64,000 nucleotides of DNA from the IMG/VR virus record IMGVR_UViG_3300030012_003218, positions 1 through 64,000 of that record; one strand, 5' to 3'. Of this stretch, positions 1-64,000 are shown piece by piece. How positions within the stretch are numbered: position 1 is the stretch's first letter; every line of letters begins with the position of its first letter. The notes beneath the pieces were generated by a model that did not search any database, was not told where the DNA came from, and worked only from the letters and a program-made list of their open reading frames with translations. The position numbers were made by a program, and so were the translations under genes. The DNA comes from an uncultured virus (IMG/VR IMGVR_UViG_3300030012_003218). Its lineage: Duplodnaviria > Heunggongvirae > Uroviricota > Caudoviricetes.

Positions 1-788
1 ATTTGTGTATATCCCATTGAATCCATCCAAGGTTCGTCTTTTTGACTATTTTTCTGAGTTCCTAATACTCTTGTTTTTCCAGCTGGTACATAAATAGTAT
101 CAGGTTCACCCGCGTCTGCACCATATAAAGAACCTTCAATCAAACTTGTAAAATTAATTGATTGAAAGAAAGATTCCATTACAGATTCAGTTTTTGTTAT
201 CTTTTTTGTAAGTAGATTAAATATCTTTGGGTCAAACTTTCCATATACTTTTTTAAAGAATGCTTTCTTTTGTGATTCTTCACCTCTACCGATTCCCTGA
301 CGAACTTCTGTTCCTGAAATACCTTTACCTTGTGGTGGTACTATATAAACATACCCATTGTCTTTCATAGGTAAATCTGTATTACCTTTGTATGGTTGGA
401 AATATCTTCCTTTACCCATACCCAATCTACCTTTATCTTTTTCACCAACAACAGTTACAAATGCTGTTTTCTTCTCGTCAAACCTTTTTAGAATCTCGTC
501 AGGTCTATATGGATTTTTTACTTGATGTATGTTACTTTTTGGGATACCAAACATCTTGGTCATGATTTGAACTTTTTCTTTAAAGTTAAAAGGTGACTTT
601 GGTAATTGTACTTTATTAGAAGTTCCAATATGTACATTTTCTTTACCAAACTTTTTTACCAAATGTTGGTAAACCGCGTTGTGACCTGAATGGAATGGGT
701 GGAACCTTCCAACGTAGGTTACTACTGTTTTGTTAGTCTCTTCTGTTAAGATAGATTCTGTTATCCATTTTTTTAAATTTTGTCCCAT
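1..788 (-). CDS. HxGH-superfamily nucleotidyltransferase (cytidyltransferase-like), truncated by the window edge
   Basis: Not in the ORF track. Read by hand from the ATG at 788: MGQNLKKWITE...YVGRFHPFHSGH...VVGEKD...ISGTEVR; the frame stays open to base 1. Confidence 0.8.
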   Translation of the reverse strand, partial: MGQNLKKWITESILTEETNKTVVTYVGRFHPFHSGHNAVYQHLVKKFGKENVHIGTSNKVQLPKSPFNFKEKVQIMTKMFGIPKSNIHQVKNPYRPDEILKRFDEKKTAFVTVVGEKDKGRLGMGKGRYFQPYKGNTDLPMKDNGYVYIVPPQGKGISGTEVRQGIGRGEESQKKAFFKKVYGKFDPKIFNLLTKKITKTESVMESFFQSINFTSLIEGSLYGADAGEPDTIYVPAGKTRVLGTQKNSQKDEPWMDSMGYTQ

Positions 789-801
789 GTATATAAGTAT
801 C

Positions 802-1107
802 CTATCTTTTTACAAACTTTGACGCGATTTCATGTCTGAACTCAGAAAGTGTAGGTTTATCTAAACTTCCTGTTGGCCATAAGTTGTGTAATTCTTCTTC
901 TGTTGAGAAAGATGCTGTAGTGATTGTATTAGGAAAATTTCTTAAAAAGTTTTTTTGATTTACTATATTTTGTCTTTCAGTATCATCACCATCTTCTAAT
1001 GCTCTTTGAAACTGAATATCTAACTCTTTAAGTTTTACATCTCGTCTTTGTCTAAAGTGTCCTTCAAATTTCCACAATGCAAATTCTTTATTAAAATACC
1101 ATCCCAT
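802..1107 (-). CDS. tail fibre assembly/chaperone-like protein
   Basis: RQRRDVKLKELDIQFQRALE...QKNFLRNFP pattern of small proteins that follow phage fibre genes. The likely start (ATG at 1107) overlaps the upstream TAA. Confidence 0.6.
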   Translation of the reverse strand: MGWYFNKEFALWKFEGHFRQRRDVKLKELDIQFQRALEDGDDTERQNIVNQKNFLRNFPNTITTASFSTEEELHNLWPTGSLDKPTLSEFRHEIASKFVKR

Positions 1108-1445
1108 TATATAATTCCTTTTTGTTGGCAATATGTTTTAAAGTCAATGGTGAACGAACCTGAGGTAGGTTCAAGTGAACCACTTGGTAAATAACTACCA
1201 CTACCAAATCCATCGTAATCACTATCCCATGTCCACGAGTAATCATCTAAATTAGGTGGTAATTCATCTTTTGTTACTATTTTGTATTTTACACCTGTTG
1301 GTAGGTCTCGTTTCGCAATCCACTCTAATCTTGCTTCATAAATAGATGCTGTTGGATGATTCTGCCAATCACCTGATAATTCAGTTAGTCCTAATGCGGT
1401 TACATCGTCAGGTCTATGTGTTAGTATGTATTTTTTTTCTGCCAT
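1107..1445 (-). CDS. tail fibre-associated small protein
   Basis: IAKRDLPTGVKYKIV..ELP...WTWD motif; directly downstream of the fibre gene. Confidence 0.6.
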   Translation of the reverse strand: MAEKKYILTHRPDDVTALGLTELSGDWQNHPTASIYEARLEWIAKRDLPTGVKYKIVTKDELPPNLDDYSWTWDSDYDGFGSGSYLPSGSLEPTSGSFTIDFKTYCQQKGII

Positions 1446-1480
1446 AATCTTTTTTATTAAATATACAAAATTTTTTCCTA

Positions 1481-4400
1481 TTATCCAAATAGTACGAAAT
1501 AGATTTCATATGGGTCTCTATTGTTACCTGTATCATTATCTCTAAAGAACCATTGTATTGTAGTATAATACACCTTAACTGCGATATCTGATGCTGCTTC
1601 GGTGTCTTTATATGCATTACTACCATATGAAGGCGAATCACCTGCTCTACCATAACAACTTACTATCGGAATCGCTTCCCCCGAATACAACACGTTATCT
1701 AAACTGACTTGGAAGTATTGGTCTCTATCAGTGTTACCACCCGATGAAGATGAATTAGAATATCTTGTTACAGATGAAACATTAATATGAGGGTCTTGGA
1801 CTGTTAAGGCTGTAGTGTTACCTGAATAATGAGAACTTGAAGTAAGTTTAATTCTACACATAGCTCTTGTTACAGGATATGACCTTTCTGAAAAATTAAT
1901 GTTACTATTATACCCACCATATACAGGGTCGGTAACACCACCATCTGCGGTTGAATACTTTGGAATAAAATAATCAACATACATACCACCCAACATAGTA
2001 GCCATTGGTACACCGCCAGGGTCGGTTGTAGAACTAAGGTCAACTCTAAATACTTTTTCGTCAGATTTATTTGCTTGTATTCCTACAGAATTAATTTCAA
2101 CCCCACTATTCAGTGATGTAAATTGATAAGCTAAATCTAAATCAAATTGAATTTCAAAAAGTCTATCTGACCCATTTGTTCCATCATCTTGGGATGCGAA
2201 TGCAGAATATGACCTTTTTATTCTACCATACTTAGTCCCTGAAGTCAGAGCAAGGGTGGTAATCTTAGCTAAGTTAAGATTCTGAGTAACTGACTGTGGT
2301 AATCCACCACCACCAATACTGTTGTGTGATATTATTTCGTTAGAGATATAATTTCGAAGTCCAGGCACTGTAAATGTATAAACATCGATTTCACCATAAA
2401 GTGGTTCAAGACTTACTACTGTATCCCATACTTTATGGTTACCATCTTTTACCCATATTTTTGATTCACCTACTTTAATATCTTCTATGAACAACTCATC
2501 TTCAACGGTAAGATAAAATCCGTGAGTAGGAGATACTGTAACAGACTTCCCGCTTTCGGTTGTTACTTTAATTACTTTTTCAACTGTTCTTTTTCGTATC
2601 GATGATATATGTGATACTTGTAAATATCTTGATGCTTCATCACTCCAGGCGATAATAGCGTCTCCTGCTTCAACATCTTCTGCTTTTTTGTAACTACCAT
2701 CCATCATCATGATTAGTGTATCTGCAGTAACCGATGCTGGTGGTGCTCCTTCTTCTTCAAATTCTTCTAATTCATCTCTATCTCCACCACCTGAGTCCCA
2801 TCCGTAGGCGGCTTTTGAAGATAAAAATATTTCGTGTTCCAAAGAACTTGAATTATTGTAATTGGTACTATCCCATATTTGAAACCAAATAGCCATGGTT
2901 GCGTATGAACCCTGTCCTGCGGCTTTTACTGATTTTGGTGAACTACCAAAATGTGATAATTGTAATTGATATGACCCACCTGAGGATAAAGTTCCTAATG
3001 TTTGTGTGTATGGGTAGTCTATTGTTGCGTTTTGATAAGTAGTATTATCACCACTACTTGCGTTTCCTGAAATAGTACTAACGGCTGTTGTATACCATGT
3101 ACCCGTAATACCTGTACCTGTTGAAGGTGACGATAAACTTTCCCCTGCGTTTATATTAACAAGAGGTGTTAAACTACTATCTGATAACTGTATTGCGTAG
3201 TTTTCTGCGTCAAGTATCATTCTACTACCACTTGCTACAATAGATGTATTATCTAATGTAAACTTACCAAGTGTTGCAGAATCAGAACTAATGTCCCCCG
3301 ATATAGATGCTGTTGTTGCGAACATGGCACCATCACTTTGTACATAGAACTTTCTTCTTAAAACACCATCTGAACCTTCTTCAAATCCACCAATACCAAG
3401 AGAACCACCACGAAGGTCGGACCCTGAAATAAAACTACCTGCTTGTAGTGTACCTGCCATTACTACATCACCTGATGATGATAAATGGAAGTTAGAAGAA
3501 CTAATTTCTACGTTACCAAGAGAACCACTGACGTATTGAGTATTTAAGTTACCTAATACAAATTTATCAACTCTAATATCTGCTTGTGACCCTGTAATTA
3601 AAAGTCTTCCACCATTAGGTGCTTCATTGTCCCAATTTAAGAATGAGTTACTACCACTACCTAAGAAGAAATTACCTGCGGAATCTAAGTAAGATGTAAA
3701 ATCTAATAATGTTGCGTTTGCACTTGTTAGTTCGTTATGGAATCCAAATACATCTGCGGTCATTAATAGACCTGCGTCTGCAGGACCCACACCTGTTAAG
3801 TTTTCATTTGCAAAACTAAAGTCTTGATTATCTGCTCCCGGCGGTCCTGCTCCACCTGCTGAACCAGGCGTTCCCGGCGCACCAGGCGACCCAGGCGACC
3901 CAGGCGTTCCAGGCGTTCCCGGCGTTCCAGGCGTACCATCTGTCCCGTCATCACCTTGTAGTGCGACTGCGACTGACATTGTTTTATTTAATGTAACTGA
4001 TGCTGACGTTGCTGTTATTACAACCGAACCACTAAACGGTGTAGTTGCTCCTGTAACAGTAACAGTATCACCTGATAAACCTGTAGTGATGTGAGAGTCT
4101 GATGTTTTTGATATTGTAAAATCATTCGTTACATCTGTTACACCTTGGAATACAAATATATCTGTACTTGCTCCTGCGAATGATATGATACTACCCGAAC
4201 CACTTAATGGTAACGTATGAGAATCATTTGATAAAAATGCTGTTAATGCACTTGTACCATCAGAACCAGGCGTTCCCGGCGTTCCTGGCGTACCCGAACC
4301 ACCAGGCGTTCCTGGCGAACCTGGCGTACCTGAGGTTCCACCTTGTACTTTAAATACTTTTACAGTATCAGATAATGAATCTTTTGATACTGTTATTGAT

Positions 4401-7400
4401 ATTGGTAAATCACCTTTATCTACGACTTTCCCATCTGCTGCACCTGCTCCATTATCAAATGTTATATCGAATGTTCTTTGACCCGTTCCACTTGATACTG
4501 AACCACCTAATGATGGAACACCAATTGTTCCCCCATCTGCTTTTGTAATTGTAATGTCACTCGTTCCAATCGTACCACTTAAGTTTTGTTGATTTATAGT
4601 TATGGTTACTGCTGAAGGGTCTGCGGATGTATCTGCTGCATTGTCAAACGCGTAAGCGGGACTATCTGAAAGTATACTAAGTAGTTTTGCTGTAGTACCA
4701 TCTGTTCCATCATCACCCTGTCTTGCTACAGATAGTGACATTGTTTTACTTAAAGATACCGACGCTGATGTTGCGGTAACCACAACTGAACCACTAAATG
4801 GAGCAGTTGAATTAGTAACTGTTACTGTATCGCCTGATAAAGTTGTTGTTATATGAGAATCTGATGTCTTTGAAATTGTATAATCATTCGTGACATCACT
4901 TGTTCCTTGAAACACTACTATGTCTGTACTTGCTCCTGCGAATGATATTATTTCATTTGATGAACTTAATGGTAGTGTTTGTGAATCGTTTGTTAAGAAC
5001 GCAGTTAATGCACTAACACCATCAGAACCTGCTGCTCCATCAGAACCACCTTCGACTTTGAATATTTTTACTGAATCAGTTAAACCATCTTTTGTACAAG
5101 AAATTTCTACAGGTAAATATCCTTTAGTTTGTTGCATACCACCTGCTGCTTGTCCACCAACCCACTTCAAACTACCACTTACTATACCTGTACCATTTGT
5201 TACAGTGTTGTTATCAAAGTCAAATCCTGTTACGGTACTTCCACCATTTCTTGTAATTGTAATATCACTTGCAGATATTGCTGCATTTAAGTTTTGTTGT
5301 TGGAAACTAAATATAATAGTGGATGGTGTAGGGTCGTTATCAGAAGAATCATCAAACGCAAATGTCTGTGAATCCACACTACCAATTAGTAATTTTGCTG
5401 CCGTACCGTCTGCACCTGTTGCACCTTGTACCGATTTTGCGAGTGACATTGTTTTTGTTAAAGAAGTACTACCACTTGTTGCTGTAATTGCGATAGAACT
5501 TGACAATTGGGTTAGTCCTGTTACTGTAACTCTTTTACCACTTACTCCTGAAGTAACACCGTCACCATCTACTCTTGATATTGTATAATTAGACGTTCTA
5601 TTAGTTACACCTTCAAAAACTTCCATATCAGTTATACCACCTGCAAATGAATTTACCGTTCCATCACTTGCGGCCACAAACGTATGTGATTCATTGGTTA
5701 AGAATGCTGTAACTGCGTCAGAACCGTCTGTACCATCTGTACCTGCGGTTCCACCTTCTACTTTAAAAATCCTTGTACTATCTGTTAGTGAATCTTTTGT
5801 TACTGTTACCGTTAAAGGTAGTTTTGTTTTATCACCACCAACAGTTCCACTAAATGTAATAGAACCACTCACTGTACCTGTACCGTCTGATACATCTGCT
5901 ATTAGTGTTGGGTCTGATAATGTTGCTCCACTTGAATCTGTAATTGTAATATCACCTGAACCAATTGTACCACTTAAGTTTTGTTGATTGATAATAATTA
6001 AAATATCGTTATCTTCAGCAGTAGAAGAAGATGCTGATGGGAACGAGAATATTTGAGAATCACTTGTTACAACTAATGTTTTAGCATTTGCTCCTTGTGC
6101 TCCGTCTGTTCCATCATCACCCTGTCTTGCGACAGAAAGGGACATCGTCTTTGGTAATACAACACTTGCTGAAGTTGCTGTAATAATTACAGAACCACTA
6201 AATGGTGTTGTACTATTTGTTATTGTTACGGTTTTACCTGAGGTTGATGTTGTGATATGTGAATCTGTAGAACTACTAACTGCTACTGTGTAATCACTTG
6301 TTACATCAGATACTCCTTGGAATACTACCATATCCGAACTTGCTCCTGCAAATGATATAATAGAATTAGAAGAACTTAATGCTAATGTATGAGATTCATT
6401 TGTTAAAAACGCTGTCAGTGCAGAAACACCATCGGAACCTGGCGCACCTTCTGCACCATCAGTACCACCTTGTACTTTAAATATTGTTGTTGAGTCAACA
6501 AAGGAATCTTTCTCGACTTCTATTGTTAATGGTAAATCAGTTTTTGCTAAAGACAGTCCTGAGAATGATAAACTACCACTTAGTTGTCCTGACCCATCTG
6601 ATACTACACCACCTAAAGTTGGAGTTGATATTGTGGAACCACCTGCTTTAGTAATTGTAATGTCACTTGTCCCTACAGTCGCATTTAAGTTTTGTTGACT
6701 GATTGTAAAGTTAATTACGTTTGGTGTCGCCGAATCATCTGCGAGATTATCAAACGCGTATACTTGTGAGTCTACTGTTACCGATAATGCTTTCGCAGTG
6801 TTTGATGCTGTTGCTTCTGCTAATACAGATGCTGTTGCTTCTCCAATCGCGTCTTCTACACTTGTTCCACTTTCTAATCTAATCTGACCTCTAACTGTTA
6901 AAGATGTCCCATTCCAAACTAATTTATCACCTAAAGAGAATTTTGAATCTGAACCTAAAAAGAATCCTGTATTTGTATTACCATGTGTTCCAACACCTGT
7001 AAACAGTTTAGAATCTTGCATTTTGATTCCACCAATAGAACCTGTATTTGCAACTATACCACCTTGAAGGAATACGTTATCTGTTGCTAATCCAAAGCCT
7101 GGATTTGAGTTACCAAACACATATGATGAATTTGATAAACCACTTAGGTCACCAATTCTTGCTCTAAGTGCAACATCAAATAAACCACTACCCGTTCTTT
7201 CTACTATATCCATAAATGGAGTAGAACTATCTCTTGGGTTTGCGTTCATTTTAATATAACCACTACCACTTAACCCTGTTGATACAATTACTTGACCTTC
7301 ATCATATGATTGTGATGTTGATGCTAAATCACCAACAAAACTACCCTGTGACCCACTACCATATCCTCTTGTTACATAAAGTCTACCATGTACTTCATCT

Positions 7401-9877
7401 GCTCCTGAGTTGTCACCGTCAACTGATGCTGAGTTTACTAAAATGTATTCTGTTTGGAATCCTGTTCCATCTACTTTTTTAGCTAATAATATTTCACCAA
7501 CAGTAAAACCACTTGCGTTTTTAACTGACATCGTGGTTTCATTTGCTGTAATATTTGAACCTGTAAGAGTTGTTGCGTTAGTAACCCATAATTGACCACC
7601 AACTGCGTTTACTGATTCTTTTTCAAATGTTGTTGTTCTTAATGTACCTCTAATTCTTACGTTTTCAAATTCCGCGGTACCGTTACCTTCAGATGATATT
7701 TTCCAACCTCTAAGATTACTTGCGAAATCTTTTGTTTGTAAAATACCCTCAGGTTTCATTATTAAATTACCACCCTCAATTGAATTTGTAGTAATGTCCC
7801 ATCCACCAATACTTGCGGATACAAACCTTGCGAAACCATCAGGTCTAATAGAGGATGATGAGTTTGTTTCAGTTGATGGATTACCTGCGATTACAGCAGG
7901 AGTTCTAATACTGTTTGCTGTAACGGAACCTAATATTGTTACACCGTCTGTGATTGTACCACCTTGTAGTAATACTCTTGATGCGGTTATATCACCTGCT
8001 GCTTTTAATCTTAATGCATTGTCAGATGACCTTATTTCTTCTGCAACTACTTCAAACCCTGCAATAGATGCTGATGCGAATCTTGCAAAACCATCTTGGT
8101 CAATTGACGATGAGGCGTTTGTTTTGGTTGCAGGTGCTCCATTTATTACTGCGGGAGTTCGAATTTGATTTACCGTAAGTGACGACTTGATTGTTGCGTT
8201 TGTACCAATTACTAAACTACCAGCCCCACCATTTGCATTTGGGTCTAAGTGAAAGTCAGATGAACTAATTTCAATGTTACCATCTGAACCACTCATAAAC
8301 TGACTGTCTGCCGTACCTACGAAAAACTTTTCTGCTTTTATATCTAATAAACCACTACCTGATGTTGTGAATATAAGGTGACTGTTATCGTTGTCACCTA
8401 CGAACTCCATACCAACACCATCCATTTGGTCAACCCCAACTACGAGGTTACCACTACCTGAATAAATTAAAAATCCACCAGGCCCTTTTCCAAGAGATGC
8501 TGACGTAAATCCTTCGTATCCAACTGACCTTAAGAATCCACTACTTGCTCCACCAATCTCAATACCACTACCTAATGTGTTTGATATAAAAATAGAACCC
8601 GAGATTAAAGAACCCGAACCACCTATGAATGTATTTGCGCCTGGGAAGACAACATCTTCAATCAAAACGAACTGTTCTGATGCCACACCTAATGTATTTA
8701 AAAACTCTACTTTTAAAGTTTTTGGGTCACCAATGTGTTTAGAAGGAATACTAATTGTATAAGAAAAGTTTGTGTCTGAATCTACTACATTATTTCCTAA
8801 TACTTCAAAATCACCACCAATACCTTTTGATTTTACAGATGTTCTAACTTCAGTTACTTCACCTGATATAGGAGTTATAGATGGTATTGTAATTGTACCA
8901 ACTGTTTTTAAGTTTTGTGATGTTCCATTTGAAGCAGAACTAAAGTATGTAATACTTGCAGGAATATCAAACCCATCAGAGTATCTAAACGTATGGTTAT
9001 TACTTGAGGTGATTGCTGATTCTAATCTTAGAATATCACTACCCGTTACTGCTGTAATACTTGATGTAAAAGATGTTGGTTGTGTTACTGTTCGTTGTTC
9101 AGGATATAATCTTACATTTGATAAATCAAGTCTAATGGTTGCGTTTTCCATCTCAGCATTAAATGTATCACTGTCTCCTGTATTTCTTTGTAATGCTACA
9201 TCATCTCCAAAATTAGACGCATTATACTTTACGTTGATTTCGTCAGTCGTTAGTGATAATGTTTTGTTTTCTCCTTGACCTAAACTATCACTTCCTGAAC
9301 TATCTAACTTAAAAGTAGTAAACGGTCTTAAACTTGATGATACCGTTGCTGTTGGAAGGTTTGGTGATTGAAATACAATTGTTGAAGAAGGTTTTGAATC
9401 AATTCGTACAGGAATTGTTTTAGTCCACTTAACAACTCTTTCGTTTGTTATTCCTCGACCTCTACCACCTCTACGACTTCTACCTCTACTAATTCTATTA
9501 CCATCTTGAACAGATGCTCTTACTGCTCCTATAATAGTAATTGTGGCGTCACCACTTGCTGTATTTTGTCTTTTATCGTCTCTATCTGAGTAAACCCAAA
9601 TCGTAACTAAAACAGAACCGTCTACAGATGAGAAGTTTGGAACTTCGTGATATATTGGTTTACCTTCAGAATCTTTTACCTCAATCCTAATTTGTGAGTT
9701 AGGAGCAAGTGTATTTTTAGAAGAACCCTTTATTCTAAAAGAATTTCTTCCAGGCCCCAAATAGTCGGGTAACTCAGTAATATTGAAATAATCTACAGAA
9801 TTCGAAGATTGGTCTACAATCTGTGCTTGTATCCTATCTAAATTCTGTTTACTTCTTCTTTTGTATTCTAATGCCAT
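1481..9877 (-). CDS. giant tail fibre/tail protein (2798 aa) with repeated beta-rich domains, collagen-like repeats and a Hint domain
   Basis: Rich in S/G/T; GWKI..GTAEFENVRIRG fibre motif; four repeated domain pairs; Gxy triplets; Hint motifs near the C-terminus. Confidence 0.85.
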   Translation of the reverse strand: MALEYKRRSKQNLDRIQAQIVDQSSNSVDYFNITELPDYLGPGRNSFRIKGSSKNTLAPNSQIRIEVKDSEGKPIYHEVPNFSSVDGSVLVTIWVYSDRDDKRQNTASGDATITIIGAVRASVQDGNRISRGRSRRGGRGRGITNERVVKWTKTIPVRIDSKPSSTIVFQSPNLPTATVSSSLRPFTTFKLDSSGSDSLGQGENKTLSLTTDEINVKYNASNFGDDVALQRNTGDSDTFNAEMENATIRLDLSNVRLYPEQRTVTQPTSFTSSITAVTGSDILRLESAITSSNNHTFRYSDGFDIPASITYFSSASNGTSQNLKTVGTITIPSITPISGEVTEVRTSVKSKGIGGDFEVLGNNVVDSDTNFSYTISIPSKHIGDPKTLKVEFLNTLGVASEQFVLIEDVVFPGANTFIGGSGSLISGSIFISNTLGSGIEIGGASSGFLRSVGYEGFTSASLGKGPGGFLIYSGSGNLVVGVDQMDGVGMEFVGDNDNSHLIFTTSGSGLLDIKAEKFFVGTADSQFMSGSDGNIEISSSDFHLDPNANGGAGSLVIGTNATIKSSLTVNQIRTPAVINGAPATKTNASSSIDQDGFARFASASIAGFEVVAEEIRSSDNALRLKAAGDITASRVLLQGGTITDGVTILGSVTANSIRTPAVIAGNPSTETNSSSSIRPDGFARFVSASIGGWDITTNSIEGGNLIMKPEGILQTKDFASNLRGWKISSEGNGTAEFENVRIRGTLRTTTFEKESVNAVGGQLWVTNATTLTGSNITANETTMSVKNASGFTVGEILLAKKVDGTGFQTEYILVNSASVDGDNSGADEVHGRLYVTRGYGSGSQGSFVGDLASTSQSYDEGQVIVSTGLSGSGYIKMNANPRDSSTPFMDIVERTGSGLFDVALRARIGDLSGLSNSSYVFGNSNPGFGLATDNVFLQGGIVANTGSIGGIKMQDSKLFTGVGTHGNTNTGFFLGSDSKFSLGDKLVWNGTSLTVRGQIRLESGTSVEDAIGEATASVLAEATASNTAKALSVTVDSQVYAFDNLADDSATPNVINFTISQQNLNATVGTSDITITKAGGSTISTPTLGGVVSDGSGQLSGSLSFSGLSLAKTDLPLTIEVEKDSFVDSTTIFKVQGGTDGAEGAPGSDGVSALTAFLTNESHTLALSSSNSIISFAGASSDMVVFQGVSDVTSDYTVAVSSSTDSHITTSTSGKTVTITNSTTPFSGSVIITATSASVVLPKTMSLSVARQGDDGTDGAQGANAKTLVVTSDSQIFSFPSASSSTAEDNDILIIINQQNLSGTIGSGDITITDSSGATLSDPTLIADVSDGTGTVSGSITFSGTVGGDKTKLPLTVTVTKDSLTDSTRIFKVEGGTAGTDGTDGSDAVTAFLTNESHTFVAASDGTVNSFAGGITDMEVFEGVTNRTSNYTISRVDGDGVTSGVSGKRVTVTGLTQLSSSIAITATSGSTSLTKTMSLAKSVQGATGADGTAAKLLIGSVDSQTFAFDDSSDNDPTPSTIIFSFQQQNLNAAISASDITITRNGGSTVTGFDFDNNTVTNGTGIVSGSLKWVGGQAAGGMQQTKGYLPVEISCTKDGLTDSVKIFKVEGGSDGAAGSDGVSALTAFLTNDSQTLPLSSSNEIISFAGASTDIVVFQGTSDVTNDYTISKTSDSHITTTLSGDTVTVTNSTAPFSGSVVVTATSASVSLSKTMSLSVARQGDDGTDGTTAKLLSILSDSPAYAFDNAADTSADPSAVTITINQQNLSGTIGTSDITITKADGGTIGVPSLGGSVSSGTGQRTFDITFDNGAGAADGKVVDKGDLPISITVSKDSLSDTVKVFKVQGGTSGTPGSPGTPGGSGTPGTPGTPGSDGTSALTAFLSNDSHTLPLSGSGSIISFAGASTDIFVFQGVTDVTNDFTISKTSDSHITTGLSGDTVTVTGATTPFSGSVVITATSASVTLNKTMSVAVALQGDDGTDGTPGTPGTPGTPGSPGSPGAPGTPGSAGGAGPPGADNQDFSFANENLTGVGPADAGLLMTADVFGFHNELTSANATLLDFTSYLDSAGNFFLGSGSNSFLNWDNEAPNGGRLLITGSQADIRVDKFVLGNLNTQYVSGSLGNVEISSSNFHLSSSGDVVMAGTLQAGSFISGSDLRGGSLGIGGFEEGSDGVLRRKFYVQSDGAMFATTASISGDISSDSATLGKFTLDNTSIVASGSRMILDAENYAIQLSDSSLTPLVNINAGESLSSPSTGTGITGTWYTTAVSTISGNASSGDNTTYQNATIDYPYTQTLGTLSSGGSYQLQLSHFGSSPKSVKAAGQGSYATMAIWFQIWDSTNYNNSSSLEHEIFLSSKAAYGWDSGGGDRDELEEFEEEGAPPASVTADTLIMMMDGSYKKAEDVEAGDAIIAWSDEASRYLQVSHISSIRKRTVEKVIKVTTESGKSVTVSPTHGFYLTVEDELFIEDIKVGESKIWVKDGNHKVWDTVVSLEPLYGEIDVYTFTVPGLRNYISNEIISHNSIGGGGLPQSVTQNLNLAKITTLALTSGTKYGRIKRSYSAFASQDDGTNGSDRLFEIQFDLDLAYQFTSLNSGVEINSVGIQANKSDEKVFRVDLSSTTDPGGVPMATMLGGMYVDYFIPKYSTADGGVTDPVYGGYNSNINFSERSYPVTRAMCRIKLTSSSHYSGNTTALTVQDPHINVSSVTRYSNSSSSGGNTDRDQYFQVSLDNVLYSGEAIPIVSCYGRAGDSPSYGSNAYKDTEAASDIAVKVYYTTIQWFFRDNDTGNNRDPYEIYFVLFG
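2321..2734 (-). mobile_element. mini-intein / Hint domain (138 aa) inside the tail fibre
   Basis: Block A SVTADTLIMMMDG (Ser1), block B VTVSPTHGFY, block F/G VYTFTV...NYISNEIISHN followed by Ser+1; no homing endonuclease. Confidence 0.85.
3835..4345 (-). repeat. two collagen-like Gly-X-Pro tracts (about 3835-3960 and 4255-4345)
   Basis: GTPGTPGTPGTPGSPGSPGAPGTPG and GTPGSPGTPGGSGTPGTPGTPG. Confidence 0.85.
3960..6800 (-). repeat. four tandem copies of a roughly 235-aa two-domain module in the fibre
   Basis: Alternating units AKxL...DSQxFAF...QQNL...DITIT...FKVxGG and TAFLTNESHT...SFAG...FQG...KTMS, four of each. Confidence 0.85.
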
Positions 9878-9896
9878 TCATAGACTCCATATATAA

Positions 9897-12800
9897 CTAT
9901 AAATATGAAACTTTTGAGAACCCGCGCACTTTACTGATATCTATTATTTGGTCAACCATATCTCGGGTCTTATCAATATGAGATATTGTGATAATAAAAT
10001 CAAACTGCGTTTTAAGGTAATCAAATAATAAATATAAAGAATTAAAGTTCTCAGTATCAAGTGAACCGAACCCTTCGTCAATGGCTATAAAGTTTGGTCT
10101 TGGTAGATTTGATACATTTATTAATGCTGTTCTGATTGCTATTGATGATATGAATTTTTCCATACCACTTGTTAATTCGAGAGGCCAATATTCATCACTT
10201 CCATATGCGATATATGAGTTGATATTTCTACCATCTGTATTTAGTAATACTTGGAAGTCTACTATTGGTGATAGTATATTGTTTATCTCTATTTCTAATT
10301 TTGGTAATACTTCGGATATTAGTTGATATGGGATTCCATCTCTTCTAACACATTTAATATAATATTCGTATCCGTCATATTTGATTTCCATTTCACGAAG
10401 TTTCTCGATTGACTCGTTAACTTGTTGTATGGAATTTTCTGCTAATGTAATTTCAGAGTTGACACTCATCATTTCATCACCAACCTCGTCTATCTTTTCT
10501 TTTATAGAATCTCGTGTGAGTTTAAAAGATTTTATCTTTTCATTTACCTGCTTGTTATGCTTAACTGCTTGTTCTTGGTTCTTTGCTTTCTGAAGTTTAG
10601 ACTTTAGTTCTTTTAACTGTATATCTAAATCTCTAACGTCTTGCATACACGACTCGTAAATCTTAGACGCAGTTAACCATTCCTTCTCTAAATCCATCTG
10701 TTGTTTAGTAAGGGTATCAAACTCTTTTAAATCGTTTTTAACGTTAAAACTATCTCTTTCATCAATAAGTTTAACTTTCTTCTCTAAAAGGTCTTTAAAA
10801 CTCTTCTGTAAGGTTTCTATGTCCTTCTGTAGTTTATCTGCTTTCTTTACGATAGGAGTATTCTTGTTTTGTACACAATGTTCACAATCATCATCGAAAG
10901 TTAATTGACCGATTCCTTCTAAAGTGTCTTTCTTATGAGTTATCTCGATATTGATGGTATCCATCTTATTATCTAAATCATTAAACTTTTTATCTAATCT
11001 ATTGAATTTAGTATCTTTCTTTTTTAACTCTTTGATATCTAAGGTTTTAAGTTTACCTTCTATATCGTTTTTAGATACTTCGATATTTTGTAGTTCTGAA
11101 AGATTGTGGTCACACTCTTTATTTTGAGTATCCCGAACTAATTCCAAATCTTTTAGTTCTTTTGAGATATCATCTACATTACCAATATCCTCAACAGGTT
11201 TTAAGTGAGTCATTTCAAACTCTATCTTAGTATTAGTATTTTCTAATTTAAGATTTAGTTCATCTTTTTTAGATTGTAATTCATCTAATGAACCTGTAAT
11301 ACTTGTTAGTGCGTTTTCTGCTTCAATTAGTTTTGTAGGAAAGTCTTGTTTTTTATATTCTCTAAGTAAAGTATTTAGTTCTCTAATCTCTTCACTTGCG
11401 AGATGATATAAATCTTCGAATATATCCATATCCAAAAACTGTGCTAATAATTCTTTTCTTTCCTTTTGAGATTTTTCTATAAACCCACTGTTATTAGATT
11501 GTGTTGACATTGCTGTTAAAACAAAATCTTCATATGTTCCAATGTAGTTTCTAATTATTGCATTTGTCTCTCTACGTTGTTCACCATTTAATGATTCTTT
11601 TTGTCCATCAATCATACGATAGAAATCAACATCAACTTTTACAGTTCCTCTTTTTGGACTTTTCTTTGCTTTTCTTTCTATAAAATATTCAACATTGTTT
11701 AACTCGAATTCAAACTTACAATCAAAATTCATTTTAGAGTAATTCATTACATCTTCTGCTCTGATTGTTCTTGAACACTTATCAAACATACAAAATGATA
11801 ATGCGTCCCATAGAGTTGACTTACCACTTGCGTTTGGTGCGAATATTCCATATGCACCTTTCATATTTGTAAAGTCAATTACATTGTTAGTTCCATATGA
11901 GAACATATTAGAAAACTCAAATCGTTTTGGAATCCACGTTGAGTTACTTACAATATTTGGTTTTCCAAGTTTGTCATTTATATCTTTATTGATATTGGTA
12001 ACTACACTTAGTTGTTCTTTTGTAAGGTGTTCTGTTTCTTCTAAATATTCTTCGATAAGTTTATTTTGAAAACCTGTATCTCTTACATTTTGTAATACTA
12101 TCGATTGGTGTTCTACATCTCTTTTACGAGTTAAAACTTTTTGTACAGTCAGTTCTTGTACTTGTGCTTGTTTTTTAATCTTTGCGATTAATCTATTAAG
12201 TTGTGAAGTTTTAGTATCTTTTACTCTTACCCTAACTCTTGGTTTATTAGGCATATAATTATCAGATACTATCTTACCATTTTCAATATCAACAGTCACA
12301 TATCCATAATCATTGTGTATTGGAACAAATTCACTTTTTAGACTTTTCATATCCCAAACTAAGATACCATGTATAGGATATTTTGCTTCACCATGATTTT
12401 GAACTATCAATGAGCCAGAATATTTTATATGTGATTTACCCATCACCTCATTGTTTGGTTTATGGATATCACCTAACAATACTAAATCATAATTTTCAAA
12501 GTGTGATACTTTTACATTTTGATTCTGTATTACAAATCCGTGTTCAGTTTCAATGTTATCAACAGGACCGTGTAACATTGCAATTCGTCCATTGTTTTTC
12601 TTGTAGTCTGTAGCGGGTGGGAATCCTTCTGACTTGTCCCATATTGATTTATGTACAAACGTGTAACCACCGATTCCAACTGCACCTGTATCTTTTACAT
12701 AGTGTAAGTTTGGGTGGTCTAATGCTTTTATGATTGGACTAAGAGCGTCTAATCTTGATGTATTGTTTAGATTTGCGTCATGGTTGCCAGGAATTACAAT

Positions 12801-13067
12801 AGTTGGTAGTAAGTCTGATAACTTACATAAAAATTCCTGAGTCAAATCAACAACCTCAGGTGACATATCGGTTTTTGCGTGTACGATATCACCTGCTATA
12901 TAAATGATGTCATTTTCCCTCATTGTGGATAAGATATATCCATAAAGGTTAGAAAATACCTCACGGTATTCTTTGTGTCGTTGAAGGTTCCTGATATGTA
13001 CATCTGCGATGTGATATATCTTTCCGATATCGGATACACCGACATCGATATATTTTATTCTTCTCAT
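9897..13067 (-). CDS. fused SbcD/Mre11 nuclease and SbcC/Rad50 ATPase (gp47-gp46-like)
   Basis: N-terminal DVH, GD, GNHD, DIH metallophosphoesterase motifs; Walker A APNASGKST, coiled coil with CEHC hook, TSGME signature, IDEGFGSLD Walker B, ISH. Confidence 0.92.
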   Translation of the reverse strand: MRRIKYIDVGVSDIGKIYHIADVHIRNLQRHKEYREVFSNLYGYILSTMRENDIIYIAGDIVHAKTDMSPEVVDLTQEFLCKLSDLLPTIVIPGNHDANLNNTSRLDALSPIIKALDHPNLHYVKDTGAVGIGGYTFVHKSIWDKSEGFPPATDYKKNNGRIAMLHGPVDNIETEHGFVIQNQNVKVSHFENYDLVLLGDIHKPNNEVMGKSHIKYSGSLIVQNHGEAKYPIHGILVWDMKSLKSEFVPIHNDYGYVTVDIENGKIVSDNYMPNKPRVRVRVKDTKTSQLNRLIAKIKKQAQVQELTVQKVLTRKRDVEHQSIVLQNVRDTGFQNKLIEEYLEETEHLTKEQLSVVTNINKDINDKLGKPNIVSNSTWIPKRFEFSNMFSYGTNNVIDFTNMKGAYGIFAPNASGKSTLWDALSFCMFDKCSRTIRAEDVMNYSKMNFDCKFEFELNNVEYFIERKAKKSPKRGTVKVDVDFYRMIDGQKESLNGEQRRETNAIIRNYIGTYEDFVLTAMSTQSNNSGFIEKSQKERKELLAQFLDMDIFEDLYHLASEEIRELNTLLREYKKQDFPTKLIEAENALTSITGSLDELQSKKDELNLKLENTNTKIEFEMTHLKPVEDIGNVDDISKELKDLELVRDTQNKECDHNLSELQNIEVSKNDIEGKLKTLDIKELKKKDTKFNRLDKKFNDLDNKMDTINIEITHKKDTLEGIGQLTFDDDCEHCVQNKNTPIVKKADKLQKDIETLQKSFKDLLEKKVKLIDERDSFNVKNDLKEFDTLTKQQMDLEKEWLTASKIYESCMQDVRDLDIQLKELKSKLQKAKNQEQAVKHNKQVNEKIKSFKLTRDSIKEKIDEVGDEMMSVNSEITLAENSIQQVNESIEKLREMEIKYDGYEYYIKCVRRDGIPYQLISEVLPKLEIEINNILSPIVDFQVLLNTDGRNINSYIAYGSDEYWPLELTSGMEKFISSIAIRTALINVSNLPRPNFIAIDEGFGSLDTENFNSLYLLFDYLKTQFDFIITISHIDKTRDMVDQIIDISKVRGFSKVSYL

Positions 13068-13996
13068 ACGTTAAATAGTTGATACTCCATTAACTTTTTT
13101 AAATCAAGTGGTGGTGTATCATAAATTTTTTGGTTTATACGTTCATATCCCATTTCAGATGGGTCTTCCTCACCTAAGTCCACTAAATGAGTCTCAATCC
13201 CGTAGGACATAAACTTCTTAGACAGACCTATTGCGTTAGATATAGCATCCGAATCTAATACAATATACAACTTTTTTACCGAATTTCCAATTATTTTCTT
13301 CTCTAATTTTGATTGTATACTTTTTCCAAACAATGGAACTGCGTTTCTTCGTATTGCTATAGCGTCAAATGCTCCTTCACATAAAACCAATGGTATATCC
13401 CAATTCACTAAAAGGTCAAACCCCACAATGTCTTTAGATACCTTTGGATTTTTGTGTTTGTATTTTGATTGGTAGAATGACCTACCAACAAAAAAGTTTA
13501 GTTTTCCATCATCGTCATAAGATGGTATAATAATTTTATCTTCATATTCTCCTGTTTCACAATATCCTATATTATATTTCACAATATCCTCAGGTCTAAG
13601 TCCACGTTTTAACAAGTAGTTAAGAGCGTGTTTGTACTTAAATGAGTTTGACTTTTTGTAAAGTGGTTTAAATTCCTTTGGAAGTTCAACTTGATTTACC
13701 TGTATCTGATTATCAGAATGAACATAACGGTTTATTCTACTGAATATACTATTGTATTCATCCCAAGTTTGTTTTGATACACGAAGTTTCTTAAAAAGGG
13801 TTTTTATTGTTCTTCCCTTTTCGTCAGATATCCAACAATGCCATGGATTCCTTCCATCAGAAGTAATTCTAATATTTACTTCTAACTTAGGTTTATAGTG
13901 GTCCACAAACGGGGAATAAAAGGCATAATTATCACCCGATGTTTTCTTGGATTTACCAAGAACAGACTCCAATAATTCAAGTAATCTATCTTCCAT
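13064..13996 (-). CDS. DNA primase (Toprim)
   Basis: YLLKRGL, IIIP, FFVGR, LCEGAFD and LDSDA motifs. Confidence 0.88.
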   Translation of the reverse strand: MEDRLLELLESVLGKSKKTSGDNYAFYSPFVDHYKPKLEVNIRITSDGRNPWHCWISDEKGRTIKTLFKKLRVSKQTWDEYNSIFSRINRYVHSDNQIQVNQVELPKEFKPLYKKSNSFKYKHALNYLLKRGLRPEDIVKYNIGYCETGEYEDKIIIPSYDDDGKLNFFVGRSFYQSKYKHKNPKVSKDIVGFDLLVNWDIPLVLCEGAFDAIAIRRNAVPLFGKSIQSKLEKKIIGNSVKKLYIVLDSDAISNAIGLSKKFMSYGIETHLVDLGEEDPSEMGYERINQKIYDTPPLDLKKLMEYQLFNV

Positions 13997-14025
13997 TTAG
14001 TATAAACTTACACTAATATACAAAA

Positions 14026-14460
14026 TTATTTTGAATAATCAAAGAAATTTTCTGTTTGTTTTTCCTCAATCCATTCTTGGGGTATTTCTTTTTTAGCCCA
14101 TTTGAAACCATTCTTCTCACACCATTCGGCGTAAGTGGTTTTAGAACCTTTGTATATTTTACCGTTTGGGGACTGTAAAACAAATCGTAAATCCATTTCA
14201 GGATTTTGTTCTCTAATGAGTAAATGTTTCTTTCTATCCTCAGGTAAAAACCAACCCTTTGATTCAATGTAGATACCATTGGGTAATCTAAAATCGGGTT
14301 TGTAAGTGTGGTGTGTTGCTGGTATTGTATATGATACTTCGTGTTGTTCATATTCACCATCTATTCCTTGTGCTTTGAGTTGTTCGTCTATACGAGTTTC
14401 CAACCCACTTTTGTGTCCCTTCATTTTTTGGATGTGGGACCAATTTCCTTTTTTATTCAT
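14026..14460 (-). CDS. T7 endonuclease I-like Holliday junction resolvase
   Basis: SGLE...YKPDF.LPNGIYIESKG...DRKKHLLI...KIYKGSKTTYAEWCEKNGF. Confidence 0.9.
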   Translation of the reverse strand: MNKKGNWSHIQKMKGHKSGLETRIDEQLKAQGIDGEYEQHEVSYTIPATHHTYKPDFRLPNGIYIESKGWFLPEDRKKHLLIREQNPEMDLRFVLQSPNGKIYKGSKTTYAEWCEKNGFKWAKKEIPQEWIEEKQTENFFDYSK

Positions 14461-14462
14461 AA

Positions 14463-16190
14463 CTATTCAAAATCTAATCTAACGTCAACTGTTACATCAA
14501 CATCTTGTCTCTTCTTCATGGGTGAACCCATTTTACCAACGGCGAGTAATTCACCATTGTCATTATATAATCCTATTTGTGTTACATATGGTCTGAAATC
14601 AGAACTTGTAACAAAGTTTCTTAAAGTTGGTTCGTTTTCATCTTGTGTTATTCTAAGAGTATTGTTTGATGATACATTAAACTCACCTCGTCCTATTTCA
14701 CATAATATAGATTGTTGTTCTATTTGTTTAGTAGAATTATATGTAAATTCAAAACCTTTTCCTGTGTAGTTAAAATCACCATCACCTAAAAAACAATTTT
14801 GATATTTTGGTCTTGGGTCTGTTACTACTATTAATCCTTTTTGATAAAATGTATATCCAACATTTCTTGTTTGATATGCTGAACCACTAATAACATGATT
14901 GTTATTTAATGATGCTATATTATCACTCGATAGGTTTGTATTGTAAAATCTTATTTCATCAATCGAACCACTTGTACCTGTATCACCCATTCCATCGTGA
15001 CACATTATAGTTACATCATCTTCATTACCTATCGGTCTCCTTACATGAGTTCCTACGTTACCACCAACTTGAGTTCCATCAAGATACCACTTCATGGTTC
15101 CACCACTCTGACCACCCGTATGATTTACAATAATATTATGCCAACTGTTATCATTAATTTTTGAAGAGGTTACTGTTAATGATTCTCTCTTATCTTCTCT
15201 ACCGTCAAAGAACTGAAATTCTAATTTTCCATTCTTAGAACCTGCTGTCTGATTAAATACACTTATCTTAAATGGATAGTTAGGTGCTTCTCGTACCATA
15301 GTTGACCCAAACGTAGTTCCTTTTGATGTTGAACTTGGGTTATAGTCAAGATATGGATTATACTGTTGAGATGATTTTGCTAATATTGTATTCTTTGTGT
15401 GTCTTAACATAGACTGACTTGGTGGTAATTTAACCCATGCGGATATTGACCAATTTTGTGCTGAATTAAAGAAGTCTGTATTACTACCTGCTGCAGGTAT
15501 GTAAAGTGATGATGATGTTTGTAAGAATCCACCATAACCACTTGCCGTTGCTTCACCTGTTGTATCTATTCCATTTACTATGGTTACATTTTTACATTGA
15601 AGATTATTACCAAATGGTCCTTCGTCTTTTTGAATTTTATAGATTGTATTGTGTGGATACTTATTAAATCCTAAATAGAATTTTAAATATCTATCGTCTA
15701 CAAATTTAGTGTGGTCTATTGCTGTATCATATAAAACACCACAGTTATTATCAGATTTTGATTCACTTAAATGTAATGACGCAGAACCTGCTGCTCTTGA
15801 GAAATCTGAAATAGTTACTGACTCAGGTTTGATTCCTAAACCAAATTTATTTTGTGGTATCGAAACAATTGATGCTGTTGAATATAAATGTTTATCACCA
15901 TAATCCTTAAAACATAGATTGTTAAGGGTACTCCACATAATTTTTTGTGGAACCTTATTTAAGTCTCTTGATATTGCACCTGAACCTGTTAGGATAGTAT
16001 TATCGTATTCGATACCTTGGTGTTTTGATTTAGAAACTTCTAACTTAGTATTAAATGGGGATATTGCTCTAAACGTAGATATCTCGAATGATGACGAATA
16101 GTTTACATCCGTCACCTCATATCTCTTATGAGCTTTGTAGGGACGTGTGGTTATTCCCTGATTGAATATCCTTTTGAATACTTTTGCCAT
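14463..16190 (-). CDS. virion structural protein with a LamG/concanavalin-like domain
   Basis: WSISAWVK, WHNIIV, IDEIRFYN LamG motifs; C-terminal YVTQIGLYND.GELLAVGK...VRLDF. Confidence 0.7.
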   Translation of the reverse strand: MAKVFKRIFNQGITTRPYKAHKRYEVTDVNYSSSFEISTFRAISPFNTKLEVSKSKHQGIEYDNTILTGSGAISRDLNKVPQKIMWSTLNNLCFKDYGDKHLYSTASIVSIPQNKFGLGIKPESVTISDFSRAAGSASLHLSESKSDNNCGVLYDTAIDHTKFVDDRYLKFYLGFNKYPHNTIYKIQKDEGPFGNNLQCKNVTIVNGIDTTGEATASGYGGFLQTSSSLYIPAAGSNTDFFNSAQNWSISAWVKLPPSQSMLRHTKNTILAKSSQQYNPYLDYNPSSTSKGTTFGSTMVREAPNYPFKISVFNQTAGSKNGKLEFQFFDGREDKRESLTVTSSKINDNSWHNIIVNHTGGQSGGTMKWYLDGTQVGGNVGTHVRRPIGNEDDVTIMCHDGMGDTGTSGSIDEIRFYNTNLSSDNIASLNNNHVISGSAYQTRNVGYTFYQKGLIVVTDPRPKYQNCFLGDGDFNYTGKGFEFTYNSTKQIEQQSILCEIGRGEFNVSSNNTLRITQDENEPTLRNFVTSSDFRPYVTQIGLYNDNGELLAVGKMGSPMKKRQDVDVTVDVRLDFE

Positions 16191-16206
16191 ACTTCATCAC
16201 TAATTC

Positions 16207-17553
16207 TTAGAAATCTAATTTAACCTTAACTAATACTTCGTTTTGGAATGATTTCAAAATTGGTTTAGAAAGTTTAGCGATTGCGAGTAATTCATTATCA
16301 TTGTTATATAACCCAACATTCGTAATGTAAGTTTTTGGGTCACCAACGAAAGTTGATTGATTCAATCTACCCTCTGAACCTGAAATATAAGTCGGGTTGT
16401 TACTAAAGTTATATTCACCATTCTTAGCTCTAACAAAGTAGAAAGTTGATTTAACTTCTTCTTCGTTTCTTGCTTGGAATCCGTCTGATGTAGACTCGTA
16501 TGCTGAACCACTAATTGCTTCAAACAACCTATTATGGTTTTGATTATCTGCTACAGTTCTTACAGTTCCTAAAGATGCTGAATCATCAAGTGCTGCTGCA
16601 CCTAATATGATTATACCATGTTGTGGATAAACTTCACCAAATATTTCAGTTGAGTTTTGAACACCACCTACAAGAGAACCTGATACAACATTGTATTTAG
16701 TTTGTCTTGCATTACCTGCTTGATTCGTGTCACCACTATCATCAATCAATCTAAGTGTTTCACCACCTGAACCTGAAAGAACTAATTCCCAATTGCCAGG
16801 GTCTAATCTATCTTTTAATCTAGCTCTGTTAATTGCTATTGCGTAAATATCATCTTGGTTTCTATCTTGCCATTTGAAAAACTTTTGGTTAGACGGTAAC
16901 AAGACTTGTTGCATTTGTGAGTATATTGCGGATGAAGGTGAATCTTCATTTGTTCCTGCTGAACCACTACCTGCGTAGTGTCCGTATGCTACTGAGAACT
17001 GAGGTTCGTTTGTAGATACACTTGGAAGTCCATTGTATATCTCATAGTAATATGCTTTTTGAGTATTTGATAAGAACGATGATGTATGGAATACAGTTAA
17101 CTCACCACTTCCACCTGACCATAGTCCTCTTGTTACTCTCTTAGTACCACCTTCTACTACATCTTCAGTAGTAAATGCGGTATAAACTTTTCCACTACCA
17201 TAATCATATGCTCCTGCTGGAACGATTGGTGTGTCATTTGTTGCGACATCATCATTTAGTATGACATCGATTGACCTTACTCCACCACCTGCTCCTGAAC
17301 CACCACTTGAAGGTGGTGTTAGTATAGATGGTCTTGGTGTAACGGTTGGTGTTACATTTGATGCACCACCACCATTTTGAAGGTTTTGTGATAATACATT
17401 ATTTTGATTCATGTTTCGAGGTCCAATCATTCCTAAGTTAGGTCCACCTATTCCACCGAAACCACCAGCGTATGGGTTCCCACCACCAAAGAAACCACCA
17501 CCCCCACCAAGAGGGTTAGCGCCACCGAATCCGAAGTTGTTTAAAAATGCCAT
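16207..17553 (-). CDS. baseplate/tail structural protein
   Basis: C-terminal YITNVGLYNNDNELLAIAKLSKP...VKLDF paralogous to 14463-16190; located in the structural module. Confidence 0.65.
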   Translation of the reverse strand: MAFLNNFGFGGANPLGGGGGFFGGGNPYAGGFGGIGGPNLGMIGPRNMNQNNVLSQNLQNGGGASNVTPTVTPRPSILTPPSSGGSGAGGGVRSIDVILNDDVATNDTPIVPAGAYDYGSGKVYTAFTTEDVVEGGTKRVTRGLWSGGSGELTVFHTSSFLSNTQKAYYYEIYNGLPSVSTNEPQFSVAYGHYAGSGSAGTNEDSPSSAIYSQMQQVLLPSNQKFFKWQDRNQDDIYAIAINRARLKDRLDPGNWELVLSGSGGETLRLIDDSGDTNQAGNARQTKYNVVSGSLVGGVQNSTEIFGEVYPQHGIIILGAAALDDSASLGTVRTVADNQNHNRLFEAISGSAYESTSDGFQARNEEEVKSTFYFVRAKNGEYNFSNNPTYISGSEGRLNQSTFVGDPKTYITNVGLYNNDNELLAIAKLSKPILKSFQNEVLVKVKLDF

Positions 17554-17566
17554 AGTCTATCTCTCC

Positions 17567-18208
17567 TTATTCGTTTACTTTAGGTGTTACCGTCACATCT
17601 ATTTCCGCTCTACCACCTGTTTCATTACCAATAACAATAATTCTTGTATTAGTTTGTTGATTAGTTGGTAAGTTGTTTGTTGGAGTAAATATGAATGAAT
17701 TAAGTCCCGTTACTGCTAATGCTTGATTAGTAGCATATGAATTAATATTAATAATAGGTGAAGTCGTTCCTGGCACTCCTGCGTTACCTGCTACTGAACC
17801 TACATCACTATTAAGTAATATTGCTGTATATCCTAAGTTTTCATTACCACCATTTTTGGTAGTTACGTTTATAGTACTTGCTGTTCCTTCTTCTGCTGAA
17901 GAGATAGAAGTTATTGATAGTTCTATAAATGGTAACTTTACCGTTGATTTCGGTAATGATAATAATTTGTATTTCATTAAATATGAATCGTCAGTAATCG
18001 CCTCCAAGATTGGCATATTTTCAATAACGATTCCGTAGAAATCACTTCCCAATGAGTGAGCAGGATTCCAAAGGTCGTAATCGACTTCGTCATCCGCTAA
18101 TGCGAATTGGGTAATTGAAAATTTGTCTCTACCTTCCGCGAGTAATTCTCTTCCCCTCTTGGTAAGGATAGCGTCTACTGTTACAGATGAATTGTCTAAA
18201 AATCCCAT
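17567..18208 (-). CDS. baseplate/tail structural protein
   Basis: N-terminal AILTKRGRELLA...ITQFALAD resembles fibre-attachment domains; SD-like AGAGG and a late-type motif upstream. Confidence 0.6.
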   Translation of the reverse strand: MGFLDNSSVTVDAILTKRGRELLAEGRDKFSITQFALADDEVDYDLWNPAHSLGSDFYGIVIENMPILEAITDDSYLMKYKLLSLPKSTVKLPFIELSITSISSAEEGTASTINVTTKNGGNENLGYTAILLNSDVGSVAGNAGVPGTTSPIININSYATNQALAVTGLNSFIFTPTNNLPTNQQTNTRIIVIGNETGGRAEIDVTVTPKVNE

Positions 18209-18272
18209 AGTTGTTTTCCTCTTTTACTTATATAAATATAGTTTTTTTTATTTTTAAATCATTTTTTTGTTT

Positions 18273-21200
18273 TTAAGTACCTCTGTTTGTAAAGATACCC
18301 CCTCTTTGGTTCTTTCTTCTGTTTTGATTTATATCAGAAGATGACCCTCTTGAAGTGTTTAATGCTCCAAAAGTTGCTGTATTACTTCTTGATGAACGTG
18401 GTCCTACTCCAAATCCTACATTGGATACATTTCCACCCATAGTGTTAGAACCTAATCCACCACTTCTGTACTGTCTTCTCATTTGTTTTCTTACAGCGTT
18501 ATTTAATACACTATTTGTTGCGTCAACATTTAATGTAACATTCTTTCTTGTATTTCCAATAGATGGTATAAAATCAAATGAAATTGTTTTATCACCACCT
18601 GCTATTCTACCTATTGGTCTCTTTCTTGTTCGAGGTAATAATGGTAGTGCTGGTGGATTTCTAAACAAGTCGTCTTCTATTTGTTTATCTACACCTTTTG
18701 AAACTGAAGTATTTGGTGCTTCATTCTTATCGATATATTTTTGAACTGATAATAAATCTTCGGATGGAATGATACCAATAACTTTAGGGTCTTTACCCCC
18801 TGACTCAAGGTCAATATCTTTTGTAGTGTTCATTACTAACTTAGTATCGTTAACAATACTAACTTCAATTACAGGAGTATTGTCAGGCGTATCAGGTGAA
18901 TTTGCTGTTAAAGATGTACTTGATATACTACAACCATTGTAATATAAATTAAGTAAACCACCTGTTAGTCTATCATCCTGAACTCTTGCAAAGTGGAATG
19001 ATGCGGAACTTGCGAACTCAGGACCTTTTGATGCACTTATATCATTTGAATAAAAATACTTTGGTTCTAATGCTGTCTTTGAAAGTCTTGCGTCTAATAT
19101 AGTAGAACCTGTTGGTGAATATTCCCAATATGGATTTGTATCTGTAAAATAATCACCCGAAGAACTAAGTCTTTGAATATCTGTGTATTTGTAAACAGAC
19201 GGTTTAAATGCGTCTTTTGTTATACTACTTGTATAAGTTAAGTAAGAACCTGATATTATATTTAAAGTTGCTATTCCACTACTCTCATATTGATTTTGTG
19301 TAAATGATATCCCTTGTGGTCTTAAATAATTATTTCTTTCAAAAATGTGTGGTTCAATTAAAATACCTTTATGCCAATCAGCTCTTGCTGGAACTAATTG
19401 TTTCATTGAATCAAAGATAGACATATCGTATCTTGATAACATATCTAATTGAATCTGAAGTGCTGTTCTTCCTGTATATTTTTGGAAATAGTTTCTTGCT
19501 CTAAAATCTAATAAATCATATCCGTCATTATTTCTAACATCAGTATCACCAACCAAATCACCTGCGTCAAAGTAACCTTCAGACGCGTAGATATCAAAGT
19601 TAATTGTATCTGTTGTAGAGAAGTAAGTTCCTAATAAATTAGAATCAAGAGGTGCTTCATCGTATTGACTAATTTCATTTGACCTATCAAACTGTAATGG
19701 TCCTCTTAAAGATGAAGATTCTATTCTTACTTTTTTATTTGTTAAGTTTAATGCCCCAACAGATGGAATAGAAACAAACTGAGTATCTACTTCACCTGAC
19801 AATCTTGCTGGGTCTGCTCTGTTAGTTCTGTCAAAAGATGCTGATAATATAAGACCCGTTGCTGATGCGGTAAACTGTTGATTAGGATGTCTTGATAATA
19901 TAGAACCACTAATATTATTGTATGTACTATCAGGGAAAATTCTATATAGAAGATTCTCATATGATGTATCGATATCTAAATCAGTTGTATTATCATCAGA
20001 ATAATATGCGTCAGTATTTGCTGCATGACCAAGTATGACTTCATTTGATAACTGTTTCTTGTAGTATCTTACCTCTTGAACACTTGACGTAGTATCACTT
20101 CCTACATTAACATAAGGTATCGCGAGACCATATGCGCCTCCACCTACACCACTCCAACAGTGGTCAAGACTACCCGTAGTCCAAGATGCGGTTGGGTTTG
20201 CTAATGTGAATCCAAAATCGTCAACCCATGCTGAGTTAAGTGTATATCCACCTGACCCTGATGATATTGCTACTACAACATTTCTTTCTTGTTTGTAAGG
20301 AACATATGGAGTTGTTGCTACAGTCTCTAAATTATTCTCTTTAACAACCCATCTTGCTTTTCCTGTTAATTGGTTGTATTCCCACATTAAATCATAAACT
20401 TTTGCAGTGCCAGAGAAATTTGGATGTCTCATGATTGTATGATTACCCTGTGGTAGTTTTGCTATTATTTCAATAGTCTTCGGTCTACTACCATTGATAA
20501 CATCCCAAGGGTGTTCTCCATTTGTTAACCCATCTAATTGTAGTTTGTAGATATATCTTTCGTGTTCGTATATCTCTTTAGTGTCTTTTATTCTTGGTCC
20601 ACCGTATTCTCTAATCTTTAAAAATGCACTTGGAATACCATAAGAAGATATCAATGTTTTAAATGAACGTGCTGTACCTTTACTTTTGTATATTCCCGGC
20701 ACATTGTTTAATAATCTTCTCCAAGTTTCGTGTACAATCTCTTTTGTTGGTTTAGAATATAATGAACCTGATTGTATTGGATTACCTTCTTGACTAACTC
20801 CAAATTCATATGTCCACAATGAAGTATCAGAGTATCCGTTAAATAGTTTCCAACCGAAAGAATTTGCAATAACCTCTATTAGGTCTTGTGCCATACCATC
20901 TTTAGGATGTTCTTCTCTGTCATTGATTTGTGTAATTTCCTGAATGTAGTTGTAGAATATATCAAAATGCTGACCTAACATTTTTACAAACTCAACATAC
21001 TCTTCATTCTTTTCATCAAACGCTAAATTCGAAGGAATCATTTCTGTTAACTTACTATCGTTAAATGCGTCGTATGTTCTTGCAGTCTCAATTGTATTGT
21101 TAAACCAATTAGTACCTTGTGATGATGTCAAATCATACAATGTATGTGGATTCTTTAATTCTTTTGGATATGGGTCTATTCTATATTCAGAAGAACTAAA

Positions 21201-22748
21201 GTGTGTGTATAGCGATGATTCATGATTGTAATATAACCAATACTCAAAATCATCAAACCCACCAATTAACGCGTCTCTTCTGTTTGTTGACGCCGAAATA
21301 TTTGTTATTGCTTCAGAACCACTTACTCCTGTTAAAGTTGTAATTCTTGCATTATATCCTTCTACAAGTTGTAGTTTATATTTAAAGTTTCTGACTCTTT
21401 CTTCTGCAGATGAGAAGTGTATATAGTTTTGTAAATCAGAATAATCTATATTTAGTTTTACGTTTCCAAGTGAACCACTGAAAAACTTATCTACAATCTG
21501 TTGTTTTGTTGGAAGACCTGCGTCTAATAAAGAATCCCAAGATTCAAACTCTCCTGCTGCTCCTTTGTTTTCACCCAAGTCAATATTAAAGTTTGGATTT
21601 GAAAAGAACGGAATTTGATTAGGGTCTTCAAGTGCTTCATATAGAATTATGTTTTCGACATATGGTTTGTGTAACTCTAATGATATTTCAAGTGAATCGT
21701 TAACGTTTACAGTAGATGGTAATTCTTGATTTAATTTAACAATTACCTCATTTACTGTATTTAGATTCAGGTCCATCGCATTGTAGTTAACCTCTAATGA
21801 GTTTATGTTAACTGTTGTATACGTTGGTTCTAACATTGCGTTTCTTGTCGAAGCGTCTACATCTGATGGAAGTTCCTCGGGTGTGGTATATACTTCATTT
21901 TTTCTTAACCAACTTAGTGACGTGTCTGCATTTCTTCTAAGTTTAAATCTATCAAAAATACCTGTTAATCTATATTTTGTTATAGGGAAGAAACTAACAC
22001 CACCTTGAATAGTGTCATCTAAGTCTATTTCTGCGAATGTAACAAATGGAGTTGTGTTGTCATCTCCAAATCCACCTTCTAACGGACCTTGTGTTACGGG
22101 AACAAATATTGTATTTCTATTATTATCTTGTACTGATGCGTCACCTACAGGGAATGGTAGTATAGCACCATACTGTCCACCACGTTGTCCCATAAATGCG
22201 GCATTTACAATTGGATATAGTTGGTTACCACCGAAGTTTAATTGAGCAGGTAAAAATGTATCATCACCTGAAAATGTATTTCCTACAAGATTATTTGGTC
22301 TACTATAAAGTTGATATAGATTTGTAAGTCCATTTATATTATTTGATTGAATCTTAACTTCTTTTCTGTTTGGTGAAATTTCTGTTATTTTCAATCCTGA
22401 TGCTGCTTGGTGTAAAAAGTTGTATACTAACTTGTATGTTCCACTCGTATAACCTGCCTCTCTTATGTCCTGACCAGGCCTTACAAAAATAGTTTTACTA
22501 CCTGCGTCACCAACTATTGTAATTGGTGAATTAGTTTTACCACCTAAGTATGCTCCTTGTGGTGTGTAGTAGTGAACTTCCAAACTTGGACTTGTAATCC
22601 CATCAATACCTGTTACGTCCTCACTGTCTAATTGAGGATATGTTGCTCCTTCTGAAATTAGAGCAAGGTCTTGAGATGTAAACACGTCACCAAAGGCAGG
22701 TTGTTTACTTTCTATCTCTTCTATATTTGTAAATCTATTTAAAGGCAT
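18273..22748 (-). CDS. large baseplate protein (wedge-like, 1491 aa)
   Basis: MLGQHFD, IYKSKGT.RS...LISSYGIP and KQLVPARA motifs; lies downstream of the gp25/gp6-like genes. Confidence 0.65.
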   Translation of the reverse strand: MPLNRFTNIEEIESKQPAFGDVFTSQDLALISEGATYPQLDSEDVTGIDGITSPSLEVHYYTPQGAYLGGKTNSPITIVGDAGSKTIFVRPGQDIREAGYTSGTYKLVYNFLHQAASGLKITEISPNRKEVKIQSNNINGLTNLYQLYSRPNNLVGNTFSGDDTFLPAQLNFGGNQLYPIVNAAFMGQRGGQYGAILPFPVGDASVQDNNRNTIFVPVTQGPLEGGFGDDNTTPFVTFAEIDLDDTIQGGVSFFPITKYRLTGIFDRFKLRRNADTSLSWLRKNEVYTTPEELPSDVDASTRNAMLEPTYTTVNINSLEVNYNAMDLNLNTVNEVIVKLNQELPSTVNVNDSLEISLELHKPYVENIILYEALEDPNQIPFFSNPNFNIDLGENKGAAGEFESWDSLLDAGLPTKQQIVDKFFSGSLGNVKLNIDYSDLQNYIHFSSAEERVRNFKYKLQLVEGYNARITTLTGVSGSEAITNISASTNRRDALIGGFDDFEYWLYYNHESSLYTHFSSSEYRIDPYPKELKNPHTLYDLTSSQGTNWFNNTIETARTYDAFNDSKLTEMIPSNLAFDEKNEEYVEFVKMLGQHFDIFYNYIQEITQINDREEHPKDGMAQDLIEVIANSFGWKLFNGYSDTSLWTYEFGVSQEGNPIQSGSLYSKPTKEIVHETWRRLLNNVPGIYKSKGTARSFKTLISSYGIPSAFLKIREYGGPRIKDTKEIYEHERYIYKLQLDGLTNGEHPWDVINGSRPKTIEIIAKLPQGNHTIMRHPNFSGTAKVYDLMWEYNQLTGKARWVVKENNLETVATTPYVPYKQERNVVVAISSGSGGYTLNSAWVDDFGFTLANPTASWTTGSLDHCWSGVGGGAYGLAIPYVNVGSDTTSSVQEVRYYKKQLSNEVILGHAANTDAYYSDDNTTDLDIDTSYENLLYRIFPDSTYNNISGSILSRHPNQQFTASATGLILSASFDRTNRADPARLSGEVDTQFVSIPSVGALNLTNKKVRIESSSLRGPLQFDRSNEISQYDEAPLDSNLLGTYFSTTDTINFDIYASEGYFDAGDLVGDTDVRNNDGYDLLDFRARNYFQKYTGRTALQIQLDMLSRYDMSIFDSMKQLVPARADWHKGILIEPHIFERNNYLRPQGISFTQNQYESSGIATLNIISGSYLTYTSSITKDAFKPSVYKYTDIQRLSSSGDYFTDTNPYWEYSPTGSTILDARLSKTALEPKYFYSNDISASKGPEFASSASFHFARVQDDRLTGGLLNLYYNGCSISSTSLTANSPDTPDNTPVIEVSIVNDTKLVMNTTKDIDLESGGKDPKVIGIIPSEDLLSVQKYIDKNEAPNTSVSKGVDKQIEDDLFRNPPALPLLPRTRKRPIGRIAGGDKTISFDFIPSIGNTRKNVTLNVDATNSVLNNAVRKQMRRQYRSGGLGSNTMGGNVSNVGFGVGPRSSRSNTATFGALNTSRGSSSDINQNRRKNQRGGIFTNRGT

Positions 22749-23316
22749 TCTTCAAGTCCAAATATTTTCCTGTATAAGTTTTTTCTCTCATACGTTTATT
22801 TACTTTAGATGTTGTCATGTAATCATATCCTGTTACTTCATACAGACCATCTATAATCTCTTTACAATTCATTGATTTTGGTAAAAATCTTTTTTCTAAA
22901 GTTTGACCATTAACTGTCTTGATACTATAGTTGTGGTTTTTAATTCTTGTAAACTTACTTAACTTAGAAGGTCTTTGACACTTCTTTCTAATACCAAGAT
23001 GTTCAGTCCAAAGAGTTTCACAACTCCACTTTATATCTATAAACATTTTAGATTCAAATCCTAATATCATTGCTGTATCTAAAATATGTTTTAATTTTGT
23101 ATGGTCTTTTACTTCGTTTCTAAGTACAACATCAACATCCATTGTTGGAATACTTGCTCCATAAATATTTTCTGCGAATGAACCAACTAAATATACTCTA
23201 TAGTCTGATAGGTCAACACTTCTGTTGAATCTATTCCACCAACCTCTAAACGTATCAAACCTTGGTTGTTCCCAAGGTGTGAAAGTTTTTATATTTCCAA
23301 TTGTAAATTCAAACAT
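22735..23316 (-). CDS. pol-beta superfamily nucleotidyltransferase-like protein
   Basis: YLVGS...TMDVDVVL (GS...DxD) plus a later FIDI. Confidence 0.55.
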   Translation of the reverse strand: MFEFTIGNIKTFTPWEQPRFDTFRGWWNRFNRSVDLSDYRVYLVGSFAENIYGASIPTMDVDVVLRNEVKDHTKLKHILDTAMILGFESKMFIDIKWSCETLWTEHLGIRKKCQRPSKLSKFTRIKNHNYSIKTVNGQTLEKRFLPKSMNCKEIIDGLYEVTGYDYMTTSKVNKRMREKTYTGKYLDLKNAFK

Positions 23317-23327
23317 ATTATTCTCAT

Positions 23328-23864
23328 TTATAGTTGGTTAATGTTAAAGTTTAATCCTGGCCCAAACGAATCTGCATTAAAACCATAAGAGTCATATCCA
23401 CCGACTCCAATCGGACTTCCATCACCACCACCGTTTATCAACCCACCTGTAGTTCCTGCGGTACCGAATGCTGCTTGCCCTGAAGATGGAAGGGATGGTA
23501 GATTTGGTGTCGTTACACCTGCTGGATTGAATCCACTTGTTACTACTTGGTCACCTGCTATTGTACCCGCTATGGATGTTCTTACGTTTACATTACTTCG
23601 TACATTAATACTATTAAATCTTAATTCACTTATTGAAGAGTCAAGACCTTCCAATACTCGAGTTAGACTAAATCTTTCAGGAGTAGTACCCGTTCCTTCT
23701 TGACCTTCTATATAAACTTTACTATAGTTTGGAAGTGCGGTTCCCGGCGGTACAGAATCAGGTGAAGGGATTTCATAGGACACGACTTGTCCTCTGACAT
23801 TTCTTTTCAGTTCTCTATCACCTTGTACTCCAACTATTGTTGGTGTTGTTGTTTGTTCGCTCAT
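23328..23864 (-). CDS. hypothetical protein, probably structural
   Basis: Start coupled to the upstream stop; Gly-rich C-terminus. Confidence 0.5.
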   Translation of the reverse strand: MSEQTTTPTIVGVQGDRELKRNVRGQVVSYEIPSPDSVPPGTALPNYSKVYIEGQEGTGTTPERFSLTRVLEGLDSSISELRFNSINVRSNVNVRTSIAGTIAGDQVVTSGFNPAGVTTPNLPSLPSSGQAAFGTAGTTGGLINGGGDGSPIGVGGYDSYGFNADSFGPGLNFNINQL

Positions 23865-25939
23865 TATCTAACTACCTTAAAGTAAAAGTTGTCATCGTAG
23901 TATCTAATGTTACCACCTTGGTCAACTCTAAAACAAAATTTGTAAAATCTTTCGGGTTGTAATCCGTTGAACCAAAAATTAAAGTAATTACCACTACTAT
24001 CACAACTTAACTTTGTGTAGTTAGTATCGAATGGAACAATCACTTGTTCCGTGTCTGCGTCAACTACTGAGTAATATGAAGTTGAAGGTAAATACTTTAC
24101 CGTTTTCAATGGACTTGTAGAGAAACTTCTATTAGGATATCTTTCTCTACCGAATACTCTTATTTTTCCTTTTGACGATTCTTTGTATTCAGTTTGTAAA
24201 TTTTTAACGTAAATGATTAAATCGTCACCACTTAATGCCTCTAATGACCCTGTATCAAATGAAGAGTCATCCCACCTTGCTTCTAATACAGGTGGATATA
24301 TTGTATGTGTATCAGTTGAGAAGAATTTAATCTTACCGAAGTTGATTGTTGAGTTCTCATCTGTTTTAGATTTCTTAATTATGAATCCGTTATTTGTTCT
24401 TGTTCCGTCAATCCATTCTGATACATAGTCGGTTACTTCGACATCGATGTTATCAGTATTTCTATTAAAAGATTGATAGTAATGCTTTCCACTTCCAAAT
24501 GAAGAAGTAAACCATGTACCACCCCCTGATGTTTTATTAAAATGTGCTTCATAGTCGTTATCATTAAATCTTGCACTTGTTGTATCATGGTCAAATGATT
24601 TTATTAAGAAGTTATCTAACGATGCACTTGCTTGTAAATCACTACCACTTGCGTAATAAGACCATCGGAAGTTGTGTTGTCCTGATTCTCTTGCTTGGAA
24701 TATAATTCTTTGAGTCATACTTGACGTTATATATCTTGTATAACCTGTAAAGTCATTTATGTCTACTAATCTACCCGTTGGTGTTTGTACTGTAAACTCA
24801 ACTCCTAATGGAGTGTTATCACCATATGTATCAGGGAAGTTTCCTGGCACTATATCAAAACTCGCTGTATAGTTTGCGTTTTCTTGTAGACTAAACTTTC
24901 TGTTTAATGTTGCTCCACCAAACTTTGATGATGTCATGGTCAATGTATTATTCAATACTTCTGCTGAACCTGTGATACCATCTAAGTTTTCAATCCCCTC
25001 ATTTACTATGTAACTTGAAGGTAGGTCAGTTAGGTTTGATGCGAATTGGTCAAACACCAAAGTGTTAGGGTCTGTTGTTGTAAAGAAGAAAAAGTTATCT
25101 ATGTTTCCTTCTGACCCGTTTGAACCGTCATCGTCAAAATATGTAAACTGAAACTTATGAACTCCTGGCATACTTGCCGTAAATGCCATTTTATATGTTG
25201 CTGTTGATACTAATGATTCTTGGAACCCAACAATGTCTGAGTTTAATAGAGACCCACTTGGATTGATTACATTGAAATCAACTCCTGATAATGATTCTCT
25301 GTTAAAATCAAACTGAATATTGTATACTGACCCCGAGTCTAATGAAGATGATAAGTTTGCTGTACCACCACTAAATTCTGATGCTGACATAATCAATCTA
25401 CCACCTGATACAAATAGTAATGGGTCATCTCCATTTGAACCTTTTATCTTGTCAACTAATTCAAAGTTACCAAGACTTCCTGCGAAGTTGTAATATGCGT
25501 TTAATGAGTTTAGTGTATCTACATCTACTGCTTTTCCTACTGTAGAGTTATCTACATCCCATCTTGAACCACTGATTCTAAACACCCAATTTGATGCGTG
25601 TTCACTCTTTGGTGAATCATTAAACTGACCAAGTCCTTCATTCCATGATTCTTTTAGTGGGTATACGAATAAATCAAAGTCGTCTTGTAGTTCCGAACTT
25701 TCTATATTTTCTAATCTTAATCTATATTGAGGTGACGTGATTGTTCCGTCTGCTACAGAGGATGATATTGGTGTCAAATCGAAACCAAGAAGTATTCTAC
25801 TGTTTCCAACAAATGTTATGTTGTCATCACCATAGAACTTACCTACTTCGAGAATTTGGTCTTTACCTGTATTCTGAAGTTTTAGGTTGTCCTTCTCGTA
25901 GATAGTGTTGTCTTTATTTGGGTATATTCTATATATCAT
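23864..25939 (-). CDS. virion structural protein
   Basis: 691-aa beta-rich ORF (NTGKDQILEV, SRILLGFD, FFSTDTHTIYPP.LE.RWDD) in the baseplate module. Confidence 0.6.
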   Translation of the reverse strand: MIYRIYPNKDNTIYEKDNLKLQNTGKDQILEVGKFYGDDNITFVGNSRILLGFDLTPISSSVADGTITSPQYRLRLENIESSELQDDFDLFVYPLKESWNEGLGQFNDSPKSEHASNWVFRISGSRWDVDNSTVGKAVDVDTLNSLNAYYNFAGSLGNFELVDKIKGSNGDDPLLFVSGGRLIMSASEFSGGTANLSSSLDSGSVYNIQFDFNRESLSGVDFNVINPSGSLLNSDIVGFQESLVSTATYKMAFTASMPGVHKFQFTYFDDDGSNGSEGNIDNFFFFTTTDPNTLVFDQFASNLTDLPSSYIVNEGIENLDGITGSAEVLNNTLTMTSSKFGGATLNRKFSLQENANYTASFDIVPGNFPDTYGDNTPLGVEFTVQTPTGRLVDINDFTGYTRYITSSMTQRIIFQARESGQHNFRWSYYASGSDLQASASLDNFLIKSFDHDTTSARFNDNDYEAHFNKTSGGGTWFTSSFGSGKHYYQSFNRNTDNIDVEVTDYVSEWIDGTRTNNGFIIKKSKTDENSTINFGKIKFFSTDTHTIYPPVLEARWDDSSFDTGSLEALSGDDLIIYVKNLQTEYKESSKGKIRVFGRERYPNRSFSTSPLKTVKYLPSTSYYSVVDADTEQVIVPFDTNYTKLSCDSSGNYFNFWFNGLQPERFYKFCFRVDQGGNIRYYDDNFYFKVVR

Positions 25940-25949
25940 TTTTCACCTC

Positions 25950-27863
25950 TTAAAATAATGGTACCACTCTACCTCTAATGTCTGTATCAGGATATTTAAC
26001 CTCAAATATAGACGGGTCTTTAGGTGGATAGATTACACCATTTCTCGTTGCGTATTTCATGTCGTATCTTCTCGGTGAGTAGGTTCCACCGTACTTGTTG
26101 GAAATTTGTAATCCACCAAGTCCGTCCTTATCAGGTCTTACAACACTTTGTACACCGTCCACGTCATCTAACATGACATATACATCCGACAATAATATCG
26201 GTTGATTTATTTGTTGATTGTCTACTTTGAAATAATCTCTTAATTTACTTATACATTTTAAAAGTATTTCATTTGAATTGTAATTTGGTTTTACTACTAT
26301 CTCGAAATCGATTCCTATATTTACAATGTATGCGTTTTTGATATTAATCGCATCTGTAAGTATTCTATAGAACGATAAATAATTCGCAAGGTTTTGTTTT
26401 GTTGCGGTATTTAGTTCTGTAATTTTTTTATTTGCATCATATCCTAATACATAGAAGTTTAGACCAAGTGGATTTGGTATTGGTTTTCCTGCGTCATCTA
26501 ATATTGTTTGTATTTGGAAATCAGGAGCGACAAATGCTTTTGCTACCGAACCAAATTGTGGTGGCATTGCATAAGTTCTAACTACATAGTCTTCTCTTGT
26601 TACTGACCTGTTTTGTGCTCCAAAGTATGCTTTTGCATTTTCTCTTACTTCTTCAACTGTCTCTTCGAACTTACCACCAACTGCCGCTGCTTCGTTATTC
26701 ATTGCAATTGAGTTTCTTGATTGGTTGAATAGTGCTGTATCGAGACCTAAGTTTGATGTTTCAATCTCAACGTTCGCAATTTGATTTAAGTCATTACTTG
26801 GAACGTTATCAGATACACCTTTACTTACTCGATATCTAACTGTTAGTGTTTGGTTAGCAGGAGCCACTCCATATGTTTTAGAATACAGAAAGTTCGATGG
26901 GTCTAAACCTTGATTTAGGTTACCACTCGCATTATATAATGCAGACCCAACGTTGTCAGGGTTTGGAAGTAGTTCTTCGTCTGCGTTTGCAGATATACCT
27001 GCTCCAAACTGAATATGTATTTCACCTTCATCTGATACTCTTGTAATATATCTCTTCGGTACTTTTTTTAATTTTAGTAACGAAGGTGTATCAGAACTAT
27101 ATGCTGAATACTCTAATGAGTACTCTTCAGTGTTTGGAGTTTCTTCGAATACGGTGTCTTGACCAAGGTAATCTACCTTTGTCCAATCTTCACCGTCATC
27201 ATCGGATATTTTGATTACATCTATAAGACCGTCTTCGTCTTGTAATCTAATTTTGTCATATATCTTTGGGGCGCCAAATGTAAAAGTTTGTGTCTTTTCT
27301 TTACCACTTGTTGCTTTTACATACTTCTTTAAAAGATATTTAATTGGTTCGTTGTTGTTATCGTTAATCTGATAAACGGAAACTTCAGTAGGGTCGAATG
27401 AAGATGAGTAATTAAATCTAACTTTTTGATTTGTACTAAATTCAACTTCACCGTTTGATTCTGCTGTTACAGTCGCTCCCTCTTTGATTGTAAGTGCATA
27501 TCTCCAATCGGGTCTTACACTATCACCACTACCTATTGATGGTACGATTTGGAAAACACTTAGTGTTGTTGTAGCAGGAACATTTAGTTTTGGTTTATAT
27601 CCTACTGCTTGTGCAATCGTAAATATATTTTTCTTTTCCTGTGCTTCTTCTAATAAAGATTCTCTTAACTGAACATCAGTATAATAAGAAAGTACATCAC
27701 CAACATATGACGCAAGTTCCAATATCATCATCCCCGGCGATGATTCGTTGAAATCATTATATGTTTGAGGGAAGTAAGTTTTTGTGAAGTCAACAAGATT
27801 ATTTCTTATTTCTCCAAAATCTCTTCCTAAAAGTTTTACTTCCTTTTTTATTTTGTCTGCCAT
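25950..27863 (-). CDS. baseplate wedge subunit, T4 gp6/baseplate J-like
   Basis: RDF..IRNNL...ELASYVGDVLSYY, IQFGAG, AQNRSVTREDY. Confidence 0.85.
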   Translation of the reverse strand: MADKIKKEVKLLGRDFGEIRNNLVDFTKTYFPQTYNDFNESSPGMMILELASYVGDVLSYYTDVQLRESLLEEAQEKKNIFTIAQAVGYKPKLNVPATTTLSVFQIVPSIGSGDSVRPDWRYALTIKEGATVTAESNGEVEFSTNQKVRFNYSSSFDPTEVSVYQINDNNNEPIKYLLKKYVKATSGKEKTQTFTFGAPKIYDKIRLQDEDGLIDVIKISDDDGEDWTKVDYLGQDTVFEETPNTEEYSLEYSAYSSDTPSLLKLKKVPKRYITRVSDEGEIHIQFGAGISANADEELLPNPDNVGSALYNASGNLNQGLDPSNFLYSKTYGVAPANQTLTVRYRVSKGVSDNVPSNDLNQIANVEIETSNLGLDTALFNQSRNSIAMNNEAAAVGGKFEETVEEVRENAKAYFGAQNRSVTREDYVVRTYAMPPQFGSVAKAFVAPDFQIQTILDDAGKPIPNPLGLNFYVLGYDANKKITELNTATKQNLANYLSFYRILTDAINIKNAYIVNIGIDFEIVVKPNYNSNEILLKCISKLRDYFKVDNQQINQPILLSDVYVMLDDVDGVQSVVRPDKDGLGGLQISNKYGGTYSPRRYDMKYATRNGVIYPPKDPSIFEVKYPDTDIRGRVVPLF

Positions 27864-27872
27864 ATTCTAACC

Positions 27873-28310
27873 CTATGCGATTGAAAGACTACCCTGTTCG
27901 TCTACGTTTAATATAATTATCTGATTTGCTCCACTTTCTCCTACAGAAAACGAAAAAGAAATATTAATTCTGTTCTCATTGGGTAAATCATCTACTATAA
28001 TCTCTTTCATTTGAATGTAGGGTAACCAAAATTCTATATCCTTTTGTAACCCTGCTCTCAGGTTGTCAAGTAATTTTTTTGTTATGTTCTCAAACAAGAA
28101 AGATGGGACATCGGTTCCAAATAATGGTTGAAACGGTCTTTCCCCTTTTCTTGTTAATAATAAGTTTTTTAAGTTGGATATTGCCTGTTCTTCTGTCGTG
28201 AATGTAGTAGCAAAAATAGGTACACCACCTAATGGTAGTGGGATACCCACACCTACATTTTTCTGTAGGTCTAATGGATGATACTTTTTCTCTTCACGTT
28301 TTCTTGACAT
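27873..28310 (-). CDS. baseplate wedge gp25-like protein
   Basis: NLKNLLLTRKGERPFQPLFGT...IEFWLPYI. Confidence 0.9.
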   Translation of the reverse strand: MSRKREEKKYHPLDLQKNVGVGIPLPLGGVPIFATTFTTEEQAISNLKNLLLTRKGERPFQPLFGTDVPSFLFENITKKLLDNLRAGLQKDIEFWLPYIQMKEIIVDDLPNENRINISFSFSVGESGANQIIILNVDEQGSLSIA

Positions 28311-28756
28311 TATACTCTACCCTTCTTTGTATCTATTGCTTTCATTAACTGAGAATAGTCTCTTGTTAATGCTTGACCAACACCTGAGTTCATCACTGCG
28401 TTTACATCAACTTCTCTACCATCAGAATCAGTCTGTGGTATCATTGATTGTTGTGTTGGTTGGTTACTAAGACCCATCATCGATGCCATGGTTTGTCTGT
28501 CCATACCTTGAGCGTGTTGTGATGTCAAGGTTTGTCCACCCATAGTATCCCAAGTGTCTACTGTTTCATTTAACAAGTCAGAAAACTTGTTACTCTTAAA
28601 CTTGACTTTTGGTTTTTTACTTTGAGTTTTAGTTTGAGGCGTACTCATCTCTTTAATAACAGATTCTCTGATAGTTGTTTTTTGTTTTTCAACTTCCTTA
28701 CGAACCTCTTCTTTTATCAAGAGTTTTAACGCTTTTACAAATTTATTAGTGTCCAT
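28310..28756 (-). CDS. conserved phage hypothetical protein
   Basis: Likely start MDTNKF at 28756, just downstream of a TATTTATA motif; LIKEEVR and ALTRDYSQLMKA. Confidence 0.6.
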   Translation of the reverse strand: MDTNKFVKALKLLIKEEVRKEVEKQKTTIRESVIKEMSTPQTKTQSKKPKVKFKSNKFSDLLNETVDTWDTMGGQTLTSQHAQGMDRQTMASMMGLSNQPTQQSMIPQTDSDGREVDVNAVMNSGVGQALTRDYSQLMKAIDTKKGRV

Positions 28757-28800
28757 AATTGTATTTGTTTTTATATAAATATGTTTAACATAAATTATTA

Positions 28801-29280
28801 TTACGACCAAGGTGAAACTACTGTACCAATTGTGTATGTTCCTGTTCTCATATACACGTCAACAGCAGTTGAAAACTTAGTTGCAAATATTTGTCTTGAA
28901 TTTGGTATTGGACTCACGGGAGTCCCCCAAATAGTTAATAATGTTATCTTTAACGCTGCTAATCCTGCTGGTGGAGTCGCTGCTGTTGCTCCTGCTGCTA
29001 TCATCCCCGCGGGGAATTGAGCAGTATATGCTGCTAACCAATCTGCAAACATTAACATAAATTTACCATTTGGTGCACTTGGTATTGCACTTGTAGCAAG
29101 ATTTGCTTTGAATGATTGGTCCATTGGTGATTTACCATTGACTGCATATATTATTGGATTAGAATAGGAAATAATTGCCTCACCGATTGTTTCTGCTGCG
29201 GATTCATATGTGGTTCCATCATCCACCGCATCAAAAATACTTAATATATCGTTTTTTAAATTTGCTTTTATTAAAGGCAT
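28801..29280 (-). CDS. hypothetical protein in the baseplate module
   Basis: 159-aa ORF in the operon, directly after the hub/spike-like gene. Confidence 0.5.
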   Translation of the reverse strand: MPLIKANLKNDILSIFDAVDDGTTYESAAETIGEAIISYSNPIIYAVNGKSPMDQSFKANLATSAIPSAPNGKFMLMFADWLAAYTAQFPAGMIAAGATAATPPAGLAALKITLLTIWGTPVSPIPNSRQIFATKFSTAVDVYMRTGTYTIGTVVSPWS

Positions 29281-29289
29281 TGTAACTTC

Positions 29290-30252
29290 CTATTGACTAA
29301 TCTTACTCTTCAGTGCTGCTACTTTAGATACTGCAGGTGCTAACGGACCTGTAGGACCTACGGGTGTAGGATACTTTCCTTCTGCAATTATTTTTAATAT
29401 CTCTAATAAGTCATCTAAGTATTCATTTAGTAACAACTTATATCCACTTGTACTAATAGCAAGATTATCTTTAGATGATAATATAATTGATTCATCTCTT
29501 GCGTTCAAATGGATTCTACCTGAATTCATGAAGATACCTTTATCACTATATCCACTTGTCGCAGATATTGGTGGTAAAGAATTTGGTGTTGATAATTTTA
29601 CAGTTTGTCCCGATGTTAAATAAATTGACGAATCATCTTTATCAACATCTTCAATAACAAATTTATTCCAACCACCTTCTTCTTGATGGTTTCTAATTAT
29701 TGTTATTGGTTTAGTTGGGTCACCACTCCAACTTGGGTCTTTTGATGTACCTGCTCCTGATGGTGTGTGACCAAGTCTTATTGATTGACCATACCTACCT
29801 TCTATCAAAACATCACCACTAAATGGTTGAAGTCCTGATAAGTCTTTTACTTCATCAAAACCTGCTTGAAATTCAAAATCTTTTTCGTTATTGGATTCAG
29901 GATTACCTGCTGCTGCTTCGGAGTAACCACCCGAACCACCTTTACCTTTTGATGCGGTTATTGACTTTGGTAGTACGTTGTGGTTTATATTGTGTTGTAG
30001 TGAATTACTTGTAATATAAAAATATCGTCTTCCACCACCACTCGTTTTACTATCTGAACTTTTACCTTTTACTAAATAAACAAGTTCACCTACTACGGGA
30101 ACTCTTTTGATATTTACGTCAAGTGGGTATACGATTTCTGTAGTTAGTGAAGACCCTGTCGAGGTTTTTATGGCTACTTCTATTCCATGTAGTTGGTCAC
30201 CATCACTGTCTACTAACTCTATCTTTGTTACAAGTCCATAAAGATTACTCAT
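29290..30252 (-). CDS. baseplate hub/spike-like protein
   Basis: PVVGELV OB-fold-like start, GDVLIEGRYGQSIRLG, beta-repeat region, PTPVGPTGP tip. Confidence 0.6.
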   Translation of the reverse strand: MSNLYGLVTKIELVDSDGDQLHGIEVAIKTSTGSSLTTEIVYPLDVNIKRVPVVGELVYLVKGKSSDSKTSGGGRRYFYITSNSLQHNINHNVLPKSITASKGKGGSGGYSEAAAGNPESNNEKDFEFQAGFDEVKDLSGLQPFSGDVLIEGRYGQSIRLGHTPSGAGTSKDPSWSGDPTKPITIIRNHQEEGGWNKFVIEDVDKDDSSIYLTSGQTVKLSTPNSLPPISATSGYSDKGIFMNSGRIHLNARDESIILSSKDNLAISTSGYKLLLNEYLDDLLEILKIIAEGKYPTPVGPTGPLAPAVSKVAALKSKISQ

Positions 30253-30604
30253 CTTCGTCTCCTTTGACAGGTAGGTCCTTTTCTACCTCGTCTATGGCAT
30301 CCATTAGTTGTCGTTTCTCTTCGTCACTTAATAATAGACCACCACCTTCATTGTTGTTATCTTTCATTAATCTTTGTACGATTGCTGCTAACTTAATTAA
30401 TGCGTCATCGTTCTTTACAGATATTTCAAGATATTCTTTTATTAAAGGAACAACTACTGAAGCATCATTTAGGTTCTTGACCATTGGTTCAAGTTGTGCA
30501 ATCAGTAGTTTTATTTGTCGGTCTTTCTTTTTTTGATTTGAATAAATGTCTGACATCAAATCTTGGAATGACCGTCCTTTAAAAATTTCGTCTTCTATAT
30601 TCAT
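30245..30604 (-). CDS. conserved phage hypothetical protein
   Basis: Helical 119-aa ORF, translationally coupled on both sides. Confidence 0.55.
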   Translation of the reverse strand: MNIEDEIFKGRSFQDLMSDIYSNQKKKDRQIKLLIAQLEPMVKNLNDASVVVPLIKEYLEISVKNDDALIKLAAIVQRLMKDNNNEGGGLLLSDEEKRQLMDAIDEVEKDLPVKGDEDE

Positions 30605-31323
30605 TAGATAAACTCCTCTATTCTATGATTGAGTCTGAGGTTTCCTACGTTCAGATAATCAATGTATAGTTCTTTGTATACTAACTTTAGTTTTCCAATT
30701 ACTTTTGTTATATATTGAGTTTGAACTCCTGTCCTCTCTCTAATAAGTATGTAAAGAGCCTTTTTGTTGTAGGAATATAAATCCTTTCGTGTTCTAAATA
30801 ACTCATTTACTGAATCAGCAATCTTTTGGTCTCTTGGTTTATCAAACATCTTGTAAAGATTTGCGTCAATATATCTAACATAGAAATCAAAAAAGTCTGC
30901 CATACTATCTTTTAGATTTTGGTCATAAACTTCATTTGTTATATTTCTTGAAGTGTCAATATACTTTACCTCAGTCTTCTGTTTCATTCTTTGGTAGTTC
31001 TGATTGTTCTCGTTAAACAGGTAGTTTCTAGCTACAACTGTAAAGTATGAGAACGCTCTACCATTCGTTCCATTAAACTTGTCTATCTTTTGATTTAGAA
31101 ACGCGACTACATTTGCTTTTACGTCATCATATGGTACGTCAAAGTAATAAGTCTTGTATGTGTGAATTACATTTTCAGATAGTTTATCGAATGGATAATG
31201 AATAAATCTATTGTAGATTTTATTCTTTAACTTGTCATCGTCAGAATTATTATACGCGTTTATTGCGATTTCTGTTATCTTTGTAAAATATCTTTTACTC
31301 CTCTTCCTTCGTTTCCTCGGCAT
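30604..31323 (-). CDS. phage sigma factor (gp55-like, probably for late transcription)
   Basis: Region-2-like KF....GRAFSYFTVVARNYL. Confidence 0.65.
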   Translation of the reverse strand: MPRKRRKRSKRYFTKITEIAINAYNNSDDDKLKNKIYNRFIHYPFDKLSENVIHTYKTYYFDVPYDDVKANVVAFLNQKIDKFNGTNGRAFSYFTVVARNYLFNENNQNYQRMKQKTEVKYIDTSRNITNEVYDQNLKDSMADFFDFYVRYIDANLYKMFDKPRDQKIADSVNELFRTRKDLYSYNKKALYILIRERTGVQTQYITKVIGKLKLVYKELYIDYLNVGNLRLNHRIEEFI

Positions 31324-31588
31324 AATACGTTTCTAATTTTTCAATGACTTCGTATAACTCTTTAAATACTGTTCCTGTCTCATCGTCTGCTTCAAACGCA
31401 CCTTTTGTATCTAAGTCTTTCATTTTTTTCATAGAATTATCAATTCTACTCGCTATGTTTGCTATCATCTCTTCCTGTTCTTCAATTACATCTTCAGTTG
31501 CTTCATTCTTTCTAAGAAGGTTCCAAGTTGTAAATCCTAATACAACGGTTGATACTGATAGTACACTGATTACTATTATTTCTGTCAT
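31295..31588 (-). CDS. small protein with an N-terminal membrane anchor
   Basis: Hydrophobic N-terminus followed by a coiled coil. Confidence 0.55.
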   Translation of the reverse strand: MTEIIVISVLSVSTVVLGFTTWNLLRKNEATEDVIEEQEEMIANIASRIDNSMKKMKDLDTKGAFEADDETGTVFKELYEVIEKLETYYAEETKEEE

Positions 31589-31596
31589 AATGTTTG

Positions 31597-32379
31597 TTAA
31601 TCTTCTACTATATCTTTAAACGCATCAAATACATTTACTTTACTTTCTGTACTTGTAAATGCGTTACTTAACTTAGATTGGGTTGACGGTCTTCCATTTG
31701 GATTACGAGTTCCCTTTGATTTGTCAGAACTTTTTTTCCATCTTTGTAATTCATACTTTGCTGCCATCATATCTGCTTGATGTAGAATATGTGGTAACAT
31801 TGTTTTAAGAGCTTTGTCTTTATTAAACTGTCTCAAGTATTCTTTACTTGAATCGTCATAAACCCCATCTGTTAACCTAATACCTAAGAATTCTTCTTCA
31901 GTTAATTTTATTCCAAAGTGTATAAGGTGAAAGAAAGTTCTATCGTGTGTATCCATATAATGGATATTTGGATTTAACTTATACATTTTACCTTGATTCT
32001 TTCTATGCCATTCTGAATCATTTTTTAGATAATGGTCTGCGTCAACAGAACCTAACTTACCTAAGTCATGATGTATCGCTGAAAAGATTACTGATTCTTT
32101 AGATATTTCACCTTCCTCAATCATACCTAATTCCAAATACATATCATATAACTTAAGTGCGTTTCTTGTCACTCTAAGTACATGGTCTATGTATCCGCCA
32201 GGAAATGAATTGTGAAAGTGTTCAAATGATGACGCGGGTGTGTAGATAATTCTATCTTCAAAGTGGTCATACATTTTATTTAATTTTTCTAATCTTTCAC
32301 CTGTAAAGGATTTGTTGATTAGTTTTCGGAACTTTTCATAATTACTTTTAAGTTCCTCTGCTGTAAAGAAATTTGTCAT
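31597..32379 (-). CDS. HD-domain phosphohydrolase
   Basis: GGYIDHVLRV, HHDLGK, HQAD. Confidence 0.85.
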   Translation of the reverse strand: MTNFFTAEELKSNYEKFRKLINKSFTGERLEKLNKMYDHFEDRIIYTPASSFEHFHNSFPGGYIDHVLRVTRNALKLYDMYLELGMIEEGEISKESVIFSAIHHDLGKLGSVDADHYLKNDSEWHRKNQGKMYKLNPNIHYMDTHDRTFFHLIHFGIKLTEEEFLGIRLTDGVYDDSSKEYLRQFNKDKALKTMLPHILHQADMMAAKYELQRWKKSSDKSKGTRNPNGRPSTQSKLSNAFTSTESKVNVFDAFKDIVED

Positions 32380-32380
32380 T

Positions 32381-33034
32381 TTATATTATTTTATCTATTA
32401 TTCCTAATTCAAGTGCTTTGTCAGAAGACATGAAGTAATCTGTTGAAGAAATATTTTCCCAATACTCTTGGTCCTTCTTACTGTGTTCTGCCATCAACAC
32501 GTTACACTCTTTCTCTAACTCCTCACTAAATTTAGCGTTAGATTTAACATCACTCAACTTACCTACTACTATTGTAGACAATTGGTGTACCATAATCTTA
32601 GAGTGTTTAGAAACCATTCGGGTTCCTGTCGCACAAGTCAACAAGAGTGCTGCTGCTGACATTGCTCCACCTCTTACTATTACATTAAACTTGACACCAT
32701 ACTTTTCTTGAGACTTCATAAAATCAATCAATCCAAGAGTTTCTATAACATCACCACCTGGCGAATTCAATAAGATATTAAATGTCTTAATGTCTTCACC
32801 TGCTAAGTTGTTTAGTAATCTTGTTTTTGCTATGATATCAAATGTAAGTCCTGATTGTATTTCACCTTCAATGATAATCACGTTATCTTTAGTGTCAATA
32901 CCATAATCAAACTGTCTGAAGTATTTTCTATCCAAATCATTCTCCGTTGATTCTGATTTCTGTATTCTCTCTGCCGTGTCTAACTCTTTTTCTAAGTCTT
33001 CGTTAAACTCCTCGCCGTATAGTGTTTCACTCAT
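32381..33034 (-). CDS. clpP: ClpP-like protease
   Basis: LNSPGG, AMSAA (catalytic Ser), MVHQ (His), ALELGIIDKI. Confidence 0.9.
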   Translation of the reverse strand: MSETLYGEEFNEDLEKELDTAERIQKSESTENDLDRKYFRQFDYGIDTKDNVIIIEGEIQSGLTFDIIAKTRLLNNLAGEDIKTFNILLNSPGGDVIETLGLIDFMKSQEKYGVKFNVIVRGGAMSAAALLLTCATGTRMVSKHSKIMVHQLSTIVVGKLSDVKSNAKFSEELEKECNVLMAEHSKKDQEYWENISSTDYFMSSDKALELGIIDKII

Positions 33035-33098
33035 AGTTTAATTTAATTTGTTACTAATATACAAATAATTTTTGTAATTACCAAATGTTTTATTGAGT

Positions 33099-34256
33099 TT
33101 ATAGTTTTCTTCCGTAAACGTGTTTTGGTACGGGTTTAGGTTTGGTTTCTTTAGCTACCTGTTCTTCACCATATAAGATTCTTTTATTTTCTTCAGGTGG
33201 TTCAACTCCTCTTGCTTCATCGGGTAGTTTAAATCCTCTTACTCTGTCTTCATCTTTATCTTGTGGGACTTCCAAAACTTCTTCCACATCTTCCTCTTCC
33301 TTTGTCTCTCCATCTGTTCCCGATGATTCTTCGAGTTCAGATACTTCGTCCCCATCGTTCTCAGACAAAACAGGAGTGACATTATCGATACTGCTATCAT
33401 CGATATTATTACTGCTGTTGCTATCATCATGAATATGTCTGTGGTTTCCATTCTTATTCCTTCCAATTAATTTATTTAATGCAATTACCATAGCTATTGC
33501 TAATGGGTCAAATACAAATACTATCAACAGGGTAAACCAATTTACAATTACATTCATTGGTTTCTCAGTTAACTCTGCCATATATCTCAATGGTCCTATT
33601 TCTGCTGCAACTTCATTGTTTGATTCAATATCTAATACTTGTAATTCAAGTTTTGTAATTGAGTCAGTCAATTGTTCAAGTTTGACATTTATCTTTTCTC
33701 TTGATTCAACTGCGGTTTCTAATTCTCTTGTTAACAATTTTCTTGTTGAGGAAGATTGAGTTGTAATTATTCTACCTAAAGTATCTGTATATTGTATCTT
33801 GTTGTTAGAAATACCATTTCTTAAATCAAGGATAGATTCTGTTAGGTTACTTTTTTCTATATTGTAATAATCAAGTTGTTCTTGAAATCGGTCTTTTTTT
33901 AACTCGATTACTTTGACCTGTTTTTCTACTACACCTAATTGGTCTGCAGTTGTTTGATATGCTGATGTTAAGAATCCGTAGATACCTAATGATGTAATCA
34001 CCATTAATATAACAACAGCAAGTGATAGATACCATTTCATCCAACCTGCGGTTTTCCAATTGTTATGTAGGTATGAAGCAGTCACAAGTTTTGCAACTTC
34101 TAATGCTGCTGCCATAATAATGACTTCAAACCTTGCACCTGCGAATAAAGAACTTAATCCAAATACCGAATAATATGCTGCTGCACCTGCTACTGAGAAG
34201 GTACTTAAAATCATCAATAAGATAAAACCATTTGACCTGTTAAAAATATTTTTCAT
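33099..34256 (-). CDS. multi-pass membrane protein with a coiled coil and acidic tail
   Basis: Three N-terminal TM segments, coiled coil, IVFVFDPLA segment, E/D-rich C-terminus. Confidence 0.7.
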   Translation of the reverse strand: MKNIFNRSNGFILLMILSTFSVAGAAAYYSVFGLSSLFAGARFEVIIMAAALEVAKLVTASYLHNNWKTAGWMKWYLSLAVVILMVITSLGIYGFLTSAYQTTADQLGVVEKQVKVIELKKDRFQEQLDYYNIEKSNLTESILDLRNGISNNKIQYTDTLGRIITTQSSSTRKLLTRELETAVESREKINVKLEQLTDSITKLELQVLDIESNNEVAAEIGPLRYMAELTEKPMNVIVNWFTLLIVFVFDPLAIAMVIALNKLIGRNKNGNHRHIHDDSNSSNNIDDSSIDNVTPVLSENDGDEVSELEESSGTDGETKEEEDVEEVLEVPQDKDEDRVRGFKLPDEARGVEPPEENKRILYGEEQVAKETKPKPVPKHVYGRKL

Positions 34257-34429
34257 TTTTTTTCCTAAAAATTGGTTTTATTAACTTTAAAAATTGTACT
34301 TATACTAAAACACTTAAGTTCTTAAGTATACTTAAAAGCTTAGTTAACTTAGTGTTATTCTGTAGTATAAATATCAATAAGAAAATTAATTAAATAAATA
34401 AAACCAAGCTATCCCCCAACTATGCCCTT

Positions 34430-35338
34430 TTAGTGTCCACCAAAAATGGAAAGATATTTCTGAACAGTTAGTTCTTTTTTCTTAGCTTCGACAACAATAT
34501 CAAGGTCATGACCATATGTGTCGATTTCAGAATAAATAAAATCGGAGTGAGCTTGTGGTTTTGAAGTCTCATCTTCAAGAGTTCTTGACTCTGAGTAATG
34601 TACGATAGGTTTGATATCACCCCAAGTAGACATAGCGAGTTCTAACGCTTCTTGTTCGGTCAGACCACCTGTATTGAATGTATGGTGATGATAATCGAAC
34701 ACAATAGGAATACCAATTCTCTCGTGTATATACATTAAGTCTTTTACTGAATACATACTTGCCTTGTCGTCATTTTCTACAGTAAGTCTTGTCTGTACTG
34801 ATTCGGGTAACTTCTCAAAGTTCTTACAGAACCTATCCATAGCAGATTGTTTGTCACCATAGACACCATTACAATGAATATTGATTTTGTTGTAAGGAGT
34901 TCTACTAAGACCCATCAAGTCAAATATCTCACCGTGTATAGAAAGGTCTTTAATCGTGTTCTGAACGACTTTCTCGTTTGGTGATACAAGAACATTGAAA
35001 GGGCCAGGATGTGACGTTATACGTTGTCCATACTTGTCAGCAAGATTACCTGCACCATTCAGTAGAATAGAAATCTTACGATAATCAGGCATTGAACTAA
35101 GTGGGAACTCGGATGACCATGGAATAAGATTGGATGTCATACGGAATAGTTTGAATCCGTTTTTGTGATTCCACTTGATAATCTCAATCAAGTCTCGTGT
35201 ATTCTGTAAAGCAAGTTCTGAAGAATACTTTACACCTTCACTAAGGAAGGTTCGTTTAATCATACCACGGTTAGTGGTAATCTTGGGTTTCTGAGAACCC
35301 AATGTCATGTTAATACATGCGTAACCTAAGTTTGTCAT
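34430..35338 (-). CDS. uvsE: UV damage endonuclease (UvsE/UVDE)
   Basis: LGYACIN, FRMTS, HPGPF, LTVENDD, FDYHHH, HYSE, AHSD, VEAKKKE. Confidence 0.93.
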   Translation of the reverse strand: MTNLGYACINMTLGSQKPKITTNRGMIKRTFLSEGVKYSSELALQNTRDLIEIIKWNHKNGFKLFRMTSNLIPWSSEFPLSSMPDYRKISILLNGAGNLADKYGQRITSHPGPFNVLVSPNEKVVQNTIKDLSIHGEIFDLMGLSRTPYNKINIHCNGVYGDKQSAMDRFCKNFEKLPESVQTRLTVENDDKASMYSVKDLMYIHERIGIPIVFDYHHHTFNTGGLTEQEALELAMSTWGDIKPIVHYSESRTLEDETSKPQAHSDFIYSEIDTYGHDLDIVVEAKKKELTVQKYLSIFGGH

Positions 35339-35379
35339 TTTTTACTATTTAATCTGTTACTAATATACAAAATATTTTT

Positions 35380-35631
35380 CTAAAATCCAAACGATAATTG
35401 TTTTTTATTATCGTACTTCCATCCTAAGTTATATAGAACTATCATTCTTAACTTATCATAGAGGTCTGATTTTGTGTCTAACCATGTAAGACCTTTTCTA
35501 ATACTAACTTGAGGGTTTGATTTATTAAATGCATTGAACTGATGATATCCATCTGCCCAACCATGTATTAAACCACTACTCTTTCTGTCAGTTATATAGA
35601 AACAATCTAAAGGGTGTTTAATCTGATTCAT
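35380..35631 (-). CDS. hypothetical protein
   Basis: ORF in the co-oriented gene run. Confidence 0.5.
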   Translation of the reverse strand: MNQIKHPLDCFYITDRKSSGLIHGWADGYHQFNAFNKSNPQVSIRKGLTWLDTKSDLYDKLRMIVLYNLGWKYDNKKQLSFGF

Positions 35632-35636
35632 ATTAT

Positions 35637-36107
35637 TTAAAAATTACCAGGCGCAACCTGAAAACAAGAGATACCATTAGCTCTCCACATATCTACTACC
35701 TTTTGTCTATCGTCAAAAGTACATAGAACATTGTCTTTCCCGATATCGTCTAACCAATCTTGTTTAAGGATATCATCGGGAGTGAAATCCTTTATTGGTC
35801 TCATGAACAATCTATGCCATGGAACATTGTGTTTGTTTAACCACATTTTAGTTGTATTGATAGTACCTTTACTTCTACCACTAAATATCACAATCTGATG
35901 ACCACTATCACACAATGATTGTGCCATCTTGATTACAGGAATGTTTGGTTTATCCAAACTAATATTTTTAGGGTCAAAGAAAATGTCCCAATCTATCTTA
36001 CCATTTGGTTTAGTAGAAATCTTTCTCCTATCATCGATAAGAGCAAGAGTACCATCTAAATCAAAGATTACTTTTTTAAATTTCTGTGGTGGAAGGTTTA
36101 CACTCAT
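35637..36107 (-). CDS. HAD-family phosphatase (PNKP 3'-phosphatase-like)
   Basis: FDLDGTLA, FSGR, LFMRP, FDDR..VV.MWR..G..CFQVA. Confidence 0.88.
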   Translation of the reverse strand: MSVNLPPQKFKKVIFDLDGTLALIDDRRKISTKPNGKIDWDIFFDPKNISLDKPNIPVIKMAQSLCDSGHQIVIFSGRSKGTINTTKMWLNKHNVPWHRLFMRPIKDFTPDDILKQDWLDDIGKDNVLCTFDDRQKVVDMWRANGISCFQVAPGNF

Positions 36108-36260
36108 TACTTTGTTTTTAAGTCGTCTATTTGTTTTTGTAGTGATTTAATTTTTCTATCTCTACTCATTAGATACTTCACTAAGGTATCTTTGTGAATT
36201 GCTTGGTAGAGTGATTTTGAATATCCCATATCTTAATTATTATTACATAATAAAGATAAT

Positions 36261-36287
36261 AAAAAAAGGGGACTTTTCCAAGTCCCC
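36261..36287 (-). terminator. intrinsic terminator overlapping a promoter -33 element
   Basis: Minus strand GGGGACTT-GGAA-AAGTCCCC followed by a T run. Confidence 0.75.
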
Positions 36288-36312
36288 AATGTTAAATTTA
36301 TGTTAAATTTTC

Positions 36313-36516
36313 CTATACCTCTTCCCACTCTACATCCGAAACTTCTTGGAGAAAATAGAAAAAACCGTCATTTCCCTTCAGTACAGTGTCACAATTTAAG
36401 TGTTCTTTCCAAACGTTAACTATTGGTCTTTGGTCAATCGAAATCTTCCGTATGATTAAATATAACTTGTTGTTGTAATTAAGTTTTTGATACCTAAACC
36501 ATGAGTTAGAAAACAT
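36313..36516 (-). CDS. hypothetical protein
   Basis: ORF downstream of Hsp20. Confidence 0.5.
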   Translation of the reverse strand: MFSNSWFRYQKLNYNNKLYLIIRKISIDQRPIVNVWKEHLNCDTVLKGNDGFFYFLQEVSDVEWEEV

Positions 36517-36522
36517 TTAACT

Positions 36523-36888
36523 TTATTTAACTTTTACTGTAATACTTTTAGCTTTCCTATCCTCGTACTTAGGAATGGAGATTGTTAAGATACCATCTTT
36601 ACAAACAGCAGAAGTTTGATTCAAATCATAAGAATCATGAACCCTGTACTTTCTTTCGAACTTACGATGTTCTTTTTCTGCTTTAATATGTAGATGTCTA
36701 TCTTCTACATTTACTTGAACGTCCTTGTTACCTAATCCAGGCACTTCGAAGTCCATTAACAACACATCGTCTTCAACTCGTGCTGTAGTATCTGAACTGT
36801 AACCATTCATATCCCAATCTAAGTATGAATCGAAAATCTTATCAAAATTTCTTAATGTCATTTTTTTCCTTTTTAAATAATTAAACAT
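36523..36888 (-). CDS. small heat shock protein Hsp20
   Basis: EVPGL...V.VEDR.L.I...A..KDGILTISIPK. Confidence 0.9.
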   Translation of the reverse strand: MFNYLKRKKMTLRNFDKIFDSYLDWDMNGYSSDTTARVEDDVLLMDFEVPGLGNKDVQVNVEDRHLHIKAEKEHRKFERKYRVHDSYDLNQTSAVCKDGILTISIPKYEDRKAKSITVKVK

Positions 36889-36971
36889 ATACTACTATTA
36901 GTACCAAATCTGTACCAATCGGAAATGTATGACATTTTGTTAGTTTTAAATTAGTTCAATGTGACAATGTG

Positions 36972-38539
36972 TCAGTTTACTGACATCGGGTCTCCAACTG
37001 CGATTATATTAAAGACTGACGTATCACCTGATACACTTCGTTTCTCTAAAAGAAATCCATCCATTACAAACAATGAAACTGTTTTGTTAACTAATGTTGG
37101 ATTGTCACAAGAAATTACAAGAGTGTTTGCGTCGATTACAACCTGTATCGGTCTATGTTCGGGAGTTTCTTCAGGAATGTCTACATCTTCAAAGACATCC
37201 TCTTCTAATTCACCATAGAGATAGTCGTGTAGATAATATACTTTAGTCATATCATCTAAACTCATGAAGTAATTATATTCTGCTTCATCCCAATGTTCCA
37301 CGATATCTCCTTTACTATACATATCTTAAATCTTATCTTTCCACATCTTGTTCAAGAATAATAAACCTTGTTTGGATATAAACCTTTTATCGTGAAGAAC
37401 AACCTCTGAGAATATCTCAATTAATGTTTTTAAGTACTCAGAACCAAAATTATCCTTGACCATTGTTAGTCTTGGAATCATTTTTTCTTTGTATTCTTTT
37501 GTAACCATTTTATCGGGTTCTGAAATCAACTCCTTGATTTTACTTTTACACAAAGTATAATACGGGTCTTTTTTTTCCACAAGAATATCACGGACACTCT
37601 TTAGATACAACTCTAAGTCCGTATTATTTTCTAATGCGTCTTCATCAAATATGTTGAAAATTCCCTTGGGTGGCACTAATTACATATTAAGTTTGTACTT
37701 CTTTTTTGCTAAATCAATCGCCTCTACTAACGTATGTGCTATCCTGTTACATTCTGCCATTGTTAGTTCGATGTCATGATTACCAACCTGTAAGTATCCG
37801 ATTTTAGATGGACCTGTTGGATACTCAGTTTGTTTTTGTTCGTGCATTTGAAAGTCGATAGAAGACCAATAGTTACCCATTCGTTTATCGTTCTTTTTCG
37901 CTACATCGTTTGGAATTCCGAAAGATTGGTTAACGTAACCACCTCTTTGCTTTTTGTTATATTTTTTCATAAACTGATTTATATAGTTTTGGTTATATTA
38001 CATAAATAGTTTTTTGAAATTAATAAAACTACTTTTTCTTCCTATTTCTTCGAGAAACTCTATCGAACCTTTTCTCATCGATAGCCATTTCATGTTTCAT
38101 TGGATGAGTTCTGTTAAAGTTTTGTTCTATTTGACAAGACCTACTTGCCCAATACCACGCGTCATATACCTTAGTTTGTGGTGGAATGAATAACTCCTCA
38201 CCTACTACTGTACCGATTCCACTTGATATATAAAATAACCCATCTGTGTTTCTTTGAATCTTTGCCTTAGGATATCTTTTCCTAACTTTTCTTTGGAATG
38301 TTTTAAACTTCCTTTTCTGTTTCTCGTCCATCTTTTTTATTTAGTGATTTCGTCAATCCTCTGTGGATGTGACAACTCGTCAATTCTTTATTTACAGAAC
38401 ACTCGTCAACTGTAGTACCGTTCTCAAGTTTGACTTTATACACAAGTCCTCTTTTTAATCTTGTTCGGTGTAAAACGGAACCCACCCTGTAGGTCCCGTT
38501 TAACTTTACAATTACACTGTCCCCTTTTTGAAAAATCAT
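36972..38539 (-). CDS. run of five small hypothetical genes (36972-37322, 37326-37676, 37680-37970, 38029-38331, 38303-38539)
   Basis: Tightly packed co-oriented ORFs with no recognisable motifs. Confidence 0.55.
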
Positions 38540-38739
38540 TATTTAATTACCTTTATGATTTTGGTCTCTATTACTGACCCTACTTCAAATTCAATTCCTG
38601 AATTCTCAAAGTCTTTTACGACTTTAGTTTCAGCGTCAGTTACAGACACTGCGTTAACTACATATTGTTCAGTTAACTTTTTTACTCTGCCTTTGTCATC
38701 CGTGTGATGTACTTTTACTTTTGCAATGTAATACTTCAT
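38539..38739 (-). CDS. DUF4494-like protein
   Basis: YIAKVK...KKLTEQYVVNAVSVTDAE resembles a family typical of Bacteroidota and their phages. Confidence 0.65.
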   Translation of the reverse strand: MKYYIAKVKVHHTDDKGRVKKLTEQYVVNAVSVTDAETKVVKDFENSGIEFEVGSVIETKIIKVIK

Positions 38740-38742
38740 AAT

Positions 38743-40080
38743 TTATTTATTTTGATTTTTATTCTTGTCTCTTTCTTCCATTAAAAGGGTGGACAATTTA
38801 ACCCCTTCTTCGGTTGGACCGTATCCAAGTTTTCCGTTCTCGTCAACGTACATACGAATCAAACCTTTATCAGATAAGTTCATAAGAGCCATATCTGTTT
38901 CAAATCTCGTGTAATCTCTATAAGTTTGAACAACTACTTCTGATAACATATCAAATTCACCTGACTTTTTAAGTTTGTATTTTAAGATATCACCGAATGT
39001 ATTCCAATCGTCAACACCTGAGAATCCAACTTCTTTCAATTCAGATATTATGTCTGTTACTAAGTTATCTAACTCTTCTTGATTCCACTTCATATTATTT
39101 TTCTTTAGTCTCTACCAAACTGTCTAAGTAATCCATTGCGTCTACGTCCCCAATTAGGACATCCACCTTTGGACCGTTATATCGATTTAACACTGCCTTA
39201 ACTCCCCATTCCTCAACCATCGATTTAAGTTCTTTTATATTTGGTAAATGTATTTTATTAAATCCCATAATTAATCAAACCATTGTGACCTGTGGGTCTT
39301 TACGTTTTTAACCATCTTGTCAGGTTCTTCCCAACCTTTTTCATTCATCTTGTCTATGATTCTCTGTTGTACGATATCATCACCAATCTGTCCCATCTTC
39401 TCTGCGTCTTTTATTAACTTCGTAGTAATTTCTTTACCACTCATTTTAGCATCCAACGCTGCGAATCTTTTACAATGATACTTTCCTAATGGTTTACTAT
39501 ATTGTTTTAAGTATGCTGTTTTTGAATCTAAGTATTCTAAAAACATATCAAAGTCATATGCTGCTATTTCGTCAAGTTGTTTATCCGTTAATGGATTCTC
39601 GGGGTCGTACTTTAGATTCATATCTTTAAATATACAAAATTTTTATTTAACATCCAAACCGTTTCTAAACATCTTCTCAATACAGTAGTATTCGTAGACA
39701 TCTTCGGTACTCATAGGTTTCTCATCCATGAGTTTATCCCATAGACAAAAACCAAAATGTTTTTCTAATTCTTTTTTTAAGTTGTTTAATATCTTAATAT
39801 CATCATTGTGTCCTTCTTCAGCCAATTTGTTTGCTCTAACATTCTTTAGGTAGGTCTTTTGTCTTGCCTCATATTCATATCCCCAATAATCACCACCCTC
39901 GGGACACTTACTCATTATCTCATTGTAGAGGTCAGAAGACTGCTTTCTTGCAGCCTTCTCCTCTGTGTAATAATGAGATAATTCAAAGTCACCATTCTGT
40001 ATCCTATCCCAAAGATGAGATTTTACAGAAAGAGTTTTTCTTTTACCATTTGTCCACCACCTATACTTGTTGTATGCCAT
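38743..40080 (-). CDS. run of hypothetical genes (38743-39093, about 39095-39268, 39271-39621, 39643-40080)
   Basis: Co-oriented ORFs; the roughly 57-aa ORF was read by hand. Confidence 0.55.
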
Positions 40081-40107
40081 AGTATTAATATTAGAGGTTA
40101 GTAACCC

Positions 40108-41370
40108 TTAGAAAGGATTACTAACGTCTTCTGATTCTACATTAAACAAGTCTTCGTCTTGTGGAGTCTCACCTAAGAACTTCTGAATGTATTGTTTCAT
40201 GAACACTCTCTCAGATTGAGCACCACCACTTTGGTCGAACAATGGATAGATTGTAATCTCAGCGGCTTCACCTAATTCAAAACCATCATAAAGTAGAGAA
40301 CCAATCTCAACTGCGGTTCTTGTTGACAATGAGTTAGTCAACTTAGGAGTCTCTGACATTACGTCATTTCTTGTCATCGAAGTAATTTCAGCAACCGAAG
40401 AAATAACATCCTTATCAACTGAAGGATACATCATCTGAAGTAACTCAGACTCTTCTTCCTTAGTCAAGGTGTCCATTTCAATGACAGTAAATCTGTCAAG
40501 AATAGCTCTATCGAGTGCTCTCGTTGCGGTGTATTCATTACCGATGTTTGCAGATGCGATGAAGGATACTCCGTCTGCAACTTTGATAACAGGAGCGTCA
40601 GCGGCTTCATCCAATCTCAAGTATCTTTGACCTTGGTCAAGAACTGTCATTAGGATGTTGTGAGCCTCAGGGTGTGCTCTCGTCAACTCATCAAGGACCA
40701 CCACCGTGTTTGGAGTTTGGATTGCTTTCACAAATGGTGAAGAGTTGAACACTGTTCCCTTCTTAGTATCGAACTGAGTATTTCCGATAAGGGTTGTTCT
40801 TGGGTCTTGAGTTGCACCCAAGTTAATAATGAAGGTGTTGTAACCTTCAAGGGAATTAGCCGCTGCTTTCGCTGCCATGGTCTTACCACAACCTGCGGGA
40901 CCTGTCATCATAATATTTTTACCTCTAAGGATGTTTCTGATTAGATACTTCCACTTTAGAGACTTCATAAACAACATCTTTGGTTTTAAACCATCGACCT
41001 CATTGTGAATAAAGTTAAGGACATCTGAAGTCATTTCTTTGGACGCGACACCCGTTGGTGTTGGTTCCCATAACATAGACATCAGACCACCGTTAGGTTT
41101 GTTGAAGTTACCAACAGGTTCGGGTTTCTGTTCAACGGTTGAAGCAGGAACTCTGTTGTAAACAATCTCACCATCAGAAAGTCTACCTCTGACTCTGATT
41201 TTGAAACCCCACTTCGCAGGATTGTTACACGCTGACTTTACCCTTTTGTAGAGGTTGGTACCCTCTTCATTGAACTCGGGGATGTTGAACTTAACACCTG
41301 CCGAATCTTCGAACAAATAGAGGTCATCTATCTGAACTACTTTTCCAAAAACTGATTTTTGTGCTTTCAT
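40108..41370 (-). CDS. MoxR/CbbQ/CobS-like AAA+ ATPase
   Basis: GPAGCGKT, VVLDELTRA, ASAN, LDRAILDRF, STR. Confidence 0.9.
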   Translation of the reverse strand: MKAQKSVFGKVVQIDDLYLFEDSAGVKFNIPEFNEEGTNLYKRVKSACNNPAKWGFKIRVRGRLSDGEIVYNRVPASTVEQKPEPVGNFNKPNGGLMSMLWEPTPTGVASKEMTSDVLNFIHNEVDGLKPKMLFMKSLKWKYLIRNILRGKNIMMTGPAGCGKTMAAKAAANSLEGYNTFIINLGATQDPRTTLIGNTQFDTKKGTVFNSSPFVKAIQTPNTVVVLDELTRAHPEAHNILMTVLDQGQRYLRLDEAADAPVIKVADGVSFIASANIGNEYTATRALDRAILDRFTVIEMDTLTKEEESELLQMMYPSVDKDVISSVAEITSMTRNDVMSETPKLTNSLSTRTAVEIGSLLYDGFELGEAAEITIYPLFDQSGGAQSERVFMKQYIQKFLGETPQDEDLFNVESEDVSNPF

Positions 41371-41467
41371 AGACTTTGTTTTAAATTATTATTTCTCATT
41401 ATTATTATTACTCTCTAAAGATAGTGAATTAGGTTCACAATTCCAAATTTCTAATGTTAAATTATTG

Positions 41468-43588
41468 TTAAATTTTAACTTCAAACTTTTTATTTAATGT
41501 CTTAGCTAACTGAGTCACATTGTTTACATCAATGAACTCTGAATCCTTTCCGTACATTTTCTCAAACTGACTCTTACTATTTCCGTAGTATCCATCAGAG
41601 ATAAAGTAAGAAAGAACTGATACACCTGACTGTCTGATTTTCTTGACTTGTTCTGCTGTATGGTCTACTGCGTATTGACCGTTGTAACTAATTTCTCTGT
41701 TATCAAAACCAGGCCACCCATCTGAGAAGTTGATTAGATAACTCTCTTCACCGTTCTTGGTCTTAGTTAACTCTTTTAGTACTGCTTCAAAACAAAGACC
41801 CTCGGGTGTTGTACCACTTGGTGATATGTGTTTGAATAAGTTCTGTATCTTTGAGAACTTATCTTTTCTCGAATCATATGCAACCAACATCAAAGGTTGA
41901 CAGTGTCTACTTTCTCTATTGTAGTAAATACCTCTGTAAGATATAACAACATTCATATTCTCTGTCATTGATGCTGCTTTAGCGATTGCTACTGCGGCGG
42001 TCTGAGTGTTGTACCACTTGTCACCATTCATTGAAGAACTTGCGTCAATCGAGATATGTAGTAGAGAAGGAGTCGCGGTATTGATATTGATTTGGTCAAA
42101 GATATCAAAGTTACCGAAACCAATCTCGTGTAACATTCTACCATTCAACTTACCACTCTTCATTCTTGGAGTCTGAAGAACTCTCTCCTCGTTTCTTGTT
42201 TTAAGTTTCTTACCTAACTGAGTACCTAACATAATACCCTTGTCAACTGCGACCTTGTTTGAATCAGTTCTCCAATAACCTAAGTGGTCAATCAGACCCG
42301 ACTCAATTAACTGTTGAGTCATGTTGTTGATAACATAAGTTTGAACACCTTGTGATTGGTTTCTCCAATAACCTTGTTCAAGACCTTTACCTGTAACCTC
42401 TGTCTTGATATCTGCAGTATCAAGAGTATCAATCTTCTTTTTATCTGCTTTAGATATTTTCTTTTTAGTGATATCACCATTCTGAAACTTCTTTTGTTTT
42501 TCAATGGCGTTCTCTAACATCTTTTTTTGTCTGTCATTCAGTGGTTGGTGTTGACCACCTGCACCATTCTTGTTTGATTGACCACTTGACATAGAACCTT
42601 TCTTATCAGTAGAACCATCGTCCTTACCATCACCATCAGAGTCGGTACCTTTACCTTTACCCTTACCTGTCATTGGTTTACCATCACCCGTTGGTTTAGA
42701 TTGTGAATCAGATACTTCAGACTTACCATCAGTATCACCATCTTCACCACCATTACTTTTTTGTGATTCTGGCATTTGGTCCATATAATCATCAACATTC
42801 TTTTGGATGACTTTGTATATCTTACCTGCTAACTCAAGAGACTCATCTGTATTTTTTAGTCTTGAAATATTTCTAAGGTCAAGAAGACTCCAAATCTCTT
42901 TCAATCCTTTTAGAGCACTGAGGTCTCTGTTCTTGTTAGTGATGTTAATCAATCTAAACATATAAGACTCCCAAGTCTCATCTCTATGTTCTGAAGACTT
43001 AAGACCCTTGTCTACTACATTAGAGTGGAAATACTTTTTGTACATTGACTCGTAGTAACCTCTGTAACCAGGCGCCGATGAATAAACAAAGTTATCAATT
43101 CTCCTGTCTTCTACATAGTTAAGAAGGTCTTTTAGTTTACTTTTTATATCATTACCCACTGACCACCAATCGTCACCAAACACTCCCGACTTGTCTTGAT
43201 AAGGTTTAACGATTTCTTGCATAGACACAGGAAATATGTTGTGGTCCATAAGATTTCTAAGGGAATCGAAATCTGTAAGTTTAATGTGAGAACCCTCATG
43301 TAGTGCGAGACCAACCACGGGGTCAAATTCTTTATCGTCTAATTTTGCAGAGATAACAACCTCTTGACCATCCGTGTAAGAGTCACTACCCCTACCATCG
43401 AATGTCACAGGAATAGACTCACCTGTTACAATACTTACGAAGTTACCGATACTCCTCTTGTAGGACATCAGTTTCATTAAGTCATTTGATTTCTTTTCTA
43501 CTTTTGATACATCATCATCCTCGTCCCAAATAGACTTGTCGAGCCAGAAGGATGAATAGTTTAGATTTGATTTATACATATTTCCCAT
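41468..43588 (-). CDS. CobT-like VWA protein with an N-terminal HExxH metallopeptidase-like domain
   Basis: LHEGSH, NYVEDRRI, acidic/Gly linker, MIDAS IDASSSM, GTTPE, FSDG. Confidence 0.85.
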   Translation of the reverse strand: MGNMYKSNLNYSSFWLDKSIWDEDDDVSKVEKKSNDLMKLMSYKRSIGNFVSIVTGESIPVTFDGRGSDSYTDGQEVVISAKLDDKEFDPVVGLALHEGSHIKLTDFDSLRNLMDHNIFPVSMQEIVKPYQDKSGVFGDDWWSVGNDIKSKLKDLLNYVEDRRIDNFVYSSAPGYRGYYESMYKKYFHSNVVDKGLKSSEHRDETWESYMFRLINITNKNRDLSALKGLKEIWSLLDLRNISRLKNTDESLELAGKIYKVIQKNVDDYMDQMPESQKSNGGEDGDTDGKSEVSDSQSKPTGDGKPMTGKGKGKGTDSDGDGKDDGSTDKKGSMSSGQSNKNGAGGQHQPLNDRQKKMLENAIEKQKKFQNGDITKKKISKADKKKIDTLDTADIKTEVTGKGLEQGYWRNQSQGVQTYVINNMTQQLIESGLIDHLGYWRTDSNKVAVDKGIMLGTQLGKKLKTRNEERVLQTPRMKSGKLNGRMLHEIGFGNFDIFDQININTATPSLLHISIDASSSMNGDKWYNTQTAAVAIAKAASMTENMNVVISYRGIYYNRESRHCQPLMLVAYDSRKDKFSKIQNLFKHISPSGTTPEGLCFEAVLKELTKTKNGEESYLINFSDGWPGFDNREISYNGQYAVDHTAEQVKKIRQSGVSVLSYFISDGYYGNSKSQFEKMYGKDSEFIDVNNVTQLAKTLNKKFEVKI

Positions 43589-43806
43589 TTTTTAATCTTA
43601 CGATATAAAGATAATACAATTTTTACTTATTTCCAAATTTCTAATGTTAAGAAATTGTTAAATTTTTCTTATGTTTCTCCTTTCGAGAATAAGTCTTTTT
43701 AGACTTATGAGTTTGTTCAGTTGTCTTCTTACCAATATGATGACTCGCCTCACCACGGGTCCAACCCCCGTTGAAGTCAAGTTCGTCTTGATATGATTCT
43801 TTTTTC

Positions 43807-44040
43807 TTACCCATTTTTAGCTACCCCTTTTAAAAAGTCTTCTTCAAACTCTAACCAATCAGGTATTGAGTCTAAATCAACAACTGAAGAAATTAGTTTT
43901 TCAACAAATACATGGTCACCCCAAGAAGCGGAATTGTGACATTGTTTTACTAACTTCAATAGTTTCATAAATTTGTTATCTAACTCAATGTAGTTTGTAT
44001 TGCTTATATTACTGTAATTTTTATATTTTAGTTTTATCAT
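43807..44040 (-). CDS. hypothetical protein
   Basis: First ORF after a TTAACA-type promoter. Confidence 0.5.
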   Translation of the reverse strand: MIKLKYKNYSNISNTNYIELDNKFMKLLKLVKQCHNSASWGDHVFVEKLISSVVDLDSIPDWLEFEEDFLKGVAKNG

Positions 44041-44142
44041 ATCTTTTTCTTTACATAGTAAAGATAAGCATAAAAACGTTAATATCCAAACCTTTTTTGT
44101 TAAATTTTTGTTAAAGTTATTAACAAGTTATTAACAATTATA

Positions 44143-44487
44143 TTATATTTTAGATGACATTAGTGTAGATGTATGTCCTTCAGACCACCCTTTTTCTCTG
44201 TAGAAGTTAAGTGTTGTTGGTAGACAGTACGTTATTACATCATACCCTTTAAGGTTTTCTTGACACCATTTCCATCTGGCGTCCCATAACATTCTGTAGA
44301 TTCCGTTACCTCTATATTCTTCTTCTACAAATGCATTAGCAAACTTTACTGTATTGTGGGATAAAAATAGTAATGAGTTCCAACCTATCGCTTTATTATT
44401 GTGTAGAGCAATCCACCCACACTCCTCTTTGGGAGTTGGTACGGATTCTGGCAACTTGTAGGGTACGATAGTTATATTCATTCTCAT
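44143..44487 (-). CDS. GNAT acetyltransferase
   Basis: FVEEEYRGNGIY, NFYREKGW. Confidence 0.8.
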   Translation of the reverse strand: MRMNITIVPYKLPESVPTPKEECGWIALHNNKAIGWNSLLFLSHNTVKFANAFVEEEYRGNGIYRMLWDARWKWCQENLKGYDVITYCLPTTLNFYREKGWSEGHTSTLMSSKI

Positions 44488-44511
44488 TTCTCATAAAGAA
44501 ATAAATATATA

Positions 44512-44850
44512 CTATTTTTCCATTTCCCTTCTAATCTTTGATGCTGATATGTCGTATATATCTTTCGGTGGTTCGTGCTCGATTACTTCGTATCCAACTG
44601 TTCTACCATAATTGATTGATTCAATGTCAGGTATGACTATAACTTTCACCCTACCTTCAGTTACTAAATCGTTTAATTCTGCTTTGATATTGTGTACAAT
44701 CTTTCCACTGTACCACTCGTGGGTTTCGTCAGGGTGTTCGTCTCTAACTGCTATACAAACGTTCTTACCTTCATTTAATCTTTGGTCTATTAACCATCTA
44801 TGTCCATTATGCCATGGTTGATATCTACCTACGAAAAGTGAGTATTTCAT
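44512..44850 (-). CDS. small HxGH nucleotidyltransferase
   Basis: GRYQPWHNGH ... ISASKIR. Confidence 0.85.
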   Translation of the reverse strand: MKYSLFVGRYQPWHNGHRWLIDQRLNEGKNVCIAVRDEHPDETHEWYSGKIVHNIKAELNDLVTEGRVKVIVIPDIESINYGRTVGYEVIEHEPPKDIYDISASKIRREMEK

Positions 44851-45262
44851 TTATACAATCCTCTATTAATCTGTTGTCTGTGTTCATCCAAACATCATAC
44901 TTACCGACCTCTAAGTCTTCGGTATGATAGTGTTCTCGTCCTCTGATTTCAGTTGTGTATGTGTAAATCAGCATAGGGTCGAGGTCGTGTATCTCATTTC
45001 TTACATCTTGATATGGACCAACAACTGATACAATAACTGTGAATCCTTTGTGATATAAGAAACGAATAAGGTCGTTAACCTTTCTTAAGTTGTTACGTCT
45101 ACCTTGTTCAGAATAATCTTTGTTCTGAAATATTTCTCTCATCTCATCACCATCTATTCTAATTATCTTTAGGTGTGGTGATTTCTTATTTAGACGTTCT
45201 TGTAATGCGTTACCGAGTGTTGTCTTACCTGCGCCAGGTTGTCCGTAAAACCAATAAATCAT
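44825..45262 (-). CDS. cysC: adenylylsulfate kinase-like protein
   Basis: WFYGQPGAGKTT, IDGD.MR, YSEQGRRNN, VIVSVVGPY..VR. Confidence 0.75.
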   Translation of the reverse strand: MIYWFYGQPGAGKTTLGNALQERLNKKSPHLKIIRIDGDEMREIFQNKDYSEQGRRNNLRKVNDLIRFLYHKGFTVIVSVVGPYQDVRNEIHDLDPMLIYTYTTEIRGREHYHTEDLEVGKYDVWMNTDNRLIEDCINEILTFRR

Positions 45263-45657
45263 TTTTCTTCTTTCTCAAATTTATCCTTGATTCTTTGATG
45301 GATTGGAATGGGGTCACCACCTTCATCAATCCTAACAAATTTTATTGACGTGGATAATATTAATTTTTGATTACCGTCATACACATTATGTGCTCTTGCT
45401 TCAAGATATGCAGTTATAGATGTTTTACCAACTTCTTTTATCTTTCCATATATCTTTAGTAACTGTCCTTCTTTAGCAGGTTTTTTAAATATACATTTAT
45501 CAATCATAACAGTTACGAGTCTCGGACTATCCACATACTCAGTAGTAAACGCCGCTCCTGCAGCATCAATCCATGCTAAAAGTTTACCACCAAACAAATT
45601 GTTGTGTAGTCCTAAATCTGATTTCTTAATTGGGTGTGTTGTTATTAGTTTCATCAT
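45259..45657 (-). CDS. HotDog acyl-CoA thioesterase
   Basis: NLFGGKLLAWID, FKKP, VGKTSI. Confidence 0.88.
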   Translation of the reverse strand: MMKLITTHPIKKSDLGLHNNLFGGKLLAWIDAAGAAFTTEYVDSPRLVTVMIDKCIFKKPAKEGQLLKIYGKIKEVGKTSITAYLEARAHNVYDGNQKLILSTSIKFVRIDEGGDPIPIHQRIKDKFEKEEK

Positions 45658-45935
45658 TAAAAAGGTAGTTCATTTAGCCACTCTGCTATATCTTGTTTTA
45701 CTTTATCATCTTTTTGGGAGTTCCATGCTCTGTCCCATTGTTCTCTTAAATACTTTCGATGATGGGGTTCTAAGTTCATACCTTTGTCAGTGTATGCTAT
45801 TATACCCTGTAACACTGCCCATACATCTCCTCTTTGTCTTTGTGTCATTGTCTTAGAGTTCTCAATTAGACTCCACAATATAAGGATTTTTTCAGAATCC
45901 CTTTTTATATTCCATGGTGAATATTCATCCCACAT
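45657..45935 (-). CDS. hypothetical protein
   Basis: ORF coupled within the operon. Confidence 0.5.
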   Translation of the reverse strand: MWDEYSPWNIKRDSEKILILWSLIENSKTMTQRQRGDVWAVLQGIIAYTDKGMNLEPHHRKYLREQWDRAWNSQKDDKVKQDIAEWLNELPF

Positions 45936-46551
45936 CTTGTAAAAATTGTTCTATACTAATTAAACCTAAATCTTCTTCTCTGTTTGCGTCCATGACATTA
46001 AACTCATAAAACTCATTATGATTCCATACAAGTTTAGTATCAAAGAGTTCGTTACGTTTTACAATACCAATACCCCAATCAGTATCAACAACACAAACGT
46101 GTAAGTCTTTTCTTGTTGTTCTTAGATTGTATATCGCCTTCCATACAGTTCCATTCCACGGTTCATATCCGTATTCAGTTCTGTAGTTTTCTCTTGCCAT
46201 ATGTGAGGTTGGTGGATTACAATCGTGTAGTATAACATATCCGTTTGGACTTAAAACTCTTAAAGAATTTTCTATATCCTTTTTAACTTGATATGATTTA
46301 TGTAGACCATCGATAAAGATTACATCATACTTTCTATTAGGGTCGTGTTCACTTAAATACTCAAAGAACGTATCAGACTCCATTTGGTATGTAACAGGGT
46401 TTTCTTCAAACTCATAGCCAGGGTCGACACCATGTTTTAGTTCACAATTAACTTTATCAAAACAATCTACAGGATTACATACACCAATCTCAAGGTACTT
46501 TGTAAACCCATTTACTTCTATTACTTTGTTTATTATATCGTATCTTAACAT
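45925..46551 (-). CDS. class I SAM-dependent methyltransferase
   Basis: YLEIGV, GVDP, DVIFIDGLH, ILHDCNP. Confidence 0.88.
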   Translation of the reverse strand: MLRYDIINKVIEVNGFTKYLEIGVCNPVDCFDKVNCELKHGVDPGYEFEENPVTYQMESDTFFEYLSEHDPNRKYDVIFIDGLHKSYQVKKDIENSLRVLSPNGYVILHDCNPPTSHMARENYRTEYGYEPWNGTVWKAIYNLRTTRKDLHVCVVDTDWGIGIVKRNELFDTKLVWNHNEFYEFNVMDANREEDLGLISIEQFLQDVG

Positions 46552-46563
46552 AACATTTATTTG

Positions 46564-46635
46564 TACTCGGTAGGGGAATCGAACCCCTATTGCCAGGATG
46601 AAAACCTGAAGTCCTAACCGTTAGACGAACCGAGC
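46564..46635 (-). tRNA. tRNA-Glu(TTC)
   Basis: Cloverleaf; anticodon arm TCAGG-TTTTCAT-CCTGG; T-loop TTCGATT. Confidence 0.92.
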
Positions 46636-46636
46636 A

Positions 46637-46840
46637 TTATTTAAACTTAGCTATATTACTGTATTTCTTTTTCACGTCCTCTATGTTTTGTAACGCCTGA
46701 TTATACTCTTTCTGTATACTTTTATCGACATTGAAGTTCAATACAGTTTGACAATGTGGACAAACCGATACAGGATTCTTTAGAATAAATTCTAAAGTTA
46801 AATCTAACGGTGTAGTACAACTCGGACATGGTAAAGGCAT
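46637..46840 (-). CDS. small zinc-ribbon protein
   Basis: CPSC...CPHC. Confidence 0.7.
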   Translation of the reverse strand: MPLPCPSCTTPLDLTLEFILKNPVSVCPHCQTVLNFNVDKSIQKEYNQALQNIEDVKKKYSNIAKFK

Positions 46841-46841
46841 A

Positions 46842-47123
46842 CTACTTGTCTTTGAACCAATAATTAATTACTTGGTTGAAGTTTCCGATTAATGCACCTA
46901 ACAACAATAATAGAAGTTCTTTCCATTCTGCGTTAAGACCTTTGTCAAAGTGCATTGATAAGAATATCCAAACCAATGTAAAAGCAAAACATGAGATTAC
47001 AAACATACTAATTCGTAATCTTTGTTTACCGTTACTACTTACCTTTGTGTTAGTAGTATCTTGCTCTTTTTCCATAGGTTTCCCTTTCTTACTATTTGGT
47101 AATTCTAACTCAGGAATCGCCAT
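46842..47123 (-). CDS. two-TM membrane protein
   Basis: Two hydrophobic helices; ends LLGALIGNFNQVINYWF. Confidence 0.7.
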   Translation of the reverse strand: MAIPELELPNSKKGKPMEKEQDTTNTKVSSNGKQRLRISMFVISCFAFTLVWIFLSMHFDKGLNAEWKELLLLLLGALIGNFNQVINYWFKDK

Positions 47124-47619
47124 TCTCTATAACTTTATGAGTCGGGTCATCCATTTTCGCTATTAACATATCTACTAATCGAGAAACCGCCTCGGGTTTA
47201 TTATCTTTCTTAAAATGTATACTGATTTTAGCAACACCTTCCTTGTCAGGACTGTTACCATCAACTGAGATATTACTAATCTGATGTTTGTACTTGTCAT
47301 TACCTTTTTGTTTTTGTCTTTGAAAGATAGGTAATAAATTCTTTTTGAGTGCTGATGGTTTAGTTGTATTTCCTGGCAATAGTCTTGCTTGGAACTCAAT
47401 ATCCAACTTATCTAACCCAACAGATGAATGGTCCGCAAGAATGTAGAGTGGTATCTCTATATCCCTGTCACCGATTCTAAACTTTTGAGTGATTGGTGTA
47501 CCATCTTTATCAAAATACTTTGAGATGGTATTGATGTGTTGTCTTTCTTGTATAGAAAGAACTACTTGTGAGGCCTCTTGTAGACCACCAAGTAGTTCTT
47601 CTAAATTAACCTTAGCCAT
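47110..47619 (-). CDS. DUF2589-like protein
   Basis: LEELLGGLQEA, IEIPLYIL, LDIEF, KPEAVSRLVD; paralogous to the next gene. Confidence 0.7.
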   Translation of the reverse strand: MAKVNLEELLGGLQEASQVVLSIQERQHINTISKYFDKDGTPITQKFRIGDRDIEIPLYILADHSSVGLDKLDIEFQARLLPGNTTKPSALKKNLLPIFQRQKQKGNDKYKHQISNISVDGNSPDKEGVAKISIHFKKDNKPEAVSRLVDMLIAKMDDPTHKVIENGDS

Positions 47620-47694
47620 GCTTTAACTATAACTTATTTTTTTACTTCTTACTAATATACAAAAAATATTTCAATTTTCCAAATTAGTTATGGA

Positions 47695-48321
47695 CTATCC
47701 TGCTGAACCTGTTGATGGTGTTACAGTACCGTCAGGGTTTTGCATTCCCACTACAGTTGGTTCCATCATCATGTGTAACATATCGTTTAGTTTACCCATA
47801 CCTTCAGTTTGTGGTAGTTGTTCTGCGTGTACTTTAACATTGTACTTAGCTGAGTTGTCAGTTTTTCTTGTATTCTCTTTATGAGTTGCTACTTTACCTG
47901 TCATAGAGGCTTTAAACTTAACTCCCCAAAATCCACCTGAAGCCTGAACTGATGTTTCGAATGATGAATCACTTGTATTCTTAGACAAGGTTGATTCATT
48001 AACTTCCATAGTAAAATCAACATCTGCAGATGTAACTGCTAATGTTGGTAGTGGTACTAATGGTAACATAGGAATCATAGATTGAATTTGTTGTAACTTT
48101 AATTCACCTGTTTCCGCGTCCTTTATATACCTGTTTAGTTCAACATCGATTTTTCTTGATTTACGATGGGTACTACTTCCTGAAGGTGGTTCAAATGCAA
48201 CCTCAGAGATGTACTTCCAAGTAATATCATTTAGTTGCGCTTGACCTTTTGCCACACCTGTTAGTGGACCAACGATTAGTTCTTCGATTGGTAGTCCTTT
48301 AAATTGATTTGCGATTGACAT
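47695..48321 (-). CDS. DUF2589 family protein
   Basis: QFKGLPIEELIVGPL..AQ..L, PLVPLPTLAV...DFTMEV, NTRKTDNSAKYNVKVHA...EGMGKL. Confidence 0.8.
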   Translation of the reverse strand: MSIANQFKGLPIEELIVGPLTGVAKGQAQLNDITWKYISEVAFEPPSGSSTHRKSRKIDVELNRYIKDAETGELKLQQIQSMIPMLPLVPLPTLAVTSADVDFTMEVNESTLSKNTSDSSFETSVQASGGFWGVKFKASMTGKVATHKENTRKTDNSAKYNVKVHAEQLPQTEGMGKLNDMLHMMMEPTVVGMQNPDGTVTPSTGSAG

Positions 48322-48399
48322 AATACTTTCTCCTTTTAAAACGTTTTTATATTGACACTTATATCAATAATAAGTATATATAAAAACAAACAAACGTAG

Positions 48400-48473
48400 T
48401 GGAGATAGTGAGACTCGAACTCACGACCCCTACGGTGCAAGCGTAGTGCTCTAGCCATCTGAGCTATATCCCC
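48400..48473 (-). tRNA. tRNA-Ala(TGC)
   Basis: GGGGATA acceptor with G3:U70; anticodon arm CTACG-CTTGCAC-CGTAG. Confidence 0.93.
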
Positions 48474-48480
48474 TACGAAT

Positions 48481-48750
48481 TTATCCTTTTAAGATTTCTT
48501 TTTCGTCTGATTCAGATACAGGGATATCGTGACCATACTCTTTTCCAAAGTACTCAGAAAGTGTTTCTAACTTTCCTGTTGCACTTTCAAGTTGTCCGAT
48601 AAGTTTGTCGATTTCTTCTGTGTGTTGTGGGTGTTCCCCAATAGCGACAGGATTCTCAAAGTAGACTGATAGTCTTGCTTTTGCGTCCATGATATCTGCT
48701 GTATACTTCGCCTCTACGGCTTGATATAATCTTCTTGAAACTTTACTCAT
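48481..48750 (-). CDS. conserved phage hypothetical protein
   Basis: YFENPVAIGEHP motif; late-type motif upstream. Confidence 0.6.
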   Translation of the reverse strand: MSKVSRRLYQAVEAKYTADIMDAKARLSVYFENPVAIGEHPQHTEEIDKLIGQLESATGKLETLSEYFGKEYGHDIPVSESDEKEILKG

Positions 48751-48816
48751 AACAATTGTTGTTTAATTAGTTAACTAAATATAAATATTAAAATATATTT
48801 AATAAATGTTTTTAGG

Positions 48817-48893
48817 TTGGGATGATGGGGATTGAACCCATATGTAACCAATTACCCTTTCTACTGCGTATAAGACAGAGGGGATACATCCCA
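48817..48893 (-). ncRNA. non-canonical tRNA-like RNA (no D-arm at the normal position; TAT anticodon-like loop)
   Basis: Perfect 7-bp acceptor TGGGATG/CATCCCA, canonical T-arm ATGGG-TTCAATC-CCCAT, hairpin CTGT-CTTATAC-GCAG; lies inside the tRNA array. Confidence 0.75.
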
Positions 48894-48905
48894 ATCTAAA
48901 CGTTG

Positions 48906-48979
48906 TGAACCCGACAGGATTCGAACCTGTGACCGTCTGCTTAGAAGGCAGATGCTCTATCCAACTGAGCTACGGGTCC
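48906..48979 (-). tRNA. tRNA-Arg(TCT)
   Basis: Cloverleaf; anticodon arm TCTGC-CTTCTAA-GCAGA. Confidence 0.93.
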
Positions 48980-48987
48980 ATATGTTG

Positions 48988-49073
48988 TACCTGAGGACGG
49001 ACTCGAACCGTCACGGACATTACTGTCCAAGGGATTTTAAGTCCCTCGTGTCTACCAATTCCACCACTCAGGT
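48988..49073 (-). tRNA. tRNA-Leu(TAA)
   Basis: Cloverleaf with a long variable arm; anticodon arm AGGGA-CTTAAAA-TCCCT. Confidence 0.93.
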
Positions 49074-49143
49074 GTCAAAGAACAGTACTAATATACGATG
49101 GGATTTTTTTAAATCCAAATCAGTAATGTTAAATAATCGTTAA

Positions 49144-50622
49144 TTAAAAATCTATCCCTTCGATTGGGGATGTCTGTGAATTGTTTGCTGCTTCATACCT
49201 GTCTTGTTCAACAGGGTTTGATTTAAACGCGAGGACGTTCATGTTTTGAATAAACATCTTTCTAATATCTTCTCTTGGGTGAGTTGTATATGTAGCGGGT
49301 AAGAACTCATCTGATACTATTATGTTTTGTTTTAGTGTTGGTACGTTTGTTTCTACTAACTTCTTTGCTCCATCGTAGTTTAAAACATAACAATGAGTTT
49401 GATATGAATAACTTGGTTTGACCCAATTATCTAATCCTACATTACTATCATCACCACTAATCCTAAGTCTTGATAGGAATACTAAATCCCAATCATAACC
49501 TTCTAACTCATCAAAGGTATTCCAATGAAACTTTTTTGTTGGATTAAAATCATCTTCTAATATCAATACGTTGTTATATTCTCTTTCAACTACATCTTCC
49601 CATATTCTAATATGAGAGTGTACACCACCTGCCTCACCAACAGTTACAGGTCTTGTCCACCAATTGTTACCACTTTCTATCTTCCAATCATCATAGAACT
49701 TGATACCCATTTGTTCTCTCTTTTCAATCGTATCAAACTCTTCCTTACCATTTGTCCCTCTCCATATTCTTATCGGAACATCATTTGGTAAACCTAATTC
49801 TTTTACTCTACTGATTAATCTTTCTACGTTCTCGTTACTTGTATCTAATGTAATGACATAAACCATATCAAGTTTAATACTTCGTTCTAATCGTGTTATA
49901 TCCTCAGTTAGTGAGGTACCATATTCATTACCCGATTCAATATCCGTAGATGTTTGTTTTATCCAATTGTCATCATTGGTTGGTGGTGATATAAACTTTA
50001 ATGATGGTTTAATAAACTCCCTGATATCCTTTCGTGGATGTTTACATATTGTTGATATTAGAAACTCATCAAGTGGCATTAGATTGTTTATGAAGTCATA
50101 GTCGTATAACAACTTTCGTAATCCCTCTCGTGTCAATATGTACGCATGAGCGTTGTAACTATATTGTGGATATACCCAATGGTCATTATACTTTTGTTCG
50201 TCTTCACCATATAACCATTCGTGATTTGGTACACGTCTTCTACCTAAGTGTAAACCATCTATATCGTCAGGAATCAGACCGAGGTTGTGTAAAGACTTAA
50301 CACCTTTGAAGTCTTCTTCCAAGAACATACATACTTCGTGTCCTTCATCATACGCCTGTTTCCACATATTATAGTGACCTAATGCACATCCAACTTCACC
50401 ATCTAACATTGGACGTTCCCACCATTCGTTCCACGGATTCATCTCAGTTATTGCCCATGGATACTCATTGTACTCCATATCAGTTTCCTTACCAATGATA
50501 CCATCAACAACCTCGTAGGATGTTTTATACGGTAGGTCTAATTCATCCAATCGACTTGCGATATCATCGTAGTTTCCCCTTACGGATAATACGAATATTT
50601 TATTTATAGGTTTTTCAGTCAC
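49144..50622 (-). CDS. glycosyltransferase family 25-like protein with two tandem domains
   Basis: Occurs twice: GE.G....H...W, LE(E/D)DF, YSY..H.Y.L...G..KL, DEFL...HPR.DIR. Confidence 0.85.
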   Translation of the reverse strand: MTEKPINKIFVLSVRGNYDDIASRLDELDLPYKTSYEVVDGIIGKETDMEYNEYPWAITEMNPWNEWWERPMLDGEVGCALGHYNMWKQAYDEGHEVCMFLEEDFKGVKSLHNLGLIPDDIDGLHLGRRRVPNHEWLYGEDEQKYNDHWVYPQYSYNAHAYILTREGLRKLLYDYDFINNLMPLDEFLISTICKHPRKDIREFIKPSLKFISPPTNDDNWIKQTSTDIESGNEYGTSLTEDITRLERSIKLDMVYVITLDTSNENVERLISRVKELGLPNDVPIRIWRGTNGKEEFDTIEKREQMGIKFYDDWKIESGNNWWTRPVTVGEAGGVHSHIRIWEDVVEREYNNVLILEDDFNPTKKFHWNTFDELEGYDWDLVFLSRLRISGDDSNVGLDNWVKPSYSYQTHCYVLNYDGAKKLVETNVPTLKQNIIVSDEFLPATYTTHPREDIRKMFIQNMNVLAFKSNPVEQDRYEAANNSQTSPIEGIDF

Positions 50623-50779
50623 TTGATATTTCAGATAATCTTTGTTGAATCTTTTGAATCCAAAGTTTGTTTTCTTGGGTGTTCTCCCCGTTAACTTTCA
50701 TGTCTACTAACTCATTAACTAAGTCTTCGTATGATTTACCTTTAATCCATTCTTCAATGTGTTTTGTTAATCTATTCAT

Positions 50780-51804
50780 TTAGTTCTTCTTCTTTAATTG
50801 GGTTATCATCTCAGTGACGAATTCACCCGCGTATACTTTACTACCAATATTCCAAGTAGTGTTAAAGTTCATGGTGACATCACTATCACCTACTTTCCAA
50901 TCGTACACGGTGAATATCTCACCATCGTTTCTTTCGAATACCCATTCTTTATTAATCTTCCCATCACCATTAGTTTCGGGAAATGTTGGGTCACCAAACG
51001 CTTGAACTAATTGTTTATACGTCCAACCATTTAATCTATCCTTCAGGGATGTCCCACCTATCTTTTCGAGGGCGCGTTTGTTATTCAGTTTTTTATATTT
51101 CATATGTGTAATTTAAAAAAATTTCGTGTGTGTTTAGAAACTTGCGTTTCTTACTGCTTATTTGCTTACTGCTCGTCATCGGTCATTCTTCCACCATGTC
51201 TTGAAAAACTCGGACCAAAACACATAACCCGTTACGGGCCAGAGAATCAATCCAATTATTACTTGTTCGGTTGTGGGGTGAAACCTTTCCGTCAACCCAC
51301 CCTTCCTATCTACATAGTCAAGGAGTAACATAATGATTAGATTGTTTATACAACCTAACATAATGTATAATGATATATATTGAAATATTGTCATAGTTTG
51401 TTCTTATACTCTGAGTGTGTCATGAACTCTACTCTTTCTTTGTCCCACATATCGGGTGGACAATCCTGAGAGTTAACGAACCACTCTTTAATTATTTCAC
51501 TTAATTCTTTTTCTTCTAACCTATGGAACTTAGTCTCATTACTGTATACCTTAGGATAGTCTAAGTAATATGACCGTAGATTATCGTCTGATACTTTGAA
51601 GGGTCGTTCTTCTACTTGTTCCCCCCTGATGAATTGGATGACTCCGTAGAAATAATTCATGTCCGCAAAATTCGTGTCCGTTATTTCCATGGTACGATTG
51701 TCATTCCGATTTGATTCAATAAGTTCTCTACTATACAAAAGACTAACATCCCTACCGCGATTTGCCACATCCACCATCTCCATCCCGTTAATGATAGTGA
51801 CCAC
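50780..51804 (-). CDS. three hypothetical genes (50780-51103, 51176-51394 membrane protein, 51391-51804)
   Basis: Co-oriented ORFs. Confidence 0.5.
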
Positions 51805-51856
51805 TTACGAAGTGGTGATTCCATTGCCCATGTATATAATTTTTCTTTTATCTTTT

Positions 51857-52429
51857 TCATTTTAAAAATCCCATTACATCATAGTAGAACTCTTCAACAT
51901 GATATCCGTGTGAATGTAAGTAGTTAACTATTTCTCTTAACTTACCACTATGTTTATGTTCTACCTTAATTATTTTTGGTTTAATCTTATTCATGTCGAT
52001 ACTTTGTAGTATCTCCCAATCGTGTCCTTCCGTATCTATCTTTAAATAGTCTACCCATTGGATATTATATTTTTCTACTAACGTATCCCACGTTACCGTT
52101 TCAACTTTTATCTTTTCAGTATGAACAGGTACACCTCTATCATTTAACATCTCTTCCCCTGCCATACTACCATGATGAATGTCTCTATGAAACGAAGACA
52201 TCCCTTTGAAGTCTCTACTCTTTTCATGATACTTTTCGGGACACAACCACAAATCACGTTCACCATTCTTTGTGTCCAACGCAGAGTTTACATATACGAT
52301 AGTCGGATGTTTCTCTAAGTTGTCTAAGTATTTCTTAACAGGTTCTACAATGATTCCTTGCCAACCATCGTAGTATAAGTGATTCAATGTATTGAAATCA
52401 CACGAACCTATTTCAATAAACGTTTTCAT
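51857..52429 (-). CDS. FkbM-family methyltransferase
   Basis: FIEIGS, GIIVEP, LKIDTEGHD..IL. Confidence 0.88.
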   Translation of the reverse strand: MKTFIEIGSCDFNTLNHLYYDGWQGIIVEPVKKYLDNLEKHPTIVYVNSALDTKNGERDLWLCPEKYHEKSRDFKGMSSFHRDIHHGSMAGEEMLNDRGVPVHTEKIKVETVTWDTLVEKYNIQWVDYLKIDTEGHDWEILQSIDMNKIKPKIIKVEHKHSGKLREIVNYLHSHGYHVEEFYYDVMGFLK

Positions 52430-52578
52430 ATTACCAAAATTTCCACCAAGGTTTTCTAAACGGTTTTAGTTCTATCTCATCGATTAACCATTTCAATCTC
52501 TCTGCTGCCATCAAGGGACAATCTGATTCACATAACTCTGCAATCTGTTTGAGATTCTTTACTATGTACTCTTGTTCC

Positions 52579-53049
52579 TTATACTGCACTATTTAACGCT
52601 TTTTCGATTAACCAACTTGAGGATTGTACTTTGTCACCTAATCCCCATACCATATCTACTCCCATAGAATTACAATAGTCTTCCTCGGGAATATTTCCTT
52701 TACCTCTATCACCACCGTTACCAAACGCCATAGATAGTGGTTCATCATACTCTCTACGGAATGTGTTAACCGCAGAATAGATTCCATCACAAACTGTTTT
52801 ATCAGTTGCACTTCTTGGGTTACATACAAATGTTTTTGTTACACCCTTGACACGGGACATGATATATTCCCTTTCTCTTTCTTTCATAAAGGGTTTACCT
52901 TTCTTTTGTTTTAACCAAAAATCATTATTAAGGATTACCCAAACTTCTTCTGCCATCTCTTCTGCTTTTTCAATCATTTGAAGATGACCTTTGTGGACAG
53001 GGTCGAACCCACCACTGACTAACATAACTTTATACTTTTTGTCTTTCAT
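52579..53049 (-). CDS. cytidylyltransferase-family protein
   Basis: VSGGFDPVHKGH, KKGKPFM...ER, NGGDR, KVQSSS. Confidence 0.88.
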   Translation of the reverse strand: MKDKKYKVMLVSGGFDPVHKGHLQMIEKAEEMAEEVWVILNNDFWLKQKKGKPFMKEREREYIMSRVKGVTKTFVCNPRSATDKTVCDGIYSAVNTFRREYDEPLSMAFGNGGDRGKGNIPEEDYCNSMGVDMVWGLGDKVQSSSWLIEKALNSAV

Positions 53050-53436
53050 TTTTTTTAACTCTTTTCTTTCTTCGGTCTTTGACTTCTAACTTTCTATAAT
53101 ACTCTTGTATCTCAGGGTCTCTCTTAAACTCTTCTCTTTGTTGTTTATGTCCCCTGTATATCATAGTCAATAATCCCCACATATAAAGTGAGAAGATTAT
53201 GAATCCTATGATGAACATTCCTAATGGTGCTGGTGAACTCATTTCTTATTTTTAAATAAATCGTTTCTCCTTTGTCTTATAGCGATTGAGAACGCTAAGA
53301 TAGATGGTACCCATATACCAACAAAAATTCCTTCTAACTTCTGACCACTAAACCATAGTGATACTGAATAAAGGAATGATATAAATGCTAAAATGATTGG
53401 GTAATATGTGTCCCAAAATAATTTAATTGTTTTCAT
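53030..53436 (-). CDS. two small membrane proteins (53030-53242, 53239-53436)
   Basis: Hydrophobic helices; overlapping stop and start codons. Confidence 0.55.
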
Positions 53437-53989
53437 AGTTCATTATATTTTGTAATTAATACTTCATAACTTTTTTGATATCTATCCAACTGACTCATCT
53501 TTGGATAGTCTATCTCATACTGTTTTACTAACTTAAACATCTCGTCTCTAAATCCATACGCATGTGCTTCGTATAAGATTTCTTCAATATGTTCTTCATT
53601 CGATATACTCATACTTCAAAGTATTTAAAAATTAAATAACCTAACAGGGTGATTCCAAGTAGTACTACAGATGCTTTTATTCCGAAGTAACTATTGTTGT
53701 ATTGTTGTTTACTACGACCCTGTCTATATTTCATATCTTCTTCTGTCATTGGTGCTCTATGTATCATGATTAATAATCGTAATTAGGTTCTTCTTGTACA
53801 GGTCTTCCCTTTAAGTACAACTTTAAAATTTTATTCTCGTTCTTTCTTCTAATCTTATAGTCACTATAAGATTCACCTTCTAATCTTTTGTTTCCCTTTA
53901 GGTATTGAGAAACACCATCTGTAAAATCAAGAGTATAGTTTACATCCATCTCTTTATTTTCTTGTGGTAACATTTTATCTAAATCCATA

Positions 53990-54787
53990 TTAGTTACTTA
54001 ATTTTGCTTTTAGTGTTTTGTGTGATTGATAATTATTTAGTTTGAATTCAAACTCACCGTTGAGGATATCTGAACTTGTGATATCCATAGTAGGTAATTC
54101 ATATCCAACTCGTTTTACTATTTCTTTTGCTTGTGGTAAGTGGTTCTTGTATAGATGTACATCACCGAAGTTTCCAATCAGATTACCAGGCTCATATCCT
54201 GTTTCTTTACATAGTACCATCAATAACATACCATAAGAAGAAATGTTAAAAGGTAACCCAAGGAAGGCATCAACACTTCTTTGGTTCCATAAGAGAGATA
54301 ACTTGTTGTCGTTACTAACGTAACATTGGAATCCATAATGACAAGGTGGTAGTGTCATAAGATGTAGGTCCTCTACATTCCAAGCATTGACAAGATGTCG
54401 CCTTCCGTGTGGGTTTTCTTTTAACGTATATAATAACTCTGTCAGTTGGTCTATACCGTTCCAATCTCTCCATTGTTTTCCATAGATTGGTCCAAGTTCT
54501 CCATCGGTCCTTCCACTCTTCTTGTAGTCACCATCCCATATATGACAGTTGTTATCCCACAAGTATTGGATATCGGTACGACCTTTCAGAAACCATTTGA
54601 GTTCTGTAGCAACAGTTTTCAAAGGCATCTTCTTAGTGGTAAGTACAGGGAACCCATCACACATACAATGTCTGAAGGAACCACCAAAAAACGATAACGT
54701 TCCTGTACCTGTTCGGTCCTGACGTTCTTCACCGAACTCTAAAATGTTGTGAATGATATCTTGGTATTGACTATCTACTCTATTCAT
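53990..54787 (-). CDS. thyA: thymidylate synthase
   Basis: DRTGTGT, ELKWF, LGPIYGKQWR, MTLPPCH, QRSVDAFLGLPFN, HLYKNH. Confidence 0.97.
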   Translation of the reverse strand: MNRVDSQYQDIIHNILEFGEERQDRTGTGTLSFFGGSFRHCMCDGFPVLTTKKMPLKTVATELKWFLKGRTDIQYLWDNNCHIWDGDYKKSGRTDGELGPIYGKQWRDWNGIDQLTELLYTLKENPHGRRHLVNAWNVEDLHLMTLPPCHYGFQCYVSNDNKLSLLWNQRSVDAFLGLPFNISSYGMLLMVLCKETGYEPGNLIGNFGDVHLYKNHLPQAKEIVKRVGYELPTMDITSSDILNGEFEFKLNNYQSHKTLKAKLSN

Positions 54788-55128
54788 TTTACTCCACCTG
54801 ATTCTATTGTGTTAATCATATCTTCAATCATTCCGTGCCATTTACCGTATGTATCTCGTGATTCTTCATCGGTGTTTTGTTCACACCTACGTTTAAAATC
54901 AAGTTTAACAGCAGTCAATAAATGTATTAGCACGTCTTTCATATTTAATTGTTTAGACATAATATACGAAATTTTTAGATTAAATCCAAATTATTTCTTA
55001 TCTTTTTTTGATTTCTTTTTAGGGATAACATTACCATGTTGGTCTACTTCAGGTGCGATATGCATTTCATATACAATCCATAACCAAATAACTGCTAATG
55101 TTCCTATAACTACTTTTACCATAATCTA

Positions 55129-55995
55129 TTATTTCATAAAATCAGGACAGAACGTTGTCGCAACATCTGTACATTTCTCACTTACAATGGTATCACCTGC
55201 TTCAAGTTGAGAATGATTCTCAGTTTCGTTCTTAATAAACTGAACCATTCCTGGCGTCAAGTCATATAAGAACTTAGTAAACTTACCGTTGTCACTTCCC
55301 ATCTTCTTAGCGGTACCACCTAACTGTATTGTGTACGCTCTTAACCAATTGTTATTAGTATTAAGTCTGTCACCTGTCAAACCCTTCAAGGTGTTTAGGT
55401 GTCCCAAGATTGTATTGGCGATTAATAACTCTGAATGATTAAACTTCATAGTACCTTGTTTCAAGGGATGGTCTAAAGTTATACTTCGTGAGTTAAGATA
55501 TGCTGCTACTACAACTCCTGATGTGAAACCTAATACCTTGTACTCTTTAAACGCATTAAGTAGTGTGGTGTATGCTCCACCGATTGTTTTAGCGAAACTT
55601 TCAACGAAGTCTTCTGTATGCCACTTCTTCTGCCACTGATTAAGTAAGATGATATAGAACTGAGTTTCTGATACTGATTCGGGGTTTACCCAATCAAGTA
55701 TGTATACAGGAACTTCTTGGTCAGAACTCATCAGAGGGTCACACCCTTTCCATAGGTGATGTGCGTCTGCTAACTTGTATTTACCATCTTTGTTTTTTGG
55801 AAATACAATGAATGGTCTAATCAAACCACTCCTTCCTACTGACGTACCTAAGTTGTCTGCGTGGTCTTGTACTAATTCTCGGTTGGGGTCAGACCAATCC
55901 ATGTCCCCATACTTAATGGTATCTACTGTACCAATCAGTATACCTTTTTTCATTCTACGTTTTATAGTCCGTATCAGACTTTTTGGTTGTTTCAT
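55129..55995 (-). CDS. ParB/Srx-like N-terminal domain protein
   Basis: PNR...L..SV...GLIRPFIV...YKLADAHH, a degenerate form of the DGxHR motif. Confidence 0.55.
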   Translation of the reverse strand: MKQPKSLIRTIKRRMKKGILIGTVDTIKYGDMDWSDPNRELVQDHADNLGTSVGRSGLIRPFIVFPKNKDGKYKLADAHHLWKGCDPLMSSDQEVPVYILDWVNPESVSETQFYIILLNQWQKKWHTEDFVESFAKTIGGAYTTLLNAFKEYKVLGFTSGVVVAAYLNSRSITLDHPLKQGTMKFNHSELLIANTILGHLNTLKGLTGDRLNTNNNWLRAYTIQLGGTAKKMGSDNGKFTKFLYDLTPGMVQFIKNETENHSQLEAGDTIVSEKCTDVATTFCPDFMK

Positions 55996-56005
55996 AATTT
56001 TTAAT

Positions 56006-56473
56006 TTAGATTACTTTTTCTGCTTTTAATTCATTTATTAATTTATCTTTGTTAGTACCCCAATGTCCGTGGATACTCTTACCACCTGTTGACTTTTCTT
56101 TTAGGTAAGGTATAACTGTTTTAGTAGGTACTCTGTAAATCTCTTTGATTTGAACACCATCCCTAATACAAAAGTACATATCTTCAGTTTGACTATATTG
56201 GTTAATCTTGTTCTCTGATAACCAATGAAACTGAAATGTACCTTTACCTTTACTCCTCAAGTTTATTGCTTTATACTCGACAGGTTTCTTTTTGACAGGG
56301 TCGTATGCGTCACCACCCTGTGTGTTGTTACCGTACTCATGACCCAATTCATTTGCAATCATAAGTTCGACAAATCGTTCATTGTAGAAAATGTTTTCAA
56401 GTCCCAACTCATCTTGTGCGAGGTCTTGAGCCTGTTTCAACAGACTTTTAATCTTTGTAACTGTTTTATTCAT
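56006..56473 (-). CDS. PvuII-like PD-(D/E)xK endonuclease
   Basis: Collinear with R.PvuII as I recall it: QDLA..LG..NIF, GGDAYD...VEYKAIN, FCI..G..I.EIYR; similar length (155 aa). Confidence 0.7.
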   Translation of the reverse strand: MNKTVTKIKSLLKQAQDLAQDELGLENIFYNERFVELMIANELGHEYGNNTQGGDAYDPVKKKPVEYKAINLRSKGKGTFQFHWLSENKINQYSQTEDMYFCIRDGVQIKEIYRVPTKTVIPYLKEKSTGGKSIHGHWGTNKDKLINELKAEKVI

Positions 56474-56485
56474 ATCGTTTATCTG

Positions 56486-57270
56486 TTACCCGTCAATCCT
56501 ATGTTGTTTGAAACCGATAACAGGTTTGTATCCCGTTAACTCATCTTGATGTTTTTGAATCAGTTGTTTCACCATTACGAGTTTCGAAACATCTTGTTCC
56601 TCTTTTACCCATTCGGCAAAGAGTTTGGTCAATACATAATTTTTAATTGTCTTAATCATAATTTTTAATTTTAATAAAAGAATCGATTCCAAGTTATCCA
56701 ACTTGGTTCACTAACTTTCTTACCATCACGAACAACGATACATTTGTTGCCGTCTTTACTTACCCATAGGAGTTTGTTGTTCCCATAATAGTCTTTACCT
56801 ATATGGTTACGAAGTTCACCTATCTTATTGGTCCCATCTATTGGGTCACTAATACTTAAGTTTATCATACTACTGTTAATATTTGTTCATTACTAATTGC
56901 TACATTTGATGGTTCACCACCAAGTCCCATATCCGATTGTACTATTGTCAGATACATATCATATATGTTACCATCGTCATCTACAGATGGGAATGGTTTG
57001 TTTAACTGTGAGATAACACCATCATTGATTCTACCCCACTTATCTTCGAACATTACTTTTTGTCCTATACTAAATTGTCTCATATTAAAACTGAATTAAA
57101 TCGATTACCATTTCACCTGTAGGATTACCGTTAGCAGTAATCTCATAGTTTGGGTCCATCCCGTTGTCAACTACATAGTCAACTAATTCGTTTATTGATT
57201 TGAACTCATTTACGAAATAAGAACAATCGAGGGAGTACTTTGTATACATCATATAATTTTTATTTATCAT
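56486..57270 (-). CDS. run of four small hypothetical genes
   Basis: Co-oriented ORFs behind the promoter at about 57294-57349. Confidence 0.5.
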
Positions 57271-57372
57271 TACTATTAATCATTATTACATAGTAAAGAT
57301 AGTGAAAGTAAATGACTTTTCCAAATGTTTAATGTTAAATTTATGTTAAATTTATCAACAAGTTATTAACAA

Positions 57373-58296
57373 TTAGTTTCCACCTCTTCTACCTGATGAG
57401 GAACTTGAACTACCGCCTGACGAACTTCCTCTACTACTACCACCTACGTTACCACCCCTGTTGATGTTTACAGGTGGGTTACTGTTAAAGTTATTAACAG
57501 GTGGTCTTCCGTTGTTGAAGTTGTTGTTTGGTACTCTTGGTTTGATATTCCAATTGTTATTGTTGTCATTTNNNNNNNNNNNNNNNNNNNNNGTTGGTTT
57601 GATTGGGACAACAACATTATTATTACTATTTACGTTGTTAGGTCTGTATATAGTATTGTTAGGTATATTATTATCTCGACTCCATCTGATAACCTCGTTA
57701 ATAGCATTGTTATCAGGGTCAGGGTATACTCTGTTATTTCTTCTTCGGTTAGTATCTTGTTCTATATTAGAGTTACCGATAAGAAAATCATTATACCTAC
57801 TTCCCCTTCTACCACTAACATATGCGATATCAGGTTCGTTGTACCAACTGTAGTCATAGTGATTCCACATATTCCATCCATAAGGATAATCATAATGGAT
57901 TCCCCAATACCTGTTAGACTTTACCCACCATGGGTGGTCCCATCCAAACCAAGGATAGTTAAAAGCCCAATCATACCAAAACTGATGACTATGAAACCAT
58001 ACATCAAATCTGTTGTAAGGTCTCCATATACCATCGAGTCTTGGATTGTTGAAATACCACGAATAGGGTCTTGTCATCGCGTACTGAGCGAAGTCCCATC
58101 TGAAAGAGAAGTCTGTTCGGAGTTTTCTCTTGAGTTGGAACATATTGTTGATAGTATCTATCTTAACTGAACTGTCTACCTCTATATACCTGTCATACAT
58201 AGGGTCATGATTTGTAGTACTCACATACCACTGACTACCACACCCTGAAAAAAGCAGGGAAATAAACACAAATACACTAAAATAAAAATACCTCAT
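57373..58296 (-). CDS. lipoprotein with a W/Y-rich core and an N/R/G/S low-complexity tail
   Basis: Signal peptide with lipobox FSG-C; contains a 21-N assembly gap. Confidence 0.7.
   Translation of the reverse strand: MRYFYFSVFVFISLLFSGCGSQWYVSTTNHDPMYDRYIEVDSSVKIDTINNMFQLKRKLRTDFSFRWDFAQYAMTRPYSWYFNNPRLDGIWRPYNRFDVWFHSHQFWYDWAFNYPWFGWDHPWWVKSNRYWGIHYDYPYGWNMWNHYDYSWYNEPDIAYVSGRRGSRYNDFLIGNSNIEQDTNRRRNNRVYPDPDNNAINEVIRWSRDNNIPNNTIYRPNNVNSNNNVVVPIKPXXXXXXXXNDNNNNWNIKPRVPNNNFNNGRPPVNNFNSNPPVNINRGGNVGGSSRGSSSGGSSSSSSGRRGGN
57572..57592. other. assembly gap (21 N)
   Basis: Run of N within an Asn-codon-rich tract. Confidence 0.99.
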
Positions 58297-58331
58297 AATA
58301 AACCTTTCTATATATAAGTATAAGAATAATA

Positions 58332-58514
58332 CTACATAGATACAGTAAGAGTACTATTATCCTGAGAATAATCCTTATGTTTAGAACCAAATCTCCATTG
58401 ACAGTACTGAAGAGCTTCTACTAACTCATCCCTGTTAACCTTCTCACCACTATGTTTCACAAACTTTACTTTCTTGGATTTAGGTGTCCAAGTCACTCCG
58501 ATACCTTTCAGCAT
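58332..58514 (-). CDS. hypothetical protein
   Basis: Likely start MLKGIGV, after an AT-rich leader. Confidence 0.45.
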   Translation of the reverse strand: MLKGIGVTWTPKSKKVKFVKHSGEKVNRDELVEALQYCQWRFGSKHKDYSQDNSTLTVSM

Positions 58515-59033
58515 ATAATTAAATTTAATAGTTAAACAATATCCATCCCCATAATGAGGTAAATGGATTTCAGCGCCCTTCTGTAAATCAGACCTTAGAG
58601 GGGACTTTCCCCAAGACCATTTTGCCGACCTCGACAGCAAGACGGGTTACAGGCGGTTGGTGCGACTGCTGCGCTTTGGTTTCCGTGAAAATACCCCCAC
58701 CCCCTGCGCGAGTGTCTTTCATCGCCTATAACGACTTACGGGGATTCAGGGTTGTTTCACTCTGTACCTATACCTACCTATATACCTGTGTATTCTCTCT
58801 ATATACCTACGTGCGTATAGTACTTACTGTTTTGACCTATTTTATTTTTACTTCACTTTGCGATTTAAGACGGGGTTTTACTTCCTCAGAGCGGTATTAC
58901 CCCCCTTATATCTCTCTCTTTACATAGTAAAGATAAGGAATTCTGCGTTAATATCCAAATAGCCAATGTTAAATAATTGTTAAATTTTACCCATATATGT
59001 CCACCTCAGCCAAAAAACATGCGCCATACATAC

Positions 59034-59066
59034 CAAATATACAACTTTTTTTTGACATTTCCAAAT
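59034..59066 (-). promoter_or_regulatory. Bacteroidota sigmaA-type promoter (-33 TTTG, -7 TAnnTTTG)
   Basis: TTTG-N20-TATATTTG. Variants with TATATT(A/T)(G/A) lie near 1460, 14013, 33054, 35360, 39627, 47652, 49088 and 54960. Confidence 0.75.
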
Positions 59067-59736
59067 AAAAAAGGGGTTATTTATCAACAAAGTTATCAAC
59101 ATGACACCCTGTCACTACTCAGATACCACTCATTTTCGGGGTATGTGTTACAAATTACCTCTACAGGCCCCACTGCGCCCCTCTGTTGTTACGTTTGTAA
59201 CACCTCTACACCCGTGTTACAAGGGTACGCAATGTGTCAAAATGTCCTAAAAAAAAGTTATCAACAAGTTATTAACAAAGTTTTTAACAATGCGCTCAGG
59301 GTTTCGCTATAGCAAAAAAATAAAAAAGGCGCAGACACGGACAACACCCACCTTATATTACTGTTAAATACGTTAGCTATACCTTTTCGTGAGTTGTGTT
59401 TGTGTTTATTGTGGTAAAAGTGTATTGGCTGATAGTTTTTTACCCTAAACCTCGGATAGGTAGGGAAGCCTAATTAAATATTTCTCTCTTTGATTAAGGA
59501 ATAAATGGGTGAGAGTTTACCATAAAGTGGTAAAAAGTGGGATAAAAGGGGGTTTTTTGAGGGTTTTTTAACGGTCCAAATACTTGAACCAACGATTCAT
59601 GATGAAAATGAATACGCAGAACATTAAGATTACTTTGATTAGTACCATATAAGGATAAGTAGGTCTTGGGAAACCTTGGCGAGTGAATTAAGGTAGATTT
59701 ATTTTGTCTTACCTATGAGGGTTGTTCAGGGTTGTT

Positions 59737-59967
59737 CTACCCTATGATAACTGTTCTACCCATATTGTACTCTGTAACAACGTACTTAAAATCGTGTTCG
59801 TCTAAGAAGTCGTGTACTATCTCTCTCATACGTTCAGAGTTCCCTGTAATAATCTCTGTTCTTAGGTAGTCTTTTTTACCGTTCAGGAGTCTTTTCTCAA
59901 GAAGTTTTTCTACGTTACCGTGTCTTATACCGTGTAGGTCTACAGTTATCTTGCTCATTTGTTCCAC
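59737..59967 (-). CDS. Smr-domain protein
   Basis: VDLHG, EIITG, N.G.TVI. Confidence 0.75.
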   Translation of the reverse strand: MEQMSKITVDLHGIRHGNVEKLLEKRLLNGKKDYLRTEIITGNSERMREIVHDFLDEHDFKYVVTEYNMGRTVIIG

Positions 59968-60800
59968 TCCTCATTAAAGTATACAGGTGGTTCAGTAGAG
60001 TTTTGTGTCCAATACTGTCCTTCTGAACCAATGAATACGAGTTCTCTTTCCTTCTTGTAAGACGTATAATCCACGTTAGGGAAAGGAATTTTCATTTGTC
60101 CTTCCTCTACGTCATATAGTAGAGTTTCTTCGGTTTCTCTTAGTGGACTGTATTTACTCTGATTCCCAACCCAATTCACCGTGTTTATACCCAATGATTG
60201 GAATTGAAGTCTTAAACCTTCATATACGGGATTTGTTTTGGATACCCATATCGTCTTCTCATTAGTTGTGATTTTAAAATCACCATCTATGATTTCTATT
60301 GATTTTATTTCCATGTTGAATCGATTTTATATTTCTTTATATATGTGTTGAAGAGATTTTCACCACCCATACCCATTTGAAGGATATCCGTCCCCTCGGG
60401 GAGATACTTCTTTGAGCGCACATTGTTTATCTTATCAATGTGGTCATCGAATACTTCAATCCTTGGGTTTCTACATCTTTTGGGTTTGTGTACTATAATG
60501 GTCTTCATAACTATTTAATTTTAAATGTGGTGCGCGTATAGAAACAATTTTGGGTTTATCTCAAAATTTTTCTTAGACACACGAAATCGTCCCTTCCCGC
60601 GGGTCGATGTATCATTGGTCGGTTCGTGAGGTTAACTCATCGGTTATATCTTTCATATCCTCTTCCGTAAATTGTATATACGGTCTTTCACAATTGAACG
60701 ATAACCAATTACCATCTAACACGGATTCCGCGATTGAACTTGTAACTTCTGATAACTTTGTTTTGTTTCCTACTGTTTTTTTGATGAACTTCTTAATCAC
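59955..60800 (-). CDS. three hypothetical genes (59955-60314, 60305-60508, 60612-60800)
   Basis: Co-oriented ORFs. Confidence 0.45.
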
Positions 60801-60803
60801 CTT

Positions 60804-61214
60804 TTACTCCTGCTCTTTTTTGGTTAAAAATAAATCGTAACTACCCTTTATTATATATAGTGTTTTTTTACTTAATGGAGTGAACTGATATTTGTTTATA
60901 TCATTTAACGTAATCCATTTCACACTCTGATGTACATTGAGTTTAGGTTTACCACTTTTATATTTGATTATATATGGATAAAACTCTATTCCGTCTTCTT
61001 CTCTTTCGGGTATTGAATAATATACATTTATGTCTATATCCAACTCCTCTTTCCATTCACGAATTATCGCGTCATACGGAGTTTCACCTTCCTCAATCTT
61101 ACCACCTGGCAGTTCCCACAAATCAGGACAAACTGAATCCGTGGATAATCTTTTACCAATTAGAACAGTATCTTCGTCAACTAATGCCCCAACTACTATC
61201 TTCATCTTGTTCAT
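60804..61214 (-). CDS. NUDIX hydrolase (MutT-like)
   Basis: Nudix box WELPGGKIEEGETPYDAIIREWKEELDI. Confidence 0.92.
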   Translation of the reverse strand: MNKMKIVVGALVDEDTVLIGKRLSTDSVCPDLWELPGGKIEEGETPYDAIIREWKEELDIDINVYYSIPEREEDGIEFYPYIIKYKSGKPKLNVHQSVKWITLNDINKYQFTPLSKKTLYIIKGSYDLFLTKKEQE

Positions 61215-61355
61215 CGTCCTCTATTATTCCGAGGTGTTTATAGTCAACGGGAATATCGTACTTCTCTGACATTTGACAAATCATTTCTGTTGCCTTTATC
61301 ATCTTATTTGGATTAGTATTCCAAAGTACTCTCGTTACAAAACTTTCGTCAAACA

Positions 61356-61988
61356 TTAGTCATTTACCTGTCTTATATTAGGTATCTGAAAGTCTGACCA
61401 ATCTCTACCTTTTAAATTTACATTATCAAAGTAGAATGTCCATTCGTGTTCACCTGCCCATATTTGTTTTGTGAATCCACTTGGAATCAATGCACCACCT
61501 GCTACATATTCGGGTTCATTGTCAAAGTGTACAGTCACATTTACCTTTACTGTTTCAAATACCTTGGATAAGTCTCGTTCAAATCTTTCGAGTTCTTTCC
61601 ACGGTCCTCTGTTTAGTGATTCGTGTTGAAGTGCACAATTCAGATAGTTAAATGTTTCTCTCAAAGTTTCCTTATCAAAACAATTAAATGCTGCCGCAGG
61701 TGCCATATGACCTTTATCATATACATTTGCTTTGTAGTCATCATTATCTGAAGTTTTCCATCCTTTTGGTTTCCAAAAGTCCATTCCACTTCTACTGATT
61801 TCACCTGTTGGACACATCACTGTATATGTCACTTGAAGAGGTTGTTCATAATCTTCACTATAAACGACATGATATAATTCACCGTCATAGTGTTTGATTT
61901 GTGCGTTCACTGTCATTGCGAATCCCATAAACAGGAAGTACAATAATGCGAACATTAATAGTTTATCTATGTTATCAAATTTTCTCAT
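61356..61988 (-). CDS. DNA/RNA non-specific endonuclease with an N-terminal signal-like segment
   Basis: YDKGHMAPAA, TFNYLN, Q..SLNRGPWKELE. Confidence 0.88.
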   Translation of the reverse strand: MRKFDNIDKLLMFALLYFLFMGFAMTVNAQIKHYDGELYHVVYSEDYEQPLQVTYTVMCPTGEISRSGMDFWKPKGWKTSDNDDYKANVYDKGHMAPAAAFNCFDKETLRETFNYLNCALQHESLNRGPWKELERFERDLSKVFETVKVNVTVHFDNEPEYVAGGALIPSGFTKQIWAGEHEWTFYFDNVNLKGRDWSDFQIPNIRQVND

Positions 61989-62087
61989 AATTTTAAAATT
62001 TACCATGGTTACACTTTCCACTAAGATAGTATTCATTTGATATCTTAATACCTAACCATATATCTTTGAAGAATTTCTTTATTTTTT

Positions 62088-62672
62088 TCATCTCAAATCT
62101 TTTTTCATGTCTTTCTTGACCACTTCCAAATACTTCTTTCGTTTCTTGTCTGATACAAACGGGACTGACCAAAATTGTTTTGTTTTTAACCATCTACTGA
62201 TTTTCCATCCAAATACAAATGTAAATACACCCAACACCAATCTCAATTTGACTGAATTCAAATATAATGTCACAACGGGTAACATTGGTGCTCCATGAGT
62301 TATATATGTCCTAACTTTTTTATCACTTAAGTGTGGTTGTGGATATGCGTATAGTTTCGTGATATTTTTGAAATTATATGCGAATCCAGGCGTTAAGACC
62401 TCGTCAAAGAATATTTCCATTCTTGGAGTTAGTCTGAACCACCAAACAGGTGATATGAAATAAATATGAGTTGACCAAGTTACCATTTTTTTGTATGATT
62501 CAATTAAATCCGTTCTTGGTCTTCTGAAACTATCTCTATATAAGTCTATGATTTTAAAGTCCTCTGATTTCTTGTCCACTTCGTCAACAATGGTTTTGAA
62601 TATCCCATTGTAACAAAATGATTTAGTATCAGGGTGTCCTATTACTATTAGTATTTTCTTTTTTTTATTCAC
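62088..62672 (-). CDS. flavodoxin-fold NAD(P)H:quinone oxidoreductase
   Basis: ILIVIGHPD..SF, IDLY, PVWW, FFDEVLTPGFAY; likely GTG start at 62672. Confidence 0.85.
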   Translation of the reverse strand: MNKKKKILIVIGHPDTKSFCYNGIFKTIVDEVDKKSEDFKIIDLYRDSFRRPRTDLIESYKKMVTWSTHIYFISPVWWFRLTPRMEIFFDEVLTPGFAYNFKNITKLYAYPQPHLSDKKVRTYITHGAPMLPVVTLYLNSVKLRLVLGVFTFVFGWKISRWLKTKQFWSVPFVSDKKRKKYLEVVKKDMKKDLR

Positions 62673-62822
62673 TCTTCGTTTACAATTTTCCAACTGAATG
62701 GTTTTCTGTTTCTTTGATACTGTTCCATACTCCATTCAATATCGTCTGTTTCGATTGTTGTCATGTATGGTTTTGTCGAACAAAACTTTTCTTCCAATAG
62801 TGGTGTTATTTCTATAATGTAT

Positions 62823-63305
62823 TTAGTCATCCATTTCTAATTTACGTTCAAAGTACTGAGCAGAGTCCTGTATTTCAGGATTCTGTTTGATTGTTTGCAT
62901 TGCAATCATATCTTTCATTTTAGTCGTTGACCAACCATGTGCTCTTGTCGTATATACAATCTTTGGTGGTAAGTCATCACCTGTAAATGATTTTCCTATG
63001 TAGTCCTCACCTAAGATTCTTACATCGGGTTTGAAAAACTTAATCAATTCGTAAAGTTCTTCTTCCGTCTGATAAACATAAACTTCGTCAATATATTGTA
63101 TTGCCATCAATGTACGATATCTTTCGTATAATGGAATCACGGGTTTATATTTTGACTTCCTATGAAGTGACGGGTCTCTTTGTAAAAACACTATGAAATG
63201 GTCACAGTGTCTTTTCGCCTCTTGAAAGGTGTATATATAGCCAGGATGAATCAAATCAAAATTACCTGCTGTACATCCTACTATTTTACTCTTTTTCTTT
63301 CCCAC
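62823..63305 (-). CDS. glycerol-3-phosphate cytidylyltransferase-like protein
   Basis: AGNFDLIHPGY, ER...L, IDEV, LGEDY, R.HGWSTT. Confidence 0.85.
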   Translation of the reverse strand: MGKKKSKIVGCTAGNFDLIHPGYIYTFQEAKRHCDHFIVFLQRDPSLHRKSKYKPVIPLYERYRTLMAIQYIDEVYVYQTEEELYELIKFFKPDVRILGEDYIGKSFTGDDLPPKIVYTTRAHGWSTTKMKDMIAMQTIKQNPEIQDSAQYFERKLEMDD

Positions 63306-63933
63306 GTTGTCCTAATAACTTCTTTTTCTTCTTTCTTAAATCTTTTGGTAGGTCCTCTTGACTTGGTGTATGTCCTGTCTCATCTATAACTCTTTGTATA
63401 CAGAACAACCTTGCGTCTTTATCACCTGTACCCCACAACCAACCGATACTACCTTTTATTGATTTGATATCCTCGGTTATCTTGTCTAAACTGTCTTGTA
63501 GTAATTTTTCGTCACTATCATCCAATTTGTAAGAAATGTCATAATCACTTGCGAACTTCAACATTTTCATCAAGTCCTGAGATTCATATGCGTCATTGAC
63601 TTTTTGAAAAGTCCTGTTATCACCACCTACGTCAGGGTGGACTTTAGACGCGAGTCTCTTATATAGATTCTTGACCTTTCTCGGCGCATTCTTAAGAAGA
63701 GTTCTTTGTCTGTCGAGTTCCTCTTCTTTTCGTTTTCTTTCCTTCTTTGCATTTTCGTAATGTGTAGTCGGGTCCTCTATTACGGGTTCCTTCTTCTTTT
63801 TTGGTTTATCGTAAAACTTTTTAAAATATTTATCAAAATCCTTACAATAGGTCTGAAACTCTTCTTCAACCAATTCTCTCTCGAGGTTTAATACCTCAGA
63901 TTTTAGTTTCAACAGTTTCAGTTTTTTGCTCAC
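63286..63933 (-). CDS. J-domain (DnaJ-like) protein
   Basis: YKRLASKVHPDVGGD...FQKVNDAYE. Confidence 0.8.
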   Translation of the reverse strand: MSKKLKLLKLKSEVLNLERELVEEEFQTYCKDFDKYFKKFYDKPKKKKEPVIEDPTTHYENAKKERKRKEEELDRQRTLLKNAPRKVKNLYKRLASKVHPDVGGDNRTFQKVNDAYESQDLMKMLKFASDYDISYKLDDSDEKLLQDSLDKITEDIKSIKGSIGWLWGTGDKDARLFCIQRVIDETGHTPSQEDLPKDLRKKKKKLLGQRGKEKE

Positions 63934-64000
63934 TACTCATCCTTATCAGGTTCATTTACAATCATACACTCAGTAGTAAGTAGTGTTCCACCAACAGAAA

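Follow-up and report, generated by a model that had tools for sequence, protein, structure and literature searches.

Avoided short DNA words in a marine T4-like phage genome survive next to a 5' G

A marine T4-like phage genome almost entirely lacks about ten short DNA words, and the copies that survive obey a single flank rule, with a G just upstream of the first C, on one strand or the other. The best explanation, to which we assign a probability of about 0.5, is avoidance of host restriction sites combined with a GpC-directed modification that shields the sites it overlaps. The sequence analysed is a contig of 76,075 bp (G000); its bases 1-64000 (the window) are part of a phage genome of about 181 kb. 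We compared it with G001 (94% complete), G002 (98% complete, from a clade at 72% identity) and G003 (a fragment, from a clade at 80%); the records are metagenomic virus contigs.

CCNGG sites and Pro-Gly codons

A sequence-only reading of the window had proposed that CCNGG occurs there only as GCCNGG or CCNGGC, and the full list of sites and flanks bears this out. All 49 sites (2016..63245) have a G at -1 or a C at +1; on the plus strand 38 are CCNGGC and 11 are GCCNGG, with no site carrying both flanks or neither, and all 54 sites of the whole contig conform. We shuffled synonymous codons 200 times, preserving protein sequences and codon usage. The violating form HCCNGGD, which the reading had not seen, is expected 60.7 ± 4.3 times under this null and observed 0 times, whereas conforming sites number 54 against an expected 10.8 ± 2.5 (maximum 20). 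Markov models of order 0-2 predict 44-66 HCCNGGD sites for the whole contig, and a model of order 5 predicts 9.3.

All genes lie on the minus strand, and the codon examples given earlier for Pro-Gly (a G-ending codon before Pro, or GGC for Gly) are correct as read on the reverse complement; their coordinates hold to within a base or two, apart from one placed at 61085 that is actually at 61105. CCGG had been noted only within GCCGGG, and all seven copies in the window do lie within CCCGGC on the plus strand and so read GCCGGG in the coding direction. The site in tRNA-Glu (46563..46635, minus strand), read as CCTGG, conforms as well, as CCAGG at 46593 preceded by TTG.

CCNGG is conspicuous because Pro-Gly has no encoding without it; in-frame Pro-Gly accounts for 51 of the 54 sites in the contig. 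Each of these 51 has a single GpC, supplied in 40 cases by a preceding G-ending codon (with GGD for Gly) and in 11 by GGC (after a codon ending in H), with both in none and neither in none. These are rare choices, as had been remarked; G-ending codons stand ahead of 78% of Pro-Gly pairs (40/51) but make up 13% of all codons, and GGC is used for 22 of 1680 Gly codons (1.3%), 11 of these 22 coming after Pro. Eighteen CCNGG sites, with 9-base spacing at 3837-3931 and 4266-4324, fall in a 2798-aa ORF with collagen-like Gly-X-Y repeats (1481..9877, minus strand; PF01391). This ORF also has an intein splicing domain (PF14890).

The G flank is under selection. A strain that is 91% identical keeps the same flank at 28 of 31 sites; the remaining three sites are lost, and the flank is lost with each. 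Among 27 unflanked sites of a relative in the 80% clade, 21 are destroyed in the focal genome and five are rescued there by a change of the flank only, to G or C.

A wider set of avoided words

The CCNGG rule is one case of a broader rule. CCNGG does not hold up as the unit that the earlier reading took it to be; it splits into CCWGG, which has its own rule, and CCGG, from whose rule the avoidance of CCSGG follows, within a wider set of avoided words. An unbiased scan of degenerate motifs placed HHCYRGW at the top (0 vs 584, both strands counted). CYRG without a GpC flank occurs 0 times vs 405 expected, and with direct GpC overlap 54 times vs 93 expected. Against the codon-shuffle null, GATC (0 vs 210), CTAG (3 vs 146), CCGG (7 vs 44) and TTATAA (0 vs 45) are depleted beyond what protein sequence and codon usage predict.

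Survivors of CTAG, CCGG, CCWGG, CGWCG, CCTCC and CCAGW all have a G immediately 5' of the first C, and, with CTNAG counted in, G-flanked copies persist for all seven avoided motifs that start with C. The window contains only three copies of CTAG (16820, 31028 and 48451), all CTAGC, which is GCTAG on the other strand; the last of them is inside tRNA-Ala. CCTCC occurs twice (18001 and 20137), both times as GCCTCC, with a GGAGG count of 0 on the plus strand. The three copies of CGWCG (4760, 21068 and 37130) each have a preceding G or a following C. Seven CCAGA/TCTGG words (12415, 20410, 43544, 51239, 42768, 44275 and 44447) are always GCCAGA, and CCAGT/ACTGG is absent from the window. The tolerated contexts are GCC, GCT and GCG, an indirect signature of protection confined to GpC with C, T or G as the next base.

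Rescue requires the G to be at -1 itself. With the GC shifted outward by one base there is no such effect, either in G001 (CTAG 0 vs 16.7) or in G002 (CTAG 0 vs 18.7; CTNAG 0 vs 22.9). The A/T-initial motifs without GpC overlap (TTATAA, ACATGT and ACGT) have zero G-flanked survivors, as does GATC in the focal clade; GATC, TTATAA and ACATGT, none of which can overlap a GpC, are absent from the focal genome altogether.

Asymmetric words are depleted in both orientations in this genome with all its genes on one strand: CCAGT and ACTGG together occur 0 times vs 102 in the codon shuffle, and HCCAGA and TCTGGD together 0 times vs 112. It follows that the target is double-stranded DNA rather than mRNA.

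Related phages and outgroups

Repeating the count on related phages, as the sequence-only reading had suggested, recovers the escape in sister clades but not in outgroups. In the sister clades the avoided cores are different ones (CTNAG, ACGT), yet the G-flank escape is the same. In G002, unflanked CTAG is nearly eliminated (3 vs 281) whereas flanked CTAG persists (61 vs 99), and CTNAG behaves alike (unflanked 0 vs 344, flanked 62 vs 121). The G003 fragment gives the same pattern for CTAG (unflanked 2 vs 45, flanked 7 vs 13). We did not find the escape in two outgroups, Microcystis phage Mel-JY01 and Flavobacterium phage immuto. The latter has no avoidance; the former lacks CTAG entirely, flanked copies included (0 vs 18), and carries C5 and N4/N6 methyltransferase genes of its own.

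The few copies of GATC left in the 72-80% clades all read GGATC or GATCC (13/13 in G002 and 6/6 at other loci). These are G-flanked without forming a GpC, so a pure GpC model fails to explain them.

A possible GpC shield

The survival of sites only next to a G suggests a protective mark on GC dinucleotides. Host restriction-type nucleases would be the selective agent, and short target sites would be stripped from the genome, those unable to overlap GpC being lost completely. At each GpC of the phage DNA the C:G pair would be modified by a phage- or host-encoded enzyme, in a manner analogous to M.CviPI or the phage GpC[C/T] C5-methyltransferases, and a site modified at a single outer base pair, and thus hemi-modified, would already resist cleavage. 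Such a shield gains weight from the breadth of the escape. The sequence-only reading had described it for CCNGG, as a 5' G that places the outer C in a GC context; it extends to at least six further unrelated motifs, and to sister clades with different avoided motifs.

Several known systems come close to this proposal. As in other cases of phage palindrome avoidance, short palindromes are far below codon-aware expectation, symmetrically between the strands, and related clades avoid different sets of words. The difference is that some ten words are avoided almost absolutely at the same time (none observed where hundreds are expected), with survivors that follow one flank rule. Our full-text literature searches, at the level of listings and abstracts, returned no description of a flank-dependent escape from site avoidance. 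ScrFI/EcoRII/SsoII-type enzymes recognise CCNGG and CCWGG, and MspI/HpaII-type enzymes CCGG; their sites are among those purged, although the rule is not CCNGG-specific. Overlapping methylation is known to block restriction enzymes, as with Dam/Dcm overlaps or the block of MspI by methylation of the outer C of CCGG. There too a methyl group of different specificity protects a flank-defined subset of sites; here, however, the effect is read from genome evolution alone, and would act on many enzymes through a 2-bp specificity. Phage C5-methyltransferases specific for GpC, GpC[C/T] and GpC[C/T/G] (clades I-II) and the chlorovirus M.CviPI are among the enzymes described by Burke et al. (2021, PMC8256090), who proposed that the phage enzymes protect from host restriction. 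A specificity of the kind they describe would modify the first C in precisely those sites that are tolerated (GCC.., GCT.., GCG..).

GpC also stands out in the rest of the genome by its scarcity, in favour of a mark on it. The focal clade has an odds ratio, rho(GC), of 0.54-0.61, compared with 0.71-0.77 in the sister clades and 0.89-1.03 in the outgroups, and NGC codons are about 60 times rarer than NGT codons (19 vs 1162). Against such a mark, GC-containing words, although expected to be shielded, are depleted 3-8 fold (AGCT 91 vs 342 and AGCC 95 vs 408, observed vs expected; AAGCTT 3 vs 42 in G001; GTGCAC 1 vs 24 in G002). Nor are C/T differences between strains enriched at GpC (6 differences vs 19 conserved C, with other contexts similar), which leaves no signal of 5mC-type hypermutability. 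More tentatively, a widespread marine T4-like lineage may mark every GpC, by an enzyme outside current family models or by a mark borrowed from the host, with GpC as a costly shield. If so, GpC would be purged where unneeded and installed exactly once beside each restriction site that coding makes unavoidable, and the extra depletion of RGCY would reflect methyl-directed nucleases attacking the mark.

Alternatively, host nucleases, or one defence system, might by their own specificity leave sites with a 5' G uncut, so that the targets are HCTAGD, HCCGGD, HCCWGGD and so on, with no modification involved. What is forbidden is precisely the combination of H at the left end with D at the right, as expected for a dimeric enzyme that must accept both half-sites, and such nucleases would also accommodate the sister-clade GATC survivors (G-flanked in 19/19, no GpC formed) and the failure to find a modifier gene by the searches described below. 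We nevertheless think this unlikely, as one 'not G' rule would have to be shared by seven or more unrelated specificities, across three clades that differ in the words they avoid. The flank is also without effect on A/T-initial sites (G-flanked ACATGT 0 vs 31-33), GGATC is missing from the focal clade (0 vs 221), and the CTAG-avoiding outgroup has no G-flank escape. The narrower version in the sequence-only reading, a single nuclease recognising HCCNGGD, cannot explain the same flank rule on CTAG, CGWCG, CTNAG and CCTCC.

Search for a modifying enzyme

The GpC shield would call for a modifier, and the earlier reading had proposed a phage methyltransferase or other modifier that marks the outer C. 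No cytosine methyltransferase is recognisable in the contig or in its relatives that are 94% and 98% complete; G000, G001, G002 and G003 have no match to PF00145 (the C5 methyltransferase domain) or to PF01555 (N4/N6 methyltransferase), although the same PF00145 search matched Mel-JY01 and 9/14 control genomes. The overall interpretation in that reading is thus partly supported, in its GC-context tolerance but not in its CCNGG unit or its methyltransferase. ORF-by-ORF Pfam scans of G000 and G001 (ORFs ≥ 90-100 aa) found no DNA methyltransferase, Tet_JBP or TGT/Que domain and no combination of TET/JBP with a DNA glycosyltransferase, unlike phage C5-methyltransferase/TET systems.

Two Methyltransf_24 proteins are weak candidate modifiers. 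One of them (45925..46551, minus strand) carries the PHROGs label 'DNA methyltransferase', and its fold is nearest to small-molecule and tRNA O-methyltransferases. Neither protein is conserved across the clades with the flank rule, and the window copy lacks conservation in the sister clade.

A bulkier or broader modification of C or G, for example glycosylation, might instead block cleavage mainly when immediately 3' of a site on either strand, without being GpC-specific. An equivalent wording of the flank rule, a C immediately 3' of the site on either strand, would also cover GATCC in the sister clades, and G000 and G001 encode many glycosyltransferases (of general families) and sugar-nucleotide enzymes. 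Yet a C following ACATGT or TTATAA brings no rescue, and GATCC is absent from the focal clade. The thymidylate synthase (53990..54787, minus strand) passes TIGR03284 and keeps the Asn of its PFNISSY motif; these true-ThyA-like features argue against wholesale replacement of C via dCMP hydroxymethylase, and scanning the ORFs of G000 and G001 against Pfam revealed neither that enzyme nor TET. The 2OG oxygenases of these two genomes are P4H/PhyH-like, and a GT25 plus 2OG-oxygenase protein and the P4H-like oxygenases probably fit modification of the collagen-like proteins better than of DNA. Altogether we regard a modification of this kind as improbable.

A PvuII-family endonuclease homologue

The window encodes a 155-aa homologue of PvuII (56006..56473, minus strand). 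It scores 27.8 bits against PF09225 (cut-off 25), and in an alignment to PvuII chains it keeps the catalytic D...E-x-K and one of three consecutive His, placing it in the family by both domain and catalytic residues. No methyltransferase domain was found in the neighbouring ORFs. G000 and G001 carry the gene, whereas G002 and Mel-JY01 lack it and do not avoid CCGG, CCWGG or CCAG; it is thus confined to the clade in which these words are avoided too. This distribution, together with the catalytic residues, would fit a phage nuclease that is aimed at host DNA and cuts these sites, leading the phage to avoid them itself. We consider this very improbable: a single homodimeric enzyme cannot cover about ten motifs, some of them asymmetric, G002 obeys the G-flank rule without the gene, and the correlation between gene and avoidance amounts to a single phylogenetic split. 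Nor is CAGCTG avoided (9 vs 13.4 in G001).

Finally, the pattern might be an artefact that arises from composition, codon usage or the amino acids encoded, without any selection on DNA words. This reading is refuted, despite the AT-rich genome and its generally rare GpC and NGC codons, since the protein- and codon-preserving shuffles each gave 49-71 violating sites, rare GpC predicts fewer flanked sites rather than the excess observed, and relatives at 80% protein identity carry rule-violating sites at about the expected rate.

CCNGG sites and codon choice

The sequence-only reading had held that CCNGG occurs only as GCCNGG or CCNGGC, and this stood up without exception: each of the 49 sites in the window, which spans bases 1-64000 of the 76,075-bp contig G000, and each of the 54 in the full contig has one of the two flanks, with no site having both or neither. 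The violating form, HCCNGGD, did not occur once, compared with 44-66 occurrences expected from low-order Markov models. Under a codon-shuffled null (200 shuffles permuting synonymous codons, with every protein and the codon usage kept), 60.7 +/- 4.3 were expected, with a minimum of 49; by the same null, the 54 conforming sites are fivefold over-represented (10.8 expected).

The claimed effect on Pro-Gly codons was also borne out. In-frame Pro-Gly accounts for 51 of the 54 sites, all with either a G-ending codon before Pro or GGC for Gly. In 40 of them a G-ending codon precedes Pro and Gly is GGA, GGT or GGG, while the remaining 11 have a non-G-ending codon before Pro together with GGC; none uses both solutions, and none uses neither. 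GGC makes up 22 of 1680 Gly codons, half of these 22 come after Pro, and G-ending codons make up 78% of those before Pro-Gly vs 13% overall. The rule thus holds throughout, but CCNGG is not a unit of its own, since it derives from separate rules for CCWGG and CCGG. In the close relative G001, 13/13 CCGG sites are GCCGG.

A wider set of avoided words

In the focal clade (G000, G001 and loci of 94-100% identity), avoidance extends well beyond CCNGG. In G000, GATC (about 210-235 expected), TTATAA (45-68 expected), ACATGT (11-38 expected) and CCAGT/ACTGG (about 102 expected) were all observed 0 times, and CTAG occurred 3 times (146-184 expected), CCTCC/GGAGG twice (66 expected) and CCGG 7 times (44-53 expected). 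An unbiased scan of all degenerate 7-mers ranked HHCYRGW first (0 vs 584, both strands counted). When CYRG sites were tabulated as CCAG/CTGG, CCGG and CTAG, there were none without a neighbouring GpC (405 expected) and 54 with G directly before or C directly after (93 expected), with 24 in an apparent "adjacent GC" class.

The idea that CYRG is one unit of 4 bp that escapes through an "adjacent GC" was dropped, as an adjacent GC fails to protect CTAG or CTNAG. With GC one base further out, CTAG is still absent from G001 (0 vs 16.7) and from the more distant relative G002 (0 vs 18.7), as is CTNAG from G002 (0 vs 22.9). The apparent class consists simply of G-flanked CCWGG, and the units in the focal clade are therefore CTAG, CCGG, CCWGG, CGWCG, CCTCC and CCAGW. 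All six are permitted only where, on one strand, the base immediately 5' of the first C is G. GATC, TTATAA and ACATGT are unable to overlap GpC and are never present.

A required base at position -2, before the protective G, was rejected, as all four bases occur there. T is missing from this position before G-CTAG and G-CCGG in G001 (0/29), though it is the commonest base before GCY; it is common in G002 (37/61 for CTAG) and also occurs before G-CCWGG.

Distribution among related phages

IMG/VR holds 26 related loci. G001 (180,769 bp, 94% complete) is colinear with G000 at ~91% nucleotide identity and provides the gp23 capsid protein, gp20 portal, gp19, gp32, PolB and UvsX. More distant than G001 are G003 (74 kb, 80% identical) and G002 (186,631 bp, 98% complete, baseplate protein identity 72%). 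By baseplate wedge protein, the closest named phage is Microcystis phage Mel-JY01 (49% identity), followed by Flavobacterium phage immuto (40%); a megablast search with 8 kb of sequence against the phage collection gave no match.

Counts in this comparison are of sites lacking the G flank unless stated. The clade loci of 94-100% identity contain no unflanked CYRG, where the 95% group (116.6 kb) would be expected to have about 640; the 100%-identical loci likewise contain none. Violations in the whole G001 contig number three: one CTAG (180511) and two CCWGG (179054, 92747). The final 2 kb (locus L069, 179054-180511) contains the CTAG, the CCWGG at 179054 and the contig's sole TTATAA (179730). 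This terminal region also has a further DUF6734 gene resembling that at the contig start, and may be chimeric or variant.

The 80% clade hardly avoids CCAG (114 vs 170 expected), is strongly depleted in unflanked CTAG (5 vs 108; flanked 28 vs 34) and lacks ACGT (0 vs 47). G002, of the 72% clade, shows no avoidance of CCGG or CCWGG. Its avoided words are CTAG (3 vs 281 unflanked, 61 vs 99 flanked), CTNAG (0 vs 344 unflanked, 62 vs 121 flanked), CGWCG (0 vs 62 unflanked, 4 vs 22 flanked) and, counting all sites, ACATGT (0 vs 91). Mel-JY01, with one C5 methyltransferase gene and several for N4/N6 methyltransferases, avoids GATC, CTAG and GGWCC without the G-flank escape (flanked CTAG 0 vs 18), and neither immuto nor LR756508 showed avoidance of a comparable kind. 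The set of avoided words is therefore clade-specific, and the 5' G escape is shared by the 72-100% clades and missing from the phages outside them.

GATC is wholly absent from the focal clade. In the 72-80% clades, the few that survive are without exception GGATC or GATCC (19/19; 13 sites in G002, as well as loci L012, L017, L019, L022 and L023).

Selection on the flank

Between G000 and G001, the same flank solution is kept at 28/31 alignable CCNGG sites, and at the 3 sites that are lost, the flanking G or C is lost along with each. In an 80%-clade relative, 27 unflanked CYRG sites align to G000, where 21 are destroyed, mostly at third codon positions, 5 are kept with a new G or C flank, and 1 has an indel. 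The flank is under selection, and this selection is very strong and fast, with ~400 sites in 76 kb lost or given a new flank when relatives are compared whose baseplate proteins have 80% and 95% identity to that of this phage.

A possible GpC mark

Avoidance with a selected, flank-dependent escape is well supported. An RNA-level cause is excluded because both orientations of asymmetric words are absent, even though all genes are on one strand. One flank rule covers many unrelated words, in sets differing between clades, and the simplest account of this places the cause in the phage DNA itself and not in the individual nucleases. The C:G pair of GpC could carry a modification, so that any site preceded by G would have its outermost base pair altered; a single hemi-modified outer pair would be enough to protect. 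The hosts' restriction enzymes would then select against every site that the mark leaves exposed. We give this modification step a probability of about one half, because of the missing modifier, the GATC survivors, the depletion of GC-containing words, the lack of visible hypermutability and other contrary points.

Enzymes of this kind do exist. One report documents phage C5-methyltransferases with GpC[C/T], GpC[C/T/G] and plain GpC specificity, along with M.CviPI, and proposes such phage enzymes as protection against restriction (PMC8256090); for comparison, the contexts tolerated in our phage are GCC, GCT and GCG. GpC also looks costly here. The odds ratio for GC, rho(GC), lies at 0.54-0.61 in the focal clade vs 0.89-1.03 in outgroups, conserved NGC codons number 19 vs 1162 for NGT, and there is exactly one GpC per unavoidable site. 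The most depleted GC-containing words in G000 and G001 are RGCY (AGCT, AGCC/GGCT and GGCC), at 0.12-0.26 of the composition expectation, possibly as a result of methyl-directed nucleases attacking the mark. AGCA/TGCT and CGCA/TGCG are near 1 of expectation in the same two contigs.

Several observations count against the modification step. GC-containing words are still several-fold depleted, and any protection would therefore be incomplete. The GGATC and GATCC survivors show a G-flank effect without GpC. A deamination signature of 5mC at GpC was rejected, as C/T differences between strains are not in excess and no hypermutability is visible. A search for nanopore runs containing the sequence listed none.

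The proposed phage cytosine methyltransferase did not materialise: PF00145 and PF01555 have no match in G000-G003. Pfam scans of ORFs, covering G000 and G001, found no DNA methyltransferase and no TET/JBP, TGT/Que or dnd-type enzyme; phosphorothioate and 7-deazaguanine systems were dropped on the absence of dnd, TGT and Que domains from these scans. Two Methyltransf_24 proteins carry the PHROGs label "DNA methyltransferase" and are not common to G002. The one in the window (45925-46551, minus strand) was rejected as a DNA methyltransferase: it is absent from G002, and its predicted structure (pLDDT 91.5) is nearest to cation-dependent O-methyltransferases and TrmR (TM 0.47-0.58). A dCMP hydroxymethylase with whole-genome C replacement was also rejected, as the thymidylate synthase homologue (53990-54787, minus strand) passes TIGR03284 and keeps the Asn; it appears to be of the genuine ThyA type.

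Alternatively, the flank rule would require no modification if many nucleases were intrinsically sensitive to the flanking base. This is possible, but it demands a coincidence over at least 7 specificities and does not work for sites starting with A or T. Selection by the phage's own PvuII-like nuclease (56006-56473, minus strand) seems very improbable: the distribution of the gene fits, but the number of motifs and the persistence of the rule in G002 do not, and CAGCTG is not avoided. VSR-type repair bias would enrich CCAG and was dropped, as CCAG is depleted here, and an artefact of composition is excluded.

A tblastn search of phages with the PvuII-like protein gave no match. Adjoining its gene is a 288-aa ORF with a weak ParB-N-like match (window 55129-55995, minus strand), which may be mobile, as it is present in G000 and absent from G001 (an insertion of ~0.9 kb).

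Restriction-site avoidance and protection through overlapping methylation are already known; the new elements are the near-absolute purge of multiple motifs and the single escape rule based on a 5' G, the latter pointing to a GpC mark for which no enzyme is recognisable. Full-text searches, at the level of listings and abstracts, found no description of the pattern, which is weak evidence that it is unpublished. If GpC modification is indeed the cause, sequence alone reveals that an uncultured lineage of phages carries DNA modified at a specific dinucleotide, and also what restriction repertoire its hosts have. A simple statistic, the number of avoided sites surviving per given flank base, could be applied to all viral contigs in search of hidden modification systems, whose genes phylogenetic profiling could then locate. 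If there is no modification, a "not G" flank rule common to many nuclease specificities would itself lack an explanation and be worth study.

Gene content

All sizeable ORFs of G000 are on the minus strand. In gene content the contig matches a T4-like myovirus, with baseplate wedge proteins, gp25, an SbcCD-like nuclease, a primase and endonuclease VII/I-type enzymes, along with ClpP, HSP20, GroEL/GroES, thymidylate synthase, four tRNAs and many sugar-modifying enzymes. A 307-aa ORF (57373-58296) for which there is no family match contains 21 consecutive N (window 57572-57592). The chaperone and protease set is full, comprising GroEL, GroES, ClpP, HSP20 and ClpS (locus L001 2-1528 and 2889-3170, minus strand; window 32381-33034 and 36523-36888; L001 11071-11322).

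Collagen-like Gly-X-Y repeats and an intein splicing domain (aa 2391-2519) occur together in a 2798-aa ORF (window 1481-9877, minus strand), and G001 has two more collagen-repeat proteins of >1100 aa. In one fusion, a GT25 glycosyltransferase is joined to a 2OG-Fe(II) oxygenase region, and several P4H/PhyH-like oxygenases are also encoded (window 49144-50622, minus strand; L001 8688-9236 and 4667-5365); together these look more like machinery for collagen hydroxylation and glycosylation than for DNA modification. The window also has several cytidylyltransferase-like genes, an APS-kinase-like gene, a GNAT and a thioesterase (44143-45657, 52579-53049, 62823-63305 and 3-788), and G001 further encodes UDP-galactopyranose mutase, epimerases and a CMP-sugar synthetase fusion. 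Taken as a whole, these genes form a large glycan-building repertoire.
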